47,208 nt of DNA, from positions 1 through 47,208 of the forward strand of contig JBFFZZ010000001.1 of assembly GCA_041568335.1 (NCBI GenBank), read 5' to 3'. The notes beneath the pieces were generated by a model. That model was not told the DNA's origin. It worked only from the letters and a program-made list of their open reading frames with translations, and searched no databases. Numbering within the stretch: position 1 is the first letter of the stretch; the number at the start of each line of letters is the position of its first letter. This document shows positions 1-47,208 of the stretch, piece after piece. The stretch is from Candidatus Polarisedimenticolaceae bacterium (GTDB lineage Bacteria; Acidobacteriota; Polarisedimenticolia; Polarisedimenticolales; Polarisedimenticolaceae). Both the position numbers and the translations under genes were made by a program.

Positions 1-1
1 C

Positions 2-1294
2 CGGTGGCGGGCTCGCATCGCCGAAGTCGTCCCCATCGACGTCTCTCATGCAGGCGGCGGGGTTGTTGTTCGGAGCCGCGCCGGGGAAGGTGGCGGCCGA
101 GCCGTCGTCACAATCGGTGTTGTCGCGCACGTGGTCGACCGGTTGCGGACACGAGGCGATGGAGACGTTCGGATCGCCGAACCCGTCGCCATCGGTGTCG
201 GCGTACCACAGCGTCCCCGGGTTGATCTCGATATCCGCGTCGTTGCAGTCGGTGTCAATACAGCTGTTGCCCGCGCCGCCAGGATCACCGTAGCCGTCCC
301 CGTCCGCATCCAGGCAACTGTCGTTGCAATCGATGAGCGCGTCGATATCGACATCGGTATCGCAATCGATGTTGCAAGTCGCGAGCCCGTCGTTGCAATC
401 GGTGTCGACGCATGTGTTGCCCGCGCCTCCGGCGCTACCGTACCCGTCCTCATCGATGTCGATACAGGTGTCGTTGCAGTCCAGCAGGGAGTCGCTGTCG
501 ACATCGGTTACGCAATCCGTCGTGCAGCTTCCGATCGTGTCATCGCAGTCCGAGGCGGTACAGGTGTTTCCGGCGCCCCCCGGCGAACCGAAGCCATCCC
601 CATCGCCGTCAATGCAGGTGTCCAGGCAGTCGATGATCGTGTCGGTGTCGAGATCGGAGACACAGTCGGCGTTGCACGTCGCGATCGCGTCGTCACAATC
701 GGTCGCCGTGCACGTATTGCCGGCGCCGCCCGGCTCGCCGTAGTTGTCGCCGTCGGCGTCGAGACAGCCGTCGGCACAGTCGATCACCGAATCCGCATCG
801 GTGTCCGTGGTGCAGTCGGTCGTGCAGCTTCCGATCGAGTCGTCACAGTCGGTCGCGGTGCACGTGTCTCCGGCGCCGCCGGCGACGCCGTAATTGTCGC
901 CATCCGCGTCGAGACAGGTGTCCTCGCAATCCTGGGTCGCATCCGCGTCCAGGTCGACCCCGCAATCCAGGAAGCAAGTGGCGATCGTGTCGTCACAGTC
1001 GGGCGCCGTGCAGCTGTTTCCGGCCCCGCCGGCGAGCCCGTAGCCGTCGCCGTCCGCATCGACGCAGGTGTCGAGGCAATCGATGATGGTGTCGGCATCC
1101 AGGTCGGCGACGCAGTCGATGGCGCAGGTCGGCAGCGAGTCGTCACAGTCCGTCGTGAGGCACGTGTTGCCGCCGCCCCCGGCGTTGCCGTAGCCGTCGC
1201 CATCGACATCGATGCAGGTATCGTCGCAGTCCTCGAGGCCGTCGGAGTCGACATCGGTGAGGCAGTCGGTCGTGCAACCCGCGGCGTTGTCGTT
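2..1294 (-). pseudogene. Stop-free in-frame continuation (431 codons, runs off the window start) of the 1295..4909 gene. It encodes further 50-aa Cys-rich DGDGYG repeats (MopE-like putative metal-binding motif). It is either a 3' part severed by a nonsense change or sequencing error, or is translated by TGA recoding.
   Basis: Manual translation of the minus frame with codons at positions p=2 mod 3. It reads NDNAAGCTTDCLTDVDSDGLEDCDDTCIDVDGDGYGNAGGGGNTC... through ...CLDADGDGYGDPGGAGNSCIDTDCND...DVDGDDFGDASPPP with no stop and no frame break. The ORF track omits it because it has no stop inside the window. The repeat signature is the same as in the last 28 aa of the upstream ORF. Confidence 0.6.
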
Positions 1295-1390
1295 TCAATC
1301 GGACGCGACACAGGTGTCGCCAGCCGCCCCCGCGACGCCGTAGCCGTCGCGGTCGACGTCCTCGCAGGTGTCGCAGACGTCGCCGACACC
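238..1390 (-). repeat. Coding tandem array with an exact 150-bp period and 8 phased units (50 aa, 6 Cys per unit).
   Basis: The anchor ccg[ta]a[ag/cc/tt].. (complement of the GYG/NYG codons) starts at 288, 438, 588, 738, 888, 1038, 1188 and 1338. All spacings are exactly 150 nt. Unit consensus: DC.DTC.D.DGDGYG..GGAGNTC...DCDD.I..C..DC..D.D.D..I. Confidence 0.9.
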
Positions 1391-4300
1391 GTCACCGTCA
1401 CCGTCGAGCTGGCCGGCGTTGGGATCGATCGGGCAGTTGTCGACGTCACCGCAGTGACCGTCGCCGTCGAGATCGTCGTTCGGGTCGTTGGGGCATGGGT
1501 CGCACGCATCGCCGTTGGCGTCGCCGTCGGCGTTCAGCTGGTCCTGATTGGGCGTTCCGGGACAGTTGTCGAACGCGTCGGGCACACCATCCCCGTCGCC
1601 GTCGTTGCCTTCGCAGGCGTCGCCGGTTCCGTTCATGTCGGTATCGGCCTGATCCGGGTTGCTGACCGCGATGCAGTTGTCGCAGACGTCGCCGACGAAG
1701 TCCTTGTCGAGGTCGGCGCACTCCGTGCTCGCCATCGTCGGGCACATGTCGATCAGATCGGGGATCCCGTCGAAATCGGTGTCGGAGTTACCGGGCACGC
1801 ACGGCGTGGGAGGAATCCGCGGCAAGCCTCCGGTGCCGGTTGAAAGGTTGGTCGTCCCGCAGCCGTTCACTCCACCGGCCAGGTAGAAATAGGCGCGGCC
1901 GCTCAGGGGAAGGTCGGAATCGATGCTCTGCCCCGCCGTGTTCTCGGTATCGAAGCAGAGCAACGTGTCCAGCAGCGGCGAGCCGGCGCCGATCTCACCG
2001 CGGTAGACGTTGGCCGTCGACGCTTGACCCAGAGGCCATTCCAAAACGGCGTCCGCCACGAGACCCTTGTCCGCCGTCAGGACCGGCGGGGAGATCGGAT
2101 GCGCGACCCCACATACCAGCGGCTCGCAGTCCGTCCCATCCTCGACACCATCGTTGTCATCGTCCACGTCGCACGCATCGCCGTCGCCGTCACCGTCGTT
2201 GTCTTCCTGGAGCGGGTTCGCGACGAGCGGGCAGTTGTCGTCCTGATCGAAGACACCGTCTTCGTCGGTATCGGCGAGGGCATCGCATGCATCCCCTATG
2301 CCGTCGCCATCGGTGTCCGTCTGATCCAGGTTGGGGATATCGGGACAGTTGTCGACGTTGCCGCAGATCGTGTCCCCGTCGATGTCGTTGGCGGGGTCCA
2401 GCGGGCACGCGTCGCAGGCGTCTCCCAGCGTGTCGAGATCGACGTCACTCTGCTCGAAGTTCGGCGTGGTCGGACAGTTGTCGACGTCCCCGCAGGCTCC
2501 GTCGGTATCGACGTCGTTCAATGGATCGAACGGGCAGAGGTCACAGATGTCGCCCTCGAGGTCTCCATCGGCGTTTTCCTGAAGCGGGTTGACACGCTTA
2601 AAGCAGTTGTCGCAGTGGTTGCCGAGCCCGTCGCCATCATTGTCGACCTGGCTGTTGTTGTTAATCGTGGGGCAGTTGTCGCAGGCGTCCCCGTAAGAGT
2701 CCGTATCGCTGTTGACCTGCATCGGGTTCGGGATCAGGTCGCAGTTGTCGTCGCTTTCGCAAACCCCGTCTCCGTCCTCATCGTTTTCGGGGTCCCCGGG
2801 ACACGGGTCACAGACGGACCCGATGCCGTCCTGATCGGGGTCCTGTTGATTCGAGTTCGCGATCGTCGGGCAGTTGTCGACGTCGCCGCAATCGCCGTCT
2901 CCGTCGATGTCGTTGTCGGGGTCGTTCGGACAGCTGTCGCAGGCGTCGCCCAGACCATCCGAATCGGTGTCCGTCTGGGCCGGATTCGGGGTGTTATCGC
3001 AGTTGTCGTCGATGTCGCAGACACCGTCGCCGTCGCTGTCGCCGTCGCAGAAGTCCTTGTACATCGTGAAGTAGTCCCGGACCGTGCCCGTGCTGTCCAG
3101 GAACGTCACATCCAGTCGGTTGGCGTCGACATCGAGGATCACCGACCCGAGCGTGTTCGTGGAGAAATACATGACCGGGTGGTTCAGCGGACCGCCGCTG
3201 AGCTTCCCGGCATTGCCGGCGACGGTATGGACGATCCCGGTGCGCGGATCCGGGCCTAGGATGTCCTTCATGTAGGCACCGGTTCCGTCCAGTTTGCCGT
3301 CGCCGGGATCGAGCATCATGGACGACATGAACGTGCTCGAATGCCCGTAGTGGCCATCGATCAGGAAAGAGCGCTCGTAGCTGTGGCTGTGGCCGGTAAA
3401 CGTGAGGTCGACGCCGCGGTCGTCCAGGATCGGAACCGCGTTCTGGCGCATGTCGACCAGTCTTCCCTCGGTGTCCGAATCGTGGCTGCCCTTGCTGTAG
3501 GGCGGGTGGTGCCAGAAACAGACGATCCAATCCTGCGTCGTGTTGGCCAGGTCGAGATCGAGCCACGACATCATCAACCCGCCCGGCGAACGGTCAGTCT
3601 CGTGCGAATCCAGCACGCAGAAGTGGATGTTGCCGTAGTCGAACGAGTAGTACGCCTCCGTACCCGAGGCCACTCCACCGGCCTCGGCCCCCGTCGGAAG
3701 GGAGAAGATGTCGTAGTAGGCCCCCGATTGAGTCGAGGATTGCGCGGTGACCCCGTCGTGGTTTCCGAGCGTGGGCCAGAGCACCGTCTTGTTCAGGATG
3801 TCGGGGTAGATATCGAAGAGCTTGTTCTGGTACTCGAGGTCGGTTCCGGAGTCGTACGCGTTGTCGCCGAGCATCAGCCAAAGGTCCGGCGGGACACCCC
3901 CGGTATACGTGGTGAAGGCGTTGCGGACCGCGATCGCGTTGGCATCCCCGGTGCCCGAATCCCCGATGATCCAGACGCGCGTCGGTTTGGACACTCCGGT
4001 GAGTGGCGCGGTGACGAAGCGGTGGTCCGCGTCCCCGCCGGCCAGCCGCAACGAAGTCGTTCCGACCGCGTAGTAGTAGGTCGTGTCGTCGTTCAGGAAG
4101 GGGACGGTGACGATGTGCTCGGTGGTGAGTGTCGGGTCGGTGACCGCCGGCGCGAGGCTCGCCGGGGAGGCGCCGATCTCGACGACGCTGTCGGCCGGAA
4201 TGCTCGTCCTCCAGCGGACGACGACGCTGTCCGACGTCCCCATCTGGAGGTAGGGTCCCCGGGTGATCGTGAGCTCTTTGTTGATCGTCAGGTTGGGGAC

Positions 4301-4909
4301 GAGAACCAGGTCACTGGAGATCGATGCGGTGTTCCAGACACCGATGGCGAGAACGTTCGTCCCGTTCTGGAGCGCGGGGATGCCGGGACCGGAAACATCC
4401 AGGAAGTCGTACGTCGGGATCGGGCCGTTGCTCGATTCGTGATCCGAGGCGGGAGTGTCCCAGGCGACGGCTCCACCGGGCATGGAGGCCGATCGAAAGA
4501 CCTCGACTCCGTTGATCCACGCGACGTAACCGTCGTCGTAATCGGCGCCGAGGAAGAGGTTGTCGACGGTGCTCACATCCGCGACGTTGAAGGTGGTGCG
4601 CGTGAAGACGGAGAGGCTCCCCGTGGGCACCGCCGTCGAGATCAGATTCTGCGCGCCGGTCTGACCTTCATAACCGACGCCGTAGTTGCCGAGCTGCCAG
4701 GAAGAGTCATCGAAACCCGGCGTCGTCCAGGCCATCCCGATGCCGGGATCGGACGAGTTCGCGAGGTAGGTGCAGCCGGAACCGCCCTGGACGACGACCG
4801 TCTCCTGGGCCGGGGTGGGCGTCGTCGCGATGCTCAAGACCGCCACGGCGGCGAGCGCCGTCAAGAAACAACGACCCTGCAAGGAGTCGGCCACTCCCGG
4901 CCTCCCCAA
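1295..4909 (-). CDS. Large secreted protein: N-terminal beta-sandwich region, purple-acid-phosphatase-like metallophosphoesterase, about 16 thrombospondin type-3 (Ca-binding) repeats, and the start of the Cys-rich DGDGYG array.
   Basis: 1204-aa ORF with a signal-like segment FLTALAAVAVLSIATTPTPAQE. Ordered metallophosphoesterase blocks are present: VWIIGDSGTGD, LMLGDNAY, TLGNHD, CVLDSHE, WHHPPYSKGSHDSD, FTGHSHSYERS. Repeated DxDxDGxGDxCDNCPxxxNxxQ units run from ~nt 3050 down to ~1400. The ORF ends at TGA 1295-1297. Confidence 0.85.
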   Translation of the reverse strand: MGRPGVADSLQGRCFLTALAAVAVLSIATTPTPAQETVVVQGGSGCTYLANSSDPGIGMAWTTPGFDDSSWQLGNYGVGYEGQTGAQNLISTAVPTGSLSVFTRTTFNVADVSTVDNLFLGADYDDGYVAWINGVEVFRSASMPGGAVAWDTPASDHESSNGPIPTYDFLDVSGPGIPALQNGTNVLAIGVWNTASISSDLVLVPNLTINKELTITRGPYLQMGTSDSVVVRWRTSIPADSVVEIGASPASLAPAVTDPTLTTEHIVTVPFLNDDTTYYYAVGTTSLRLAGGDADHRFVTAPLTGVSKPTRVWIIGDSGTGDANAIAVRNAFTTYTGGVPPDLWLMLGDNAYDSGTDLEYQNKLFDIYPDILNKTVLWPTLGNHDGVTAQSSTQSGAYYDIFSLPTGAEAGGVASGTEAYYSFDYGNIHFCVLDSHETDRSPGGLMMSWLDLDLANTTQDWIVCFWHHPPYSKGSHDSDTEGRLVDMRQNAVPILDDRGVDLTFTGHSHSYERSFLIDGHYGHSSTFMSSMMLDPGDGKLDGTGAYMKDILGPDPRTGIVHTVAGNAGKLSGGPLNHPVMYFSTNTLGSVILDVDANRLDVTFLDSTGTVRDYFTMYKDFCDGDSDGDGVCDIDDNCDNTPNPAQTDTDSDGLGDACDSCPNDPDNDIDGDGDCGDVDNCPTIANSNQQDPDQDGIGSVCDPCPGDPENDEDGDGVCESDDNCDLIPNPMQVNSDTDSYGDACDNCPTINNNSQVDNDGDGLGNHCDNCFKRVNPLQENADGDLEGDICDLCPFDPLNDVDTDGACGDVDNCPTTPNFEQSDVDLDTLGDACDACPLDPANDIDGDTICGNVDNCPDIPNLDQTDTDGDGIGDACDALADTDEDGVFDQDDNCPLVANPLQEDNDGDGDGDACDVDDDNDGVEDGTDCEPLVCGVAHPISPPVLTADKGLVADAVLEWPLGQASTANVYRGEIGAGSPLLDTLLCFDTENTAGQSIDSDLPLSGRAYFYLAGGVNGCGTTNLSTGTGGLPRIPPTPCVPGNSDTDFDGIPDLIDMCPTMASTECADLDKDFVGDVCDNCIAVSNPDQADTDMNGTGDACEGNDGDGDGVPDAFDNCPGTPNQDQLNADGDANGDACDPCPNDPNDDLDGDGHCGDVDNCPIDPNAGQLDGDGDGVGDVCDTCEDVDRDGYGVAGAAGDTCVASD

Positions 4910-5193
4910 AGGAAGCGTCGATGTCGATCCGTGGCGCGCGGTGTGACCGCGCCGGAACTGGCCCCAAATCGGACGTCGTCGAACCCGTACCTGGCCAAAC
5001 GGGCGGATCGCGCCTCCCCGGGCCAGGCGGGATCCGGATCCGCTCTTATCCGTCTTTACATACCATTAAGCGCGCCCAAAAAGAACCGCCTTGTCTTCAG
5101 ATCGGGTGGGGGCAAGCAGAATCGCCTCGAAAACGACCCGTTGTCGACCGTCCGGGTCCGGGCCGTTGTGGTATCGTCCCGTTTTTCGCCTGC

Positions 5194-5270
5194 AGGGGAG
5201 TAGCTCAATTAGGCAGAGCGCCGGTCTCCAAAACCGAAGGTTGCAGGTTCGATTCCTGTCTCCCCTGCCA
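5194..5270 (+). tRNA. trnW: tRNA-Trp (anticodon CCA) with an encoded 3' CCA.
   Basis: Cloverleaf by eye: acceptor AGGGGAG/CTCCCCT, D-arm GCTC-aattaggca-GAGC, anticodon loop CT-CCA-AA, T-arm GCAGG-TTCGATT-CCTGT, discriminator G, CCA at 5268-5270. Confidence 0.9.
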
Positions 5271-5277
5271 ATTCGCA

Positions 5278-7191
5278 CTACTTCCGTCTCAGTTCCTCGA
5301 CACGTTGCCGCGCCACGGCGGCACCGTGGGAGTCACCGATCTCGCGCAGCACGTTCGCGTTGAACTCCCACACGTCGACGCCGTCGGGATCGAGCCGCGC
5401 GGCGGCGCGGGCGAGCTCCGCCGCCTCCTGCATCCGTCCGGTCGCCGCGAGGGACATGCCGACGTTCACGTGGTAGGTGACGTTCCACGGCTCCAGGTCC
5501 AGCGCGCGCCGGTAAAGCTCAAGCGCACCCGTGGCATCGCCCGATCCGAACAGGACGCGGCCGCGCTCCGCCAGCGCCATCGCGGTGTCCGGAGCACCGG
5601 CCAGGAGCCGGTCGAACATCTCCAACGCCTTGGCGTCGTCCTTCTTGGCATAGTGGTACTGGCCCAACGCGAACAGCGCGTCGCGGTGTCCGGGGTCGTG
5701 GCTCAACACGGCCTCGAACTGTTCGGTGGATTCGGCGAAACGTCGCTCGGTCAGCAGCAGTTTGCCGTAGTAGTAACGCGAGTCCGCGGTGTCGTAGCCC
5801 CGCTCGATCGCGTCGGCGTAGAGCCGCAGCGCCTCGGCGTTCATCCCCGGCCGCTCACGGAGCGGAGCTGAATCGGTCATCTGCGTCAGCGCCCGGGCCC
5901 GGTAGTACGCCTGCTGCCCGCTCGGCAGCGTCGCGTAGCGCTCGGGGAAGATCGGCTCGATCTCGACGTTCTCCCGATGGTCCGGGTGCTCGATCGCGAT
6001 GTCCTTCCGGACCCAGTGATCGGTGAACTCGGTGAAGCGCTGGTCGTCGGGCTCGGCCCGTCGCATGTGGCACGACACGCAGTCGTTTCCCGCGGATTCA
6101 CGGGCCCCGTGGGTCTCGCCGCAGTCCTCGAGCTCGTGGCAGGTCAGGCAGGCGCGCGTGACGTGGTCCTCGGGTTGCTCGACGACGGGGACGTGCGGGT
6201 CGTGGCAGGTGAGGCACTCGAGCTTCCCGCCGGACTCGGTGTAGCAGGCGCTGAGGATCATGCGGTCCGCCTGGGACGACAGGCCGAAGTCGAATTCCGT
6301 CTGCACGGCGAATCGGAACGGGACGAAGATCGCCGAGATCGGCTCGCCGGGGCGGAACGAGGTCATTTCCCGGTCGTGGCGGATGATCCGCTCGGTCTGA
6401 TTGGCGTCCCCGAGGTGGCACTGGAAGCAGACCTCCCGGCGCTCGGCCGCCGGGAGCAAGGCCGGGTTGACGATCGTCGGATCCTGTCCCTTGCCCAGGC
6501 CCTCTCCCGAGCTCCAGCGCGCGACGTGCGCCTCGCCCGGTCCGTGGCAGCGCTCGCAACCGATCCCGTGCGGGTAGGGTTGCTCGAAGATGTTCCGCCG
6601 GCCCTCGACCGCTCGCATCACGCCGTTGTGGCAGAACATGCAGCTCTGGGTCGTTTCGCGCGTGAAGTGCTCGTTGGCCAGCTCGTAACCGGGGCACAGC
6701 GCCCAACGATCTCCCTGCGGGTACCAGCAGGCGGGCGCCTGGAACAGCTTGCCCTCGCGTTCGATCAGGTAGGCGCGGTTGTGGTTGTTGGAGCCGACGA
6801 CCCAGATCAGCTCGTGCTCCTCCATGGCGAGCGGCTGCCCCGATCCGTCCGCGACGTATTCCTGCATGAAGTAGCGGTCGTCGCGCTCGAACATCCGGTA
6901 GGTCATGCCGCCCTCGGTGAACTCGGGTGAGCCGTCGAACTCACCCACCGTCGTTTCGGCGTTCAGGGGGCGGAAGGAGCGGCCCATCCCGGTGCGCGCA
7001 TAGCTGTTGTAGATCGCCAGATGACAGTCCCGGCAGGCTTCGCGGCCGACGTAGGCGACCGCGGGATCGTGGTTGACGAACGCGGGCGCGTCCGCCGGGA
7101 TCGCGTCGACCGCCGGGTCCTGCGGCGGCGAGCCGGCGCAACCGGCGAGGATCAGGACGCTCGAGAGGGCGATCGGAACGAGTTTCTTCAC
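5278..7191 (-). CDS. Heptahaem c-type cytochrome lipoprotein with a C-terminal TPR domain.
   Basis: Seven CxxCH motifs: CRDCH, CMFCH, CERCH, CFQCH, CLTCH, CLTCH, CVSCH. The C-terminal ~200 aa consists of TPR-like helical repeats (YYYGKLLL..., ALFALGQYHY..., ALELYRRALDLEPWN...). A GTG at 7191 gives VKKLVPIALSSVLILAGC, a lipoprotein signal with lipobox. The track's ATG at 7326 would overlap the divergent thiolase start. Confidence 0.85.
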   Translation of the reverse strand: MKKLVPIALSSVLILAGCAGSPPQDPAVDAIPADAPAFVNHDPAVAYVGREACRDCHLAIYNSYARTGMGRSFRPLNAETTVGEFDGSPEFTEGGMTYRMFERDDRYFMQEYVADGSGQPLAMEEHELIWVVGSNNHNRAYLIEREGKLFQAPACWYPQGDRWALCPGYELANEHFTRETTQSCMFCHNGVMRAVEGRRNIFEQPYPHGIGCERCHGPGEAHVARWSSGEGLGKGQDPTIVNPALLPAAERREVCFQCHLGDANQTERIIRHDREMTSFRPGEPISAIFVPFRFAVQTEFDFGLSSQADRMILSACYTESGGKLECLTCHDPHVPVVEQPEDHVTRACLTCHELEDCGETHGARESAGNDCVSCHMRRAEPDDQRFTEFTDHWVRKDIAIEHPDHRENVEIEPIFPERYATLPSGQQAYYRARALTQMTDSAPLRERPGMNAEALRLYADAIERGYDTADSRYYYGKLLLTERRFAESTEQFEAVLSHDPGHRDALFALGQYHYAKKDDAKALEMFDRLLAGAPDTAMALAERGRVLFGSGDATGALELYRRALDLEPWNVTYHVNVGMSLAATGRMQEAAELARAAARLDPDGVDVWEFNANVLREIGDSHGAAVARQRVEELRRK

Positions 7192-7309
7192 CCGGGAAAT
7201 ATACCGCGCCCCAAGGCGGTCTGGCCTGGACGGACGGCGGCCCCGGGCCGGCCCGGCTGCTAAACTGACGGCATCCTTCGTTCCCGAAAATCCACTGGAG
7301 CTCAGCCCG

Positions 7310-8512
7310 ATGCGTTTTGAAAACACCTACATCCCGTACGGAGCTTACTGGTCCACGCCGTTCTGCAAGTGGCAGGGCAGCCTGTCGACGATCAACGCCC
7401 TGCACGTCGCCGCGCAGGCCGCACGCAAGGCGTTTGCCGAGCGTGACCTGGCGCCCGACACGTTCGACGCGATCGTGCTCGGCATGACGGTGCCGCAAAA
7501 GAGCACGCTCTACGGTGGGCCGTGGCTCGCCGCCTTGATCGGCGCGGAAGGCATCACCGGCACGATGGTCTCGCAGGCGTGCGCGACCGGCGCGCGCGCG
7601 TTGGCCAGCGCGGCGGCCGAGATCGAGACCTCCGGGGATCACACCGTCCTCGCCGTCACGGCCGATCGTTGCAGCAACGGTCCCCACATCTACTACCCCA
7701 ATCCGGCGGGGCCGGGCGGCACCGGGGAAAAAGAAGACGTCGTGATGGACAGCTTCGGCAACGACCCGTGGGCCCGCAACTCGATGTTGCAGACCGCGGA
7801 GAACGTCGCCGCGGAGTCCGGGATCACGCGCGAGGAGCAGGACTCGCTCACCTTGCGCCGCTACGAGCAATACCAAGATGCGCTCGCCGACGGCCGCGCG
7901 TTCCAGAAGCGCTACATGCTCACCCCGTTCGAGGTCAAGGACGCGCGCGGCAAGAGGACTCTCGCCAACGTCGACACGGACGAGGGCGTCTTCGAGACAA
8001 CGGCGGAGGGTCTGGCCAAGCTGCGTCCCGTCATGCCGGACGGCACGGTGACCTTTGGCTCGCAGACCCACCCGGCCGACGGCAACTGCGGCGTCGTGTT
8101 GACGACGCGCGACAAGGCCAGGTCCCTTTCGCGTGGCGGCGATCTCGAGGTGCAGCTGCTTTCTTACGGCCAGGGTCGCGCGAGCAAGGGCTACATGGCC
8201 AAGGCGACGGTGCCTGCCGCGCGGGCCGCGCTCGATGCCGCCGGGTTGAAGGTCGGCGACATGAAAGCGATCAAGACCCACAACCCGTTTGCGGTCAACG
8301 ACCTGTACCTCGCGAAGGAGATCGGCATCGACGCCGACGGGTTCAACAACTACGGATCGTCGTTGATCTTCGGCCACCCGCAGGGTCCGACCGGCATGCG
8401 ACTCGTCATCGAGCTGATCGAGGAGCTGGCGCTGGCGGGCGGCGGTCACGGGTTGTTCACCGGCTGCGCCGCGGGCGACACCGCGGGAGCCGTCGTCGTC
8501 AAGGTCGGCTAG
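7310..8512 (+). CDS. Thiolase-family acetyl-CoA acyltransferase-like protein.
   Basis: ATG at 7310 preceded by GGAG (7297-7300). Nucleophile-Cys context VSQACATGARAL. C-terminal thiolase blocks NNYGSSLIFGHPQGPTGMRL and GLFTGCAAGDTAG. The track's upstream extension from 7073 lies antisense to the neighbouring gene. Confidence 0.85.
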   Translation: MRFENTYIPYGAYWSTPFCKWQGSLSTINALHVAAQAARKAFAERDLAPDTFDAIVLGMTVPQKSTLYGGPWLAALIGAEGITGTMVSQACATGARALASAAAEIETSGDHTVLAVTADRCSNGPHIYYPNPAGPGGTGEKEDVVMDSFGNDPWARNSMLQTAENVAAESGITREEQDSLTLRRYEQYQDALADGRAFQKRYMLTPFEVKDARGKRTLANVDTDEGVFETTAEGLAKLRPVMPDGTVTFGSQTHPADGNCGVVLTTRDKARSLSRGGDLEVQLLSYGQGRASKGYMAKATVPAARAALDAAGLKVGDMKAIKTHNPFAVNDLYLAKEIGIDADGFNNYGSSLIFGHPQGPTGMRLVIELIEELALAGGGHGLFTGCAAGDTAGAVVVKVG

Positions 8513-8515
8513 CGG

Positions 8516-9070
8516 CTAATAGATCGCCGCCTCGAAGACCGCCGGGCTGTCCACGCTGGGCTCCACGCCCGGCGACTCCAGCGTGATCACGAAGGTGCCG
8601 GTGCGCTCCGGGCGTAGCTGGATCGAGGCTTCTCCCGACCCACCGATGAGATCGATCATGGCCAGCGGATGGCGCGTGCCCTCGGCATCCTGCCACCAGC
8701 AGAACGCCAGCTTGTCCGTCTGCTTCAGACCGGTGACGTAGACCACGCCGCGTCCGGTGGCGTCGTCGTAGAGCACGCGGCCCCAGCCCGTGTCGCTCCC
8801 CGGTGTGCCCAGCGGCGTCGTGTACAGACCCGGCGCCCGGCCGGCGTTCGCGAACGGGACCATGTCGCGAAGCTTGCCCTGCAGCTTTTCGTTCTCGGCC
8901 TGGAGCCGCTGGACGTCGGCGCGCAGCTGGATCTTCTCCTTCTCGGCCGGGACCGAGACGACGAAGAACGTGAACGCGCCGAACGCGAGCGCTGCAATGG
9001 CCGGTCGCAGCCAGTAGACGGTGAACCGCTTGCGTGCGGCTTCGCCCTCGTACTTCAGTCCGGTGTCCAT
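8516..9070 (-). CDS. Single-pass membrane protein with a coiled-coil segment and a C-terminal domain resembling the anti-sigma-K RskA C-terminal domain. Function unknown.
   Basis: TM segment PAIAALAFGAFTFFVVSV, coiled-coil KEKIQLRADVQRLQAENEKLQGKL, beta-rich C-terminus. No sigma factor gene is adjacent. Confidence 0.5.
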   Translation of the reverse strand: MDTGLKYEGEAARKRFTVYWLRPAIAALAFGAFTFFVVSVPAEKEKIQLRADVQRLQAENEKLQGKLRDMVPFANAGRAPGLYTTPLGTPGSDTGWGRVLYDDATGRGVVYVTGLKQTDKLAFCWWQDAEGTRHPLAMIDLIGGSGEASIQLRPERTGTFVITLESPGVEPSVDSPAVFEAAIY

Positions 9071-9080
9071 GTGGCGCAGG

Positions 9081-9956
9081 CTAGCACGCGGGATCGACGC
9101 GTAGCACGTCGAAGATCTCGTCGAGATGACGGGTCACCACGGAGAAATGACCTTCGCCGGTGAGGTAACGGGCGCGCACACCGGGGATCCGCTGCGCCAC
9201 CCAACGAGCCATCGATACCGGAACGATGCGGTCGTCCTCTCCATGCCACAGATGCACCGCGGAGCTCAGGCCGTCGAGGTCGAGCCCCCAGTCCGCGCCG
9301 TAGATCAACCCGTCCGCCGCGGCTCCGCGTCCCCCGCGCCGGAAACCCTCGCGAAACTCACGCCCGAGGATCTCGCGGATCGCGGGGTCGGTCAGCACCG
9401 CGCGATCGGCCGGCCCGGCGTGCCGCGTCAGGTTGTCGATCGCGATGCGGAAGAGCCGTTTGAGCAACGGCCCGGCGACGGCCATGGTCGGGGGCACGAG
9501 CCATCGTGCGCGGGAGGCGAGTGTCAGGCCCAGACGGTTGTGCCACACCATGCCGTCGTGACGGCGCATGGCTGCGACGGGGCCGAGACCGCAGACGATC
9601 GCGGTGCGGCCGGTGCGATCGGGCAGGGCCAGCGCGCAGGCCAGCGCGAAAGGTGCTCCGCCCGACACACCGACGAGGTTGAAGCGCTCGCATCCGAGGC
9701 GATCCGCCGCGTGGGCGATATCCACGGGCCAGTCGGTGAGCCGTCTTCCCGGCAGCGAGTCGGACGCGCCCCAACCGGGGCGGTCGAAGGCGACCAACCG
9801 GATACCGCTGCTTGCCGCCTGCGCTTCGCCGAGCTCGACGCCGAGCCGCGAACCGGGGAAGCCGTGCGAGTAGATCACCGGTGTACCACCGGGATCGCCG
9901 ACCTCGGCTCCGGCCAGGATCCGGCCGTCGGGCAGACGGATGCGGTACTGCTTCAC
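9081..9956 (-). CDS. Alpha/beta-fold hydrolase.
   Basis: HGFPGSR oxyanion region and nucleophile elbow GVSGGA. The C-terminal acid/His region is DRIVP ... GEGHF. The GTG start overlaps the upstream stop as GTGA (9953-9956). Confidence 0.8.
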   Translation of the reverse strand: MKQYRIRLPDGRILAGAEVGDPGGTPVIYSHGFPGSRLGVELGEAQAASSGIRLVAFDRPGWGASDSLPGRRLTDWPVDIAHAADRLGCERFNLVGVSGGAPFALACALALPDRTGRTAIVCGLGPVAAMRRHDGMVWHNRLGLTLASRARWLVPPTMAVAGPLLKRLFRIAIDNLTRHAGPADRAVLTDPAIREILGREFREGFRRGGRGAAADGLIYGADWGLDLDGLSSAVHLWHGEDDRIVPVSMARWVAQRIPGVRARYLTGEGHFSVVTRHLDEIFDVLRVDPAC

Positions 9957-11089
9957 CGCGCGCCGGTCAGCTCACGGCGATGATCGGCGACGAGCAGTTC
10001 GACCATCAAGCCGTAGCTACGGATCCCCTCATCCTGTCCGAGCGACTTGAGGTAGGCGTCGTTGACCCGCAGCGCAGCGTCTCCGAGACGCGTGTCGTAG
10101 CGGCGCCAGAACTCGCGTGTCGCGTCCCAGTCGCGTTGGAGCGGCTTGCCCAGCGTGAGCATCACCGCGGCCGCGGCGTCGGGGTCGACCTGCCGCAGCG
10201 CGCCCAGCGCGTAGGCCAGCGCGCCCTGTGCCGCGGCATAGCGGTAGTCGGCGTCGGGATGGCGGCGGCAGACAGCGTAGCCGACGAAGTTGGCCTCCTC
10301 CTCGCGCGCCCAACCCAGCTGGTGCGCCGCCTCGTGGCAGGCGGCGAACAACCGGTTGTGGACCGGTTGCTCCATCCCGACGTTGGGCTCGCCGGTGTAG
10401 GGGAAGAAGACGCCGCTGATGTTGAGCCAGGGGAGCACCGGGAAGATCAGTCCCTTGGGTCCTGAGACGTCCCCGTCGCGGAGCGAGAGGTACTCGACGC
10501 CGGGGGCCCGGAACGCGGCACGGACCCGCTCGAGCGCCGCGCGATCCCCGTCCTCGGTGCGCATCACGCCGTCGTCGTCCTCCTCCAGGCGCAAGCGCAG
10601 CTCGTTGGCCTCGACGACGAGCTTTTGCGCCACGGCGCGAAGCTCCTCGTGCGTGATCCCGGTACGATCGAGGTTTTCGAGCCGGAGGAACGGTTCGCGA
10701 TAGTAGTTGAACCCCCAACCGAACATGCCCCACGCGTAGAACAGACCGGCCATGGCGAGCGAGAAGCTGGCCGCGTGCGCGGCGGCGTTGCGCAGACCGC
10801 GACGCTTGCGAGAGACGGAGCGGGTGACGGTGACCGCCTTGTAGATCAGCCAGAAGATGACACCCAGGACGAACAGCTCCATGAACGAGTAGGCCAGCCA
10901 GCCGGTGAGCGTCCCGGCGAGCTCGCGGACGATCGGGTAGATCGTGTTCGAGTAGCCGGTCTCGACCCAGCCCGGCCGGCCGCGGACGCCCATCTGGATG
11001 ACCCAGGTGGCCACGCCGAGGCCGAACAGGGTCAGACGAAACTTCCAGGGCACGCGGCGATCCTGGGGACGGGTTTCGGGGCGGCGCAT
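9953..11089 (-). CDS. DUF3810-like membrane protein with an HExxH motif (putative Zn-metallopeptidase).
   Basis: N-terminal TM helices followed by CHEAAHQLGWAREEEANFVGY, the HExxH plus downstream Glu pattern I associate with DUF3810. Confidence 0.6.
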   Translation of the reverse strand: MRRPETRPQDRRVPWKFRLTLFGLGVATWVIQMGVRGRPGWVETGYSNTIYPIVRELAGTLTGWLAYSFMELFVLGVIFWLIYKAVTVTRSVSRKRRGLRNAAAHAASFSLAMAGLFYAWGMFGWGFNYYREPFLRLENLDRTGITHEELRAVAQKLVVEANELRLRLEEDDDGVMRTEDGDRAALERVRAAFRAPGVEYLSLRDGDVSGPKGLIFPVLPWLNISGVFFPYTGEPNVGMEQPVHNRLFAACHEAAHQLGWAREEEANFVGYAVCRRHPDADYRYAAAQGALAYALGALRQVDPDAAAAVMLTLGKPLQRDWDATREFWRRYDTRLGDAALRVNDAYLKSLGQDEGIRSYGLMVELLVADHRRELTGAR

Positions 11090-11098
11090 CGCAGGAGA

Positions 11099-12124
11099 TT
11101 ATCGCCCAGGTTCGATCAGCACCTTGAGCGAATCGCCGCCTGCGGCGACGAGGCGGAAACCCTCTCCGGTACGTTCGAGCGGGAGCCGGTGGGTGATCAT
11201 CCCCAGGACATCGACTCGGGCCGCGCCGATCCGGTCGAGCGCCAGCCGCATGTCGTCCGGCGGGCCGGCGTAGGAATGCACGATCGACACACCGCGCTTC
11301 CACAGGTCGTTCACGTCGAGCGCGACGGTCTCTCCCGGCGTCAACGGGGCGAAGACGAGCAGGCTGCCCCCGTGATCGATCCACGCCAGCGCCGATTCGA
11401 GCGCGGGGCGCGCACCGGTGCAGACCAGCGCGCGATCGGCGAGGCGGCCGTCGTTGGCGTCCCGTAACCGCTCGCCGATCGGGGCGCCTGCTTCCCACGC
11501 CTCGTCGGCACCGAACCGCCGGGCCATCTCGACGCGCAACGGATGGACATCGACGGCGAAGACGCGCGCGGCGCCGCTGGCCCGGGCGGCCTGGATCTGC
11601 AGGATCCCCGAGATCCCCGCGCCGACGACCAGGACGGTGTCGCCGCTCGTGACCCCCGCCATCCGCTGCCCGCGCAGGACGCAGGCCAGCGGCTCCACGA
11701 ACGTCGCCGCATCGAACCCGACGTCGTCCGCCAGCTTGAACGTGCCGCGCTGCACGTTGATCGCGGGCAGCCGGACGAACTCGCTGAAGCCGCCGGGATC
11801 GAAGGTCGTGCGGTGCATCGATTCACAAACGTTGTGCAAACCGCGGCGACAGTAGCGGCAATCGTTGCACGGCACGTGGTGCGTGGTGACGATACGGTCC
11901 CCCACGGCGAAGTCGTCGACCTCTTCGCCGACGACCTCGACGACTCCGCTCACCTCGTGGCCAAGCACCTGCGGCGCGCGCGGCTTACGGTACCACTCCA
12001 TCACGTCGGACCCGCAGATCCCGCTCGCCTCGACGCGCATCAACAGCTCGCCGGGACCGGGCTTCGGTCTCGGGCGCTCTTCCAGCCTAATGTCGTCGTT
12101 GCTGTAGTAGACCGCGACTCGCAC
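11099..12124 (-). CDS. Zn-dependent medium-chain alcohol/polyol dehydrogenase (threonine/sorbitol dehydrogenase-like).
   Basis: Catalytic Zn ligands in SGICGSD and GHEVSGVV, structural Zn Cys cluster CNDCRYCRRGLHNVC, Rossmann motif VVGAGISG. GTG start. Confidence 0.85.
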   Translation of the reverse strand: MRVAVYYSNDDIRLEERPRPKPGPGELLMRVEASGICGSDVMEWYRKPRAPQVLGHEVSGVVEVVGEEVDDFAVGDRIVTTHHVPCNDCRYCRRGLHNVCESMHRTTFDPGGFSEFVRLPAINVQRGTFKLADDVGFDAATFVEPLACVLRGQRMAGVTSGDTVLVVGAGISGILQIQAARASGAARVFAVDVHPLRVEMARRFGADEAWEAGAPIGERLRDANDGRLADRALVCTGARPALESALAWIDHGGSLLVFAPLTPGETVALDVNDLWKRGVSIVHSYAGPPDDMRLALDRIGAARVDVLGMITHRLPLERTGEGFRLVAAGGDSLKVLIEPGR

Positions 12125-12136
12125 GGATACAGCCCA

Positions 12137-12916
12137 CTATCCCCTGGCGTCCCGGTAGATCCCGAACGCGTCATCCACGGAGGCGTCGTCCTGCACCACG
12201 GCGCGGATCGCCTGGATCATCCCGGCGGGACAATCGGACTGGAACACGTTGCGTCCCATGTCGACGCCACAGGCCCCGTCGCGCACGGCGTTGTGCGCCA
12301 GCTCGATGGCGGCGTGCTCGTCGATCTTCTTGCCCCCGGCAATGACGAGCGGGACCGGTGTGTTCCTGACGATCTCCTCGAAGCCCTCGCAGTAGTACGT
12401 CTTGACCATGTGAGCGCCGAGCTCGGCGCAGATCCGGCACGCGAGCCCCAGGTAGCGCGCATCACGCGTCATGTTCTTGCCCACCGCGGTAACGGCGAGC
12501 ACCGGGACGCCGTACTTCTCGCCGGCGTCGACCAGCTTCGCCAGGTTCAGCAGCGTCTCGCGCTCGCCCTCCTCGCCGACGAAGACGGACAGGGTGACCG
12601 CGGACGCGTTGACGCGCAGGGCGTCCTCCATGTCCACGGTGAGCCCCTCGTTGGACAGCTCGCCGAGGATCGACGTCCCGCCCGAGACACGCAGCACGAT
12701 CGGGATCGAGAAGGCCGACGGGATGCAACGACGCAGGACCCCGCGCGTCAGCATCAACGAGTCGGCATGAGGGAGCAGCGGCTCGACCGTCTTCGCCGGC
12801 TCCTCGAGGCCGCCGGTCGGCCCCAGGAAGTACCCGTGGTCGATTGCCAGCATCAGGGTGCGCCCGGTCTCCGGTTTGAAGATCCGGCACATCCGGTTTT
12901 TCATTCCCCAGTCCAT
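12137..12916 (-). CDS. DhnA/LsrF-family class I aldolase (resembles 3-hydroxy-5-phosphonooxypentane-2,4-dione thiolase).
   Basis: DWGMKNRMCRIFKPETGRTLMLAIDHGYFLGPTGGLE, VKTYY and VIAGGKK ... GVDMGRNVFQS closely resemble E. coli LsrF as I remember it. SD AGGAGAGG lies 3 nt before the ATG at 12916. Confidence 0.75.
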   Translation of the reverse strand: MDWGMKNRMCRIFKPETGRTLMLAIDHGYFLGPTGGLEEPAKTVEPLLPHADSLMLTRGVLRRCIPSAFSIPIVLRVSGGTSILGELSNEGLTVDMEDALRVNASAVTLSVFVGEEGERETLLNLAKLVDAGEKYGVPVLAVTAVGKNMTRDARYLGLACRICAELGAHMVKTYYCEGFEEIVRNTPVPLVIAGGKKIDEHAAIELAHNAVRDGACGVDMGRNVFQSDCPAGMIQAIRAVVQDDASVDDAFGIYRDARG

Positions 12917-12959
12917 CGTCCTCTCCTGTCGGGGTCAGGTCTTGAATCTTGCGTCGACT

Positions 12960-15905
12960 CTACCAGGGCATCGACCAGGACGTCCCGAGTCCCGGCCCGT
13001 AGAGGATCGCGTTCGTCAGCAGCCGCCGCGTCCCCACGGTCCATCCGCGGAACTCCGGGTCGTTGGGGAACAGCACGACCTGTCCCCGGCCGACCGCCTC
13101 GCGTGTGACGTAGGCCGTTTCCGCGACGCGCCCGGCCGTTTCGGGCCACAGCAACCCGCCGAGGTGCAGCCGGTCGAGCTTGGCGAAACGTGCCGGAACC
13201 TGAACGGGGGGCGCCGCGACCAGCACGCTACGCGCGCCGGCGAGCACGGGCAGCTCTTGCGGAAGACCCCAGGCCAGCCACAGCTCCGGGTCCAGTTCGA
13301 CGCGCAGGTGCGCCTGTCTCGCGGCGAACGAGCGCAGGCGCCGATCCGCCGCCGCCAGCGTCTCGTCGTCGGCCTTGCTCTTCCCGGGCGGGAGCAGCGG
13401 CTTGACCCATTCGCCGAGATCCACCGGAGAGCTTTCGACCGGGGCGCCCTGGTCGTGCCCGTCGGCGAACGGAACCGCGCCCGCGCCGAGCAGCGGCGCG
13501 ACGTCGTAGGGCGAGCCGAGCCTGACCTCCTCCTTCTTGCCGTCCTCGTCGTCGTCGCCGTTGTCCTTCCACGGCTTGGGCGCGCGCATGCCGGTGGCGT
13601 GGAACAGCCCGGCCTCGAGGACGGTCTCGGCCGAGGGACCGTGGACGACCGGTGGATGCTCGTCGAGCGCCTCGCGGCGCAGCCGCGCCTGCGTGATCTT
13701 GCGCTCTTTCGAAGCGAGGAAGTCGGCACCGCCACCGATGCCGATCGCCGTCCCGCCGTTCTCGATCCAGGCCTTGATGCGTTGGGTGCCCGCGGAGCCG
13801 AGCGCGCTGTAGTTGCCGGGCGGGAAGACCAGCACGTTGTAGCGGCGCAGGTCGGTGAACCGGGCCCGCGAGACGTCAATTCCGGAAAAACGCAGCTCGA
13901 CGATCTCGTCGAGCAGGTGCCAGATCGCGCCGTACTGCGACGACGAGATACCCGGTCCGGTCCAGACGCCGACACGGGGCGCGATCAGCGTCGGGAAGTA
14001 ACGGCCGCCGAGATCGGGTCCCCGTTCGGCGAGCCCCGTCGGCGTCGCTTCGACGCGCACCTTCCAGCGATCCGCGACCTCGGCGAGGAGGACGTTCAGG
14101 TTTTCGGGGTTGCCCTCGGCGCGAATCAGCAGCGCGCCGCGATCGTACTCGTTTCCGCCGACGCGGAACGGCTTGCGCGCGACGCGGACGCGGATATCTC
14201 GCTGCAACAGATCGGCAAGCGCCCCGACGGAGCGATCGGTCGTGCCGCGGACGATCCAACCGACGGGGGTGTCGCCGCCGACCACCTCGCCGACCGGTTC
14301 GTCCGGTTCGACCGAACCGTCGAATCCCTGGAACTGCCGGCTCGTCGTCCAGTAGGCCTCGACCCCCAGGTTGAGCGGTAGGGACCACGCGGTCGTCTCG
14401 TAGAGTCGCGAGCCCTCGCCGCGCTCGATCGACCTCCGCTCCTCGCGGAAGTATTCCGCGTTCATCGGCACGTGCGGGTCGAGCAACTCGCGGACCAACC
14501 GGCCCGCCGGCTGCGTCGCCGGTACGAGCCAGGTGGCGGCGGGAAGGCTCGCGTTGCTCACGCTCGCGCCCGTCCGTCCGTCACGCAGGTTGTCGAGGCG
14601 GATCCGATCGCCGGTGCGACCGTGCACCTCGATGCCCTGGCGCCGCAACAGTCGCACCAGATCACGGGTTCTTTCCGGGTAGTTGCCCTCGGGCAGAACC
14701 CAGGCGGTCAGACCACCGTCGTCGCCCTCGACCATTTTGCGTCGTTCGGCGACGAAGTCCGCGAGGATCGCGCCGCGATGCTTCGACAACGACTCGATGT
14801 TGGCGATCGAGCTCAACACGTGGTGCTCGGTCGCTTCTGCGTAGGTGCGCAGATCGCCGCTCTGCTTTCGGACGACGGTTCCCGTCGTCCTCGACATCTC
14901 GTAGAGGATCCCCAGTGCGCCGCGATACGCCGCCCACGACGAGCCGTAACCCGGGAAAAACTCCTCGTTCCACTCACGCGTGTAGTAGGGGTAACCCCGT
15001 TGGTCCAACGCATGGGCCTGATCTTCCGCGAACTGCGCCCACCACTTGCGGTGGCTCGGCGGCAAGTGCGGGTTGAAGGGATGCCTCGGGGGCGCGAACA
15101 GGTAGGTGTCGTCGCTGCCCATCTCGTGGCTGTCGACCATCAGCTGCGGTTCCCACTGCGCGATGACCGCGCTACGGGTGGATTCGGGGTGCACCATGCT
15201 GAACCAGTCGCGGTTGAGGTCGAACAGGTAATGGTTGCCGCGACCCCAGGGCCAGATCGCCGTGTGCGACAGGTCGTCCTGGTCGGGATTGGGGACGCGG
15301 TGCGCGAACGCGCGCGTCTGCGCCAGGTAGCGGTCGCGCCCGTCGGGGTTCTCGACGGGGTCGATGATGACCAGCAGGTTTTGACGCAGCTTCCTGGCGC
15401 GATCGTCTTCACCGGCGACGAGCCAGTAGGCGACCGCCGCCGCGGCATCGACGCTGCTCAGCTCGTCGCCGTGGATCCCGTAGGCGATCCACCCCACCGC
15501 CTTCGCGCCGTCGAGCGCCTGCGTGTCCCCGCGTGCGTCGCGGCCACGCGGATCGACGCGTGCGATGTGGGCCTTGCGAAAACCATCGAGGTCCGCGATC
15601 GTCGCCTCATCGCTGACGGAGAACGTGACCAGCTTGCGGCCCTCGTGGCTGTGCGCGTAGGTACGCATCTCGGCGCGGGGCGAGGACGCGGCCAGCTCCT
15701 CGAGGTAGCGCATCGTCTCGTCGTGCGTCAGCGGACGTGCACCCGGATCGAAACCGACGACTTCCTTCTGGGTCGGGATGGCCGGGTCGAACATCGCCCA
15801 CGGAAACAAGCGCTCGGGGGCGAAGCCCTCCATTTCCACGTTGGCCGCAGCCGGCGCGCACAGGCACAAGCCGAGACACACGAGGCCGAGGTATCGTCGC
15901 AGCAT
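12960..15905 (-). CDS. Secreted M14-family zinc carboxypeptidase-like protein with a large C-terminal extension.
   Basis: Signal peptide MLRRYLGLVCLGLCLCAPAAA. Zn-binding HxxE in YGIHGDELSS, with a later DSHEMG block. 981 aa in total. Confidence 0.75.
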   Translation of the reverse strand: MLRRYLGLVCLGLCLCAPAAANVEMEGFAPERLFPWAMFDPAIPTQKEVVGFDPGARPLTHDETMRYLEELAASSPRAEMRTYAHSHEGRKLVTFSVSDEATIADLDGFRKAHIARVDPRGRDARGDTQALDGAKAVGWIAYGIHGDELSSVDAAAAVAYWLVAGEDDRARKLRQNLLVIIDPVENPDGRDRYLAQTRAFAHRVPNPDQDDLSHTAIWPWGRGNHYLFDLNRDWFSMVHPESTRSAVIAQWEPQLMVDSHEMGSDDTYLFAPPRHPFNPHLPPSHRKWWAQFAEDQAHALDQRGYPYYTREWNEEFFPGYGSSWAAYRGALGILYEMSRTTGTVVRKQSGDLRTYAEATEHHVLSSIANIESLSKHRGAILADFVAERRKMVEGDDGGLTAWVLPEGNYPERTRDLVRLLRRQGIEVHGRTGDRIRLDNLRDGRTGASVSNASLPAATWLVPATQPAGRLVRELLDPHVPMNAEYFREERRSIERGEGSRLYETTAWSLPLNLGVEAYWTTSRQFQGFDGSVEPDEPVGEVVGGDTPVGWIVRGTTDRSVGALADLLQRDIRVRVARKPFRVGGNEYDRGALLIRAEGNPENLNVLLAEVADRWKVRVEATPTGLAERGPDLGGRYFPTLIAPRVGVWTGPGISSSQYGAIWHLLDEIVELRFSGIDVSRARFTDLRRYNVLVFPPGNYSALGSAGTQRIKAWIENGGTAIGIGGGADFLASKERKITQARLRREALDEHPPVVHGPSAETVLEAGLFHATGMRAPKPWKDNGDDDEDGKKEEVRLGSPYDVAPLLGAGAVPFADGHDQGAPVESSPVDLGEWVKPLLPPGKSKADDETLAAADRRLRSFAARQAHLRVELDPELWLAWGLPQELPVLAGARSVLVAAPPVQVPARFAKLDRLHLGGLLWPETAGRVAETAYVTREAVGRGQVVLFPNDPEFRGWTVGTRRLLTNAILYGPGLGTSWSMPW

Positions 15906-15972
15906 GTCTGGACTCCCGTTGAGAATGACCGGGAGATTCTAACTCCGGTTGACGGGAGGCCGAGCCGAATTT

Positions 15973-17409
15973 TTAGCTCGTCGCCGCCGGCTCCGGGGGC
16001 GCGCGGAAGCCCTCGCGGTCCATCTCGCCCCAGCCGCGGCGGCGGCGTACGACGTCCCAGAGCGCTTTCAGCTTGAACAGCGCCAGCATCTGGCGGTAGC
16101 CGAAGTTCTCGAGGATACCGAAGACGATCAGCTTCGAGAGATCGATCCAGCCGGGGTAACGCCGGAAGGAGATCTCCTCGAGCAGCACGGCCGCGATCGA
16201 CAGGAACACCCCGTAGAGCACCGCGATGGCGAAGAACAGCAGGAAGAACTGCAGGTTGAGGATGCCCAACAGGAACGAGACGATGATCGCGAGGTAGCCC
16301 AGCACCTCGATCAGCGGGCCGATCATCTCGAAGAAGAACGCGTGCGGGAACGCGATCGTCCCGAGCGTCCCGTAGCGCGGGTTGCAGAGGATCTTCTTGT
16401 GCGCCCACAGCGACTGCGCGAGGCCGCGGTGCCAGCGCGCGCGCTGGCGGCGGAGCACCTTCAGTTTCTCGGGCACCTCGGTCCAGCACACCGGATCGGG
16501 CACGAACACGACCCGATACTTGCGTTTGTTCTCGCGCATGTGGCGGTGCAGCCGCACCACCAGGTCGAGATCCTCGGTGTCGGTGTCCAGCCCGTAGCCC
16601 CCGACCTCGATCACTTCCTTCTTGCGATAGACGCCGAAGGCGCCGGAGATGATCAGCAGGCTCTTCAACACGCTCCAACCGACGCGGCCCGACAGAAACG
16701 CTCGCAGGTATTCGATCACCTGGAAGACCGGCAGCGGCCTGTCGGGCAGCTCGATCTGCACGACGCGGCCCTCGCGGACCTGGCAGCCGTTGACGATGCG
16801 CACGATCCCGCCCGCGGCGATCGTCTCGTCGGGGTGTTCCATGAACGGCTTGACGACGCGCAACAGCGCGTTGTCTTCGATGACCGAATCGGCGTCGATC
16901 GAGCAGAACAGCGGGTACCGCGACACGTTGATGCCGGCGTTGAGAGCGTCCGGCTTGCCGCCCTGTTCCTTGTCGACGACGGTGATGTTGAGGTCCAGCG
17001 AGCCGTAGATCCCGCGGACCGTTCGGGTCGAGATCTCGCGTTTGTAGACCTTGTCGAGCCGGCTCAGATCGAACGCCTCTATGAGGCGTTTCAACGTCTC
17101 GTCTGTCGAGCCGTCGTTGATCACGATGATCTCGAACTCGGAGTAGTTGACCATCCTCAGCGAGCGGACGGTCTCGACGATCGTCTTCTGCTCGTTGTGC
17201 GCGGCCACCAGGATCGAGATCGGCCAGGTCATCTCGGATTGCATGATCTGCCGGTAGTCGGAAAAGAACGTCCGGCGGGTAAAGCGGAATATCCCGCGTA
17301 GCGACAGCAGGAACAACACCAGGTAACTCGTGTTGAGCAGCAGGAAATAGACCAGCACGAAGGCGTTGAAGCCGACGATCAGCGTGGTCACGATGGCGGC
17401 CCAGTTCAT
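15973..17409 (-). CDS. Membrane-embedded processive family-2 glycosyltransferase (PgaC/IcaA/cellulose-synthase-like polysaccharide synthase).
   Basis: N- and C-terminal TM helices flank a GT2 core: ILVAAHNE, INDGSTD, CSIDADS, TEDLDL (TED motif) and RRQRARWHRG (QxxRW). There is a 1-nt TGATG overlap with the upstream gene. Confidence 0.85.
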   Translation of the reverse strand: MNWAAIVTTLIVGFNAFVLVYFLLLNTSYLVLFLLSLRGIFRFTRRTFFSDYRQIMQSEMTWPISILVAAHNEQKTIVETVRSLRMVNYSEFEIIVINDGSTDETLKRLIEAFDLSRLDKVYKREISTRTVRGIYGSLDLNITVVDKEQGGKPDALNAGINVSRYPLFCSIDADSVIEDNALLRVVKPFMEHPDETIAAGGIVRIVNGCQVREGRVVQIELPDRPLPVFQVIEYLRAFLSGRVGWSVLKSLLIISGAFGVYRKKEVIEVGGYGLDTDTEDLDLVVRLHRHMRENKRKYRVVFVPDPVCWTEVPEKLKVLRRQRARWHRGLAQSLWAHKKILCNPRYGTLGTIAFPHAFFFEMIGPLIEVLGYLAIIVSFLLGILNLQFFLLFFAIAVLYGVFLSIAAVLLEEISFRRYPGWIDLSKLIVFGILENFGYRQMLALFKLKALWDVVRRRRGWGEMDREGFRAPPEPAATS

Positions 17410-18629
17410 CAGGCGGCCTCCTTGGGAAGCAGGGAGAGCAGCTCGCGGCGCACCTCGTCGACGGGGTGCTCACGGGACAGCACGCGGATGCGGCCCGTCA
17501 CGCCCGCGGCGACGACACGCCTGAAAAACGTCCGTGCGGCTTCGCGCGCGGCGGTGTCTTCCCCGACGAGGTCTCCGGCACGCTCGTCGACGCGACCGGC
17601 TTCCTCGAGCATCAACACCGCCTGCTCGCGGGCGAAGGCGTCGTGATCGGCAACCATCTCCTCGAGCGCCTCGAGCCCGCGCCTGCCGATCGTGCGCAGC
17701 GCCCGCGCGGCGTTGTGGCGTACCCACCATTGCCGGTCGCGCAACGCGGACGCGAGCTGCGGAACGGCGTCGACCATGAGCATGCGTCCGAGCGCCTTGG
17801 CGGCCATCGCGCGTACCGGCCAATCCGGATCGGCGAGAGCTTTGACCAGGTGCCCGGTCACGTGCGGATCGCCGATGGCGCCCAGCGCATGACAGGCGCG
17901 CGCCCGGATGTCGGTCGATGCGTCGTTCGCCTTTTCCTGGAGCCACGGGGTCGCGGACAACGGACGGACACGGCCGACGATGTCGATGACCGCCAGCTTG
18001 CCGTCAGCGCTCAGCTCGTCAAACGCCTCGATCACGGCGTGGATCGATTCATGCCCCATACCGATCAGGATGTCGGCCACACGAATGGTCGACCAACGGT
18101 TCGGCTCGTTGAGCGCCCGCACCAGCTTGCGCGCCGAGGCGACGCCTCCGAGCTGACCGAGCGCCTTGGCCGCTCGCAGGCGTACCTCCGGCATCTCGTC
18201 GTCGAGGGCTTGTGACAAAGGTTGGATGGCCCGTTTGCTGCCGGCCAGACCGAGCTTTTCCGCCGACTCGGCGCGCCGCCACCAGCGGCGGCTTTCCAGC
18301 CCCTCCAGGTAGACGTCGACGAAACCGAGCTGCTCCATGGCCCCTGCCATGCGGTCGCGCTCGATCCCGCGGACGCGCTGGATATGGTCGAGCAGGATCT
18401 GCTCGATGACGATACGGTCCGGCGCCGACGGGTCACCGTCCAGCACGCGGCGAATGGACTTCTCGTCGCCGTGCGCCCAGCGGAGCATCGTGGGCTCGAG
18501 CTCCCGGCGGCGGCGGGCTCGTCTGGCGACCTGGGTTTCACGCCAGGCCTTGTTGGCGACGATCAGGATCGTCAGCGTCACGAAGACGCCGCTGATCGAG
18601 AGAATCGCCCAGACGAGGATCTGTTGCAT
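17409..18629 (-). CDS. Membrane-anchored HEAT-repeat (PBS-lyase-type) protein.
   Basis: N-terminal TM ILVWAILSISGVFVTLTILIVA. Then about 8 repeats of the type EVRLRAAKALGQLG, DIRARACHALGAIG, WPVRAMAAKALGRM, WWVRHNAARALRTIG. It has 1-nt overlaps with both neighbours. Confidence 0.75.
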   Translation of the reverse strand: MQQILVWAILSISGVFVTLTILIVANKAWRETQVARRARRRRELEPTMLRWAHGDEKSIRRVLDGDPSAPDRIVIEQILLDHIQRVRGIERDRMAGAMEQLGFVDVYLEGLESRRWWRRAESAEKLGLAGSKRAIQPLSQALDDEMPEVRLRAAKALGQLGGVASARKLVRALNEPNRWSTIRVADILIGMGHESIHAVIEAFDELSADGKLAVIDIVGRVRPLSATPWLQEKANDASTDIRARACHALGAIGDPHVTGHLVKALADPDWPVRAMAAKALGRMLMVDAVPQLASALRDRQWWVRHNAARALRTIGRRGLEALEEMVADHDAFAREQAVLMLEEAGRVDERAGDLVGEDTAAREAARTFFRRVVAAGVTGRIRVLSREHPVDEVRRELLSLLPKEAA

Positions 18630-19015
18630 CAGGACACCGTGCGTTTGCGGCTGAGGATCTTGCGGATGCGAGCCATCAGCTCGCGCGCGTTGAACGGCTT
18701 GATGACGTAATCGTCCGCCCCCTCTTCCAGACCCCGGACGATGTCCTCCTCTCGGTCGCGCATCGACAACAACAGGACCGGAAGGTCGCGAAATTTCTCG
18801 TTTCGCCGGATCGCCCGCAGCACCGAATAGCCGTCGCGGTACGGCATGACCAGATCGCTGACCACCATGGCGAGCTCGTGGCGCTCGACGATCTCGAGCG
18901 CGTGCGCGCCGTCCTCGGCGACGAGAACGTCGTGACCGTGCTCACGTAGCAACGACGCGATGAAACGCGCCGTGACCGGATCGTCGTCAACGACGAGAAT
19001 CTGGTTGTTCGCCAT
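18629..19015 (-). CDS. Stand-alone response-regulator receiver domain (CheY-like, no output domain).
   Basis: 128 aa: ILVVDDD (acidic pocket), MVVSDLVMP (phospho-acceptor Asp), LLLS, KPF (conserved Lys). The ATG at 19015 lies 2 nt after the upstream TAG. The 325-aa track ORF is an artefactual extension. Confidence 0.9.
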   Translation of the reverse strand: MANNQILVVDDDPVTARFIASLLREHGHDVLVAEDGAHALEIVERHELAMVVSDLVMPYRDGYSVLRAIRRNEKFRDLPVLLLSMRDREEDIVRGLEEGADDYVIKPFNARELMARIRKILSRKRTVS

Positions 19016-19017
19016 CG

Positions 19018-20559
19018 CTACCTCTCCCCGAGTCCTGCGCGCCACAACAAGCGGACACCGACCACAGTGGACTCGAATCCGCTCGCGGTCGTCGCGGCGT
19101 AGTCGCCGTGTTCCGCGTAAACCTCGAGCGTCATGCGGGCGGCCACGGGAAAGCCGGCGGTTCCGCCGAGCACGACCACGGTGTCGTCGTCGACGTCGAC
19201 GCCACTGAGCGTGAACGACTGCACGCCGGCGTCGAGGTAGAGGCGGTAGTAGTTGCCGCGCTTGCCGTATTCGTCGGCGACCCGTAGCTGAGCGAGGTGC
19301 GCGAGAAAATCTTGCGGCGCAAAGTACCCGTTGCCGGAGTCCAGGTCGTAGTCCATCCAGCGCGCCGTGTAGCCGGCCTGCATCCGCACCTTGCGGACGG
19401 GCAGGCGATAGAGGAACCCGGCGCTGGCGGTCACGCGGTCGTTGTCGTCGGAGAAATCGGCCACGCCTCCACCCGCATGCAGCGTGAAGCGATCTCCTAC
19501 CCCGCCGTTGACACGCACTTCGAGCTGGTCGAAATGGATGTTGTTGTCGGTGATCGGGGAGGAATATCGGATCGTGTGGCGCATCGCGGAGGCGTGCACC
19601 TGCCAACGACGATCGAGCCCGGCGGTGTAGGACAACCCGCCCAGAGGTTCGCTCTCGGTTGAGTCGTCGGTCCGTGTCAGGAAGTCGACACCCAGCGTGG
19701 CCGACAGCCGCTGTCCGCGCGACGGACGGAAACGGAGCGTCGCGTTGACGTTGTCGACCGAGGTGTCACCCGCCGGACCGGACATCTCGTAGCGGCCCGC
19801 GCCGAGATCGAGACGGATCTGGCGGCCGAGGCCGAGACCACCACGTACCAGAAAACGGGTCAGCTCGTTGTCGTCGGTGTCGTCGAGGTAGCTGGCGTCG
19901 ATGCTCCACCAGGCGCCGGCCGAGCGCGAGACGGCGTCGTAGAGCTTGCCGACCTCTGCGTGGTCCGGGTACTCGCGATCGAGCGCGACGGCCTGCTCGG
20001 CCGCGCTACCGATCTCCCCGGCCCACAGATCGAGGTAGGCCAGCCCGATCCGCGCATCCACGTTTCCGGGATCGACGTCGAGGACGTCCTGGTACGCCTC
20101 ACGGGCCTGGGTCGAACGGGCGGACCAGGCGTACGTGCGGGCCAGGCCGAGCCAGGCATCGACGTTCTGGTCGTCTCGCCGGATGAGTCCCTTGAAACGA
20201 ACGCGGGCTTCGCCGAAGCGCCGGTCCCACGAGAGCGTCTGCGCGCGACCGAGCAACGCATCGCGGTCGTCCGGATTGACGTCGAGCGCGCGGTCGTAAC
20301 GCTCGACCGCCTGCTCGAAGCGTCCCGACCACGAGAGGATCTTCGCCGTGCGCAACAGCGCCTGGAAGTTGTCGGGGTCGTCGACGAGCACTTGCTCGTA
20401 GAGCTCGAACGCGGCGGCGTGATCGCCGCTGTTCCAGGCGCGTTCGGCATCTTCGACCCCTCCCGCCAACGCGGGAAGGCCGGCCAGCAAAAGCACGGCA
20501 ACGACCCGGCCGAGCGACCGGAGGGGGTTCGCTCTTCGCTCACTCATGTCATCGTACAT
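19018..20559 (-). CDS. Outer-membrane exporter candidate: N-terminal TPR repeats fused to a C-terminal beta-barrel (PgaA/BcsC/YaiO-like architecture).
   Basis: Signal peptide RVVAVLLLAGLPALAGG. It has 5-6 TPR units (AAFELYEQVLVDDPDN..., AVERYDRALDVNPDD..., AREAYQDVLDVDPGN...). The C-terminal ~280 aa shows an alternating beta-strand pattern. The start is ambiguous: TTG 20571, ATG 20559 or ATG 20547. Confidence 0.7.
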   Translation of the reverse strand: MYDDMSERRANPLRSLGRVVAVLLLAGLPALAGGVEDAERAWNSGDHAAAFELYEQVLVDDPDNFQALLRTAKILSWSGRFEQAVERYDRALDVNPDDRDALLGRAQTLSWDRRFGEARVRFKGLIRRDDQNVDAWLGLARTYAWSARSTQAREAYQDVLDVDPGNVDARIGLAYLDLWAGEIGSAAEQAVALDREYPDHAEVGKLYDAVSRSAGAWWSIDASYLDDTDDNELTRFLVRGGLGLGRQIRLDLGAGRYEMSGPAGDTSVDNVNATLRFRPSRGQRLSATLGVDFLTRTDDSTESEPLGGLSYTAGLDRRWQVHASAMRHTIRYSSPITDNNIHFDQLEVRVNGGVGDRFTLHAGGGVADFSDDNDRVTASAGFLYRLPVRKVRMQAGYTARWMDYDLDSGNGYFAPQDFLAHLAQLRVADEYGKRGNYYRLYLDAGVQSFTLSGVDVDDDTVVVLGGTAGFPVAARMTLEVYAEHGDYAATTASGFESTVVGVRLLWRAGLGER

Positions 20560-20562
20560 ATG

Positions 20563-20593
20563 CAAGAACAACTGAATTAACTAGTCGTTCTTG
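20563..20593. promoter_or_regulatory. Imperfect inverted repeat (9/10 bp arms, 11-nt AT-rich spacer) in the divergent intergenic region. Candidate operator.
   Basis: CAAGAACAAC-tgaattaacta-GTCGTTCTTG sits in the most AT-rich stretch of the window. It lies between the exopolysaccharide operon start and dprA. Confidence 0.3.
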
Positions 20594-20755
20594 GCAGTTA
20601 GAAAATACGAATGGGTCATCCGGTTGCCACCGAATTCGTGTGGGGGGGACCATTGTCGCCCATTTGTGCTCTTTTGGCGTGACTCTTCGGAAAGGGTTGA
20701 CCGCGCGCGCTCCGGCGAAGATATTGAGCCCTGCCTCCTCGGGGAGGTTCGATCC

Positions 20756-21892
20756 ATGCCCCCGAGGCACCCCGCCGACTGGCTCGCGCTCAGCCTGCTC
20801 CCGGGCCTGGGCCCTACGACTCTGAATCGCCTCCTGGAGTCCTATCCCGACCCGCGCGAGATTGCGTACCGCCTGCCGCCCGAGGTGTTGGGTGCCGCCG
20901 GCCGGGGTGTCCATCCCGGCAAGATCCGGTCCGCGCGGCGGCGCCTGCGGCGTGAGGTCGACGCCGAGCTGCGCCGCGCGCGGGCCGCGGGCGTGACGAT
21001 CCTCACCCGGGACTCCACGGGGTTCCCCGCCGAGCTTCGCGAGATCCCGGCGGCCCCGATCCTTCTTTATGTGCGCGGCACGCTCTCGCTCGACCGGCCA
21101 CGGATCGCGATCGTCGGCTCGCGAGCCGCGTCGCGTTACGGACGGCGGTTCACCGAGGAGCTGGGCGGCGGGTTGGCGGCGCGCGGCTTCCAGATCGTCT
21201 CGGGCGGCGCGCGGGGAATCGACGCCTGCGCGCACCGCGGCGCGCTCGACGCGGGCGGCTCGACCGTCGCCGTCTTCGGATCCGGGTTGATGAAACCCTA
21301 CCCGACGGAAAACTACGAGTTGTTCGAGGAGATCCTCGAATCCGGTGCACTCGTCAGCGAGTTCCCGATGACCTGCCCGCCGAGCCAGGCGACCTTCCCG
21401 CAGCGAAACAGGGTCGTCAGCGGGCTGTCGGCCGGCGTCGTCGTCGTCGAGGCCGCGGCAAGGTCGGGCGCGTTGATCACCGTGACCCACGCCCTCGAGC
21501 AGGGCCGGGAGGTCTACGCGGTGCCGGGCCCGGTCACCTCGCACGTCTCGGCCGGAACGAACCGTTTGATCCAGGAAGGCGCGAAACTGGTGCAGCGGAT
21601 CGACGACATCATCGACGAGCTGCCGCCGCCCTACCGTGATGCGCTGCCAGCCGGCGCAGAGCTGCCCGAGGCGGTCGGGAAGGGGCCGGATCTGACGGAT
21701 CTCACGGCCGACGAGAAACGGGTGCTGGACATGTTGGATGTCGTGGAGCCGGTTCACGCCGACGATCTCGCGCTCGCCGCGCCCTTCGACGTCGCCCGGC
21801 TTCAGGTGGCGCTGTTCGGCTTGCAGCTGCGGGGCGCGGTCGACCTGGAACCGGGTCGCTACTATCTCCGACGGGACAAGAGCCCGGCCTGA
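20756..21892 (+). CDS. dprA: DNA-processing protein DprA (Smf).
   Basis: IAIVGSRAASRYG, VSGGARGIDACAH, FPQRNRVVSGLS, EAAARSGALIT and a C-terminal winged-helix-like tail. The ATG at 20756 follows GGGGAGG (20741-20747). Confidence 0.9.
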   Translation: MPPRHPADWLALSLLPGLGPTTLNRLLESYPDPREIAYRLPPEVLGAAGRGVHPGKIRSARRRLRREVDAELRRARAAGVTILTRDSTGFPAELREIPAAPILLYVRGTLSLDRPRIAIVGSRAASRYGRRFTEELGGGLAARGFQIVSGGARGIDACAHRGALDAGGSTVAVFGSGLMKPYPTENYELFEEILESGALVSEFPMTCPPSQATFPQRNRVVSGLSAGVVVVEAAARSGALITVTHALEQGREVYAVPGPVTSHVSAGTNRLIQEGAKLVQRIDDIIDELPPPYRDALPAGAELPEAVGKGPDLTDLTADEKRVLDMLDVVEPVHADDLALAAPFDVARLQVALFGLQLRGAVDLEPGRYYLRRDKSPA

Positions 21893-23358
21893 TGGGCGTA
21901 GTGCGCGAGGATCAAACCGACCGCCAGGACCGGGGGCGCCAGCATCAGGAACGCCCGGTCGCTCAGCCAGCCGCCGAAGTTCATCATGTAGCGCTGCATC
22001 GGGAACTCGAGCAGCGGACCCTCCAGGGGATTGATCGGCATCCAGAATCGCGAGAGCAGGAGGGCCGTCCCCGCGAACGTCCAGCTGAACGCCGGGCTCC
22101 AGCGAATCTCGTCGGCGGCCTTGAGCGTGAACGCGACGAAGAACGGGAACGCGAAGACGAGCTGACGCGACTCCGCGTTGAGACTCAGGAGCAGGTGACC
22201 CGCGATGAACCCGACCAACCCCAGACCGCAGGCGGCGACGTGCCGGTAGACCCGCGGCCACAGAAACACGGTGACCCAGACGATCGGCCCCCAGTAACCC
22301 ACGTGCGGGATCACGAACTGGAACGGCCGGACCAGGCCGCGACGAAACACATCGTGGGCGAAGTTCGTGAACGAACCGCCGCGGTGAACCGCGACGTCGT
22401 TGGACAGGTACGCAAACAGCAGCTTCGACAAGACGAGTATCGCCAGGATGAGGAGGAGTCTGCCGGGGCGCAGCTGGGCAAGCCAGGTCGCGGGTTTCAG
22501 GAGATCGCGGTTGTCGGCGACCGAACGCGCGACCAAGAACGTCCACAGCACGATCAGCGCGATGGTGAGTGGCAGCAGCGAAGCGACGATCGGAGCCTCG
22601 TCGTTGGGCGGGGAAACGTCGGTGGCGTAGTAGACGTAGAGCAGCACGGCGAGCATCGCGACCGCGGACCCGCCGGCCAGCAGCGTACGTCTCCCGGCGG
22701 GAACCCTGTCCGGAGGTTTGCTCGCGCGCGGGAACGCGTAGAGCAGGGCCCCGAAATAGATGATCGTCGGCCAGGAGAACGCGCCGATCACCGTGGTGGC
22801 CAGGACTCCCCAGGACCGGTCGCGCAGGTAGGCGTAGAGCAGGATCGCGCCCAACACCATCGCGGTCGGGTCGGTCGAGATGGGATTGAAGAACCACTCC
22901 TTCAGCACGGCGAAGTTCGCGAACAGCGCGACGCACCCGAGGATTCGGGTCCCGGGCTTCAACTCGAGCGCGTCGAGGATCCGGATCCAGACGAACGCGA
23001 GCAGGACGAACAACGCGCCGTGGTAGACCTCGAACCCACGCAACACGTTGGGCGAGATACGGAACGAGTAGCTCCACAGCTCGACTTCCTCGGCGTCGAG
23101 CGGCACGCCGAATACGCGCAAGCCGGCGTGCACGATGACCGGGGCGAGGATGCGCTGGATCTCGGCCGACGTGACTTTCTCGACGAGAATGCTGCGGTGG
23201 GGGTCCTGGGCCCAGGTTCCGAACCACAACCCGTCCCAGCCGTGACCCCACCGAAGCTCGATGCGTTCGCCCCACGCGAACCCGGCCAGGGCCGTGACGA
23301 CGAGAATCGAAAACAGCGCCCAGCGCAGACGTGTCGGGTTCGCGGTCACGAAACTCAC
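21862..23358 (-). CDS. Polytopic integral membrane protein of unknown function (about 12 TM segments, glycosyltransferase-C/polymerase-like topology).
   Basis: 498-aa ORF with hydrophobic segments throughout and a plausible amino-acid composition, unlike the Arg/Pro-rich overlapping frames. GTG start. I recognise no catalytic motif. Confidence 0.6.
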   Translation of the reverse strand: MSFVTANPTRLRWALFSILVVTALAGFAWGERIELRWGHGWDGLWFGTWAQDPHRSILVEKVTSAEIQRILAPVIVHAGLRVFGVPLDAEEVELWSYSFRISPNVLRGFEVYHGALFVLLAFVWIRILDALELKPGTRILGCVALFANFAVLKEWFFNPISTDPTAMVLGAILLYAYLRDRSWGVLATTVIGAFSWPTIIYFGALLYAFPRASKPPDRVPAGRRTLLAGGSAVAMLAVLLYVYYATDVSPPNDEAPIVASLLPLTIALIVLWTFLVARSVADNRDLLKPATWLAQLRPGRLLLILAILVLSKLLFAYLSNDVAVHRGGSFTNFAHDVFRRGLVRPFQFVIPHVGYWGPIVWVTVFLWPRVYRHVAACGLGLVGFIAGHLLLSLNAESRQLVFAFPFFVAFTLKAADEIRWSPAFSWTFAGTALLLSRFWMPINPLEGPLLEFPMQRYMMNFGGWLSDRAFLMLAPPVLAVGLILAHYAHQAGLLSRRR

Positions 23359-23616
23359 GGCGGTGCCCCGGGAGGGATCTTAGCCGGGATTCGGGCGGAC
23401 GCGAAACCGGTCATCCGGCGAAACGATGGTATGGTCGAGGCGTTGCCGTCGCCCAACCGCCAGGTGTGACCCGGCGGCGGCGATCTTCCCGAAACGCTTG
23501 AAAAGGGCCGGATCGGGCGGATTCAGGCGGCGTCTCTCGGCCCGCGGCCGGAAGACGCGGTTGATCTGGAACCCGGCCGGTACTATCTTCTGCGCCCTCG
23601 GAGGGAGCCCTGAGTC

Positions 23617-26163
23617 ATGGCCAAGTCTCTGGTCATCGTTGAATCGCCGGCAAAAGCGAAGACGATCAACAAGTTCTTGGGCCGCGACTTCACGGTCAAG
23701 GCCTCGATGGGCCACGTGCGCGACCTGCCCAAACGCACGCTGGGGGTCGATGAAGAGTCCTTCGAGCCCGAGTACGCCGTCCTTCCCGATAAAAAGAAGA
23801 CGCTGGCCGAGCTGAAGAAGTCGGCCAAGATCGCCGAGGCGGTTTACCTCGCGTCCGATCCCGATCGCGAGGGCGAGGCGATCTGCTGGCACCTGATGGA
23901 CGAGCTGCGCAAGGGCACCAAGGCGGCGTTCCACCGCGTACTGTTCAACGAGATCACCAAGCGCGCCATCCTCGCCGCCTTCGAATCGCCGCTCGAAATC
24001 GACATGAACAAGGTCGAGGCCCAGCAGGCGCGGCGCATCCTCGATCGCCTGGTCGGCTACAAGATCTCGCCGCTGTTGTGGGACAAGGTGCGCCGCGGTC
24101 TCTCGGCCGGGCGAGTCCAGAGCGTGGCGTTGCGTATCATCTGCGAGCGCGAGCGGTTGATCCAGCAGTTCAAACCGCGCGAATACTGGTCGCTGACCGC
24201 GCGGCTGGCCGGCGAGAACCCGCCGGAATTCCCCGCCAAGCTGGTGCTGCGCGACGGGAGGAAGATCGAGCCCGCCAACGAGCCGGAGGCCAGCGAGGTG
24301 CTCGACGAGCTCGGCTACAAGCTGGTCACGAAGCCGGGCGAGGACAAAGGTACGCTGGTCGCCGACGCGGAAGCCGTCGATCCGGCACCGTTCAAAGTCA
24401 CCTCGATCCAGGCCCGTGAAAAGAGAAAGAATCCGTTCCCACCGTTCATCACGTCGAAGCTCCAGCAAGATGCCTCGCGGCAGCTCGGGTTCACCGTCAA
24501 GAAGACGATGCGTGTGGCGCAGGGCCTCTACGAGGGCCGCGAGATCGGCGATGCCGGGACGGTCGGTCTGATCACCTACATGCGCACGGACTCGACGCGT
24601 GTCGCCGACGAGGCGATCGCCGCCGCACGCGCTTTCATCGGAACGACCTACGGAAAGAAAGCTCTGCCGGAGAAGGCCCGCGTCTACAAGGTGGCCAAAC
24701 AGGCGCAGGAGGCGCACGAGGCGATCCGCCCGACATCGATGGAGTTCACCCCCGAGCGAGTCAAGCGGGACCTCGGAAAAGACGAGTACCGGTTGTACAC
24801 GCTGATCTGGAACCGCTTCATCGCATCGCAGATGAGGGCCGCCCGGTTCGACGTGACGCGTGTCGACATCGAGGCCGGCCGCTACACCTTTCGCGCCAAC
24901 GGCTCGGTGCTCAAGTTCCCCGGATGGCTCGCGGTCTACCACGTCGGCAAGGCGGAGGACCCGCGTGACCGCGAAGACGACGACGCCGACAGCGAGGATC
25001 GCCGGCTGCCGCGGCTCAGCGAGGGCGAGGTGCTCCAGGCCGAGGAACTACTCCCGAAACAACACTTCACGCAACCGCCGGCGCGTTTCTCAGAGGCCAC
25101 GCTGGTCAAAGAGCTCGAGGAGAACGGGATCGGACGCCCGTCGACCTACGCCACGATCCTGTCGACGATCATGGACCGCGACTACGTCGTCAAGGACAAG
25201 CGACGGTTCTCGCCCACCGAGCTGGGGTTCCTGGTCAACGAGCTGATGGTCGCCTCGTTCGGCGACATCGTCGACGTGGGCTACACCGCGCAGATGGAAG
25301 TGCTGCTGGACCAAATCGAGGAGGGCGATCTCGACTGGATCGACGCACTGCGCGATTTTCAGGAGAAGTTCAGCAAAGACCTCGAACGGGCGAAGGTCGA
25401 GATGCGCGACGTCAAGCGCGAGGCGATCCCGACCGATCAGAGCTGCGACAAGTGCGGCAAGATGATGGTGCTCAAGTGGGGCCGGTTCGGTCAGTTCCTG
25501 GCCTGTTCCGGCTACCCCGACTGCAAGAACACCCGCGATCTCGCCAACGACGTGGAGATCGAGTCCACCAACGGCAAGGGTGGTCGAGCCGCGGCCAAGA
25601 CCGCCAAGGTCAACGCGGCGCCCAGCCAGGTCGAGATCGAGGCGGACCCCTGCGAGAAGTGCGGCGAGGCGATGGTGCTGCGACGTGGGCGCTACGGTCC
25701 GTTCCTCGCCTGCTCGTCCTACCCGGACTGCAAGAACACACGCAAGGTCACGATGACCAAGGACGGCAAGGCGGAGGCCAAGGCCGACCGTCTGCTCGAT
25801 CATGAATGCCCCAAGTGCGGCTCCAAGCTCGCCGTCAAACAGGGCCGCTACGGGGAGTTCACCGCCTGCTCGAGCTACCCCAAGTGCCGTTTCGTCAAGA
25901 TGAAGGAAACCGGGGTCAAGTGCCCCGAGTGCGCCGACGGCCAGGTCGTCGAGCGACGCAGCAAGCGCGGCAAGCTGTTCTACGGCTGCAGTGCGTTCCC
26001 CGATTGCAACTTCGTGACCTGGAAAAAGCCGGTCGACAAGGAATGCCCCGAGTGCGGTGCCAGCTACCTGGTCGAACGGATGACCAAGAAGGCGGGGCAC
26101 CAGTTTCTCTGCGACAGCGAGAACTGTAGCCACGTCGAAACAGCCGAAGCCGTCAAGGGATGA
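23617..26163 (+). CDS. topA: DNA topoisomerase I.
   Basis: Toprim start LVIVESPAKAKTI, active-site Tyr block GLITYMRTDSTRV, and five C-terminal zinc-ribbon units (CDKCG..CSGYPDCKN, CEKCG..CSSYPDCKN, CPKCG..CSSYPKCRF, CPECA..CSAFPDCNF, CPECG..CDSENCSH). SD GGAGGGAG lies before the ATG. Confidence 0.97.
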   Translation: MAKSLVIVESPAKAKTINKFLGRDFTVKASMGHVRDLPKRTLGVDEESFEPEYAVLPDKKKTLAELKKSAKIAEAVYLASDPDREGEAICWHLMDELRKGTKAAFHRVLFNEITKRAILAAFESPLEIDMNKVEAQQARRILDRLVGYKISPLLWDKVRRGLSAGRVQSVALRIICERERLIQQFKPREYWSLTARLAGENPPEFPAKLVLRDGRKIEPANEPEASEVLDELGYKLVTKPGEDKGTLVADAEAVDPAPFKVTSIQAREKRKNPFPPFITSKLQQDASRQLGFTVKKTMRVAQGLYEGREIGDAGTVGLITYMRTDSTRVADEAIAAARAFIGTTYGKKALPEKARVYKVAKQAQEAHEAIRPTSMEFTPERVKRDLGKDEYRLYTLIWNRFIASQMRAARFDVTRVDIEAGRYTFRANGSVLKFPGWLAVYHVGKAEDPRDREDDDADSEDRRLPRLSEGEVLQAEELLPKQHFTQPPARFSEATLVKELEENGIGRPSTYATILSTIMDRDYVVKDKRRFSPTELGFLVNELMVASFGDIVDVGYTAQMEVLLDQIEEGDLDWIDALRDFQEKFSKDLERAKVEMRDVKREAIPTDQSCDKCGKMMVLKWGRFGQFLACSGYPDCKNTRDLANDVEIESTNGKGGRAAAKTAKVNAAPSQVEIEADPCEKCGEAMVLRRGRYGPFLACSSYPDCKNTRKVTMTKDGKAEAKADRLLDHECPKCGSKLAVKQGRYGEFTACSSYPKCRFVKMKETGVKCPECADGQVVERRSKRGKLFYGCSAFPDCNFVTWKKPVDKECPECGASYLVERMTKKAGHQFLCDSENCSHVETAEAVKG

Positions 26164-26480
26164 TCGGCGACCCCACCCCGAAACAGATCACCCCGTTCCC
26201 CAGCGGCGAGATCGGCATCGTCTGGTCCGACGGCCACGAGTCCTACTACGACCCCCATCGGTTGCGCTGCGCCTGCAGCTGCGCGCGTTGCGTCGACGAG
26301 ATGACCGGCCGCAAGGTCCTCGATGACGGCGGCGTGCCGACGGAGGTCCGCATCAAGGCGATCCACCCCGTCGGCAACTACGGTTACGGGATCGAGTGGA
26401 CCGACGGTCACGACACCGGGATCTACACCTTCAAGCACCTGCGCGAGCTTTGCGGCTGCGGCGAGTGCGGCGGATCCTAG
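26160..26480 (+). CDS. DUF971-family small protein (gamma-butyrobetaine-hydroxylase N-terminal-like, Cys-rich).
   Basis: IVWSDGHESYYDPHRLRCACSCARCVDE ... GNYGYGIEWTDGHDTGIYTF matches the DUF971 pattern as I remember it. ATGA overlap with the topA stop. Confidence 0.7.
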   Translation: MIGDPTPKQITPFPSGEIGIVWSDGHESYYDPHRLRCACSCARCVDEMTGRKVLDDGGVPTEVRIKAIHPVGNYGYGIEWTDGHDTGIYTFKHLRELCGCGECGGS

Positions 26481-26520
26481 ACCGCTCCCCTTTTCGGGCT
26501 CGCTGGACTATCCTCGGCGC

Positions 26521-28050
26521 ATGACCGGGGCAGGCCAGGACAGCGGTATGCGGATCGCCGTACTGATCGGCACGGCCCAGCTCCTGTTGCACGTCGTCAC
26601 CAACGGCAACTACGGCGTGTTCCGTGACGAGCTCTATTACCTCGATTGCGCCCGGCAGCTCGCCTGGGGCTACGTGGATCATCCACCGCTGTCGATCGGA
26701 CTGCTGTGGTTGGCCACCTCGATCCTGGGTGAATCCGTCCACGCGATCCGTCTGCTTCCCGAGCTGGCCGGCGCGGTCACGGTCGTTGTGGGCGCGTTGA
26801 TCGCGCGCGAGCTGGGTGGCGGACAAACGGCGCAGATCGTGGCCGCCTTTACGGCGGCGGTCGTACCGGGTCCGGCGGTCCTTTCGGGTTTCTTTTCGAT
26901 GAACGCGTTCGACCTGGTGTTCTGGGCGCTGCTGATGTGGCTGCTCGCGCGCATCGTCCGCACCGACGAACCTCGTCTGTGGCTGTGGTTCGGTGTCGTC
27001 GCAGGGATCGGGCTGCTCAACAAGATCAGTGTCCTGTTTCTGGGCGCCGGTGTCGCGGTCGCGATTCTGTTGACGCCGCTGCGCCGGCATCTGGGCTGTT
27101 GGCAACCCTACGTTGGCGGCGTGGTCGCCCTGGTCCTGGCCTCTCCATACGGCTTTTGGAACCTGGTCAACAATTGGCCGACGCTGGAGTTCATGGCCAA
27201 CGCCAAGCAGTACAAGATCGCGAAGATGGCGCCCCATGAGTTCATCGGCGAGGTCGCGCTGGCGATGAGTCCACCGATGGTGTTGATCTGGGGCGCGGGG
27301 TTGGTGTGGCTGCTCGTCCCGAAGTGGGGCGGCCGTTTCCGGGCCCTGGGCTTCTGGTTTCTCGCCGTCACGACGCTGCTGATCGCGCTCAAGGTCAAAC
27401 CCTACTACCTGTTCCCGGCCTTCATCGTCCCGCTTGCGGCCGGCGGCTGCGCGGTCGAGGCGCTGTTGAAGCGTTGGAACAGACGCTGGATCTCGGCCAT
27501 CGCGTTCGTCTGGATCGGATTCTCCGGGTTGCTCACGCTGCCGCTCGCGATCCCGATCCTCTCACCGGACGGTATGCTCGCCTTCCAGTCCAAGCTCGGG
27601 ATGGGTCCGGGACACTACGAGACCAACCCGGTCGGCGCGATGCCGCAGTACTTCTCCGATCGGTTCGGCTGGCCGAACATGACCCGTGTGGTGGCCGGAG
27701 TCTACGAGACGCTGAGCGCGGAAGAACAGGAGCGCACGTTGATCCTCGGGAGCAACTACGGCGAGATCGGCGCGATCAACTACTACGGGCCCGCGCTCGG
27801 TCTGCCGCGAGCGGGTGGCGGCCACAACAATCACTACCTGTGGGGGCCGCCGGTCGATGATCCTCTGGTGGTCATCGTTCTCGGCAGCTCGAGGGAGCGG
27901 CTCGAGACGGCGTTCGAGAGCGTGGAGCACGCCGCCACGGTGACGGCGACTTACGCCATGCCCTTCGAGAACAACCTGCCGGTGTGGGTCTGCCGCGGGC
28001 TCGAGGTCTCGATGGAGGAGTTCTGGTTCGCCGGCAAGAAGTTCATCTGA
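26521..28050 (+). CDS. GT39/ArnT-like (PMT_2) membrane glycosyltransferase.
   Basis: N-terminal motif FRDELYYLDCARQLAWGYVDHPPL (the DE.YY...GY.DHPP pattern typical of ArnT-like GT-C enzymes). About 10 TM helices and a C-terminal soluble domain. The track ORF start at 26323 overlaps DUF971; ATG 26521 was chosen. Confidence 0.75.
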   Translation: MTGAGQDSGMRIAVLIGTAQLLLHVVTNGNYGVFRDELYYLDCARQLAWGYVDHPPLSIGLLWLATSILGESVHAIRLLPELAGAVTVVVGALIARELGGGQTAQIVAAFTAAVVPGPAVLSGFFSMNAFDLVFWALLMWLLARIVRTDEPRLWLWFGVVAGIGLLNKISVLFLGAGVAVAILLTPLRRHLGCWQPYVGGVVALVLASPYGFWNLVNNWPTLEFMANAKQYKIAKMAPHEFIGEVALAMSPPMVLIWGAGLVWLLVPKWGGRFRALGFWFLAVTTLLIALKVKPYYLFPAFIVPLAAGGCAVEALLKRWNRRWISAIAFVWIGFSGLLTLPLAIPILSPDGMLAFQSKLGMGPGHYETNPVGAMPQYFSDRFGWPNMTRVVAGVYETLSAEEQERTLILGSNYGEIGAINYYGPALGLPRAGGGHNNHYLWGPPVDDPLVVIVLGSSRERLETAFESVEHAATVTATYAMPFENNLPVWVCRGLEVSMEEFWFAGKKFI

Positions 28051-28198
28051 AGACGTTCCTCGCTTCCCATCAGACACGTGGAAACCCCTAGCCGGCTCCG
28101 TAGAAGCCGTGGCCCGGAATGGGCCCAGGGAACAGCGGACAGGTGGGTCCAACTGATAAAATCGGACTACGAGCAAGCCACCTTGAACGGAGACCGCG

Positions 28199-30139
28199 AT
28201 GCGAGGCTCCGCGCATGCCGCGTCGGCGGTGGTGGTGGTCCTGATCGCCGGGCTATGGAACGCCACCGCGTTTGCGCAGGACGACGAAGACTGTCTCGCC
28301 TGCCATGACGAGATCGACCTCTTCGAGGGTTTCGATGACCCGGCCCGCCTGGTCGTCAGCGCGAAGCGGTACTTCGCGTCGTTGCACGCCGAGATGGGCT
28401 TGGCATGCATCGATTGTCACGTCGATCTGACCGGTCTCGGCGACTACCCGCACGCCGATTCTCTGGCGCCCGTCGATTGCGGCGTCTGTCATGCCGACAC
28501 GCAGGAGCTGTTCACCGGGAGCATGCACGGGTACGCTCTCGCGCGCGGTGACACCCAGGCGCCGACCTGCGCGAGCTGTCACGGCACTCACGACATCCGC
28601 TCCGCCTCGGACCCTGAATCGCCGACGCACGAGAGCCGCCTGCACGAAATATGCGCCTCGTGCCATGGGTCGGCGGGACGACTGACAAGAGAGATCGTCA
28701 GGTTTCCGGAAACCGTCGCCAGCTATGCCGCCTCGGTCCACGGACCATCCGACGGGGGCGTGGGCGCCGCCACCTGCGACGATTGCCACCATGTCCACGA
28801 GGTTCGTGGCGTCGCCGATCCGCAATCGCGAATCCACCGTGCAAACCTGTCGGCGACGTGTGGTGAATGCCACGACGACATCCGCATCGAGTACGAGCAG
28901 TCGATCCACGGCCGGGCGCTGCTGGCCGGGTTGCACGACAGCCCGACCTGCACGGACTGTCACGGCGAACACCTGATCCTGTCCCCTGGCGATCCCGATT
29001 CACTGGCCCACGCCAGCCGTCAAGCAACCGAGTCTTGCGGGAACTGCCACGACGACCCGGTGATCATCGCCAAGTACGGTCTGCGCGGCGACGTCGTCGG
29101 CTCGTACGTCGACAGCTATCATGGCTGGACGACTCGGCGCGGGTACGACCGCTCGGCGACGTGCGTGAGCTGTCATTCGGCGCATCGGGTGCTCCCGAGC
29201 ACGGACCCGCGGTCCACGGTGCACGCAGCCAACATCGTGGGGACATGTGGTCAGTGCCACAAGCTCGTCGACGAGGCCTTTGCAGCCAGCTACACGCACG
29301 AAAAGCTCTCGATCACGGCCAACCCGATCAATCGCTGGATCCGCGGAATCTACTGGGTCCTGATCACGGTCGTCATCGGTGGGATGGCCCTGCACAACCT
29401 GGTGATCCTCAACTTCCACGCCGTTCGTAAGAGGCGGGAGCTGGAAGCAGTCCAGACCGTGCGGCGCCTCGACGCATACCAGCTCGCGCAGCACGGCCTG
29501 ATGGCGCTCTCCTTCATCGTCCTCGCGATCACCGGCTTCGCCCTCAGGTACCCCGATGCCGGGTGGGTCGCCCTGCTGACGACGCTCGGCTTGGACGAAC
29601 CCTTGCGTGCCAACGTTCATCGCATCGCCGGCGTCGTGATGGTGATCGTCGCGGTCGTCCATGTGCTTTACGTCCTTCTCGTGCGGCGTGGACGGCGAGA
29701 GTTCCGGGCGATGGTCCCGTCTCGACGGGATTTTCGCGAGGCTGTGGACAACCTGCGGTACCACACCTGGGTACGTGACCGGCCTGCCGATTTCGGGCGC
29801 TACGACTACACGCAGAAGGCCGAGTACTGGGCCATCGTCTGGGGTACGGCGTTGATGGCGGTGACCGGCGCCGTGCTGTGGTTTCCCGCCCTGGCGGTGA
29901 AGCTCGTCCCGGCCTGGGTGGTGACCGCGTCGCAGACGATCCACTTCTACGAAGCCTGGCTCGCCGCCCTGGCGATCGTCGTCTGGCACTTCTTCTTCGT
30001 GCTGTTCCACCCCGATGTCTACCCGATGAGCTGGACCTGGCTTTCCGGGAAGGTGACCCGACGCTCGGTGGAACGGCACCACCCGCGTTGGTATCGCGAG
30101 GAGCTTGCGGACAAGCCGGCCGTGGCGGACGACGATTGA
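28199..30139 (+). CDS. Fusion of a periplasmic 11-haem c-type cytochrome with a C-terminal 5-TM cytochrome b domain (FdnI/HydC-type). CbcL-like inner-membrane quinol/quinone oxidoreductase candidate.
   Basis: Signal peptide, then 11 CxxCH motifs: CLACH, CIDCH, CGVCH, CASCH, CASCH, CDDCH, CGECH, CTDCH, CGNCH, CVSCH, CGQCH. These are followed by His-bearing TM helices (GGMALHNLVILNF, IAGVVMVIVAVVHVLYVLL, AALAIVVWHFFFVLFH). Confidence 0.8.
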   Translation: MRGSAHAASAVVVVLIAGLWNATAFAQDDEDCLACHDEIDLFEGFDDPARLVVSAKRYFASLHAEMGLACIDCHVDLTGLGDYPHADSLAPVDCGVCHADTQELFTGSMHGYALARGDTQAPTCASCHGTHDIRSASDPESPTHESRLHEICASCHGSAGRLTREIVRFPETVASYAASVHGPSDGGVGAATCDDCHHVHEVRGVADPQSRIHRANLSATCGECHDDIRIEYEQSIHGRALLAGLHDSPTCTDCHGEHLILSPGDPDSLAHASRQATESCGNCHDDPVIIAKYGLRGDVVGSYVDSYHGWTTRRGYDRSATCVSCHSAHRVLPSTDPRSTVHAANIVGTCGQCHKLVDEAFAASYTHEKLSITANPINRWIRGIYWVLITVVIGGMALHNLVILNFHAVRKRRELEAVQTVRRLDAYQLAQHGLMALSFIVLAITGFALRYPDAGWVALLTTLGLDEPLRANVHRIAGVVMVIVAVVHVLYVLLVRRGRREFRAMVPSRRDFREAVDNLRYHTWVRDRPADFGRYDYTQKAEYWAIVWGTALMAVTGAVLWFPALAVKLVPAWVVTASQTIHFYEAWLAALAIVVWHFFFVLFHPDVYPMSWTWLSGKVTRRSVERHHPRWYREELADKPAVADDD

Positions 30140-30143
30140 TCCG

Positions 30144-32054
30144 CTACCCGGCGAGCAGGTTTTCCAGCACCGCCCGTGACGCCTCCGCGTTGTGGTGGGC
30201 ACCGGCTTCGTCGAGGATCGCAAGGACCCCTCTCGCACGTTCGACCCACGCGTCGTCGCCCGACTGCTCGATACGTTCCAGCACCTGCCGGCGTAACGCG
30301 GCCAGCGCCGCGACGTTGTCGAGATGCATCGCCTCGTACGATCCGTCGTCCTCATGGCAGTCGGCGCAGGTCCCCAGTGCGACCTCTTGCGTGTGCGGCT
30401 CCGACGGATAGTGGCAGTCCTCGCAAGCCACGAGATCGGCCATGAAGTCCGGTTCGACATCGAAGGGATCCAACACCGGCAGCGTCGCCGATATCAGCCC
30501 CTGCTGGACCGCATGACAGCTGTCGCAGCCGTCGTTGACGGCGTTGGCCCCGCCGGAATGACACTGGCTGCAAAGCACGGCGTCGTGCGTTCCGTTCAGC
30601 GGCATCGCGTGCTCGAACTCACCGGTGTGGTAGGAGATCCGATCGCCGTCCCCATCGGGGATCAGGAAAGTGTGACACGATTCGCATTTGTCTGTGACCG
30701 AATCGCCGTACTGATTCACGTGCCGGTTGTCGTGGCAGCGAAAACAGCCGTCCGAGTACATGTGGCCGATGTTGTCGGGGTAGGTGGTCCAGTCGACCCG
30801 CATCTCGGAGAAGATGTTGCCGGAGTAGACCTCGCGGGTGGTGTCGATCGCCTGGTAGATCGAGGCGCGCCGCGACTCCCAGAGCTCCGGATAGTTTTCC
30901 CGGTAGAAGCCCGAGATACGCTCACCGATGCGGGCGAGGGCCTCATCGTCGGGGAGGTAGGGCGGGAGGATAGCCGCAACGGCCTCGCGTTTGATGAACG
31001 GCAACGTGCGGTCGATGCGTCCGTTGGTGATGGCTTGATCGATCGCTTCCTGCGGCGACAGGAACTCGTGGGCCGGACGGTTGTGACAGTCCATGCAGTC
31101 GATCTGGCGACGCTCGCCCCGCGGCGGCGGATCGGAGCTGGGCTTGCCGTCGGAGCGGTAGATCTGCGTTTCTCCGGTAGCATCGGTCCATGTGATCCAC
31201 TGGATATCTTGGAGTCTCTCGTCGGTGGCGATGTACTCGATCCGCGCGGTCAAAGCCATGTGGCTGTGGATACCCGAAGCACGGCCGAGAAACTCGTCGC
31301 CTCCCCCGGTCTTCAACAGCAGCACCACGGTTCGATCCGTGTTGTCCTCATCGGACGCATAGTGCGGGAACTCCCGCAGCTGTGAGCCGAAAAACTTTTG
31401 TGGCCAGTGGCATTCCTCACAGGTCTCCCGTGCCGGGCGAAGCTCGGTGATCGCCGGGGGGATCGGTCTGGGATAGGTCTCCCGAACGGTCGCTAGGACC
31501 TGGCGCAGTCCGGAGACCTTCGACTTGACGAACCAGCTCGCACCACTCCCGATGTGGCATTCGGCGCAGGGGACGCGGGCGTGGGACGACCGTTGGTAGG
31601 TCACCGCCTCGGGCTTCATGACGGTATGGCAGGTCGTCGCGCAGAACTCGGTCGAGTCGGTGAAGTGATAGCCGTGGTACCCGGTGACCGCGGTGACCGG
31701 TAGCAGCGCGAACAGTCCCAGACCGAGGTACTTCGCCACGCGCAGTTGCAGCGGGTCGCTGAAGTCGGGCCGGGGAAGCAAGCGCAGCTTTCGCTCGGGA
31801 TCCAGCCGGCGTCGGCGCCAGCTGCGGATCAGGATCCCGACGATCATCAGCGCAACACCGAACGTCAGGATTCCGGGGAGCACCAGATAGCCGACGATGT
31901 CGACATAGGGGTTCGGTACGGGCGAGACCAGACTGAACAGGCCGAAGGTGATCAGCAGGATCAACGCGACGGCGGCGAGCAACGTTCCCGCCAGCGTCAA
32001 CCAGTTGGTCCAGAGCGGTCGTGTAATCAGCGGATGTTTCGGGAGTTCACCCAT
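30144..32054 (-). CDS. Inner-membrane multihaem cytochrome with 3 N-terminal TM helices and a NapC/NirT-like first haem region (ImcH-like). It has 9 CxxCH motifs and 1 CX3CH motif.
   Basis: TM helices LTLAGTLLAAVALILLITFGLF, IVGYLVLPGILTFGVALMIVGILI, YLGLGLFALLPVTAVTGY. Haem motifs: CATTCH (CX3CH), CAECH, CEECH, CMDCH, CFRCH, CESCH, CSQCH, CDSCH, CEDCH, CADCH. SD AAGGAA lies before the ATG at 32054. Confidence 0.7.
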   Translation of the reverse strand: MGELPKHPLITRPLWTNWLTLAGTLLAAVALILLITFGLFSLVSPVPNPYVDIVGYLVLPGILTFGVALMIVGILIRSWRRRRLDPERKLRLLPRPDFSDPLQLRVAKYLGLGLFALLPVTAVTGYHGYHFTDSTEFCATTCHTVMKPEAVTYQRSSHARVPCAECHIGSGASWFVKSKVSGLRQVLATVRETYPRPIPPAITELRPARETCEECHWPQKFFGSQLREFPHYASDEDNTDRTVVLLLKTGGGDEFLGRASGIHSHMALTARIEYIATDERLQDIQWITWTDATGETQIYRSDGKPSSDPPPRGERRQIDCMDCHNRPAHEFLSPQEAIDQAITNGRIDRTLPFIKREAVAAILPPYLPDDEALARIGERISGFYRENYPELWESRRASIYQAIDTTREVYSGNIFSEMRVDWTTYPDNIGHMYSDGCFRCHDNRHVNQYGDSVTDKCESCHTFLIPDGDGDRISYHTGEFEHAMPLNGTHDAVLCSQCHSGGANAVNDGCDSCHAVQQGLISATLPVLDPFDVEPDFMADLVACEDCHYPSEPHTQEVALGTCADCHEDDGSYEAMHLDNVAALAALRRQVLERIEQSGDDAWVERARGVLAILDEAGAHHNAEASRAVLENLLAG

Positions 32055-32163
32055 CGATCGGATTCCTTGCTTGCATGACCCGGAGTCTAACCCGAACGGG
32101 GCTTAGACAGGGGGGTGCCTTCCTCGCAATATGCGCGGAAACGTGACAAACGGCTTTCGTAGT

Positions 32164-32505
32164 TTACCGGGTGTTCCTGAGCTCGACGAGCCAGGCCGCG
32201 ATCGCCTTCAGTTCCTCTTCGGTCCCCTTGAACTCCTTCTTGTGATCCTTGCCGTCGAGCTGGGTTTTGCGGCTGACGAATTGCTGGATCCAAGCCGCTT
32301 CCCGAGCCTCGTTGGGTAGGTCGGGTCCCTTCATCTTCTCCGACTTGACTTTGGCGACGATGTCCGCCTGTGGGACGGAGTGACACAGGTCGCATTTCTG
32401 CGCCGTGAAGGCCGCCAGCCCATCGCCCTCCGCGGCGACCGGGCCGCCGAAGATGAGGAGAATCACGGCTGTGGAACCAACGAGAAAGTGTGTCTTGGCT
32501 GACAT
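32164..32505 (-). CDS. Small monohaem class-I-like cytochrome c (signal/anchor sequence, Lys-rich).
   Basis: 113 aa with hydrophobic N-terminus LVGSTAVILLIFGGPVAA, a single CDLCH, and a candidate distal Met in KMKGPDL. SD GGAGG lies 8 nt upstream. Confidence 0.8.
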   Translation of the reverse strand: MSAKTHFLVGSTAVILLIFGGPVAAEGDGLAAFTAQKCDLCHSVPQADIVAKVKSEKMKGPDLPNEAREAAWIQQFVSRKTQLDGKDHKKEFKGTEEELKAIAAWLVELRNTR

Positions 32506-32613
32506 GTCCAGAACCTCCGAGATTTGCGATACGGGTCGTATCTTCAGAATACTTTGCGACCGGCTGTCGCTCCAGGAAAGCCTGGATTTCCGAGACCCTG
32601 TATCGGTTTTTGC

Positions 32614-34281
32614 TTAGGGCGCCGAGGAGAAACCACGGATCTTCAGCGCCAGTCCGATCAACACGGCGACGATGATGATGAGTGCGAGGGCCAGCCCCTT
32701 GCGGCGGTATTGAAGCTCCTCGAGCGCCGCGGCCCCGCTCTCCAGCGCCGCGCGGGCATGCTCCAGCCCTTCCGCGTGGGCTTTCATGAAATCGCCGTCC
32801 GGTGAAGGATCGAACGTGTGCACCAGGACCTGGAGATCGATCTGTGAATCGACCGTGCGATCGACGTATGCGCTCGCCTCGCGCGTCTCGACCCCGCCTC
32901 GACGCGCCACCAGCAGTGTCCGTTCGGCCTGTCCCGCCAACACGGTCAGCTCGCGGATCTTGTCCACGAACATGGACCCACCGAGACGGGGATCTCCCGA
33001 TGGATGGTGACAGGTTCCACAACGCCGCACGGCGGCACGAACCCTGCCGCTGCCGTTCGGGTTGTCGTACTCGTAGTAGCTCTTGCCGATGCGGAACTTC
33101 GAGTACAACCGCTCGAACTCGGGGCGCAGAACCGTCTCACTCTCGGATGCCCCCAGTCGATGGTTCGGAAGCTGGCGTGCACGATCGACGAGCCAGTCGA
33201 ACAGCTCGTCGTCCGCGATCCCGGCCTCCCCCGCCTCGGAGAGCAGGTCGGTGAAGACCTCGGCGTAGTTCTCGCGGCTCGCCAGCGGCTCGACCGACTC
33301 GCCGCCGTTCAGGTCGATCGACTCGTGACAGAACTCGCACGGGGATTGGGGCAGCCCCGAGAACATCGCCAGTGTCGGTCGGACGATGGCGTGGTTGTCG
33401 TGGCAGCTGGCGCATTCGACGAAGCTGCGGATCTGCAGATCGGCTTGTGGAGATTCGTGGCACGCCGCGCATCCCTCGTCCCCGGCGTCGGCCATGAGCT
33501 CGTTGTGCACCTCGAAGGCCTCGTGCTTGGGGCCCGACCGGAAGAGCTCCGCTTCCCGCCCATGGCACTGTCCGCAGACGAAGTCGACGGAATCGAGTCC
33601 CGGTGGCGCTGCGCCGTGATTGCCGTGACAGTCGTTGCACGTCGGTGCGCTGAGGTCCTCGCGGTCCAGCAGCGCGGCGGCATGGACACTGGTGCGCCAG
33701 CGAGCGTAGACATCGGTCGGGATCGGAAGACCCCCGGGACCCTTTCGTCCGGCCATCAGCTGCTGGTCGCCGTGGCAGACATTGCAGGTCTCCGCGACAC
33801 GGGTCGGGTGGACGCTCGAGTCGGGGCTCGAGACTTTGCGCGTCGAGTGCACCGTGTGGCAGTCCGTGCAGACGGCAACCTCCATGTCTCCGCGTGCCAG
33901 CGCTATGCCGTGCTGGCTGGTCCAGTACTCGCTCTCCTGATCGACGCGCGGTGCGGGGTTGAAGCGGCGCATGAGGACGGGATTCGAGTGGCAACGACCG
34001 CACAGGGCCGGGATCTCGTTTCGCGCAGGCGCACCGATAAACGTCTCGTCCTTCGCGTCGAGTTCCTCGGCAAGCTCGGGAGCGGGGTTGCCGCCATGGC
34101 AGTCGTGGCACGAGAAGCCGGCCTCGGCGTGGATATCCAACGCGTAGCCCTGCACGACAGCCGGGTCGGCTCCGAAGAGCTCCTCGTTCGCGTGGCACAA
34201 GGTGCACGAGGTCTCCTCCACCCCGCCCGGTGTCACGGGCAAGATCGCAAGCAAGGCCAGCGCAACGGTGGGTGCCTTCAT
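32614..34281 (-). CDS. 11-haem c-type cytochrome with a C-terminal membrane anchor. Candidate third subunit of the Rieske/cyt b complex.
   Basis: Signal peptide, then CTLCH, CHDCH, CGRCH, CTDCH, CNVCH, CNDCH, CGQCH, CAACH, CASCH, CEFCH, CGTCH. C-terminal [22 protein letters not shown]. The start ATG overlaps the cyt b stop (ATGA at 34278-34281). Confidence 0.85.
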
Positions 34282-35441
34282 CGCTCACCTCGGTCACGCG
34301 GTCGCGTGATCCAGCCGAAGCCCGCCAGTGCCAGAATCGCCCCGCCGACAAGGAACACGGGAACCGGGGACCGGTAACCCCAGGCCGTCATGACAACCAT
34401 GTACACAACGACAACCGCACCGATGATCGTGAACCCCGGACTCTTGCCCTTGCGGGCCAAGCCACGGTCGAGGAACGGCACGAGCAGGAGGACGAGTGCC
34501 CCGATCCCGAACCCCATGATGGGGATGGCCTCATACTCGATGCCCAGGATTTCACCGCCAGGCACGAGTTTCAACGTCTCGAACATGAACATGAAGTACC
34601 ACTCGGGCCGGATGTCCTGGTAAGCCGGTGCGAACGGATCGGCCTTGACGCCCAGCTCCCAGGGGAACAGCGCCGCCACGGCAGCGAGCACCCCGAGCGC
34701 CAGCACCCAACCGAACAGGTCTCGCAGGGCGAAATCGGGGAAGAACTTCATGGGGCGGTTGCGCTTCGACCGTTGTTCGCTCGCGGGCGGGACGCTCATC
34801 CCCTGAACCTGGACCAGCACGAGGTGCAGACCCAGCAAGATCGTCGTTATCGCCGGTAGGATCGCCACGTGCCAGCCGTAGAACCTCGACAGCGTTCCGC
34901 CGGTCACGCGTTCTCCGCCGCGCAGGAACTCGAGCAGCCACTCACCGACGAACGGGACCGACCCGGCGATATCGGTGCCGACCAAGGTGGCGAAGTACGC
35001 GAGTTGGTTCCATGGCAACAGGTAGCCGGAGAAGCCGAACGCCATCACCAGGAACAGCAGGACGCAGCCGCTGATCCAGGTCATCTCACGCGGCTTGCGG
35101 TAGGCCTTGACGAAGAAGACGGTGCCCAGGTGGAGGAAGGCGAAGAAGACCATCAGGTTCGCGGCCCACGAATGGACCGAGCGAATCAGCCAACCGAACG
35201 GGACCGTGGTCATGATGAACTCGACGGACTCGAACGCCTCTTCGGCGGAAGGCCGGTAGTACAGCATCAACAGGATCCCGGTCACGACCTGCACGATGAA
35301 GAAGAACAGGGTCATGCCGCCGAGGTAGTAGAAGACGGTGTAACGGTGCTGTGGAACGGTCTTGTGCCGGGCAAACTCGGCGAGCCTGTCCAGCGCGACA
35401 CGCTGTTGCAACCACGCCCCGATCGTCTCGACGGGCTTCAC
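34278..35441 (-). CDS. Cytochrome b of a Rieske/cyt b complex (b6-like N-terminal part fused to a subunit-IV-like part).
   Basis: Helix B haem ligands are H-x13-H ([17 protein letters not shown]). Helix D ligands are H-x14-H ([17 protein letters not shown], the b6-type spacing). The Qo-site motif PEWYF is present. GTG start with GAGGA upstream. Confidence 0.92.
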
Positions 35442-35444
35442 GGC

Positions 35445-35912
35445 TCAGGTCCTCGAGATGACGATCTGCGCCGGTTGCCCGGACCCGCGGGCGACGAGGT
35501 CGACGCGAAACGGCGCTAGCGGCCGTGGGGGCGGCCCGGCAACCTGGTGGCCCTGGAGGTTGTACTGGCCGTTGTGGCAGTTGCACCAGATGCGTCGCTT
35601 GTCCCGCCGATACTCGACGATACAGTCGAGGTGCGTGCAGGTGCCGGCGAAGGCGCGGAAATCGCCGTCGGCGACCCGGATCACGATCACGGGCTCGCTC
35701 CCGAAGCGGACGATCTTGTATCCCTTGTCGAGCAGCTCCGGATCGTTGGTAAACCCCGCCTCGACCTGGTTGGTCCCGGAATCGGGTATCTCCGGCGGAC
35801 TGACGAAGCGCAGTACCGGGTAGGCGATCGAGGCGAACAGCGCGCCGAATGATGTCGCCAAGAACCAGTTGAGGAAACTTCGACGGTCGCGTGGTCTTTG
35901 AGACTGGCTCAC
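35445..35912 (-). CDS. Rieske [2Fe-2S] protein with a Tat signal.
   Basis: Twin-arginine RDRRSFLNW followed by a TM helix. Cluster boxes CTHLDC and CNCHNG. The start is uncertain. The track's TTG at 35966 lies inside the T-tract of the upstream terminator and upstream of the only SD. The GTG at 35912 overlaps the stop of a short SD-preceded uORF (see findings). Confidence 0.85.
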   Translation of the reverse strand: MSQSQRPRDRRSFLNWFLATSFGALFASIAYPVLRFVSPPEIPDSGTNQVEAGFTNDPELLDKGYKIVRFGSEPVIVIRVADGDFRAFAGTCTHLDCIVEYRRDKRRIWCNCHNGQYNLQGHQVAGPPPRPLAPFRVDLVARGSGQPAQIVISRT

Positions 35913-35961
35913 GGTTCTGGGCGTCTTCCGAGAATCACAAAACGCATCATACCCTCCTCTG

Positions 35962-35997
35962 GACAAACAAAGGGACCGGCGTCATCCGCCGGTCCCT
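35962..35997 (-). terminator. Strong intrinsic-terminator-like hairpin (11-bp perfect GC-rich stem, 5-nt loop) followed by TTTGTTTGT on the minus strand, directly after the 990-aa cytochrome gene.
   Basis: Plus strand: AGGGACCGGCG-tcatc-CGCCGGTCCCT (35971-35997), preceded by gacaaacaa. This gives the U-rich tail on the minus-strand transcript. Confidence 0.7.
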
Positions 35998-36022
35998 TCC
36001 CAGTGACACACACCCACCCGCC

Positions 36023-38995
36023 TTACCTTTCGATGGCGCGGCGAGTCTTCGACGGCTTGACTTGCCAGCTGCTGAGCGTGTTCGGCCGATCTCGGTTGAA
36101 CTCCTGGATCCGCATGCCCGGATTGAGCGAGACCAGCGCATCCCGCGACGCGATCAGCGCGCCGTTGGCGAAAAACGGATTGTGCACGCCGTGGCTGCCG
36201 TCGTTGTGGACCAGGGCCAGGTTCCAGCCGGACTTGAGGAGATCGTCGTGCGCGAACCCGGCCAGGGAACCCAGGACGGTCATCGACCCGTCGAGCACGT
36301 CGATATCCGGGATCCGGTGGGGTCCGGAGACCGACGTGTCGGTGAACGTCACCGTCAGGGCCTGACGTCCGCGGGACTCGCCGAAATGAACTTCCGCGAC
36401 ATCCGCCGCGTCGACGATCGTGGCATCCCCGTTGAGGTCGATCGTGTTCCCGGCGGCGATCAGGTCCTCGAACAGCCGAACGTAGGCGTCCTCCACCAGA
36501 TCCTCGACGATATCCGCCAGATGATCGATCGCCCCCTGCACGTCGTCGGGGTCGAGGTGCGGGCTGTGACAATCGGTACAGATGTTGCGGTCGGCGTAGA
36601 ACGTGTGGTTCGTTCCGCCACCGTTGTACGCGAGGACGTCGGGAGGAGGTGTCGACTCCATGTGGCAGGTGACGCAAACATCTTCGATGCCGGCGTGGCC
36701 ACCCGGAGAATCGACCGCGACGAAGTAGGCGTTCTGGCCCGCGATCATGTCGGCCTGAGCCGATCCATGAGGCGCGCGCGCCTTCTCGGAAGCCGAAAAC
36801 GTGTCCCAGATGCCGTCGTTGCGTTCCCCGCGCCGCGAGTTGTGGCAGGTCATGCAGATGGCCCCGCGCCCGGCGTCGGTGAACGTGAAGCCGGCGATCA
36901 GCGGCGGCGTGTCGCCGCTGATCCGCACCGTCGCGTTCGGATCGGATCCGCTCGTCGTGCCACTGGCGTGCGGATCGTGGCACGTGGCGCAGGTTTGCGG
37001 GTGCGCCTCGTCCTCGGTCCACGTGACCGTGACGCTGGCCAGCGGATCGGTCATCGGGTCGTCGTCGAGCAGAACCGGCAACCACTCGAGGAAGCCGTTG
37101 GCCGTGTGACAGCGCGAGCAGCTACCGCTGGTACTCCTTTCGATCGCCAGCTCGTAGTTGGCGTGCGGGCTGAGCTGCCACTGCTGGAAACGGGCGTGCC
37201 GCAGCGGCTCGCCGTGGCACGTCGCGCAGACATCGGCGGAGAGGTCGATGCGCGGCTCACCCACCGGTCCGGCGAACCCGTGAGCGAGCGAACTCTGCGG
37301 ACCGTGACAGTTCTCGCACTGGACGTTCGCCTTGCGCGCGGTTTGCGGCGTCTGCGCGAGCGCGTTGCTCCAGTTGTCCGGCTGCGGGTTACCCAACATC
37401 GTGAGGAACGTGCTGTAATCGTCGGCTTCGTCGATGCCGAGATTGTCGTCCTCGGGGTTGTAGCCCACGGTATGACAGCTGAAGCATTGGGTTCCCCAGT
37501 AGGCGCTGGAGTTGAAGTTGTCGGTGAAGATCTCGGCGTGACCGGTCTGGGCCCAGTCGGTGAACTTGTCCGGCGCGAACATGTCGTTGTGGCAGAACGT
37601 ACATGCGGTATCCGCGACCGGTCTGCCGTCCATGTCCTCGTCGACGATCACGCCACGCCACTCCCCGGCATAGACCTCCAGCGTCGCCGGGTTCCCCGCG
37701 CCCTCGGCCGCGTCCGCGAGCTCGAGCTCGTAGAGGCCTGGAACGTCGGGGGTGAAGTGGGGCCAGCGCGTCGTCGCGTCATTGAGCGTGGCCGCCGAGC
37801 CGGCCGGCGCATTCAGCGTCCAATCGTAGGCCGTATGCTCCTTGGCCTGAACCAGCACCGGTACGTTGATCGGCACGTTGCGCAAGCCGGTGGACCACTC
37901 CCACGGCAGATCCGTGTGGATCTCGACCTCGTCGGTAAAGATACCCAGATCGGTGTCGACCTCGACCTCGAGCACAACAAGCACCGTTTCCTCCAGGGAC
38001 CATGGGTTGATCCCGACGACCTGCATCCGATCCTGCAGGCCTCCGAAGGACCCGTGGGGAGGGATCGTGACGTTGGGCGGGAGCTGGTCCTGGGTCACGA
38101 TGGGTTCCTCTAGGTGGTCGATCAGCCCCGTCTTGTAGGCGCCCCCGTCCGCGAGCGTCACCGTGGCGGTATCCGTGTTGCCGTTGGCGATGGCGACGGT
38201 CTCACCGTAGGTCTGCGTCCAGGTGATCGAGTTGATCGTCGCCGTCGGTGGTGCGGTGATGTCCACCGTCGCCGTGACGATCCCGCCGGGGAACATATTC
38301 CCGGATACGCTCGCCTCGACCATGACGGGGACCGTCGGCAACAGCGCAATGTCGAGATTGCTGATCGGCGTCCCGGCCGTCACCGTCACGCTCTGCGCCT
38401 GAGTGGTGTAACCCGCGAACGAGTACGCAAACGAGTAGGTTCCGGGATTCAGCTGTCCCGAATAAGTGCCCGACGCGTTGGTCGTTGCGAAGTTGGATCC
38501 CTGAACCGTGACCGTCACGCCGGGGATCGGGTTGCCCGTCAGGCTGTCCGTGACGATCCCGGAGACGGTGACCAGGTTCGAAACGACCGCAGATCCCGTC
38601 AGGTAGGCGTTGAATCCACCGCTGCCGGAATCGCCGCCGATCTCCGCATAGTAGGTCCCGGCAGCCGGTAGGGTGAACACATGGGTCAAGTTGCCCATGC
38701 CCAACCAGCTGATGGAGCGCGTCATTCCCGGCACGACCATGCCGCCCGAATCGCGAATCACGGCGGTCGGGACGAGTGTCGAACCCGGCGCGGCCTGCAC
38801 GGTGAGCGTCACCGTTTCGCCGCCCGCAGCCAGGAAACGGCCCTGAACCAAGTCGACACCCGCGGTGTCGATCGTTCCCGAAAATCGGTCGCCGAGCCCG
38901 GTGTCGACGATCGTCTGTGAAAAAGTCATGGGGCTGATCAAGAGCAGCACAAGCGCACTCAGCCCTGCAGTCAACCAAACTCCTCCGTTCTTCAT
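36023..38995 (-). CDS. 990-aa secreted 9-haem c-type cytochrome with about 330 aa of N-terminal non-haem beta-sandwich domains (pre-peptidase-C-terminal-like and carboxypeptidase-regulatory-like).
   Basis: Signal peptide WLTAGLSALVLLLISPMTFSQ. A CarboxypepD_reg-like segment VSGIVTDSLTGNPIPGVTVTVQGSNFATTNASGTYSGQLNPGTYSFAYSFAGY. Haem motifs: CTFCH, CFSCH, CENCH, CATCH, CSRCH, CATCH, CMTCH, CVTCH, CTDCH. SD GGGAGG lies 5 nt before the ATG. Confidence 0.85.
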   Translation of the reverse strand: MKNGGVWLTAGLSALVLLLISPMTFSQTIVDTGLGDRFSGTIDTAGVDLVQGRFLAAGGETVTLTVQAAPGSTLVPTAVIRDSGGMVVPGMTRSISWLGMGNLTHVFTLPAAGTYYAEIGGDSGSGGFNAYLTGSAVVSNLVTVSGIVTDSLTGNPIPGVTVTVQGSNFATTNASGTYSGQLNPGTYSFAYSFAGYTTQAQSVTVTAGTPISNLDIALLPTVPVMVEASVSGNMFPGGIVTATVDITAPPTATINSITWTQTYGETVAIANGNTDTATVTLADGGAYKTGLIDHLEEPIVTQDQLPPNVTIPPHGSFGGLQDRMQVVGINPWSLEETVLVVLEVEVDTDLGIFTDEVEIHTDLPWEWSTGLRNVPINVPVLVQAKEHTAYDWTLNAPAGSAATLNDATTRWPHFTPDVPGLYELELADAAEGAGNPATLEVYAGEWRGVIVDEDMDGRPVADTACTFCHNDMFAPDKFTDWAQTGHAEIFTDNFNSSAYWGTQCFSCHTVGYNPEDDNLGIDEADDYSTFLTMLGNPQPDNWSNALAQTPQTARKANVQCENCHGPQSSLAHGFAGPVGEPRIDLSADVCATCHGEPLRHARFQQWQLSPHANYELAIERSTSGSCSRCHTANGFLEWLPVLLDDDPMTDPLASVTVTWTEDEAHPQTCATCHDPHASGTTSGSDPNATVRISGDTPPLIAGFTFTDAGRGAICMTCHNSRRGERNDGIWDTFSASEKARAPHGSAQADMIAGQNAYFVAVDSPGGHAGIEDVCVTCHMESTPPPDVLAYNGGGTNHTFYADRNICTDCHSPHLDPDDVQGAIDHLADIVEDLVEDAYVRLFEDLIAAGNTIDLNGDATIVDAADVAEVHFGESRGRQALTVTFTDTSVSGPHRIPDIDVLDGSMTVLGSLAGFAHDDLLKSGWNLALVHNDGSHGVHNPFFANGALIASRDALVSLNPGMRIQEFNRDRPNTLSSWQVKPSKTRRAIER

Positions 38996-39050
38996 CGTTG
39001 CCTCCCGGCCGGGGCCAGCCGGGGCGGCTGCCCCGTTCCTTACGCAAGGA

Positions 39051-39079
39051 ATTCTAGGGATTTTTTTGGCTCTTGATCA
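39051..39079 (-). promoter_or_regulatory. Candidate sigma-70-type promoter for the 990-aa cytochrome gene (TGATCA-N17-TAGAAT with an upstream A-tract).
   Basis: The minus strand reads tgatca-agagccaaaaaaatccc-tagaat. The -10 is 5/6 to consensus and the -35 is weak. It is followed by a GC hairpin (GGGGCAGCCGCCCC) in the leader. Confidence 0.25.
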
Positions 39080-39267
39080 CTGCGGAAACCCGTCACGGAG
39101 GCGCGCCAGACATAAGGGTATCCCCGTGCATCGCAGTCGCTTAGCGTGTGTGACAATAACCTACCGACAGCAACGGGTGCTCCGCGCTCGGCTCGGTAAC
39201 CGGACACAACAAACAAAGTCAACGCGAGTCTCGGCGCACCTTGAGCTTTCATGTGGAGGGTAGCCGG

Positions 39268-39873
39268 ATGAACACGAAACGATTGGCGATCGGATGCGCG
39301 GCGGTGCTGTTCCTGGCGGGACTTCTGTGTCCTGCTGCCGCCGAGAAAGGCGACAAGTTTGTGAGGTTCGGCGTCCTCTACAGCATGCCGACGGACGACT
39401 TCACGATGGGGACGCAGACGACCGAGCTGGACGAATCGGTCGGGTTTCAGGCCTCGTTCGAGTACCAGCTTTCCGATCTCATCGGAATCGAGCCGGGGGT
39501 CAGCTCGGGAAGCTACGACCTGACGGTCGTGGAGCCCGGGTTCGCCGACGTGAACGGCGACACGCAGCTGTTCGCCGTCACGACGAACCTCAACTTTCAC
39601 TTCCGGAAGGACAGCGGGCTGGATCTCTCGGTCGGGCCGACAATCGGGTACGCCTTCTGGGATGACATCACGTTGTCCGGGTTCGCGACGCCGGTGACGA
39701 CCGACGACGAGTTCCTGTTCGGCGCGAGCATCGCGCTGGCCTATCCCTTCGGCGACGGTGGCTGGGGCTTCAACGCGGGCCTGAGCTACCTCGCCCTGGA
39801 CGTCACGCCGCCCGGTGGCGCCATCGGGGTGAGCCCGGTCCAGGGGAAGGTCGGCCTCAGCTACGCCTTCTGA
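39268..39873 (+). CDS. Small 8-10-strand outer-membrane beta-barrel protein (OmpW/OprG-like size class).
   Basis: 201 aa with signal peptide LAIGCAAVLFLAGLLCPAAA, alternating-hydrophobic strands and the C-terminal signature GLSYAF (terminal Phe). SD GGAGGG lies 7 nt before the ATG at 39268. Confidence 0.75.
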   Translation: MNTKRLAIGCAAVLFLAGLLCPAAAEKGDKFVRFGVLYSMPTDDFTMGTQTTELDESVGFQASFEYQLSDLIGIEPGVSSGSYDLTVVEPGFADVNGDTQLFAVTTNLNFHFRKDSGLDLSVGPTIGYAFWDDITLSGFATPVTTDDEFLFGASIALAYPFGDGGWGFNAGLSYLALDVTPPGGAIGVSPVQGKVGLSYAF

Positions 39874-39901
39874 CTTTCCGCACAGGCGCTTCCAGACCAA
39901 T

Positions 39902-39936
39902 GGAGCCGCTCCCTCGGGAGCGGCTCCGCTTTATTT
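39902..39936 (+). terminator. Rho-independent terminator (11-bp perfect stem, 4-nt loop, T-rich tail) between convergent genes.
   Basis: GGAGCCGCTCC-ctcg-GGAGCGGCTCC followed by gcTTTATTT. It lies 28 nt after the OMP stop codon. Confidence 0.8.
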
Positions 39937-39953
39937 GGCCCTGTCGGCGGAAT

Positions 39954-42005
39954 CTAGAAGCGCAGCCCCGCACGAACCACAACGTGGTTGCCGTCATAGT
40001 CGAGCAGGTCATTCACGTCGTCGTAGTCAAAGTGACGGTAGGCACCGCCAACGCGCAATCCGCTTTCGAACGTGTAGCTGACACCGACCTCGGAATCCAT
40101 GTACTCCTGCATGATGACCAGGTTGTTGAGCACCGACGGCGTCGGCAACGTGAGGTCGATCACGTTGTTGAATCCGTCCGCCTCGATGCTCGAGGCCATC
40201 ACGTAGCAGTGCCAGGCGTCGCGCCGGTAGTCCAGCCGACCGAGGATCTGCGAATTGTCGTTGAGGAAGTCGGAAGATCCGGGTGCGACCGCACCAAAAC
40301 CCGCCGTATCGAACAGGATCGCGGTCGACCCGTCGACCTCGGTGTCGGTGTAACGCAGCAGGTAGCTCACGTTGTCTCCCGCCGCGTGTGTCCAGTCGAC
40401 CGACCAGGCCGTCCCGTCGACCGTCGAGTTGTTGTCGATCGCCGGAGGGACCGGGCGGATGTTCGGTGAAATGTTCTCGTTGTCCCAGTTGCGGTAGGTC
40501 GCGTTGAAACGCATGCCCTGGCGCGGGGTGACCGTGGCGCGAAACCGCGTCTGCGTCTTCATGAAGTGCGATACGTTGGTGAACGCCATGTCCATTTCAC
40601 CATCCTCGAAATCTGCGGACAGTCGCAACCAGCGCGCCGGTCTTGCGGTCAATCCCAGGATCAGCGTGTCGTCGTTGTCCGAGTCGAAGTTGGTGTCCCG
40701 GACACCGCCGTAGCCGCTGCGTTCGAGACTGCGCGACATCGTGCGGTAGCCGGCGCGAACGCGGACCTGCCGGTGCGGCTGGTAGTCCAGCAAAGCGGTG
40801 ATCGTGTCGACCTCCTGGTCGAACCGGGTCACGCTTCCGGGTGTCGCGTCGCCATCGAGGTCCTCGAACGTGCCGTCGCCGTCGAGATCCCGATCGAGCG
40901 TCCCGTCCAGCTCGCGGTTGTAGCTCTTGTAGCTGAGGTGCGCCGTCAGCGGAGCCGCGATGCGAATGGCGGCGTCGAATTCGACGATCATCGTGTCGCC
41001 ATCGAGGCGTGCCGTCGAGATCCCGGTGTCGGCGACGCACACGTCGCCGGCCGTGATCGCATCACAGGTGGCGTCGTTGCTGCACGTGGCACCGCTGATC
41101 GCGCAGGTCCCGCCGAACTCGAGTCCGTTGAACGCGATCCCGAGTTGCTCGACGGTGACGTCGGACGTGATCTCCTCGTCCCCGAGCAGTGTACCCGCGG
41201 CGGATAGCGTCAAGGCGACTCGTTTCGTCACCGGTGCCTGCAGGATCAACGTGGTCCAATCCTGCTCGGTATTGTCCCGTTGCATCCAGTGGTAGCTGTC
41301 GAGCTGCGTCGCGTTGGAAAGATCAATGCCCAGATCACCCTCGGTTTCCTGGACGATGTTGTTGGTGTAGTCGTTGAGCGCCTGGCGAAAGACCAGGTTG
41401 ACCTTGCCCAGCTTGGCGTCGACCCCGACCGTCAGGCCCTCGCTTTCGGCATCCAGAGGGGCCTCGAGCCGGAACACATCGCGGCTGACGTCTTTCATGA
41501 AGAGCGAATCTCCACTTCGTCGGTTGTTGCGGTACTGCACGACGGCGGACACCTTTTCTGTTGCGTGGATCCTCAGGCTCAACAGGTCGCGCCGCCGCTC
41601 GGCGTCCCAGGCCGCTCCATCCTCGTTGTCGACCAGTTCAAAAAGGTTGTACATGTAGTCCTGTTTGGTGGAGGTGAAGCGCAGATCCCAACGGTCCTTC
41701 TTGCCCAGTTTGAATGCGCTTCGCTGGTAGGGCTCGGAGCCGCCGAAGCCTTCGAGCTCGATGCGCGCGAAGTCGACCCAGTCGCTCGACTCGTTTAGCC
41801 ACCCGACATTCAACCGATCGACGTAGGTTCCCGACGATTGTCCGTCGAAGTCTTCGTCGTACTTCCGCTGCTCGCCATCGACGTTGACGTTGCGATGGGC
41901 CAGTTCGATCTCACCCTCGATCTGGCCTTCGCCGTCCGCGTGAGTCGTCGGGAGCATGAGCAGGAGACCGGCGAACACGGCTAGGTAGGCGGTGTATCGC
42001 ATCAT
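39954..42005 (-). CDS. 683-aa outer-membrane beta-barrel. Candidate MtrB/PioB-like sheath of a porin-cytochrome conduit.
   Basis: Signal peptide MMRYTAYLAVFAGLLLMLPTTHA. Long runs of alternating beta-strand pattern with Y/R/D-rich turns. The C-terminus is VVRAGLRF. The start ATG (42005-42003) overlaps the TGA of the decahaem gene (ATGA). The size matches MtrB/PioB-type barrels. Confidence 0.65.
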   Translation of the reverse strand: MMRYTAYLAVFAGLLLMLPTTHADGEGQIEGEIELAHRNVNVDGEQRKYDEDFDGQSSGTYVDRLNVGWLNESSDWVDFARIELEGFGGSEPYQRSAFKLGKKDRWDLRFTSTKQDYMYNLFELVDNEDGAAWDAERRRDLLSLRIHATEKVSAVVQYRNNRRSGDSLFMKDVSRDVFRLEAPLDAESEGLTVGVDAKLGKVNLVFRQALNDYTNNIVQETEGDLGIDLSNATQLDSYHWMQRDNTEQDWTTLILQAPVTKRVALTLSAAGTLLGDEEITSDVTVEQLGIAFNGLEFGGTCAISGATCSNDATCDAITAGDVCVADTGISTARLDGDTMIVEFDAAIRIAAPLTAHLSYKSYNRELDGTLDRDLDGDGTFEDLDGDATPGSVTRFDQEVDTITALLDYQPHRQVRVRAGYRTMSRSLERSGYGGVRDTNFDSDNDDTLILGLTARPARWLRLSADFEDGEMDMAFTNVSHFMKTQTRFRATVTPRQGMRFNATYRNWDNENISPNIRPVPPAIDNNSTVDGTAWSVDWTHAAGDNVSYLLRYTDTEVDGSTAILFDTAGFGAVAPGSSDFLNDNSQILGRLDYRRDAWHCYVMASSIEADGFNNVIDLTLPTPSVLNNLVIMQEYMDSEVGVSYTFESGLRVGGAYRHFDYDDVNDLLDYDGNHVVVRAGLRF

Positions 42006-42829
42006 TCCTCCAGGAAGTACGGGCTCGTGTTGGAGCCGTGGATGGCCGTGTGGCAGGCGGTGCACTTCTCGTTCAGGAACCGCGGCGCGCTGTGCCAGAC
42101 GGGTGTGACACTCGCGGAGTGACACTGATAACAAAGGTTGACTTGCGTCTCGTAGGTCAACAGGTGGCGGTTGGTGGAGCCGTGGACCGTGTGACAGGTC
42201 GAGCAACCGTCCATCAAGGCGACGTCGTGCGCGTAGACGTATGGGGCCATCTTCTCGGTGTGACAGTCGCCACAGGTCTGGTTCGCCAGGGTCGTGTTGG
42301 TCCGCAGGGAATCGGTACCATGGGGGTTGTGACAACCGGTGCAATCCTCGGCCGGATGCGAACGGGGCATCCCGAACTGCGCCACGATCCCCTGGTGGCA
42401 ATCGGCACAGAGTTCCGGAGGCCGCTTGGTGAGCATCTGATCCGCGGCCGCGTGCGGGTCATGGCAATCCTGGCAGGTGACATCGGCCAGTCGGTGCAAT
42501 GCCCCGGCGGCGCGGAAGTGCGAGGCCTGCTCGGTGTGGCAGTCCAGGCACTGTTGCGAGGCCTCGCGGGGGGGCAGCAGCGCGGGGCGAATGATCGAGT
42601 CAAGCTCGCCTCCGCTGTCCATGTGCTCCTGGCCGTTGCCGTGGCATGCGCTGCACGAGGTCTCGTGAACCCAGCCCTTCGCTGTGGCGTGCGGGGTCTT
42701 GGCAAACTCGGCCACGGTTTCCTCATGGCAGGCAGCACACTCCTCCGCGGGTGGCCCGGTGTCCTCGGCCGGCGTCGACGCCGAGAACACCAGGAACAGA
42801 AACAAGAGAACGAAATAAGTTCGTCGCAT
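42002..42829 (-). CDS. Periplasmic decahaem c-type cytochrome of the MtrA/DmsE/PioA/MtoA type.
   Basis: 275 aa with signal peptide FVLLFLFLVFSASTPA and 10 CxxCH motifs: CAACH, CSACH, CLDCH, CQDCH, CADCH, CTGCH, CGDCH, CSTCH, CYQCH, CTACH. Local patterns parallel Shewanella MtrA as I remember it: CTGCHNPHG vs CSDCHNPHG, C..CH.EK..P...H, and the terminal CTACHTAIHGSN vs CLNCHSQVHGSN. The ATG at 42829 follows AGAGG. Confidence 0.8.
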   Translation of the reverse strand: MRRTYFVLLFLFLVFSASTPAEDTGPPAEECAACHEETVAEFAKTPHATAKGWVHETSCSACHGNGQEHMDSGGELDSIIRPALLPPREASQQCLDCHTEQASHFRAAGALHRLADVTCQDCHDPHAAADQMLTKRPPELCADCHQGIVAQFGMPRSHPAEDCTGCHNPHGTDSLRTNTTLANQTCGDCHTEKMAPYVYAHDVALMDGCSTCHTVHGSTNRHLLTYETQVNLCYQCHSASVTPVWHSAPRFLNEKCTACHTAIHGSNTSPYFLEE

Positions 42830-42977
42830 GGGCAACCTCTTGAAGCGCCTGGTGGCGCAGGGTGACCTTATCGCGTCCAAGAAAGCCACGTCATACGGGG
42901 AAACCGTCATGGACGCGGGCCCTAGCATCTAATAAACGAGGGACGGTTTTCAAGACGGAACAATGAATTTTGCGATC

Positions 42978-43469
42978 CTAGGCCCAGGGCGGCGGATCGA
43001 TCGGCTTGATTTCTTCCGCATCGAGCCAGTTCTGCATGTGCTCGTGCAGTCGGTCGGAGCGGTAGAGGTACCAGACGTCGCGGGCCTCATCGGCCCCACG
43101 CAGGAACAGGTTGAGCTCTTCGGCCGCGTTGTCCGATTCGAACGCTTCCTTGAGCTTGGCGTTGGTCTCCGTGTCCAGACCGTTGTCCTTCTCGGCGAGG
43201 AAGGCCTCCATCCAGCCCAGCTTCGTCTCGGTGGTCACCGGCTTGACGTAGGCTCGGGTGGTGTCGTTGGCGGTTGCGGGCTGGGTGGCGGCGGCGAGGG
43301 TGTTCGCGGAGAAATCGTCATCGTCGTCTTCGAAATCGTCGTCTTCGCCCTCACCCTCGATGAGCACCCTGCCGGTAACGAGGTCCAGGTAGTAGACGAT
43401 TTCCTCGTCGTGGTTGGTGAAGGCAACCTCGAGCTCGTCCCAGTCGACCCTGATCGGTTTGTGTTTCAT
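42978..43469 (-). CDS. Small, highly acidic cytoplasmic protein of unknown function (possibly UPF0158-like).
   Basis: 163 aa, no signal peptide, an acidic run EGEGEDDDFEDDDDDF, C-terminal WYLYRSDRLHEHMQNWL. The family assignment is from memory only. Confidence 0.4.
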   Translation of the reverse strand: MKHKPIRVDWDELEVAFTNHDEEIVYYLDLVTGRVLIEGEGEDDDFEDDDDDFSANTLAAATQPATANDTTRAYVKPVTTETKLGWMEAFLAEKDNGLDTETNAKLKEAFESDNAAEELNLFLRGADEARDVWYLYRSDRLHEHMQNWLDAEEIKPIDPPPWA

Positions 43470-43520
43470 TGGACTAGACTTCGCGACCGAAGCGAATTTA
43501 ACCCCGGTTGCGGGCGCAAA

Positions 43521-44666
43521 TCAAGCTCCCTCATCGAGCACCACCCGCGGCAACCGGGGGTGAATACGGGCCACGATCTCATACCCGATCGTGCCGGCCC
43601 ACGCGGCCATCTGCTCGGCCGTGATCGATTCGTCGCCCTGGGAACCCAGCAGGACCACCTCGTCCTCGAGCCCGACACCGGGAACATCGGTCACATCCGC
43701 GAGGCAGATGTTCATGCAGACCCGGCCGCGAATCGGCGCCCGGCGGCCGCCGACCAGCACGTGCGCGACGTTCGACAGACCGCGGTCGTAGCCCTCGGCG
43801 TAGCCCACGGGCAGCACCGCGAGCCGCGTGGGTCGCGTCGATTTCCAGCTGCAACCGTACCCGACGAACGTACCCTCGGCGACCTCCTTGACCTGCGCGA
43901 CGCGCGTCTTCCACGTCAACGCGGGTCGCAGGTCGACGAGCTCCTTGCCGCGCTCCACGCACGACAGGCGCGTCTCCTTCGAGGGCCACAGACCGTACAT
44001 CGAGATCCCGAGCCGGACGAGATCGAGGTGCGTGCGGGAGAAAAGCAGCGTGGCCGCGGAGCAGGCCGAGTGTCGCAGCTTCGGCGCACAGCCGGCAGCT
44101 CGAAAGGCCTCGGTGATTCGATCAAAGGTCTCGATCTGGTGCTCCGCGTACTCGTGGTTCGTGGTGTCCTCGATGTTGGCGAAGTGCGTGCTGAGACCCT
44201 CGAGGGTGACACCGCGGGCGGCGCGGATCCTCTCGGCGAACCTGGGCACGTCGCTTTCGAGGATCCCCTGGCGATTCGTTCCGGTCTCGACCTTGAGATG
44301 CAACGGCACCGGTCTTTCGTGCTCGACACCGAGCTCGTCCAACCGTTCGATGGTCTCCAGGTTGTAGACCACCGGGCGTAATCCCTGATGCACGACGTCA
44401 TCGAGCGCCGCGAGCGGGACGTACCCCATGATGAGGATCTCCTGGCGATGCCCGGCCGCTCGCAGTGTCCGTGCCTCGTCGATGTTGTTGACGCAGAGCC
44501 AGTCGGCTTCGCCGTCGGTGGCGATACGGGCCGTTTCCAGCATCCCGTGGCCGTAGGCGTTGGACTTGACCACGCCACCGAGGATGACCCCCGTGCCGAT
44601 CGCCTGACGGAACCCCTGGAGGTTGTGCCGCAAGGCCGCGGCATCGATCTCGACCCAGTTGAGCAA
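43521..44666 (-). CDS. alr: Alanine racemase.
   Basis: PLP-Lys motif GVVKSNAYGHG and C-terminal blocks VGYGCSW, LPVGYAEGY, GRVCMN. TTG start preceded by GGAAGGAA. Confidence 0.92.
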   Translation of the reverse strand: MLNWVEIDAAALRHNLQGFRQAIGTGVILGGVVKSNAYGHGMLETARIATDGEADWLCVNNIDEARTLRAAGHRQEILIMGYVPLAALDDVVHQGLRPVVYNLETIERLDELGVEHERPVPLHLKVETGTNRQGILESDVPRFAERIRAARGVTLEGLSTHFANIEDTTNHEYAEHQIETFDRITEAFRAAGCAPKLRHSACSAATLLFSRTHLDLVRLGISMYGLWPSKETRLSCVERGKELVDLRPALTWKTRVAQVKEVAEGTFVGYGCSWKSTRPTRLAVLPVGYAEGYDRGLSNVAHVLVGGRRAPIRGRVCMNICLADVTDVPGVGLEDEVVLLGSQGDESITAEQMAAWAGTIGYEIVARIHPRLPRVVLDEGA

Positions 44667-44828
44667 CGGTTCCTTCCCCGGGAAAACGCCGGAAGCGCCA
44701 TCCTACCAGGGTCTCGACCCCGTACCCCGGCGAAAATCGGGGCTATCCGTGCAACCTTTTTAACGGAATCGGCGTCCTAGTGAGCATGGAGGGGGCAATC
44801 CGACCCCGACCGACATTTCGAGGTGCTT

Positions 44829-45935
44829 ATGCGTGGAACCATCCTGAAGGTCGCGGGTGTGCTGTGCTTCCTGGCCTGCGGCGTCGCCCAGGCGGCCGGC
44901 TTTTCCGAGACGAAGACCGTCTCCGGCGATACGTTGACCGTCACCAACCTGATCGGCGAGATTCGTGTGACGGGTCACAACGGCTCCGGCTTCGAGGTCG
45001 TCGTCGACGTCCAGGGCGACGACGCCTCGCGCGAGAACGTCCGGATCGAGACCGGCCGCGACTCGTTGACGGTCGTCTTCCCGAAATCGAAGAAGTTCGT
45101 CTATCCGGCGTTGACGGCGGACGAGATCAGCTTCCGTCCCAACGATGAAGGAAGCTGGATCGGCGCCCTGCTGGGCGGCTCGAAGATCGAGGTCAGCCGT
45201 CGAGGCAACGGCCTGGTAGTCTGGGCCGATGTCGAGATCCGGGTTCCCGATGGCGGCCGGCTGGACCTGAACCAGGGCGTGGGCGCGGTCGTCGCAAAGA
45301 ACGTCGACGGGGACCTCAACCTCGATAGCCATCACGGCAAGGTCTCCCTCGAATCGGTCAACGGCAACGTCCTGGTGGATACCGGCAGCGGCGATGTGAG
45401 CCTGGCGCAGGTGCGCGGCGAGATCAACATCGACACCGGCAGCGGTGACGTGGACGTCAGCGACGTCCAGGGCGACGACGTCCTCATCGACACCGGCAGC
45501 GGACGCGTGACGCTGGTGCGGGTCGCGGCGTCCGGGGATGTCTCGATCGATACCGGCAGCGGAGACATCTCGCTGGACGACGTCTCGGGGGACGGGTTCG
45601 AGATCGATACCGGCAGCGGCGACGTCGACGCCCGCCGCGTCCGCGCCGAGAGCGTCGTGATCGACACCGGCAGCGGCGAGGTCGGCCTGACCCTCGCCGA
45701 GATGGGTCGCGGGCGTTTCGATATCGATACCGGCAGCGGCAGCATCACCCTGACGCTTCCCGCCTCGGCAGGCGCCGAGGTCGAGGCCGAGTCCGGCTCC
45801 GGCGGGGTGCACGTCGACGTCGCGGGCGTCCGTGAGATGCGACGGGAGGATGACGACGAAGTTCGATTCACCGTCGGCGACGGTGGAGCACGGGTGACGC
45901 TGGAGTCCAGCAGCGGCACCATCCGCATCCGGTAA
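44829..45935 (+). CDS. DUF4097-type secreted or lipid-anchored beta-helix protein (putative adhesin fold).
   Basis: Signal/lipobox-like VAGVLCFLACGVAQA. Seven [IV]DTGSG[DE][VI] turns about 19-20 aa apart, as in DUF4097 proteins. The ATG at 44829 lies 6 nt after GAGG (a GTG at 44823 is also possible). Confidence 0.75.
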   Translation: MRGTILKVAGVLCFLACGVAQAAGFSETKTVSGDTLTVTNLIGEIRVTGHNGSGFEVVVDVQGDDASRENVRIETGRDSLTVVFPKSKKFVYPALTADEISFRPNDEGSWIGALLGGSKIEVSRRGNGLVVWADVEIRVPDGGRLDLNQGVGAVVAKNVDGDLNLDSHHGKVSLESVNGNVLVDTGSGDVSLAQVRGEINIDTGSGDVDVSDVQGDDVLIDTGSGRVTLVRVAASGDVSIDTGSGDISLDDVSGDGFEIDTGSGDVDARRVRAESVVIDTGSGEVGLTLAEMGRGRFDIDTGSGSITLTLPASAGAEVEAESGSGGVHVDVAGVREMRREDDDEVRFTVGDGGARVTLESSSGTIRIR

Positions 45936-46006
45936 AGAGCACGTTGGGCTCGACGATTGACATGGCCACGTTTCCGGCACGACTCCGTTGAGGCGCCAAA
46001 GGAGCC

Positions 46007-46036
46007 TTGACCCGAACCCGGGGGACGCCGTCTAAT
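46007..46036 (+). promoter_or_regulatory. Candidate sigma-70 promoter TTGACC-N18-TCTAAT. It would yield a leaderless or near-leaderless mRNA for the 46044 gene.
   Basis: The -35 is 5/6 and the -10 is 5/6 to consensus. The ATG at 46044 starts 7 nt after the -10, and no SD is present in those 7 nt. Confidence 0.4.
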
Positions 46037-46043
46037 CCCTCGC

Positions 46044-46550
46044 ATGTCCGAGCTCGAGCTGGAGATCACCGCGCTGCGGCGGCTCGTCGGCGACTGGGCC
46101 GGGGGTGGCCGCGGTGACTTCCCCACGATCGACGCCTTCCGCTACTCGGAAGCGCTCCGGTTCTACTGGAACGGTGTCGAGCCGATGCTGCAGTTCGAGC
46201 AGCGCACCTGGATGGCGAACGCGTCGGAGCCGCACAAGGAACCGCTGCACTGGGAGGCGGGCTTCTTCCGGGCGTTGCCCGGTCTCGGGGTCGAGATCAC
46301 CAACGCGCAGAACGGGGAGCGCGTGGAGGTGCTGCGGGGCACGATCGAGCCCACCTCGCACGGGTTGATCCTCTCGCTCGAGAGCACGTTGCTCGGCAAC
46401 GACGAGCGGATGATCCGCACCCGGCGGCGCTACGAGTGCGAGGGGGACACGCTGCGCTACCAGATCTGGATGGCGACCACCCGACAACCCGACCTGACCC
46501 TGCACCTCGACGCCCGCCTCACCCGACGGATCGAGGTTTCCGCGTCATAG
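46044..46550 (+). CDS. Nitrobindin/THAP4-like haem-binding beta-barrel protein (DUF1794, FABP-like).
   Basis: 168 aa. The N-terminal L..L.G.W.G.G.G..P.I..F.Y.E pattern and the C-terminal HL.A.L His segment (LTLHLDARL) are typical of this family as I remember it. Confidence 0.6.
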   Translation: MSELELEITALRRLVGDWAGGGRGDFPTIDAFRYSEALRFYWNGVEPMLQFEQRTWMANASEPHKEPLHWEAGFFRALPGLGVEITNAQNGERVEVLRGTIEPTSHGLILSLESTLLGNDERMIRTRRRYECEGDTLRYQIWMATTRQPDLTLHLDARLTRRIEVSAS

Positions 46551-46617
46551 TCCGTCCGGGGTGAATCCCCGCCGCGAACCTTGTAGGATGCTGGGTTTAC
46601 CCCAGGGAGACTCGCGC

Positions 46618-47208
46618 ATGGGCACCATGTTGATCACCGGCGGTGCCGGCTTCATCGGGTCGAATTTCGTCCGCCATGTACTCGCGAACAGCGACGATTC
46701 GATCGTCGTGCTGGACAAGTTGACCTACGCCGGTTGTCTCGAATCGCTCGACGACGTTCGGGACGACGCGCGCTTCACCTTTGTCCACGGCGATATCGGC
46801 GACGAGGTGATCGTCAACGGGCTGCTCCGCGAGCGTGCGGTGGAGCGCATCGTCAACTTCGCCGCCGAGAGCCACGTCGACCGCTCGATCGACTCACCGC
46901 GACCGTTCATCGACACCAATATCGTCGGTGCGTTCACGCTGCTGGACGCCGCGCGACGCTACTACAACGAACTCGACGGCGCGGCCCGCGAACGGTTCCG
47001 TTTCCTCCACGTTTCGACGGACGAGGTCTACGGCAGTCTCGGCGACGACGGCCTGTTCTCCGAAACGACGCCCTACTCGCCCAACTCACCGTACGCCGCC
47101 TCGAAGGCCGCGGCGGACCACCTCGTCAGCGCGTACCACCACACGTTCGGCCTGCCGGTGCTGATCACCAACTGCTCGAACAACTACGGACCGTTCCAGT
47201 TCCCGGAG
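46618..47208 (+). CDS. rfbB: dTDP-glucose 4,6-dehydratase, 5' partial (197 codons, continues beyond the window).
   Basis: It is not in the ORF track because it has no stop in the window. Manual translation: MGTMLITGGAGFIGSNFVRH...FAAESHVDRSI...HVSTDEVYG...YSPNSPYAASKAAADHLV...ITNCSNNYGPFQFPE. It has the GxxGxxG Rossmann motif and the YxxxK catalytic motif. SD GGGAGA lies 7 nt upstream. Confidence 0.93.
   Translation, partial: MGTMLITGGAGFIGSNFVRHVLANSDDSIVVLDKLTYAGCLESLDDVRDDARFTFVHGDIGDEVIVNGLLRERAVERIVNFAAESHVDRSIDSPRPFIDTNIVGAFTLLDAARRYYNELDGAARERFRFLHVSTDEVYGSLGDDGLFSETTPYSPNSPYAASKAAADHLVSAYHHTFGLPVLITNCSNNYGPFQFPE

Follow-up and report, generated by a model that had tools for sequence, protein, structure and literature searches.

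Several of the ingredients of the locus described here have been reported before. Genes of the CbcL/MtoC/MtrH type are known to cluster with mtrAB/mtoAB (PMC6295460), Geobacter has a Rieske/cytochrome b/multihaem set that adjoins an outer-membrane conduit (extHIJKLMNOPQS, Cbc6; PMC5877670; bioRxiv 10.1101/2021.04.15.440034), and porin-cytochrome clusters have been published for marine Acidobacteriota (PMC8528874). The novelty claimed for the locus in an initial annotation, made from the DNA letters alone, had thus been partly published beforehand. Among the quinol-oxidizing modules, ImcH has so far been tied solely to quinol oxidation (PMC6295460), the tiering of ImcH, CbcL and CbcBA by redox potential has been shown in Geobacter (bioRxiv 10.1101/2021.04.15.440034), and the function of the bc part of Geobacter Cbc6 itself is uncharacterized.

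Gene content of the island

The island occupies 14.6 kb of a 47,208-nucleotide stretch of an uncultured Acidobacteriota genome (contig JBFFZZ010000001.1; the whole stretch is hereafter the window), and each of its ten genes, which have coding-type composition (GC3 0.77–0.87), lies where the initial annotation had placed it. The 52 haem motifs that had been claimed for six cytochrome genes were recovered on recounting (11+10+1+11+9+10), as 51 CXXCH and one CX3CH; shuffled versions of the six cytochromes carry a mean of 0.23 motifs and a maximum of 3, and CXXCH does not occur in 24 other open reading frames of the window (10,429 residues). One more multihaem protein, with seven haems, is encoded outside the island, at 5278–7326. 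All of the component classes named earlier are present, and Pfam/NCBIfam searches back most of them: a Ni_hydr_CYTB/FdnI-type cytochrome b, a NapC/NirT/NrfH-type region, a Rieske protein, a cytochrome b6-type b, an OMP_b-brl protein and a DmsE/MtrA-family decahaem cytochrome. The claimed absence of terminal oxidase and reductase genes likewise holds for the entire window. The island comprises at least four transcription units and is not a single operon. Between the convergent genes for the small outer-membrane protein and the large barrel lies an intergenic, GC-rich hairpin with a 12-bp stem (39901–39928), the strongest terminator-like site of the region and the likely terminator of both genes; the total of terminator-like sites in the region is not above that in shuffles.

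Two convergent genes, whose stop codons are 4 nt apart, encode inner-membrane multihaem proteins. The 646-aa protein (28199–30139, plus strand), which resembles CbcL, MtoC and MtrH, has a signal peptide, then a periplasmic domain with 11 CXXCH, and then an FdnI/HydC-type b-cytochrome domain with five predicted transmembrane (TM) helices, matched by PF01292 at 70.4 bits (residues 430–605) and by TIGR01583 at 79 bits, under that model's cutoff. The hallmarks of the ImcH family are three TM helices, a CX3CH motif and five to nine CXXCH (PMC6295460), and the 636-aa protein (30144–32054, minus strand), a putative quinol dehydrogenase, has all of them: N-terminal helices at residues 25–43, 58–76 and 106–124 in the TM scan, a CX3CH directly after the third helix, and nine CXXCH, the top of the published range. 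PF03264 and TIGR03153 match at residues 120–216, a NapC/NirT/NrfH-like region. Judged by motifs, TM helices and domain architecture, the 636-aa protein is ImcH-like and the 646-aa protein CbcL-type.

A third quinol module is encoded on the minus strand. Its Rieske 2Fe-2S subunit (35445–35966; PF00355 48.8 bits, PetC-type NCBIfam matches) starts at a TTG at 35966 or at 35912, as previously annotated, and has a twin-arginine signal/anchor (RRSFLNWF) and the cluster ligands CTHLDC...CNCH. Its cytochrome b (34278–35441) is a fusion of b6-type and subunit-IV-type parts (PF00033 177.7 bits, PF00032 36.9 bits), with about eight TM helices, haem ligands in H-x13-H and H-x14-H spacing and the Qo motif PEWY; the Cys required for haem ci is absent from the sequence, and the NCBIfam models for cytochrome b6 (228 bits) and ExtP (225.5 bits) each score under their cutoffs. 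The Rieske ligands, the four b-haem His and PEWY are all intact. Overlapping the cytochrome b gene by 4 nt is that of an 11-haem c subunit (32614–34281; 11 CXXCH, signal peptide, C-terminal membrane anchor at residues 530–548), a paralogue of the 11-haem domain of the CbcL-like protein. Its relatives in metagenome contigs number at least 569, with genes that lie essentially always 3' of those for Rieske and cytochrome b, and the three proteins form a conserved trio. The same strand encodes a small periplasmic class-I cytochrome c of 113 aa (32164–32505; one CXXCH, signal peptide, PF13442 at 21.8 bits, under cutoff), a candidate soluble electron shuttle for which a PDB sequence search gave no match to MtoD. 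It had been taken as a specific subunit of the bc complex, which does not hold, since its homologues adjoin the decahaem gene in four related loci (L001, L004, L005, L006); in L013 they adjoin the trio.

The conduit and the nonahaem cytochrome

The periplasmic decahaem cytochrome (42002–42829, minus strand; 275 aa, 10 CXXCH) is of the MtrA/DmsE type: it aligns end to end with MtrA (PDB 6R2Q_A, E 3e-26) and scores 184.6 bits across the full DmsE-family model TIGR03508, just under the trusted cutoff of 192.2. Its stop codon and the start codon of a 683-aa outer-membrane beta-barrel (39954–42005, minus strand) share ATGA, a 4-nt overlap, and the two genes are adjacent in 13 of 13 loci with a close barrel homologue (L001–L012, L094). 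The barrel is divergent in sequence, with no Pfam or PDB sequence match and none to MtrB/PioB, and PF11854 is found in just 2 of 20 homologues. The best Foldseek match of its AF2 model (pLDDT 83) is MtrB (6R2Q_B; E 1.9e-14, TM 0.61/0.64), followed by TonB-dependent receptors at TM ~0.40, and on the basis of this model we predict that the barrel is the sheath for the decahaem. The pair annotated as MtrAB-like therefore stands for the decahaem by sequence and for the barrel by fold, but the barrel fails the MtrB/PioB sequence model.

What, then, might receive electrons from such a conduit? The island encodes a secreted nonahaem cytochrome of 990 aa (36023–38995, minus strand), whose AF2 model (pLDDT 77) begins with about five beta-sandwich domains, continues with a 9-haem domain and ends in a helical bundle that carries a beta-sheet insert. 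Its 9 CXXCH and 9 more His are invariant across 36 homologues. Profile searches against the PDB place OcwA (6I5B) and OmhA (6QVM) on top, as weak matches (E ~3e-5), and return no MtrC/OmcA match; PF22113 matches at 47.5 bits over ~100 aa. The nonahaem is not a member of the MtrC family; OcwA and OmhA are its nearest solved relatives. The earlier statement that no MtrC/OmcA-type gene is present is therefore right for family membership but functionally misleading, as the nonahaem resembles surface reductases and its gene holds the mtrC position, immediately 5' of the MtrA-like gene, in L003, L009, L011 and L094; it is adjacent to the decahaem-barrel pair in the window and L097.

The nonahaem is a candidate terminal cytochrome at the cell surface. 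It has an ordinary signal peptide, no lipobox and a CarboxypepD_reg-type domain, a type also found on the periplasmic side of SusC-type transporters, and for these reasons its surface exposure is something that we infer. In this family a conserved second His is apparent for all nine haems and CXXCK is absent. The His-His pocket typical of catalytic haems in the NrfA/ONR/MccA/OcwA superfamily (PMC9250108) is absent from the sequence and its homologues, and the nonahaem therefore probably has no penta-coordinate catalytic haems. A small outer-membrane beta-barrel protein of 201 aa (39268–39873, plus strand; PF13505 42.5 bits) forms a divergent gene pair with the nonahaem in L003, L009, L011, L094, L096 and L097.

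Recurrence in relatives and the direction of electron flow

The locus had been presented as a hybrid of Geobacter and Shewanella parts. As a unique chimera this fails, because the same supercluster recurs in other contigs; the combination of modules is found in Polarisedimenticola-like and Blastocatellia contigs and in many Acidobacteriota. Many independent contigs have the trio next to decahaem and barrel genes and/or to genes of the CbcL-like and ImcH-like types: 13 trio loci have long flanks to either side, and of these 12 contain one or more such modules, 8 a decahaem, and 5 the decahaem, barrel, CbcL-like and ImcH-like genes together. For example, L087 (Pyrinomonadaceae) has all of these modules in a single co-directional array, and L094, whose Rieske/cytochrome b belongs to a different lineage, runs small OMP / 995-aa protein, decahaem, barrel, Rieske, cytochrome b, multihaem, ImcH-like. 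The window's gene order is repeated at 66–84% identity in L097, including decahaem-barrel-small OMP-990 aa, and its Rieske-cytochrome b-11-haem-monohaem order at 64–88% identity in L013. No conduit lies near the trio in L014 and L023; linkage of trio to conduit is frequent, not obligatory.

These repeats make it extremely improbable that the island is an assembly artefact, joined from contigs of different organisms. Its GC content (0.62–0.65) is slightly under that of the left flank (0.65–0.69), but codon GC3 is uniform, L005 and L097 show synteny with the window in both flanks (topA/GBBH in one, UPF0158/Alr/DUF4097 in the other), and L094 and L087 hold the same combination within single long contigs. 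For practical purposes, a chimeric assembly is refuted.

Every part needed for a path from quinol to cell surface is encoded in the island, as had been claimed. The reading that we favor, with a probability of roughly 0.55, is that the island specifies a modular trans-envelope wire for outward extracellular respiration, in which alternative quinol oxidases feed one conduit. Three alternative (mena)quinol:cytochrome c oxidoreductases (ImcH-like, CbcL-like and Rieske/cytochrome b, the CbcL-like one being a fusion of a dihaem b with an 11-haem c) would draw electrons from the quinol pool. Through physical contacts, and perhaps with the help of the monohaem c, the long haem chains of these modules would deliver the electrons to the MtrA-type decahaem. 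Threaded through the MtrB-fold barrel, the decahaem would pass electrons to the OcwA-like nonahaem at the cell surface, which the paired small OMP may help to hold there. Final acceptors would be insoluble or extracellular, for example electrodes, oxides of Fe(III) or Mn(IV), or organic matter in humic or particulate form. The three quinol modules most likely fit different windows of acceptor redox potential with differing energy yields, the Q-cycle-capable Rieske/cytochrome b complex presumably being the most energy-conserving route, for high-potential acceptors. Counting against the outward reading, many carriers (Blastocatellia, Mor1) come from lineages known as aerobes, and a monohaem class-I cytochrome with a Rieske/cytochrome b complex is classically high-potential and oxidase-linked. 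The wire as such has against it the several transcription units, the model cutoffs missed by barrel and decahaem, and the weakness of the OcwA/OmhA match.

Direction, as the initial annotation said, is not readable from the sequence; we infer the outward sense because ImcH has been implicated only in quinol oxidation (PMC6295460), because the large secreted multihaem in the mtrC position resembles the terminal reductases OcwA and OmhA (PMC6703420), and because metal-oxide reduction is predicted or known for related Acidobacteriota that have syntenic cytochrome/barrel clusters (Ca. Polarisedimenticola, Thermoanaerobaculum; PMC8528874). Inward electron uptake, which we regard as unlikely, would have the MtrAB-like pair act like MtoAB/PioAB, oxidizing Fe(II), Mn(II), a reduced solid or a reduced partner outside the cell. 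The monohaem c would then carry electrons downhill to a terminal oxidase or an N-oxide reductase whose gene lies elsewhere, and the Rieske/cytochrome b and/or CbcL-like protein would run in reverse to reduce quinone. The close relative L005 speaks for inward uptake, having a set typical of Fe(II) oxidizers (monohaem c, decahaem, barrel and a 197-aa NapC/NirT protein) that equals the parts list of Sideroxydans mtoD-mtoAB-cymA (PMC10654088), as do the CbcL homologues (MtoC) of Fe(II) oxidizers, thought reversible (PMC6295460), the uphill bc1 of Acidithiobacillus (PMC10654088), a related cluster beside a qNOR-like gene in L095, and the predicted respiration of O2 and nitrate by Ca. Polarisedimenticola (PMC8528874). 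The lineage is, however, predicted to be heterotrophic, carbon-fixation and oxidase genes are absent from the window, and known MtoAB/PioAB lack a large extracellular partner of the kind tightly associated here; the ImcH-type module and the missing PDB match to MtoD also weigh against uptake.

Quite unlikely, too, is that the modules are co-located but functionally separate, the trio, ImcH-like and CbcL-like proteins serving periplasmic or soluble acceptors via multihaem partners (N-oxides, sulfur compounds, or the selenite/tellurite suggested for the ext cluster of Geobacter), with the 990-aa protein a periplasmic enzyme and the MtrAB-like pair one outlet among several. The several transcription units, the trio found alone, 990-aa family members with no nearby conduit (L093, L023) and the tie of the ext cluster to selenite/tellurite reduction (PMC5877670) would fit, as would the unusual conservation of the 990-aa family (50–58% identity over ~730 aa across phyla) and its superfamily, members of which reduce nitrite or hydroxylamine in vitro (PMC6703420). 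Set against this are the conserved second His of all nine haems, with neither CXXCK nor a His-His pocket, and the recurrent place of the 990-aa gene at the decahaem-barrel pair. Moreover, the recurrence of the modules side by side across distant classes, including cases in which the Rieske/cytochrome b complexes are not orthologous, speaks for a functional link.

Comparison with known systems

Porin-multihaem clusters have been published for MAGs of the same phylum, Acidobacteriota (Flieder et al. 2021, PMC8528874; peat preprint 10.64898/2026.05.27.727921). They share multihaems and beta-barrels with the island and were suggested to serve the reduction of metal oxides or organic matter; one of the related loci, L009, comes from the Ca. 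Polarisedimenticola svalbardensis MAG itself. Neither text describes linkage to Rieske/cytochrome b, ImcH-like or CbcL-like modules, or the OcwA-like nature of the large cytochrome, and the preprint nowhere uses the words Rieske, ImcH, CbcL or "cytochrome b".

With MtrCAB of Shewanella (6R2Q) the island shares an MtrA-homologous decahaem coupled to a ~680-aa barrel whose predicted fold is closest to MtrB, and in relatives a large multihaem gene directly 5', like mtrC. The island barrel, however, has a conserved 4-Cys loop instead of the MtrB/PioB sequence signature and N-terminal CXXC, its nine-haem partner, with N-terminal beta-sandwiches and no lipobox, belongs to the NrfA/OcwA superfamily and not to MtrC/OmcA, and quinol dehydrogenases, none of them CymA, are encoded in the same locus. 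In MtoAB-MtoD-CymA/MtoC (Sideroxydans, Gallionella, Dechloromonas), PioAB and MtrH of Rhodoferax, a decahaem and barrel are likewise clustered with a monohaem c and a NapC/NirT- or CbcL-type (MtoC/MtrH) cytochrome (PMC6295460). These systems are proteobacterial, run inward in Fe(II) oxidizers and have one quinol/quinone module, with no clustered Rieske/cytochrome b, ImcH or large extracellular partner.

OcwA (Thermincola potens) and OmhA (Carboxydothermus ferrireducens) reduce metals at the surface of Gram-positive cells, where they act as terminal reductases for solids. The nonahaem has nine CXXCH as OcwA does, profile matches that run collinearly through the haem domain and take in the C-terminal "dGS.GvHN" helix, and the predicted helical bundle with beta-sheet insert, but its host is diderm, ~460 aa of N-terminal beta-sandwiches are added, the match is weak and His-His distal pockets are lacking. 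The Geobacter extHIJKLMNOPQS cluster, an ExtHIJKL conduit plus Cbc6 (Rieske ExtO, cytochrome b ExtP, 10- and 12-haem cytochromes), also places a Rieske protein, a b6-type cytochrome b and a large multihaem c next to a porin-cytochrome cluster. There the conduit has the ExtI porin, a rhodanese and a selenoprotein, whereas that of the island is MtrAB-type, and the window's cytochrome b is a fused b6 and subunit IV that scores 225 bits on the ExtP model, against a cutoff of 290.

Lastly, Geobacter sulfurreducens has several exits from the quinol pool, ImcH-type, CbcL-type and a bc-type complex (CbcBA), as the island does, with fewer haems (7 vs 10 in the ImcH type, 9 vs 11 in the CbcL type). The Geobacter genes are not linked to one another and supply conduits of the Pcc/Ext type, whereas in the island and in many Acidobacteriota contigs the ImcH, CbcL and bc-type modules lie side by side and adjoin an MtrAB-type conduit. 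From known kinds of parts, the locus would thus represent a conserved way of wiring respiration to the cell exterior.

The multihaem island and its inner-membrane modules

The open reading frames (ORFs) and translations of the window reproduced every gene named in the initial annotation, and a recount returned its total of 52 haem motifs in six cytochrome genes (51 CXXCH and one CX3CH). These genes encode a CbcL-like protein (28199-30139, plus strand, 11 CXXCH), an ImcH-like protein (30144-32054, minus strand, nine CXXCH and the one CX3CH), a monohaem c (32164-32505, minus strand, one CXXCH), the 11-haem c subunit of a bc-type complex (32614-34281, minus strand, 11 CXXCH), a 990-aa nonahaem protein (36023-38995, minus strand, nine CXXCH) and a decahaem protein (42002-42829, minus strand, ten CXXCH). 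Shuffling the six cytochromes leaves a mean of 0.23 haem motifs, CXXCH is absent from the 10,429 residues of 24 further ORFs in the window, and third-position GC is high in the island ORFs, as it is for real genes in this 65% GC genome. A terminal oxidase or reductase, which the initial annotation had reported missing, is indeed encoded nowhere in the window.

What are the three quinol modules? The 646-aa protein joins an 11-haem periplasmic N-terminal domain to a C-terminal five-helix b-type cytochrome of the FdnI/HydC kind (PF01292, 70.4 bits; TIGR01583, 79 bits, which is below that model's cutoff); judged from its sequence, it has the CbcL/MtoC/MtrH architecture, with 11 haems compared with the nine of CbcL (bioRxiv 10.1101/2021.04.15.440034). 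The 636-aa protein has three N-terminal transmembrane helices (residues 25-43, 58-76 and 106-124), a CX3CH at residue 138 directly after the third, a NapC/NirT/NrfH-like stretch (PF03264 over residues 120-193) and its nine CXXCH. The published signature of ImcH consists of three N-terminal transmembrane helices, a CX3CH beside the last of them, a NapC/NirT-like region and five to nine CXXCH (Zhong and Shi, PMC6295460), and the 636-aa protein shows exactly this set, so that we call it ImcH-like by features; no family-specific HMM matches it. Motifs, membrane helices and Pfam domains thus bear out the CbcL-like and ImcH/NapC-like assignments made earlier. For the monohaem c, a likeness to MtoD was considered and rejected: a PDB search returned no MtoD match and only insignificant matches to c551 (E ~0.5).

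The third module is predicted to be a bc-type complex of Rieske protein, cytochrome b and anchored 11-haem protein, as the initial annotation had proposed; Pfam matches, ligand motifs and gene adjacency all argue for it. The Rieske protein bears the Tat-type signal RRSFLNWF and, as ligands, CTHLDC...CNCH, and the cytochrome b is a fused b6 and subunit IV with H-x13-H, H-x14-H and a PEWY Qo motif and without the haem-ci cysteine. PF00355 for the former and PF00033 and PF00032 for the latter are all above their cutoffs, while the cytochrome b scores below the equivalog cutoffs for ExtP (225.5 versus 290) and cytochrome b6 (228 versus 325). The 11-haem protein has a C-terminal anchor; the Rieske and cytochrome b genes are 3 nt apart, and the cytochrome b and 11-haem genes overlap by 4 nt. 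The second Rieske box has Gly at the Ser position, which we take to suggest a lower-potential, menaquinol-type cluster. The 11-haem domains of the CbcL-like protein (28199-29350, plus strand) and of the bc-type complex (32614-34281, minus strand) are related as paralogues, with 28% identity (E 4e-22), and both are made up of internal repeats; in the island, one haem 'wire' module is joined to quinol-oxidising membrane domains of two kinds.

Between the convergent small outer-membrane protein (OMP) and barrel genes, a perfect hairpin (39901-39928), rich in GC and with a stem of 12 bp, is likely to be a bidirectional terminator that parts the decahaem-barrel unit from the remaining island genes. 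The operon structure rests on gene spacing and this one strong hairpin, since scans of the region returned no sigma-70-like promoter sites and no overall enrichment of terminator-like sites. Taken together, spacing and hairpin indicate at least four putative units: decahaem-barrel; small OMP; 990-aa-Rieske-cytochrome b-11-haem-monohaem-ImcH-like; and the convergent CbcL-like gene.

Several other genes of the window deserve mention. Outside the island, a 682-aa multihaem protein (5278-7326, minus strand) with seven CXXCH and a C-terminal TPR domain is encoded beside tRNA-Trp (5194-5270, plus strand), the only hit of Rfam and tRNA scans of the window; at the equivalent position, next to a thiolase gene, a relative's contig (L003) has a TPR protein. 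Between the GBBH-like and CbcL-like genes is a PMT_2-family (ArnT-like) membrane glycosyltransferase gene (26323-28050, plus strand), which is absent there in another relative (L005). Unrelated to the island are a 1204-aa protein with thrombospondin type-3 repeats and a purple-acid-phosphatase-like metallophosphatase domain (1295-4909, minus strand) and a THAP4/nitrobindin-like haem-binding beta-barrel protein (46044-46550, plus strand).

The predicted outer-membrane conduit and the candidate surface nonahaem

The decahaem protein is clearly homologous to MtrA: at 275 aa, with 10 CXXCH and an N-terminal signal sequence, it has the make-up of MtrA/DmsE proteins (ten CXXCH, periplasmic, ~250-330 aa), and it aligns with MtrA of the solved Mtr complex (6R2Q_A, E 3e-26). 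Its score against TIGR03508, covering model positions 3-257 of 258, is 184.6 bits, a narrow miss of the curated cutoff of 192.2. Its gene shares an ATGA overlap with that of the 683-aa barrel (39954-42005, minus strand) and adjoins the barrel gene in all 13 loci that have a close barrel homologue (L001-L012 and L094). The barrel itself is a different matter at the sequence level. The MtrB_PioB profile (PF11854) does not match it even at E <= 1 and matches only two of 20 barrel homologues (best E 6.6e-7); Pfam, NCBIfam and the PDB gave no sequence match, whether for the PDB a single sequence (phmmer) or a 20-sequence profile was used. Only the fold comparison was informative. The AlphaFold2 model (pLDDT 83) has ~26-27 long strands, in keeping with a ~26-strand barrel wide enough for a decahaem protein, and its top Foldseek neighbour is MtrB (6R2Q_B, E 1.9e-14, TM 0.61/0.64), all other matches being TonB-dependent receptors at TM ~0.40. 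The MtrAB-like conduit of the initial annotation therefore holds for the decahaem protein by homology and for the barrel by fold, and fails for the barrel as a profile match. Because the decahaem protein matches MtrA and the barrel model's top neighbour is MtrB, the pair is predicted to work like MtrAB.

On sequence, the barrel belongs to a divergent family of its own, with 24 close homologues among 5.8 billion proteins; a wider search, of 1.84 billion, gave 600 cluster representatives at E <= 1e-3. Acidobacteria bacterium Mor1, Ca. Polarisedimenticola svalbardensis and related MAGs are the sources of barrel homologues, which places the host of the window among the Acidobacteriota, near Ca. 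Polarisedimenticolaceae. Conserved in this family is a four-cysteine loop (TC..G..C..DA.CDA..GDVCV; residues ~290-322, window ~41040-41140, minus strand), which appears in the model as a small structured insert. In metal-reducing Gammaproteobacteria, MtrB has an N-terminal CXXC; the barrel has the four-cysteine loop instead.

Proteins of the MtrC/OmcA/UndA/MtrF family are lipoproteins with ten (or eleven) haems, in which two pentahaem domains alternate with two beta-barrel domains. Membership of the 990-aa protein in this family is rejected: it has nine haems and a plain signal peptide without a lipobox Cys, and a PDB search with a 36-sequence family profile matched none of MtrC, OmcA, UndA or MtrF. 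The earlier statement that the island has no MtrC/OmcA-type gene is thus upheld as far as family membership goes. PF22113 covers only ~100 aa of the protein (47.5 bits). The best matches of the family profile in the PDB were instead OcwA (6I5B_A) and OmhA (6QVM_A), in collinear segments and with weak E-values of 3.2e-5 and 3.5e-5, followed by octahaem and pentahaem nitrite reductases; the identities of both entries were checked in PMC6703420 and PMC9250108. The AlphaFold2 model has about five beta-sandwich domains, a nine-haem domain, and then long C-terminal helices (816-847 and 917-957) with a beta-sheet insert (strands 851-910). This corresponds to the layout of the OcwA/OmhA clade of the NrfA/ONR/MccA superfamily, whose members have nine (OcwA) or eleven (OmhA) haems and a C-terminal helical bundle with a beta-sheet domain. 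In a whole-model Foldseek search, Ig-like surface proteins matching the N-terminal domains dominate, so that its hits bear on that part of the protein only.

The 990-aa protein differs from that clade at the haems. In OcwA/OmhA-type proteins two of the haems are penta-coordinate, and the distal His-His motifs at these haems are conserved (PMC6703420, PMC9250108), whereas the 990-aa protein lacks any HH dipeptide. Across 36 homologues, none of its nine CXXCH varies, and neither do nine further His, a number sufficient for bis-His ligation of all nine haems. Because it lacks the His-His pockets of OcwA, the 990-aa protein may be a pure electron-transfer protein. Its closest homologue (P0026, 79% identity) is labelled Acidobacteria bacterium, and its C-terminal ~730 aa are 45-58% identical in well over 100 metagenome proteins (P0026-P0144), whose labels include Acidobacteriota, Phycisphaerae and Betaproteobacteria and whose N-terminal domains vary (CarboxypepD_reg, PKD-like). 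Such conservation of the C-terminal part is unusual among outer-surface multihaem cytochromes.

Recurrence and alternative sites of the cluster

Flanked by topA, GBBH-like and PMT_2 genes on one side and UPF0158, Alr and DUF4097 genes on the other, the island is repeated in parts by relatives. One contig (L097) has the window's order DUF4097-Alr-UPF0158-decahaem-barrel-small OMP-990-aa at 66-84% identity, another (L013) has Rieske-cytochrome b-11-haem-monohaem at 64-88%, and L005 (topA 83% identical) has at the same site only the monohaem c, decahaem, barrel and a 197-aa NapC/NirT protein. Because relatives repeat both the island parts and the flanks, synteny with these three loci rules out a chimeric assembly. 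In L003, a small OMP/1006 aa-decahaem-barrel cluster (5227-12088) lies exactly between M14 peptidase and DeoC genes; the same junction in the window (12916-12960) is only 43 bp long and empty, and the conduit is 23 kb away beside topA. Thus, the conduit cluster occupies alternative sites in related genomes; the L003 barrel is only 38% identical to that of the window, versus 61-87% for housekeeping proteins. Elsewhere, decahaem and barrel accompany a split CbcL-like pair (L004) or an ImcH-like and several CbcL-like genes (L008), and in L096 (1707-8310) an NrfD/Fe-S/c7 module, a monohaem c and a two-component system stand between barrel and small OMP. Gene order marks the locus as a hot spot for the exchange of inner-membrane modules, with decahaem and barrel as its invariant core.

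The combination also extends far beyond the lineage. At least 569 relatives of the 11-haem subunit turned up when metagenome contigs were scanned, and in the best 80 loci the Rieske and cytochrome b genes precede its gene wherever the flank allows. Among the 13 loci whose flanks extend at least 5 kb upstream and at least 7 kb downstream, to which the context count was restricted, 12 have at least one further island module near the trio of Rieske, cytochrome b and 11-haem genes, eight have the decahaem gene, and five have decahaem, barrel, CbcL-like and ImcH-like genes together. One locus (L087) is a co-directional array of decahaem-barrel-Rieske-cytochrome b-multihaem-two more multihaems-CbcL-like-ImcH-like. 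The barrel of this array is remotely homologous to that of the window (hhalign probability 98.8%, E 1e-16); a Pyrinomonadaceae (Blastocatellia) MAG encodes a protein 100% identical to it, and its subfamily has at least 1,394 members. Another (L094) reads small OMP/995 aa-decahaem-barrel-cNMP-binding protein-Rieske-cytochrome b-multihaem-ImcH-like. Its cytochrome b is only 30% identical to that of the window, so this neighbourhood has taken in a bc complex of another lineage. The 564-aa cNMP-binding protein of L094 (16014-17708), encoded between barrel and Rieske genes, is a possible regulator. The island is therefore not a unique hybrid: the combination described in the initial annotation recurs widely. 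Although frequent, this linkage is not obligatory: some contigs carry the trio (L014, L023) or the 990-aa family (L093) alone, and a Blastocatellia-type conduit cluster (L095) has an ImcH-like gene and no bc complex, beside a divergent qNOR-like gene (5831-8092).

Proposed direction of electron flow, and known systems

Which way would electrons run? We favor outward flow, at a probability of roughly 0.55. One of three alternative modules would oxidise quinol, the 10-11-haem periplasmic chains and/or the monohaem c would carry the electrons, the MtrA-like decahaem protein inside the MtrB-fold barrel would receive them, and the nonahaem protein at the surface would take over and pass them to insoluble acceptors. 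This direction is favored because ImcH is known only as a quinol oxidase (PMC6295460), because the large secreted multihaem protein, in the mtrC position in relatives, resembles terminal reductases, and because related Acidobacteriota are predicted or demonstrated metal-oxide reducers (PMC8528874). Inward electron uptake, the main rival, would draw on the MtoD/MtoAB/CymA-like set carried by L005, on the reversibility proposed for CbcL/MtoC, and on the classically high potential of class-I cytochrome c and Rieske/b complexes; we regard it as unlikely. It is also improbable, to a slightly greater degree, that the genes are co-located with separate functions and the nonahaem is a periplasmic enzyme, a reading that would suit the NrfA-superfamily ancestry of the 990-aa protein and the unusual conservation of its family (50-58% identity across phyla); the recruitment of a different bc lineage in L094 argues for functional, not merely historical, linkage.

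Under outward flow, analogy with Geobacter suggests that the three quinol modules are 'gears', and the Q-cycle-capable Rieske/cytochrome b complex would then conserve the most energy. More tentatively, and with some doubt, we propose that across several Acidobacteriota classes (abundant Blastocatellia and marine Polarisedimenticola-like lineages among them) a Q-cycle-capable Rieske/cytochrome b complex with its membrane-anchored 11-haem 'wire' could be hard-wired to an MtrAB-type conduit and, at the surface, an OcwA-like nonahaem. The complex would serve as a 'complex III for minerals' that conserves proton-motive energy when high-potential solids are respired outside the cell, or would run in reverse in Fe(II)/electron uptake, with the ImcH-like and CbcL-like proteins as lower-yield gears for lower-potential acceptors.

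The locus bears on how energy is conserved when the acceptor lies outside the cell. In Acidobacteriota, all module types are clustered with an MtrAB-type conduit, recurring over large evolutionary distances and even with non-orthologous Rieske/cytochrome b complexes; this clustering makes the question testable, as the hypothesis that a bc-type Q-cycle is coupled to extracellular electron transfer. It also marks widespread, mostly uncultured Acidobacteriota as possible respirers of metals, humic substances or electrodes. Additionally, an MtrAB-type conduit may have an extracellular partner from outside the MtrC family, which is relevant to gene-marker tools in which the absence of mtrC always leads to the call 'MtoAB-type, iron oxidation'.

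In our incomplete coverage of the literature, we found no description of ImcH-type genes next to mtrAB-type genes, for which Zhong and Shi explicitly found no case in 2018 (PMC6295460), of a conserved grouping, in different Acidobacteriota classes, of an MtrAB-type conduit with modules of the ImcH-like, CbcL-like and Rieske/cytochrome b kinds, or of such a conduit partnered by an OcwA-like nonahaem in place of a protein of the MtrC family. Known here from its genes, the supercluster is real, coherent and widespread, and each of its parts is of a known kind. CbcL-type genes clustered with mtoAB/mtrAB have been published (PMC6295460), as have clusters of cytochrome and barrel genes in Acidobacteriota of marine habitats (PMC8528874) and of peat (preprint 10.64898/2026.05.27.727921). 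In Geobacter, growth yield is set by the choice among ImcH, CbcL and CbcBA (bioRxiv 10.1101/2021.04.15.440034), and extHIJKLMNOPQS/Cbc6 is a Rieske/cytochrome b/multihaem cluster that adjoins an outer-membrane conduit (PMC5877670).

Follow-up and report, generated by a model that had tools for sequence, protein, structure and literature searches.

Three contiguous genes on the minus strand of the analyzed window (47,208 nt of a Candidatus Polarisedimenticolaceae bacterium; GCA_041568335.1 JBFFZZ010000001.1:1-47208) encode a Rieske [2Fe-2S] protein, an unsplit cytochrome b, and an undecahaem cytochrome c (MHC11), and the last of these is probably the integral c subunit of a Rieske/cytochrome b quinol oxidase. 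The Rieske gene (35445–35912) ends in a TGA stop, followed by GCC and the GTG start of cytochrome b (34278–35441), i.e., a 3-nt gap, and the stop of cytochrome b and the start of MHC11 (32614–34281) share an ATGA at positions 34278–34281. The original prediction gave this order, the gap, and the overlap with exact coordinates. It also placed the 11-haem cytochrome where c1 or f usually stands, a proposal which the comparative data described below support.

The maximal reading frame of the Rieske subunit runs over 35445–35966 (173 aa from a TTG at 35966), and it is present as originally described. However, that TTG falls inside the T-tract of a terminator-like hairpin, and the homologues of the two closest relatives (loci L088 and L089) start about 10 codons ahead of the RR motif; because of these two features, the true start is probably GTG 35912, giving 155 aa. 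The traits of the superfamily (CxH...CxxH boxes, disulfide cysteines, Tat/TM anchor) are all found, with the cluster boxes CTHLDC and CNCHNGQY (“GY” type), a Tat motif RDRRSFL(NW), and a TM anchor. In the Pfam scan, PF00355 matches with E 6.7e-13 and PF25471 weakly; the nearest solved relatives are 9rk4_A of Kuenenia (E 9e-13) and PetC of b6f. Box II reads CNCH[NG]G.Y/F in nearly all of the 77 recovered Rieske homologues, and every variant recovered from related loci has Gly at the position where Ser raises the potential. Rieske clusters of the GY type are reported to have potentials of 120–160 mV (PMC3509893), and mutants of the Ser and of the Tyr lose ∼130 and 65 mV, respectively (PMC12954380).

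In cytochrome b, a b6-like N-half is fused to a subunit-IV-like C-half within a single frame of 387 aa with eight hydrophobic helices. The b haem ligands are His90/His104 (x13) and His191/His206 (x14), and the Qo motif PEWY is at position 279. The motifs and the Pfam matches (PF00033, E 2.9e-52; PF00032, E 4.4e-09) bear out the b6-type spacing, the fused part, and the PEWY of the original prediction. The best PDB matches are to cytochrome b6 (E 5e-58), and the NCBIfam models for b6 and for ExtP give 228 and 225.5 bits, each under its cut-off. At the position of the haem-ci cysteine, the protein has a Tyr (FYYLGG; fyCLGG vs. fyYLGG in the alignment) that aligns with Cys35 of b6 from spinach and Chlamydomonas. 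The haem-ci/c_n cysteine (CxGG) was found neither in this protein nor in the 76 relatives with alignment covering the position. Of 80 relatives, 76 retain PEWY and the x13 His pair, and 79 retain the x14 pair. The combination of a long cytochrome b, a retained GG, a lost Cys, and a large conserved operon would fit the subfamilies G/G′ of Dibrova et al. (PMC5600118) or the groups A1/A2 of Baymann et al. (PMC3509893).

MHC11 (555 aa) contains exactly 11 CxxCH motifs between an N-terminal signal-like helix (residues 3–21) and a C-terminal TM helix (residues 525–554), so that motif and TM scans agree with the earlier description of an anchored 11-haem protein. In an alignment of 21 homologues (51%–74% identity; alignment numbering is the true numbering minus 1), all 11 haem motifs are invariant, together with nine other His and Met176; Met104 and Met306 come close to it. 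Since the haem motifs are invariant across these homologues, they are not due to chance. Only these three conserved Met hint at His/Met haems. The C-terminal anchor is conserved among the aligned homologues, as is a C-terminal helical domain, for which Pfam gave no match. For the whole protein, a sequence search of the PDB gave no match and a fold search no significant match. The predicted structures (pLDDT 64.7 for MHC11; 56.6 when cytochrome b and MHC11 were fused artificially) are too poor for a distance between Rieske cluster and haems to be read from them.

Relatives number at least 568 in a one-genome-per-species collection and belong to several phyla. Wherever the upstream DNA of a related locus suffices to judge (76 loci), Rieske, cytochrome b, and MHC11 occur without exception in identical order and on the same strand, and in 48 loci cytochrome b and MHC11 overlap by 4 nt (ATGA or GTGA). 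In nine species-level genomes, cytochrome b and MHC11 form one reading frame; we judge these fusions credible, with conserved junctions and a topology of eight TM helices, the signal helix kept as TM9, a periplasmic haem domain, and a C-terminal TM helix. Six of the nine fall in one clade, and P0126 and P0252 represent independent fusions. The same operon type also houses a sister family, whose cytochromes have nine haems and a C-terminal anchor (three of three sampled relatives sit in Rieske–cytochrome b–MHC9 operons). The universal order, the 4-nt overlaps, the natural fusions, and the 9-haem sister family together argue that MHC11 is the c subunit. Synteny, the start/stop overlap, and the fusions are indirect evidence that the proteins would associate physically and act as a quinol:cytochrome c oxidoreductase with a Q cycle. 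The three-gene module is widespread in Acidobacteriota yet unstudied there.

MHC11 could instead be a separate membrane cytochrome, co-transcribed with the other two genes, the acceptor of the Rieske protein being a monohaem cytochrome c (32164–32505, minus strand) or a c1 or dihaem c encoded elsewhere. The monohaem gene (113 aa, CDLCH, weak PF13442 match), overlooked in the original prediction, lies 108 nt downstream from MHC11 with its own GGAGG ribosome-binding site, and the partner candidates assessed are those among the genes of the window. The protein is class-I-like, with a signal peptide and without a C-terminal anchor. It occurs in only ∼10 of the 80 related loci, being missing from ∼70, and in six of those that have it the gene divergently adjoins an MtrA-like gene rather than following MHC11. 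Lacking an anchor and synteny in relatives, it is not c1/f-like, and we regard it as a neighbour rather than a core subunit. The absence of a c1/f-like subunit, as originally claimed, otherwise stands: with Pfam and NCBIfam, neither cytochrome f nor cytochrome c1 is matched among the nine genes of the cluster. Against the natural fusions, the universal synteny, and the start/stop overlap, a separate MHC11 is very improbable.

Rieske/cytochrome b complexes with multihaem partners have precedents, which the original prediction placed in some Deltaproteobacteria, anammox bacteria, and others; among those already described are Cbc6/Ext of Geobacter, the complexes of anammox bacteria, and that of Zixibacteria RBG-1. 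The 11-haem C-anchored form would be a new variant. In Geobacter sulfurreducens, the Cbc6/extKLMNOPQS genes (GSU2930–2937) encode the Rieske protein ExtO, cytochrome b ExtP, ExtQ, the 10-haem ExtN, and the 12-haem ExtM, beside the porin-like ExtI; the physiological role of the system is not established (PMC2825233, PMC5877670, PMC13591261). That metal reducer shares with the window a b6-like Rieske/cytochrome b core, large multihaem cytochromes, and an adjoining gene for an outer-membrane porin-like protein. However, the 225.5 bits of the window cytochrome b on the ExtP model are below the equivalog cut-off of 290, and cytochrome b is split in Geobacter (ExtP and ExtQ) whereas it is fused with eight TM helices here. 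The multihaem genes precede Rieske in Geobacter, while in the present operon a single one comes after cytochrome b; selenoprotein and rhodanese genes do not occur here. The ExtN model (NF040967) matched neither MHC11 nor five 9-haem relatives at the thresholds used.

In the anammox bacterium Kuenenia stuttgartiensis, a TM-anchored hexa- or octahaem c replaces cytochrome f in two b6-like Rieske/cytochrome b complexes, Kuste4569–4574 and Kustd1480–1485 (PMC12954380). The likeness is one of architecture (11 CxxCH and a C-terminal TM helix in the window), and the solved Rieske domain nearest to that of the window is from Kuenenia (9rk4_A). The anammox complexes differ: b6 is split and accompanied by a 5-TM subunit IV, haem c_n has its cysteine, and a cytoplasmic NAD(P) oxidoreductase subunit belongs to the complex, with an HAO-like octahaem enzyme in one case. 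None of these features occurs here; Pfam finds no NAD(P) oxidoreductase or FeS domain in the nine cluster genes. Their Rieske potentials were measured at +303 and +335 mV, with Ser/Tyr in Kuste4569 and Ser/Phe in Kustd1480, against Gly/Tyr in the window. Fusions of cytochrome b or subunit IV to a c-type cytochrome are known as well, in Kuenenia (Kuste3096–3097) and often in gram-positive bacteria (PMC12954380). The nine fusions observed here are the same kind of event, with 9–11 haems instead of one or two.

At the level of gene content, the cluster resembles that of Zixibacteria RBG-1, in which PetAB (cytochrome b/Rieske) is combined with MtrA/MtrB homologues, two monohaem cytochromes, and a number of multihaem cytochromes of the periplasm or inner membrane (Castelle et al. 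2013, PMC3903129). RBG-1 is reported without extracellular MtrC/OmcA-type cytochromes and read as an Fe(II) oxidizer, whereas the window encodes an MtrC-like protein. With b6f and bc1, the complex shares the Rieske boxes, the four b-haem histidines, PEWY, and a c subunit with a signal peptide and one C-terminal TM anchor, the topology of c1 and f. The x13/x14 His spacing, with H-x14-H in helix D (His191–His206), is that of b6f. On the other hand, cytochrome b is unsplit with eight TM helices, as in bc1, and not a b6 plus subunit IV with seven TM helices in total; the haem c_i/c_n cysteine of b6f is missing; and MHC11 has eleven haems instead of one and no homology to cytochrome f or c1.

Genes related to extracellular electron transfer lie on both sides of the operon. 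On the minus strand, an MtrA/DmsE-like periplasmic decahaem cytochrome (42002–42829; 275 aa from ATG 42829), a putative outer-membrane porin (39954–42005; 683 aa from ATG 42005), and an MtrC-like secreted cytochrome (36023–38995; 990 aa) are positioned 5′ of the Rieske operon in the direction of transcription, from 42829 down to 36023. The original prediction had the operon directly upstream of MtrAB-type genes, which is not the case, these genes lying 5′ of it and behind the hairpin (35964–35999, minus strand). This intrinsic-terminator-like element, identified by folding and reading of the sequence, follows the MtrC-like gene with a 13-bp stem and then UUUGUUUG; its centroid is at −27.4 kcal/mol (z = −3.58), and none of 200 shuffles is equally stable. 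It is not listed by a consensus terminator scan. The hairpin is predicted to part the MtrC-like gene from the Rieske operon, so that the Mtr-like module would be a separate transcription unit.

The MtrA-like protein has 10 CxxCH and scores 184.1 bits on TIGR03508, slightly under the cut-off of 192.2; its reading frame extends to 42928. The start of the porin gene overlaps the MtrA-like stop (ATGA). The porin has a signal peptide and a C-terminal Phe (...AGLRF), no Pfam or NCBIfam family matched it, and weak tblastn relatives adjoin MtrA-like genes in L030, L049, L055, and L079. The MtrC-like protein contains 9 CxxCH and a CarboxypepD_reg domain (PF13620); with 47.5 bits on PF22113 (cut-off 30), it is a predicted extracellular cytochrome of the MtrC/OmcA type.

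The ImcH-like inner-membrane cytochrome (30144–32054, minus strand) is encoded downstream from the operon, as originally proposed, while the CbcL-like gene (28199–30139), placed there too, is convergent on the plus strand. The first protein has three N-terminal TM helices, a NapC/NirT-type region (partial PF03264 and TIGR03153 matches), and nine CxxCH plus one CxxxCH. The second has an 11-haem periplasmic domain fused to an FdnI/HydC-type dihaem cytochrome b (PF01292, E 2.2e-19; TIGR01583). This haem domain is a paralogue of the N-terminal region of MHC11; in BLASTP the two share 29% identity across 318 columns (E 3e-22). Both genes stay beside the operon in the closest relatives, where the ImcH-like protein is 78% (L088) and 72% (L089) identical. 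In Geobacter, ImcH and CbcL are proposed to serve potential-specific branches in which menaquinol gives its electrons to periplasmic cytochromes (PMC13591261). The same job is proposed for the present complex, which look-alikes of both flank; their membrane modules (NapC/NirT-type and FdnI/HydC-type) are unrelated to it and work without a Rieske protein.

We propose that the products of the three genes assemble in the membrane into a single member of the bc1/b6f superfamily that works as a menaquinol:multihaem-cytochrome c oxidoreductase. Quinol would be oxidized at the Qo site (PEWY), with one electron returning through the two b haems to the quinone pool in a proton-motive Q cycle and the other passing to the lower-potential GY-type Rieske cluster (expected at ∼+120 to +160 mV). 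From the mobile head of the Rieske protein, this second electron would reach the undecahaem cytochrome, anchored by its C-terminal helix like c1 or f, and the eleven haems would lead it from the membrane into the periplasm. The likely acceptors in this genome are the MtrA-like decahaem protein in its porin and the MtrC-like protein, encoded next to the operon. Beside the ImcH-like and CbcL-like quinol oxidases, the complex may thus be an energy-conserving, higher-potential route of extracellular (Fe/Mn) respiration. Gene content, motifs, and topology are observed directly, as are the kept gene order, the translational coupling, and the fusions in relatives; complex formation, Q cycle, potentials, and direction of flow are inferred, and we hold the outward role in this genome tentatively, as a plausible assignment. 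Multihaem cytochromes with bis-His ligation are usually of low potential; transfer from a Rieske cluster at +120–160 mV would then be uphill, unless some of the haems are His/Met.

The link to extracellular electron transfer is recurrent and circumstantial. The wiring into a periplasm-spanning haem chain, as originally suggested, is plausible in view of the recurrent MtrA-like neighbours but weakened by the separate transcription unit and by L088: this closest relative (76% identity) is without MtrA, porin, and MtrC, and relative to it the Mtr-like module is an insertion or indel. In the slot upstream of Rieske, L088 has no extracellular cytochrome module, and those of L089 and of the window differ from each other. 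The same complex could be a general complex III, feeding any periplasmic reductases or oxidases (nitrite, N2O, O2) through small cytochromes, with the neighbours incidental or one outlet among many. The very wide distribution of the family and the terminator that insulates the operon from the Mtr-like genes point that way, as do the 23 of 49 fully flanked loci without another multihaem ORF within 6 kb (26 have one); many related loci stand alone among housekeeping genes (e.g., L082–L084, without a multihaem neighbour), and in relatives of this kind the module would probably be a general complex III. However, an MtrA-like gene lies within 6 kb in about 11–12 of the 80 related loci, scattered over the tree in separate clades; taken as roughly 15%–20% of loci, this is by our rough estimate ∼25-fold over the expectation for a gene with a few copies per genome. 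The retained adjacency of the ImcH-like and CbcL-like genes in the nearest relatives and an 11-haem wire that goes beyond what a soluble carrier would call for also speak against a general role, which for this genome is credible but rather unlikely.

Electrons could also run in reverse, from Fe(II), a cathode, or a partner cell through an MtrAB-like (MtoAB-like) conduit and the monohaem c to MHC11, the Rieske protein, and quinone, uphill at the cost of the proton-motive force. The pairing of the monohaem c with an MtrA-like gene in six other loci is reminiscent of MtoD beside MtoAB, and reverse (uphill) electron flow is the role proposed for the PetI bc1 complex of Acidithiobacillus. Castelle et al. 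(2013) favour Fe(II) oxidation for the Mtr and PetAB genes of RBG-1 (PMC3903129), and electron uptake of this kind was put forward for that similar cluster. Unlike RBG-1, the window encodes the MtrC-like extracellular cytochrome (PF22113), together with ImcH-like and CbcL-like quinol oxidases typical of metal reducers, and a relative from the same class that is in culture, Thermoanaerobaculum aquaticum, reportedly reduces oxides of Fe and Mn. The direction of flow is not fixed by sequence, and we consider the reverse one unlikely.

More speculatively, the anchored 9–11-haem cytochromes might mark a large, uncharacterized class of proton-motive complex III in which the Q cycle connects straight to multihaem networks in the periplasm and outside the cell, while “output modules” of the outer membrane are inserted interchangeably beside the operon. 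To our knowledge, such a mechanism has not been demonstrated in Shewanella or Geobacter. If it holds, the respiration of metal oxides or electrodes would allow extra energy conservation in many Acidobacteriota and in other uncultured phyla; alternatively, this class of complexes would drive reverse electron flow in Fe(II) oxidation.

The three genes of the operon are tightly packed ORFs on the (−) strand, within 32614–35966. The product of the first is a Rieske protein: it matches PF00355 (E 6.7e-13) and, weakly, the transmembrane anchor of PetC (Pfam), and it carries CTHLDC and CNCHNGQY as cluster boxes, along with RDRRSFLNW, a twin-arginine motif. The second encodes a cytochrome b of 387 aa (PF00033, 2.9e-52; PF00032, 4.4e-09) with the haem ligands His90/His104 (x13) and His191/His206 (x14), PEWY at 279, and eight hydrophobic helices. 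The third, at 32614–34281, encodes a 555-aa cytochrome (MHC11) with exactly 11 CxxCH motifs, a signal-like helix (3–21), and a strongly hydrophobic C-terminal helix (525–554). Between the first two genes, GCC separates the stop TGA from a GTG start; between the last two, stop and start overlap as ATGA (34278–34281). The gene order, the 3-nt gap, the overlap, the motifs, and the 11 CxxCH with a C-terminal anchor of the original prediction are all present in the sequence.

A hairpin (35964–35999) with a 13-bp GC-rich stem followed by UUUGUUUG separates the stop of the MtrC-like gene from the Rieske gene (centroid −27.4 kcal/mol, z = −3.58, with none of 200 shuffles as stable). A consensus promoter and terminator scan gave no promoter and missed this hairpin, which was noticed by eye in the sequence and then confirmed by folding. 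With the hairpin and its T-tract in that position, the Rieske operon is probably transcribed separately from the Mtr-like genes, as its own unit. The start of the Rieske protein is likely GTG 35912 (giving 155 aa), since TTG 35966 falls inside the T-tract and, in the two closest relatives (loci L088 and L089), the start is about 10 codons ahead of the RR motif. On the (−) strand, a strong Shine–Dalgarno GGAGG (35957–35953) precedes ATGATG and an ORF of 12–13 codons (MMRFVILGRRPEP), within 35909–35957, the TGA stop of which overlaps the likely Rieske GTG (GTGA, 35912–35909). This short ORF may act as a coupling leader. Neither L088 nor L089 conserves it, and the Rieske start there has a site of its own.

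The original prediction put the 11-haem cytochrome in the place of cytochrome c1 or f. A search of 5.8 billion proteins with MHC11 gave more than 5,900 matches, the best 120 being almost all full length, with 51%–76% identity, from Acidobacteriota/Thermoanaerobaculia MAGs, and labeled, if at all, “cytochrome c3 family protein” or “hypothetical.” A scan with one genome per species gave at least 568 relatives, mostly in Thermoanaerobaculia or other Acidobacteriota; among those listed, some are in MAGs labeled Methylomirabilota, Planctomycetota, Gemmatimonadota, Krumholzibacteriia, Eiseniibacteriota, Binatia, and others. Complete genomes with the operon include OZ244217.1, CP070717.1, and OY970284.1. 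Aligning 21 members (alignment numbering one lower than the true numbering) shows no change in any of the 11 haem motifs, in nine further His, or in Met176, almost none at Met104 and Met306, and a conserved C-terminal transmembrane helix.

Eighty related loci were kept and compared by tblastn with the window proteins. At every locus with upstream DNA, Rieske (76 loci) and cytochrome b (79 loci) occur in the same order and on the same strand as MHC11, the loci lacking one or the other being contig ends. In 48 loci, the MHC11 start shares 4 nt (ATGA or GTGA) with the cytochrome b stop and, in 11 loci, the two genes form a single reading frame. Two of these frames (L001, encoding the 893-aa protein P0113, and L049) are set aside as probable assembly frameshifts, with scrambled, nonconserved, out-of-frame-looking sequence ahead of the junction. 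The nine credible fusions (L021, L025, L040, L043, L054, L056, L062, L063, and L081) keep helices G and H of cytochrome b and the signal-peptide-like segment in frame, with conserved junctions. The predicted topology works: eight transmembrane helices bring the chain to the cytoplasmic side, what was the signal peptide becomes TM9, the haem domain lies outside, and the C-terminal anchor follows. A rough NJ tree, which carries no support values, groups six of the fusions in one clade, with the other three nearby; the fusion has therefore been passed down as species diverged.

A profile search of 1.84 billion cluster representatives places the full-length 11-haem type in only a handful of clusters at 50% identity. 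Its sister family is much more diverse, with proteins of nine haems and about 420–430 aa (P0136–P0269) that carry a signal peptide and a C-terminal transmembrane helix and match the N-terminal 270–300 residues of MHC11. The three 9-haem representatives for which context was looked up (among loci L082–L087) are all in Rieske–cytochrome b–cytochrome operons. Fusions to cytochrome b occur in both types (P0252 with nine haems, P0126 with 11). Like the 11-haem type, the 9-haem family is unannotated. Synteny, gene overlaps, the nine fusions, and the sister-family operons together support MHC11 as the putative third subunit of the complex, in keeping with the place first proposed for it.

The core is of mixed type. 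The N-terminal half of cytochrome b is closest to cytochrome b6 (6rqf, 1q90; E about 1e-57), and its whole length aligns with long bc1-type cytochromes b; with NCBIfam models it scores about equally against b6 (228 bits) and Geobacter ExtP (225.5 bits), under both cut-offs. The cysteine for haem c_i in b6 (fyCLGG) is a tyrosine in the window (fyYLGG), and we observed no cysteine at that position in the 76 relatives with alignment coverage there. The protein thus joins b6-type His spacing to an architecture that is unsplit, c_i-less, and of eight helices. The defining sequence features of the Rieske/cytochrome b superfamily are present; of b6f, the split gene and the c_i cysteine are missing, and Pfam and NCBIfam scans of the nine genes of the cluster gave neither cytochrome f nor cytochrome c1, the marker of bc1.

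Among solved structures, the Rieske domain is nearest to one of Kuenenia stuttgartiensis (9rk4_A, E 9e-13) and then to PetC of b6f. In box II, the Ser position that raises the potential is occupied by Gly, and the Tyr is kept. Related loci have CNCH[NG]G.Y/F almost throughout, with Gly at the Ser-equivalent position in all variants recovered. Rieske proteins of the GY type have potentials of 120–160 mV versus 300–350 mV for the SY type (Baymann et al., PMC3509893) and, in yeast, loss of the Ser lowers the potential by about 130 mV (PMC12954380). We infer from these residues that the window enzyme is a lower-potential Rieske/cytochrome b complex. Lower-potential Rieske enzymes are typical of menaquinol oxidizers.

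Fold and profile searches gave no significant relative of MHC11. The AlphaFold2 model (21-row alignment) is of low confidence, with a mean pLDDT of 64.7, and, with Foldseek against the PDB, it gave nothing better than E 0.38 (HDH, NrfA, and HAO on top, not significant). The sequence profile matches none of the PDB chains, and the C-terminal 236 aa match no Pfam family at E up to 10, leaving a helical domain without family. An artificial fusion of cytochrome b and MHC11, copying the natural ones, was modeled at pLDDT 56.6 and pTM 0.35, values too low to judge docking.

On the transcribed strand, the order is MtrA-like, porin, MtrC-like, Rieske, cytochrome b, MHC11, monohaem c, and ImcH-like. 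The MtrA-like decahaem protein (42829–42002, −) scores 184.1 bits with TIGR03508, against a cut-off of 192.2; its stop is overlapped by the ATG of a porin candidate of 683 aa without family match (42005–39954, −). The MtrC-like protein (38995–36023, −) has nine haems and matches PF22113 above cut-off; a small outer membrane protein (39241–39873, +) lies within the block on the strand opposite to the operon. On the other side are an ImcH-like protein (32054–30144, −) with three transmembrane helices, a NapC/NirT-type region, and 9–10 haems, and, convergent with it, a CbcL-like protein (28199–30139, +) with 11 haems and an FdnI/HydC-type cytochrome b. Neighbors resembling the Mtr, ImcH, and CbcL types, as had been predicted, are there, but the operon is not upstream of the MtrAB-type genes, which lie 5′ of it. 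Similarly, no c1-like monohaem subunit was found among the genes of the cluster, as had been stated, but a monohaem c of 113 aa (32164–32505, −; CDLCH, weak PF13442 match) had gone unlisted. Its gene is 108 nt downstream from MHC11 with its own GGAGG ribosome-binding site, and the protein is without membrane anchor. It is found in about 10 of the 80 loci, in six of them divergent beside an MtrA-like gene and not 3′ of MHC11. Topology and the missing synteny rule it out as a c1 substitute; it belongs with the Mtr-type module, outside the complex.

Far from the main cluster, a 682-aa protein (5278–7326, −) joins multihaem cytochrome c motifs (PF14522, PF09699) to TPR repeats at its C-terminus. 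In another protein, of 1,204 aa (1295–4909, −), five thrombospondin type 3 repeats accompany a metallophosphoesterase domain that resembles purple acid phosphatases. A “toastrack” gene (DUF4097; 44823–45935, +), in which DTGSGD motifs recur, sits between a THAP4-like gene and alanine racemase, a place where it is missing in L088.

In L088 (76% identity), THAP4-like, alanine racemase, and UPF0158 genes are followed directly by Rieske, cytochrome b, MHC11, and ImcH-like genes; at 7015–7236, the site matching 36023–42928 of the window, there is no MtrA-like, porin, or MtrC-like gene and no small outer membrane protein. With the same flanks, the window has an Mtr-like module of about 6.9 kb and the terminator between UPF0158 and the Rieske gene. 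In L089 (70% identity), the same slot is taken up by genes of opposite strand for a multihaem protein of 2,539 aa, a cytochrome of 363 aa, and a Calx-beta protein, and monohaem c, ImcH-like, and CbcL-like genes are downstream from the operon. The inner-membrane set is thus conserved while the outer module varies, and the slot 5′ of the operon seems to accommodate varying “output modules.”

The haem domain of the CbcL-like protein is paralogous to the N-terminal part of MHC11, over the first nine or 10 haems (29% identity, E 3e-22). Two unrelated quinol-oxidizing membrane modules, Rieske/cytochrome b and CbcL-like, carry haem wires of one kind. In four loci (L002, 6871–9930; L005, 2482–5460; L012, 7872–10850; L016, 7509–10148), a huge ORF with 20–21 CxxCH lies directly 3′ of the 11-haem gene; it matches the CbcL-like protein of the window over the full length of the latter (31%–33% identity), which points to a giant CbcL-type cytochrome.

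Within 6 kb, MtrA-like genes (>100 bits) occur in 11–12 of the 80 loci, scattered over the NJ tree, with MtrA and porin directly upstream on the same strand in L030, L049, L055, and L079. Another ORF with at least four CxxCH is present in 26 of the 49 loci having at least 5 kb on both sides. The association of the operon with extracellular cytochromes is repeated and, by our own estimate rather than a computed statistic, well above random placement. It is not obligatory, many loci (e.g., L082–L084) being among housekeeping genes. The predicted wiring into a periplasm-spanning haem chain gains from the repeated neighborhood and loses from the many loci without it and from the Mtr module being an insertion relative to L088; it is plausible but circumstantial.

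In the proposed working, menaquinol would be oxidized at Qo, one electron being recycled via haems b_L and b_H (Q cycle) and the other passing through the Rieske cluster (about +120–160 mV) to the undecahaem subunit. Anchored like c1 or f, that subunit would move the electron several nanometers into the periplasm, the acceptors in the source genome being the MtrA-like decahaem in its porin and the MtrC-like protein. With nine invariant nonmotif His for 11 haems and three conserved Met, one to three haems are possibly His/Met-ligated; speculatively, these would have a higher potential and offer the Rieske electron a downhill entry. The complex would form a proton-motive, higher-potential branch beside the ImcH-like and CbcL-like branches, for which the potential-tuned branches of Geobacter are an analog (PMC13591261).

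The loci set among housekeeping genes would suit a general complex III, one not linked in particular with extracellular electron transfer, a reading that the repeated association with extracellular cytochromes leaves rather unlikely to us. Electrons could also run the other way, in Fe(II) or cathode oxidation, as put forward for the Mtr–PetAB cluster of Zixibacteria RBG-1 (PMC3903129); we consider such reverse flow improbable here. A role of MHC11 other than as a subunit is hardly credible, given that the natural fusions with cytochrome b argue for the 11-haem wire being part of the enzyme.

Multihaem partners of Rieske/cytochrome b complexes are already established at the genomic level. In Geobacter, GSU2930–2937 (Cbc6/extKLMNOPQS) encodes 10- and 12-haem cytochromes with the porin-like ExtI adjoining (PMC2825233, PMC5877670), and the Rieske-containing Cbc6 is without assigned role (PMC13591261). 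Anammox Rieske/cytochrome b complexes have hexa- and octahaem subunits (PMC12954380), and the Mtr–PetAB cluster of RBG-1 is a further case (PMC3903129). According to citing work, Dibrova et al. proposed multihaem cytochromes as early acceptors of Rieske proteins. The window complex does not belong to Geobacter Ext/Cbc6, its NCBIfam scores being under the Ext equivalog cut-offs, and its 11-haem protein, unlike the Ext system, has no ExtN match; in contrast to the anammox complexes, the NAD(P) oxidoreductase subunit marker was not found among the nine genes of the cluster. Porin–cytochrome clusters have been described for Thermoanaerobaculia (bioRxiv 10.1101/2020.10.01.322446). In the literature on Acidobacteriota and Thermoanaerobaculia, of which coverage was incomplete so that an earlier mention is possible, we found no description of a Rieske–cytochrome b–undecahaem operon. 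The finding is a widespread, uncharacterized subunit family on a known enzyme core.

The coupling of quinol oxidation to extracellular electron transfer, and its energy yield, are known mainly from Shewanella (CymA) and Geobacter (ImcH, CbcL, CbcBA). The window would represent a different solution, a Rieske/cytochrome b core with its own 11-haem wire, and the species-level genomes that contain the module number at least several hundred, from phyla abundant in soils and sediments. Even as a general complex III only, it would usefully annotate proteins now called “cytochrome c3 family protein” or “hypothetical.” With its three genes, the operon is a well-delimited object for expression, redox titration, and cryo-EM, and may serve as a marker in surveys of energy-conserving metal respiration in Acidobacteriota.

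Follow-up and report, generated by a model that had tools for sequence, protein, structure and literature searches.

A divergent MtrAB-type decahaem cytochrome and outer membrane barrel pair in an uncultured acidobacterium, with an adjacent nine-haem cytochrome as candidate outside partner

MtrAB of Shewanella is a well-known electron wire crossing the outer membrane. The 47,208-nucleotide stretch of DNA analyzed here (the window) comes from an uncultured acidobacterium related to Polarisedimenticolaceae and strain Mor1, and at one end of an electron transfer island of ~14 kb it carries a decahaem cytochrome gene joined to a β-barrel gene. This raises the question of whether the pair is a conduit of the same type, whether it has a partner outside the cell, and which way electrons would pass. 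The first-pass annotation had proposed an MtrAB/PioAB/MtoAB-type pair with no MtrC partner and, from this two-component form, a likeness to PioAB and MtoAB, the Fe(II)-oxidizer versions of the pair.

The decahaem gene (42002..42829, minus strand) encodes a 275-aa precursor with a Sec signal peptide. Translation of 42829..42002 yields exactly 10 CxxCH motifs, as first annotated (residues 31, 59, 94, 119, 141, 163, 186, 209, 233, and 256), with no CxxxCH variant in the translation, and the 23 histidines are sufficient for bis-His ligation of all ten haems; the length of 275 aa had been taken for the mature size, which is ~250 to 254 aa. In a profile search, the protein matches the DmsE-family model TIGR03508 over its full length (positions 3 to 257 of 258) with 184.6 bits, which is 7.6 bits short of the NCBIfam trusted cutoff of 192.2 bits. 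This sub-cutoff score counts against an MtrAB-type reading. Residues 27 to 267 match MtrA in the PDB (6r2q_A, E 3.1e-26); the MtrA-like local patterns noticed earlier, including the terminal motif, are borne out by the C-terminal part ...CTACHTAIHGSN..., which aligns with CLNCHSQVHGSN of MtrA (PDB 6R2Q chain A), and relatives up to 81% identical carry the JGI name "DmsE family decaheme c-type cytochrome." Ten CxxCH motifs within 275 residues, together with these family-level matches, are far beyond chance, and the sequence identifies the protein as an unusually compact MtrA/DmsE-type cytochrome.

The two genes meet at the junction GGAGGAATGATG (42000..42011, minus strand), where the decahaem TGA (42004-42002) overlaps an ATG (42005-42003) as originally read. 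A second ATG (42002-42000) is better spaced than the first to the GGAGG Shine-Dalgarno sequence (42011-42007), and the public gene call of the same barrel protein (P0001), 682 aa long, matches this second start. The overlap is either 4 nt (ATGA) or 1 nt (TGATG), depending on the start used; the reported ATGA is not the sole possible overlap, but tight coupling of the two genes holds whichever start is taken. In all homologous loci examined, the barrel gene directly follows the decahaem gene, and six homologous loci show a spacing of 2 to 4 nt.

The barrel protein (39954..42005, minus strand; 683 aa, or 682 aa from the second ATG) starts with the Sec-type signal peptide MMRYTAYLAVFAGLLLMLPTTHA, followed by DG, and ends in GLRF, in agreement with the earlier description of a signal peptide-bearing protein ending in RF; the terminal Phe is kept in full-length family members. 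Its AF2 model (pLDDT 85.2, pTM 0.76) has 27 long strand segments by DSSP, from which loop parity gives 26 strands, above the figure of ~20 below which the first-pass annotation would have given up the assignment. MtrB is the best Foldseek match (6r2q_B, E 5.4e-14, TM 0.63/0.66), and four conserved cysteines lie in a family-specific extracellular loop (residues 301 to 323). PF11854 (MtrB_PioB), the kind of profile suggested for identifying the barrel, does not match it, and no direct sequence match to PF11854 or MtrB is found with the family profile either; however, three of the 23 barrel family members (P0006, P0021, and P0016), 44 to 48% identical to the window barrel, score 28.7 to 29.9 bits, above the gathering cutoff of 23 bits, and the family profile retrieves 59 distant relatives, of which 16 match PF11854. 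The window barrel has zero Pfam, NCBIfam, or PDB sequence matches, and some distant relatives also match the generic models Porin_4 and OMP_b-brl, as would suit a common porin or transporter (TonB-dependent, BamA/TamA-like, or a general diffusion porin) standing beside a periplasmic decahaem cytochrome without forming a complex. Such a bystander is very improbable: the runners-up in the fold search, TonB-dependent receptors, reach a TM of only ~0.4, plug and POTRA domains are absent from the model, close relatives pass the MtrB_PioB threshold, and gene order and the 2- to 4-nt spacing are invariant in all loci at barrel identities of 36% to 56%. By its modeled structure and by transitive homology, the barrel is MtrB-like. 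The family and fold of both proteins and their conserved adjacency are established; the cytochrome may be physically inserted in the barrel.

No MtrC-family gene is present in the window, as had been stated, but the pair is not without a possible partner. The gene for a 990-aa nine-haem cytochrome (36023..38995, minus strand; PF13620 and PF22113 matches) lies 959 bp downstream of the barrel gene on the same strand. The protein has a signal peptide and an N-terminal part of PPC/CarboxypepD_reg/Ig-like β-sandwich domains, followed by an OcwA/NrfA superfamily-like haem core. Across 46 homologues, each of its 9 CxxCH motifs is kept in at least 90%, with eight motifs fully invariant, and nine further histidines are invariant in the same set. 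The best PDB match of the family profile is OcwA (6i5b_A, E 4.1e-5), in fragmentary but collinear stretches, followed by octahaem nitrite reductases and NrfA; MtrC, OmcA, and MtrF are not matched by the profile in this search. In the AF2 model (pLDDT 79), the folds that match the N-terminal domains are of PPC, collagen-binding, and pilin-like types, typical of exported surface proteins; the fold search is dominated by Ig-like domains and does not confirm the OcwA relationship, so that an OcwA/NrfA-type core is weakly suggested by the sequence comparison. A small outer membrane β-barrel protein (OMP) of ~200 aa (39241..39873, plus strand; likely start ATG 39268; PF13505 OMP_b-brl, E 1.2e-10) is encoded divergently from the nine-haem gene and convergently with the barrel gene. 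In the gap between the barrel and small OMP genes, a 12-bp G+C-rich hairpin (39901..39928, unstranded; terminator scan, 12 pairs, 9 G-C, with a T-rich tail on the plus strand) is likely the terminator closing the decahaem-barrel operon, and just 3' of the nine-haem gene a second terminator-like hairpin, GGGACCGGCG-GATGA-CGCCGGTCCC followed by TTTGTTTG (35972..35996, minus strand), was read directly. Terminator-like hairpins lie between the nine-haem gene and both of its neighbors, the pair and the Rieske operon, and no lipobox is found in the nine-haem protein, so it could be periplasmic or functionally independent. Its signal peptide, surface-type domains, and match to OcwA, a cell surface terminal reductase (PMC6703420), support it as an extracellular candidate partner of the pair.

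The homologous loci, which originate from Acidobacteriota, establish that this neighborhood recurs. Of 12 distinct loci, 5 have the nine-haem/small OMP unit beside the pair, downstream in the window and upstream in the other four (L003, L010, L012, and L014), where the small OMP gene is divergent from the nine-haem homologue (40 to 59% identity). The nine-haem gene is not near the pair in the remaining seven, and more distant nine-haem homologues stand alone. Because the unit stands beside the pair here and in four other loci, the locus is probably not two-component, and the outside partner of the pair, if any, is possibly of a non-MtrC type.

The rest of the island encodes several further electron transfer proteins. 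A b6f/PetC-like Rieske [2Fe-2S] subunit (35445..35966, minus strand; PF00355, E 6.7e-13) has a PetC TM anchor and an RRSFL Tat-like motif, in NCBIfam it matches the cytochrome b6-f iron-sulfur subunit, and the TTG listed as its start probably lies too far upstream. It is accompanied by a b6/ExtP-like cytochrome b with a C-terminal subunit IV-like part (34278..35441, minus strand; PF00033, E 2.9e-52), which reaches 225.5 bits with NF040969 ExtP (cutoff 290) and 228 bits with cytochrome b6 PRK03735, and by a 555-aa cytochrome with 11 CxxCH motifs (32614..34281, minus strand; assigned by haem count and domain matches), whose ATG overlaps the cytochrome b TGA (ATGA) at the junction GCGATGAAG. A 113-aa monohaem cytochrome c with a signal peptide and one CxxCH (32164..32505, minus strand; PF13442, E 2.4e-4), a 636-aa membrane-anchored NapC/NirT/NrfH-type multihaem cytochrome with 9 CxxCH and 1 CxxxCH (30144..32054, minus strand; PF03264; TIGR03153 NrfH, E 2.7e-10; N-terminal TM segment), and a 646-aa fusion of an 11-haem c-type part (11 CxxCH) with a dihaem b-type, FdnI/HydC-like part (28199..30139, plus strand; PF01292, E 2.2e-19; TIGR01583, E 4.1e-22; multihaem domains) that resembles Geobacter CbcL complete the set. 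In L014, Rieske, cytochrome b, multihaem, and NapC/NirT-type cytochrome genes stand directly 3' of the barrel gene, the same gene set as in the window. By tblastn, homologues of the monohaem cytochrome (42 to 45% identity) directly precede the decahaem gene in L001/L013, L005, and L007, a homologue of the 636-aa NrfH-type cytochrome occurs in L009, and CbcL-like homologues, split or fused, lie beside the pair in L005 and L009. In L017, the gene for a 197-aa CymA-like NapC/NirT cytochrome comes after the pair, and the flanks match those of the window (alr, UPF0158, and topA).

From sequence and models together, the decahaem-barrel pair is a divergent MtrAB-type conduit in Acidobacteriota. The origin of the homologous loci in this phylum supports this reading, as do related marine Acidobacteriota proposed to reduce metals via cytochrome/barrel clusters and the Fe/Mn reducer Thermoanaerobaculum aquaticum, likewise proposed to use such clusters (PMC8528874). 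The best explanation of the whole, which we hold with slightly better than even confidence, is a conduit working outward with the nine-haem cytochrome as candidate outside partner. The stop/start overlap of 1 to 4 nt would couple the making of both proteins; the Sec-exported compact decahaem would then thread the 26-strand MtrB-like barrel, so that its haem chain spans the outer membrane. Quinol might be oxidized at the inner membrane by the Rieske/cytochrome b proteins with the 11-haem cytochrome, by the NrfH/NapC-type multihaem cytochrome, or by the CbcL-like c/b fusion, and the monohaem cytochrome may serve as periplasmic carrier. Electrons would most likely move from the quinol pool through periplasmic cytochromes and the decahaem in the barrel to the nine-haem cytochrome, with its Ig-like domains, putative OcwA/NrfA-type core, and companion small OMP, and on to insoluble Fe(III)/Mn(IV) or other extracellular acceptors.

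The direction of flow is not readable from sequence. Mtr-type conduits are reversible, and in published trees of MtrA and MtrB, MtoA/PioA are not set apart from MtrA proteins belonging to complete MtrCAB modules; the authors of these trees write that direction is not inferable (PMC8805035). The MtrA/PioA/MtoA phylogeny suggested earlier would not settle the matter. The earlier argument from a missing partner to possible Fe(II) oxidation is left unsupported by the adjacent nine-haem unit and by these trees. An inward, PioAB/MtoAB-like conduit, with electrons donated by Fe(II), reduced minerals, or other cells and relayed to the quinone pool or an oxidase through monohaem cytochrome c together with NapC/NirT-type or Rieske/cytochrome b modules, has its own points in favor: the conserved core is just two genes, a large extracellular-type cytochrome is missing beside the pair in seven of the 12 distinct loci, the CymA-like cytochrome of L017 is reminiscent of mtoAB-cymA and the monohaem cytochromes directly 5' of the decahaem gene (L001, L005, and L007) of MtoD, MtoAB and PioAB operate without extracellular multihaem components (PMC5566968), and uphill electron flow could use the Rieske/cytochrome b complex. 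We nevertheless regard it as unlikely; an exported nine-haem cytochrome and OMP adjoin the pair here and recur with it, the decahaem, at 275 aa in total, has no PioA-like N-terminal extension, and no HiPIP, Cyc2, carbon fixation, or photosynthesis genes were found within the 47-kb window. Modules of the CymA-, CbcL-, and NrfH-like kinds are just as typical of reducers, and the two-gene form is not diagnostic, as MtoA/PioA form no function-specific clade (PMC8805035).

The nine-haem protein might otherwise act beyond the outer membrane as an enzyme that reduces a soluble compound (nitrite, hydroxylamine, sulfite, tetrathionate, or another oxyanion) and is fed by a DmsEF-like conduit, DmsEF being an established MtrAB homologue that serves an extracellular enzyme (PMC8805035). 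OcwA, which with octahaem nitrite reductases and NrfA makes up the profile matches of the nine-haem core, itself reduces soluble substrates, among them nitrite and hydroxylamine (PMC6703420); the haem core is at least 48% identical across homologues annotated as Acidobacteriota, Phycisphaerae, and Betaproteobacteria, a conservation more typical of enzymes than of wires, and the cytochrome b has its closest match in ExtP, part of a Geobacter selenite/tellurite reduction operon. However, these PDB matches are weak (E 4e-5 to 5e-4), the 9 invariant non-motif histidines for nine haems allow all-bis-His ligation with no obvious open catalytic site, CxxCK or another NrfA-type active-site motif is absent, and the binding-type domains at the N terminus fit a protein that attaches to solids or the cell surface. 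An enzymatic role of this kind is accordingly a rather remote prospect beside the outward conduit.

Among known systems, MtrAB of Shewanella MtrCAB (6R2Q) shares with the window pair the alignment of the decahaem over all ten haem motifs, including the terminal CxxCH..(I/V)HGSN, MtrB as best structural match of a barrel of ~26 strands, the cytochrome-then-barrel order, Sec signal peptides on both proteins, and the C-terminal Phe of the barrel. Unlike MtrCAB, the window lacks a lipoprotein of the MtrC/OmcA family; MtrA (333 aa in 6R2Q) exceeds the decahaem by ~50 residues, the barrel has no detectable sequence similarity to MtrB (11% identity in the structural alignment), the four-Cys extracellular loop is specific to the window barrel family, and the host is an acidobacterium rather than a gammaproteobacterium. 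PioAB of Rhodopseudomonas palustris TIE-1 and MtoAB of Sideroxydans lithotrophicus ES-1 have a homologous decahaem and barrel core, and PioB and MtoB are likewise predicted to be 26-stranded (PMC10654088). Some window relatives are truly two-gene, with a CymA-like (L017) or monohaem c (L001, L005, and L007) neighbor as in mtoAB-mtoD-cymA. The Pio and Mto systems have no extracellular multihaem component (PMC5566968), whereas the window has an exported nine-haem cytochrome next to the pair; it has neither a PioC-type HiPIP nor the long PioA N-terminal extension, and no sign of a lithoautotrophic or phototrophic host.

The nine-haem cytochrome is nearest to OcwA of Thermincola potens (6I5B), a nonahaem protein with nine CxxCH motifs and the best PDB match of the 990-aa family profile, with collinear matches at haems 1 to 4 and 8 to 9 and at the C-terminal DGSxGVHN helix; its model shows long C-terminal helices and a β-sheet insertion as in OcwA (PMC6703420). 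The similarity is, however, weak (E 4e-5), the window protein has ~450 extra N-terminal residues (Ig-like, PPC, and CarboxypepD_reg), and OcwA works on a Gram-positive cell wall, whereas the window protein has a Gram-negative host and its gene lies next to an MtrAB-type conduit and a small OMP. With respect to Geobacter, the barrel is MtrB-like, in contrast to OmbB, and the decahaem scores 156 bits against the GSU2203-type cytochrome (cutoff 325) compared with 184.6 bits against the MtrA/DmsE type. ExtP is nevertheless the nearest to the window cytochrome b, the 646-aa c/b fusion is alike in architecture to CbcL, and the OmaB-OmbB-OmcB and ExtABCD/ExtHIJKL clusters follow the same logic of a porin with periplasmic and outer multihaem cytochromes, clustered, as with CbcL/ImcH, with b-type/c-type quinol oxidoreductases.

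The decahaem cytochrome gene (42829 to 42002, minus strand) translates into a protein of 275 aa with 10 CxxCH motifs and no variant motifs, as the first-pass annotation had counted, and its 23 histidines are sufficient for bis-His ligation at all ten haems. The N terminus (MRRTYFVLLFLFLVFSASTPA) resembles a Sec signal peptide; hence 275 aa is the length of the precursor and not, as had been stated, the mature size. Its ten CxxCH motifs, its signal peptide, and its length within the range of approximately 260 to 330 aa are features of the MtrA/DmsE family. The top-scoring family was the NCBIfam DmsE-family decahaem model TIGR03508, which aligned end to end (model positions 3 to 257 of 258, E value of 2.3e-54) with 184.6 bits against a curated cutoff of 192.2, whereas the Geobacter GSU2203 decahaem model scored lower, with 156 bits against a cutoff of 325. 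In a phmmer search of the PDB, the only strong match was the MtrA chain of the Shewanella baltica Mtr complex (6r2q_A; residues 27 to 267 with MtrA 63 to 324, E value of 3.1e-26). This homology to a structurally characterised MtrA takes in the terminal CxxCH..(I/V)HGSN pattern, so that the MtrA-like patterns noticed earlier are confirmed by alignment. The molecule name of 6r2q_A in the PDB file is "Cystathionine beta-synthase," although its sequence is that of the decahaem MtrA; this apparent annotation slip in the source could mislead automated readers. At an E value of ≤1e-10, the decahaem protein has more than 2,500 database matches; many of those that are 50 to 80% identical, and homologues of 54 to 81% identity, carry the JGI name "DmsE family decaheme c-type cytochrome." Judged from its sequence, the protein is a compact MtrA/DmsE-type cytochrome. 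A tree of MtrA, PioA, and MtoA would not resolve its function, since those proteins form no function-specific clades (PMC8805035).

The junction between the decahaem and barrel genes is GGAGGAATGATG, in which the TGA of the former (42004 to 42002) overlaps the ATG of the latter (42005 to 42003), exactly as first described. An alternative barrel ATG at 42002 to 42000 is better spaced from the GGAGG, and the identical barrel protein has 682 aa in its public gene call (P0001), so the overlap amounts to either 4 nt or 1 nt. GC3 is approximately 0.8 in both open reading frames, which supports their being real genes. In the six homologous loci with gene calls, the two genes are separated by 2 to 4 nt, and they are adjacent in all other loci; from this overlap, spacing, and adjacency, the barrel gene was scored as lying immediately 3′ of the decahaem gene and as co-transcribed with it.

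The barrel gene (42005 to 39954, minus strand) encodes 683 aa with a signal peptide and a C-terminal GLRF, in agreement with the RF ending reported at first, and the final phenylalanine is kept in full-length family members. Direct assignment of this protein by sequence failed: Pfam and NCBIfam gave no match, the MtrB/PioB model PF11854 (gathering score, 23 bits) gave nothing even at an E value of ≤1, and neither phmmer nor an hmmsearch with a 23-sequence family profile returned anything meaningful from the PDB sequences. Only 24 homologues were found by shared words, each unnamed or labelled "hypothetical." Assignment succeeded through structure and, transitively, through Pfam matches of relatives. 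The AlphaFold2 model built from the family alignment is a single large β-barrel (pLDDT of 85.2, pTM of 0.76), in which DSSP assigns 27 long strand segments; when residues 263 to 271 and 277 to 290 are counted as one kinked strand, there are 26 strands, with all long loops on one (extracellular) side. The predicted structure is therefore a large, plugless, MtrB-like barrel of about 26 strands, well above the fewer than 20 that would have spoken against the pair. In a Foldseek search of the PDB, the top match of the model was MtrB (6r2q_B; E value of 5.4e-14, TM scores of 0.63 and 0.66), followed by TonB-dependent receptors with TM scores of about 0.4, and an unrelated TonB-dependent or BamA-like family was not the outcome.

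When 1.84 billion representatives were searched with a profile, 616 barrel relatives were obtained at an E value of ≤1e-3. PF11854 is matched by 16 of 59 distant full-length relatives (P0283, for instance, with 38.9 bits), and three close-family barrels exceed its gathering score: P0006 (48% identical) with 28.7 bits, P0021 with 29.1 bits, and P0016 with 29.9 bits. The positives are shorter relatives and members of the close family; ten proteins picked from among the longest distant relatives (698 to 775 aa) gave no Pfam match. Taken with the MtrB-like model, these Pfam-positive relatives identify the barrel as a predicted divergent member of the MtrB/PioB superfamily that is itself invisible to PF11854. 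In the profile searches proposed in the first-pass annotation, the decahaem protein fell just short of its cutoff and the barrel was reached only by way of its relatives. The reading of the genes as an MtrAB/PioAB/MtoAB-type pair stands, by virtue of the end-to-end TIGR03508 alignment, the MtrA match, and the MtrB-like fold.

Residues 301 to 323 of the barrel (about 41037 to 41105, minus strand) form a family-specific extracellular insert, TCx6Cx5Cx8C. Its four cysteines are kept in every family member possessing the loop, and the loop is wholly absent from 5 of the 23 aligned barrels, some of which are partial. The insert may be a disulfide-stabilised docking loop. Shewanella MtrB has an N-terminal CXXC, which the four-cysteine loop does not resemble.

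At 959 bp downstream of the barrel gene lies a gene for a nine-haem protein of 990 aa (38995 to 36023, minus strand), which has nine CxxCH motifs and a signal peptide without a lipobox cysteine. Its N-terminal 450 residues consist of β-sandwich domains whose folds match PPC, collagen-binding, CarboxypepD_reg, and pilin-like modules. Among 46 homologues, all nine CxxCH motifs are kept in at least 90%, eight of them are wholly invariant, and nine further histidines are invariant as well. Searched against the PDB, the family profile matched best to OcwA (6i5b_A; E value of 4.1e-5), a surface reductase of Thermincola with nine haems (PMC6703420), and then to octahaem nitrite reductases and NrfA. 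The alignment with OcwA consists of collinear fragments that cover haems 1 to 4, haems 8 and 9, and a C-terminal DGSxGVHN helix. The AlphaFold2 model shows long C-terminal helices, and its haem domain is less confident, as haems are not modelled. The fold search with this model returned no OcwA or NrfA, because the N-terminal Ig-like, PPC, and CarboxypepD_reg domains drew most of the matches. Clustered at 90% identity, the family amounts to at least 174 clusters, of which nearly all bear the label "hypothetical." A C-terminal core of about 730 aa is at least 48% identical across metagenome-assembled genomes (MAGs) annotated as Acidobacteriota, Phycisphaerae, and Betaproteobacteria (homologues P0146 to P0264), and the N-terminal domains vary (CarboxypepD_reg or PKD-like). 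The closest homologue, P0146, comes from an "Acidobacteria bacterium" MAG; a look-up of its contig gave no record.

The family profile of this sole candidate found no MtrC, OmcA, MtrF, or UndA chain in the PDB at an E value of ≤1, and the cluster lacks a lipoprotein of that type (10 to 11 haems, lipobox, staggered cross, and two β-barrel domains). PF22113 matches the nine-haem protein with 47.5 bits, but it also matches the MtrA-like decahaem protein (33.7 bits) and is therefore not diagnostic of the MtrC type. The earlier statement that the pair has no MtrC is literally right. The conclusion drawn from it, that the locus is two-component and hence resembles those of Fe(II) oxidisers, does not follow: with an exported nine-haem cytochrome close by that accompanies the pair elsewhere too, the locus probably has more than two components. 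Divergent from the nine-haem gene and convergent with the barrel gene is a small outer membrane protein (OMP) gene (39241 to 39873, plus strand; 200 aa, PF13505 OMP_b-brl). The two are always divergent where they occur together, namely in the window and in the homologous loci L003, L010, L012, and L014. The small OMP may be an anchor or export factor for the nine-haem cytochrome.

Two strong G+C-rich hairpins with T tracts mark the borders of transcription units: one at 39901 to 39928, between the convergent barrel and small OMP genes, and a terminator-like one at 35972 to 35996 (minus strand), directly after the nine-haem gene. We considered the nine-haem gene as the head of the Rieske/cytochrome b operon and dismissed this arrangement, as the latter hairpin intervenes. 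The TTG listed as the start codon of the Rieske gene (35966) is probably not the true start, as it lies inside the T tract of that hairpin; a Tat-like RRSFL motif is found downstream of it. The operon (32614 to 35966, minus strand) encodes the Rieske protein, a cytochrome b6-like protein, and an 11-haem cytochrome, the multihaem protein taking the place of cytochrome c1 or f. The stop codon of the cytochrome b gene and the start codon of the 11-haem gene overlap (ATGA). The family nearest to this cytochrome b is ExtP, from the Geobacter operon for selenite/tellurite reduction (225.5 bits; cutoff, 290). A monohaem cytochrome c gene (32164 to 32505) follows the 11-haem gene, and next to it is a gene for an NrfH/NapC-type membrane-anchored cytochrome of 636 aa (30144 to 32054, minus strand) with nine CxxCH motifs and one CxxxCH (CATTCH, residue 138). 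This protein, which is far larger than CymA or NrfH, may be ImcH-like. A 646-aa fusion of an 11-haem c-type part and an FdnI/HydC-type dihaem b membrane part (28199 to 30139, plus strand) has the architecture of Geobacter CbcL.

Elsewhere in the window, about 33 kb from the conduit, a 682-aa protein (5278 to 7326, minus strand) combines multihaem c-type motifs with a C-terminal TPR array, an unusual combination, and residues 223 to 421 weakly match the DmsE and GSU2203 decahaem models. A 1,204-aa protein (1295 to 4909, minus strand) contains a metallophosphoesterase domain of the purple-acid-phosphatase-like kind together with many thrombospondin type 3 repeats, which bind calcium; it is probably an enzyme that is secreted or exposed at the surface. 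In the window, Rfam and ARAGORN found a single RNA gene, tRNA-Trp (CCA) at 5194 to 5270 (plus strand); the Rfam and tRNA scans gave no regulatory RNA close to the locus. An uncultured acidobacterium is very likely the source of the window, whose G+C content is 64 to 69%.

Twelve distinct loci, the window counted in, carry the pair, and the decahaem gene is directly 5′ of the barrel gene in all of them; this coupling is invariant. When genomes were scanned with the barrel alignment, all matches came from Acidobacteriota (strain Mor1, Ca. Polarisedimenticolaceae, Ca. Polarisedimenticola svalbardensis AM4, and unclassified MAGs). Strain Mor1, whose homologous pair is locus L007, is in culture. 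The unit of nine-haem and small OMP genes is a recurrent neighbour, accompanying the pair in 5 of the 12 loci: it lies downstream of the pair in the window and immediately upstream in L003, L010 (Ca. Polarisedimenticola svalbardensis AM4), L012, and L014. In L014, Rieske, cytochrome b, multihaem, and NapC/NirT-type cytochrome genes follow the barrel gene, collinear with the gene set of the window. L017 shares the flanks of the window around the pair (DUF4097, the alanine racemase gene alr, and UPF0158 through to the topoisomerase I gene topA) without the block of approximately 13.7 kb found at 26.2 to 39.9 kb of the window, and after the pair it has a 197-aa CymA-like NapC/NirT cytochrome instead. 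The absent block comprises the small OMP, the nine-haem protein, the Rieske/cytochrome b genes, the multihaem cytochromes, the CbcL-like gene, and a PMT_2 glycosyltransferase; it behaves like an insertable or deletable island for extracellular electron transfer (EET).

Other modules accompany the pair elsewhere: a homologue of the monohaem cytochrome c lies next to it in L001, L005, and L007, CbcL-like modules, split or fused, do so in L005 and L009, and a homologue of the 636-aa cytochrome (42% identical) is found downstream of it in L009. Distant nine-haem homologues also stand alone in L015 and L016, with no porin-cytochrome genes nearby. The two-gene core is thus fixed, and the inner-membrane, periplasmic, and outer modules are exchangeable. 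We also considered whether L010 is the published "extracellular cytochrome locus" of AM4 (PMC8528874). The L010 flank past the barrel gene encodes an OMP, a DUF1501 protein, a patatin, and a sigma-54 activator, and the NHL-repeat and cytochrome genes of the published locus are absent from it; that locus is therefore probably another one.

By analogy with 6R2Q, the decahaem cytochrome would be sheathed inside the barrel and would receive electrons from quinol-oxidising modules through periplasmic cytochromes; at the cell surface they would pass to the exported nine-haem protein, perhaps held by the small OMP. We moderately favour an outward flow of electrons, because a candidate surface cytochrome is present, because a terminal reductase is its closest structural relative, and because metal reduction is known or has been proposed in related Acidobacteriota (PMC8528874). 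Inward flow appears less likely; in its favour, many relatives are two-gene loci with CymA-like or MtoD-like neighbours. The window probably does not have the two-component PioAB/MtoAB form, in which the cluster includes no extracellular multihaem cytochrome; relatives such as L017, L001, and L006 do have it. No HiPIP of the PioC type is present. As possible counterparts of MtoD and CymA, the island contains the monohaem cytochrome c and the NrfH/NapC-type protein, which lie 7 to 10 kb from the pair; a homologue of the monohaem gene is directly beside the pair in L001, L005, and L007, as is a CymA-like gene in L017. A DmsEF-like conduit supplying an extracellular enzyme would fit the NrfA and octahaem nitrite reductase affinities of the nine-haem core and its strong conservation, and we consider it improbable.

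On a further, less likely reading, for whose outer partner the evidence is gene neighbourhood and a weak profile match, the locus would encode a hybrid EET machine: a Shewanella-type MtrAB wire in which MtrC would be replaced by an unrelated nine-haem cytochrome of the OcwA/NrfA lineage, fused to Ig-like/PPC binding domains and held or exported by the small OMP, with the whole wired to the Rieske/cytochrome b complex. To our knowledge, a terminal nine-haem cytochrome of that lineage has so far been found only on the surface of the Gram-positive Thermincola. If this hybrid exists, the outer-face module of Mtr-type conduits would be interchangeable across cytochrome superfamilies, and a widespread, unannotated nine-haem family would serve Acidobacteriota of marine sediments as surface reductases.

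Acidobacteriota abound in the sea and in sediments, and their respiratory capacities are mostly inferred; the locus provides a concrete, structure-supported MtrAB-type conduit for them. Standard Pfam and NCBIfam screens miss its barrel entirely and place its decahaem protein just below the cutoff, and iron-cycling surveys with profile HMMs of the same reference families may overlook it likewise. Mtr-type conduits are not new to the phylum per se, as MtrCAB has been described in five Acidobacteriia (PMC8805035) and PioAB homologues in Acidobacteria (PMC10654088). The core pair is a divergent member of this known conduit type, and neither it nor its candidate partner alters the basic view of porin-cytochrome conduit function. 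The candidate exchange of MtrC for a nine-haem protein of the OcwA/NrfA lineage, with Ig-like domains and an OMP of its own, would, if real, be new; our literature search found no link of OcwA-type cytochromes to MtrAB or to Acidobacteriota. MtrAB has been proposed to be a core that receives different outer cytochromes (PMC8805035). Were the nine-haem protein the outer partner, this idea would stretch to another cytochrome superfamily, a large "hypothetical" cytochrome family would gain a role, and the surface reductases of Gram-positive and Gram-negative bacteria would be linked.
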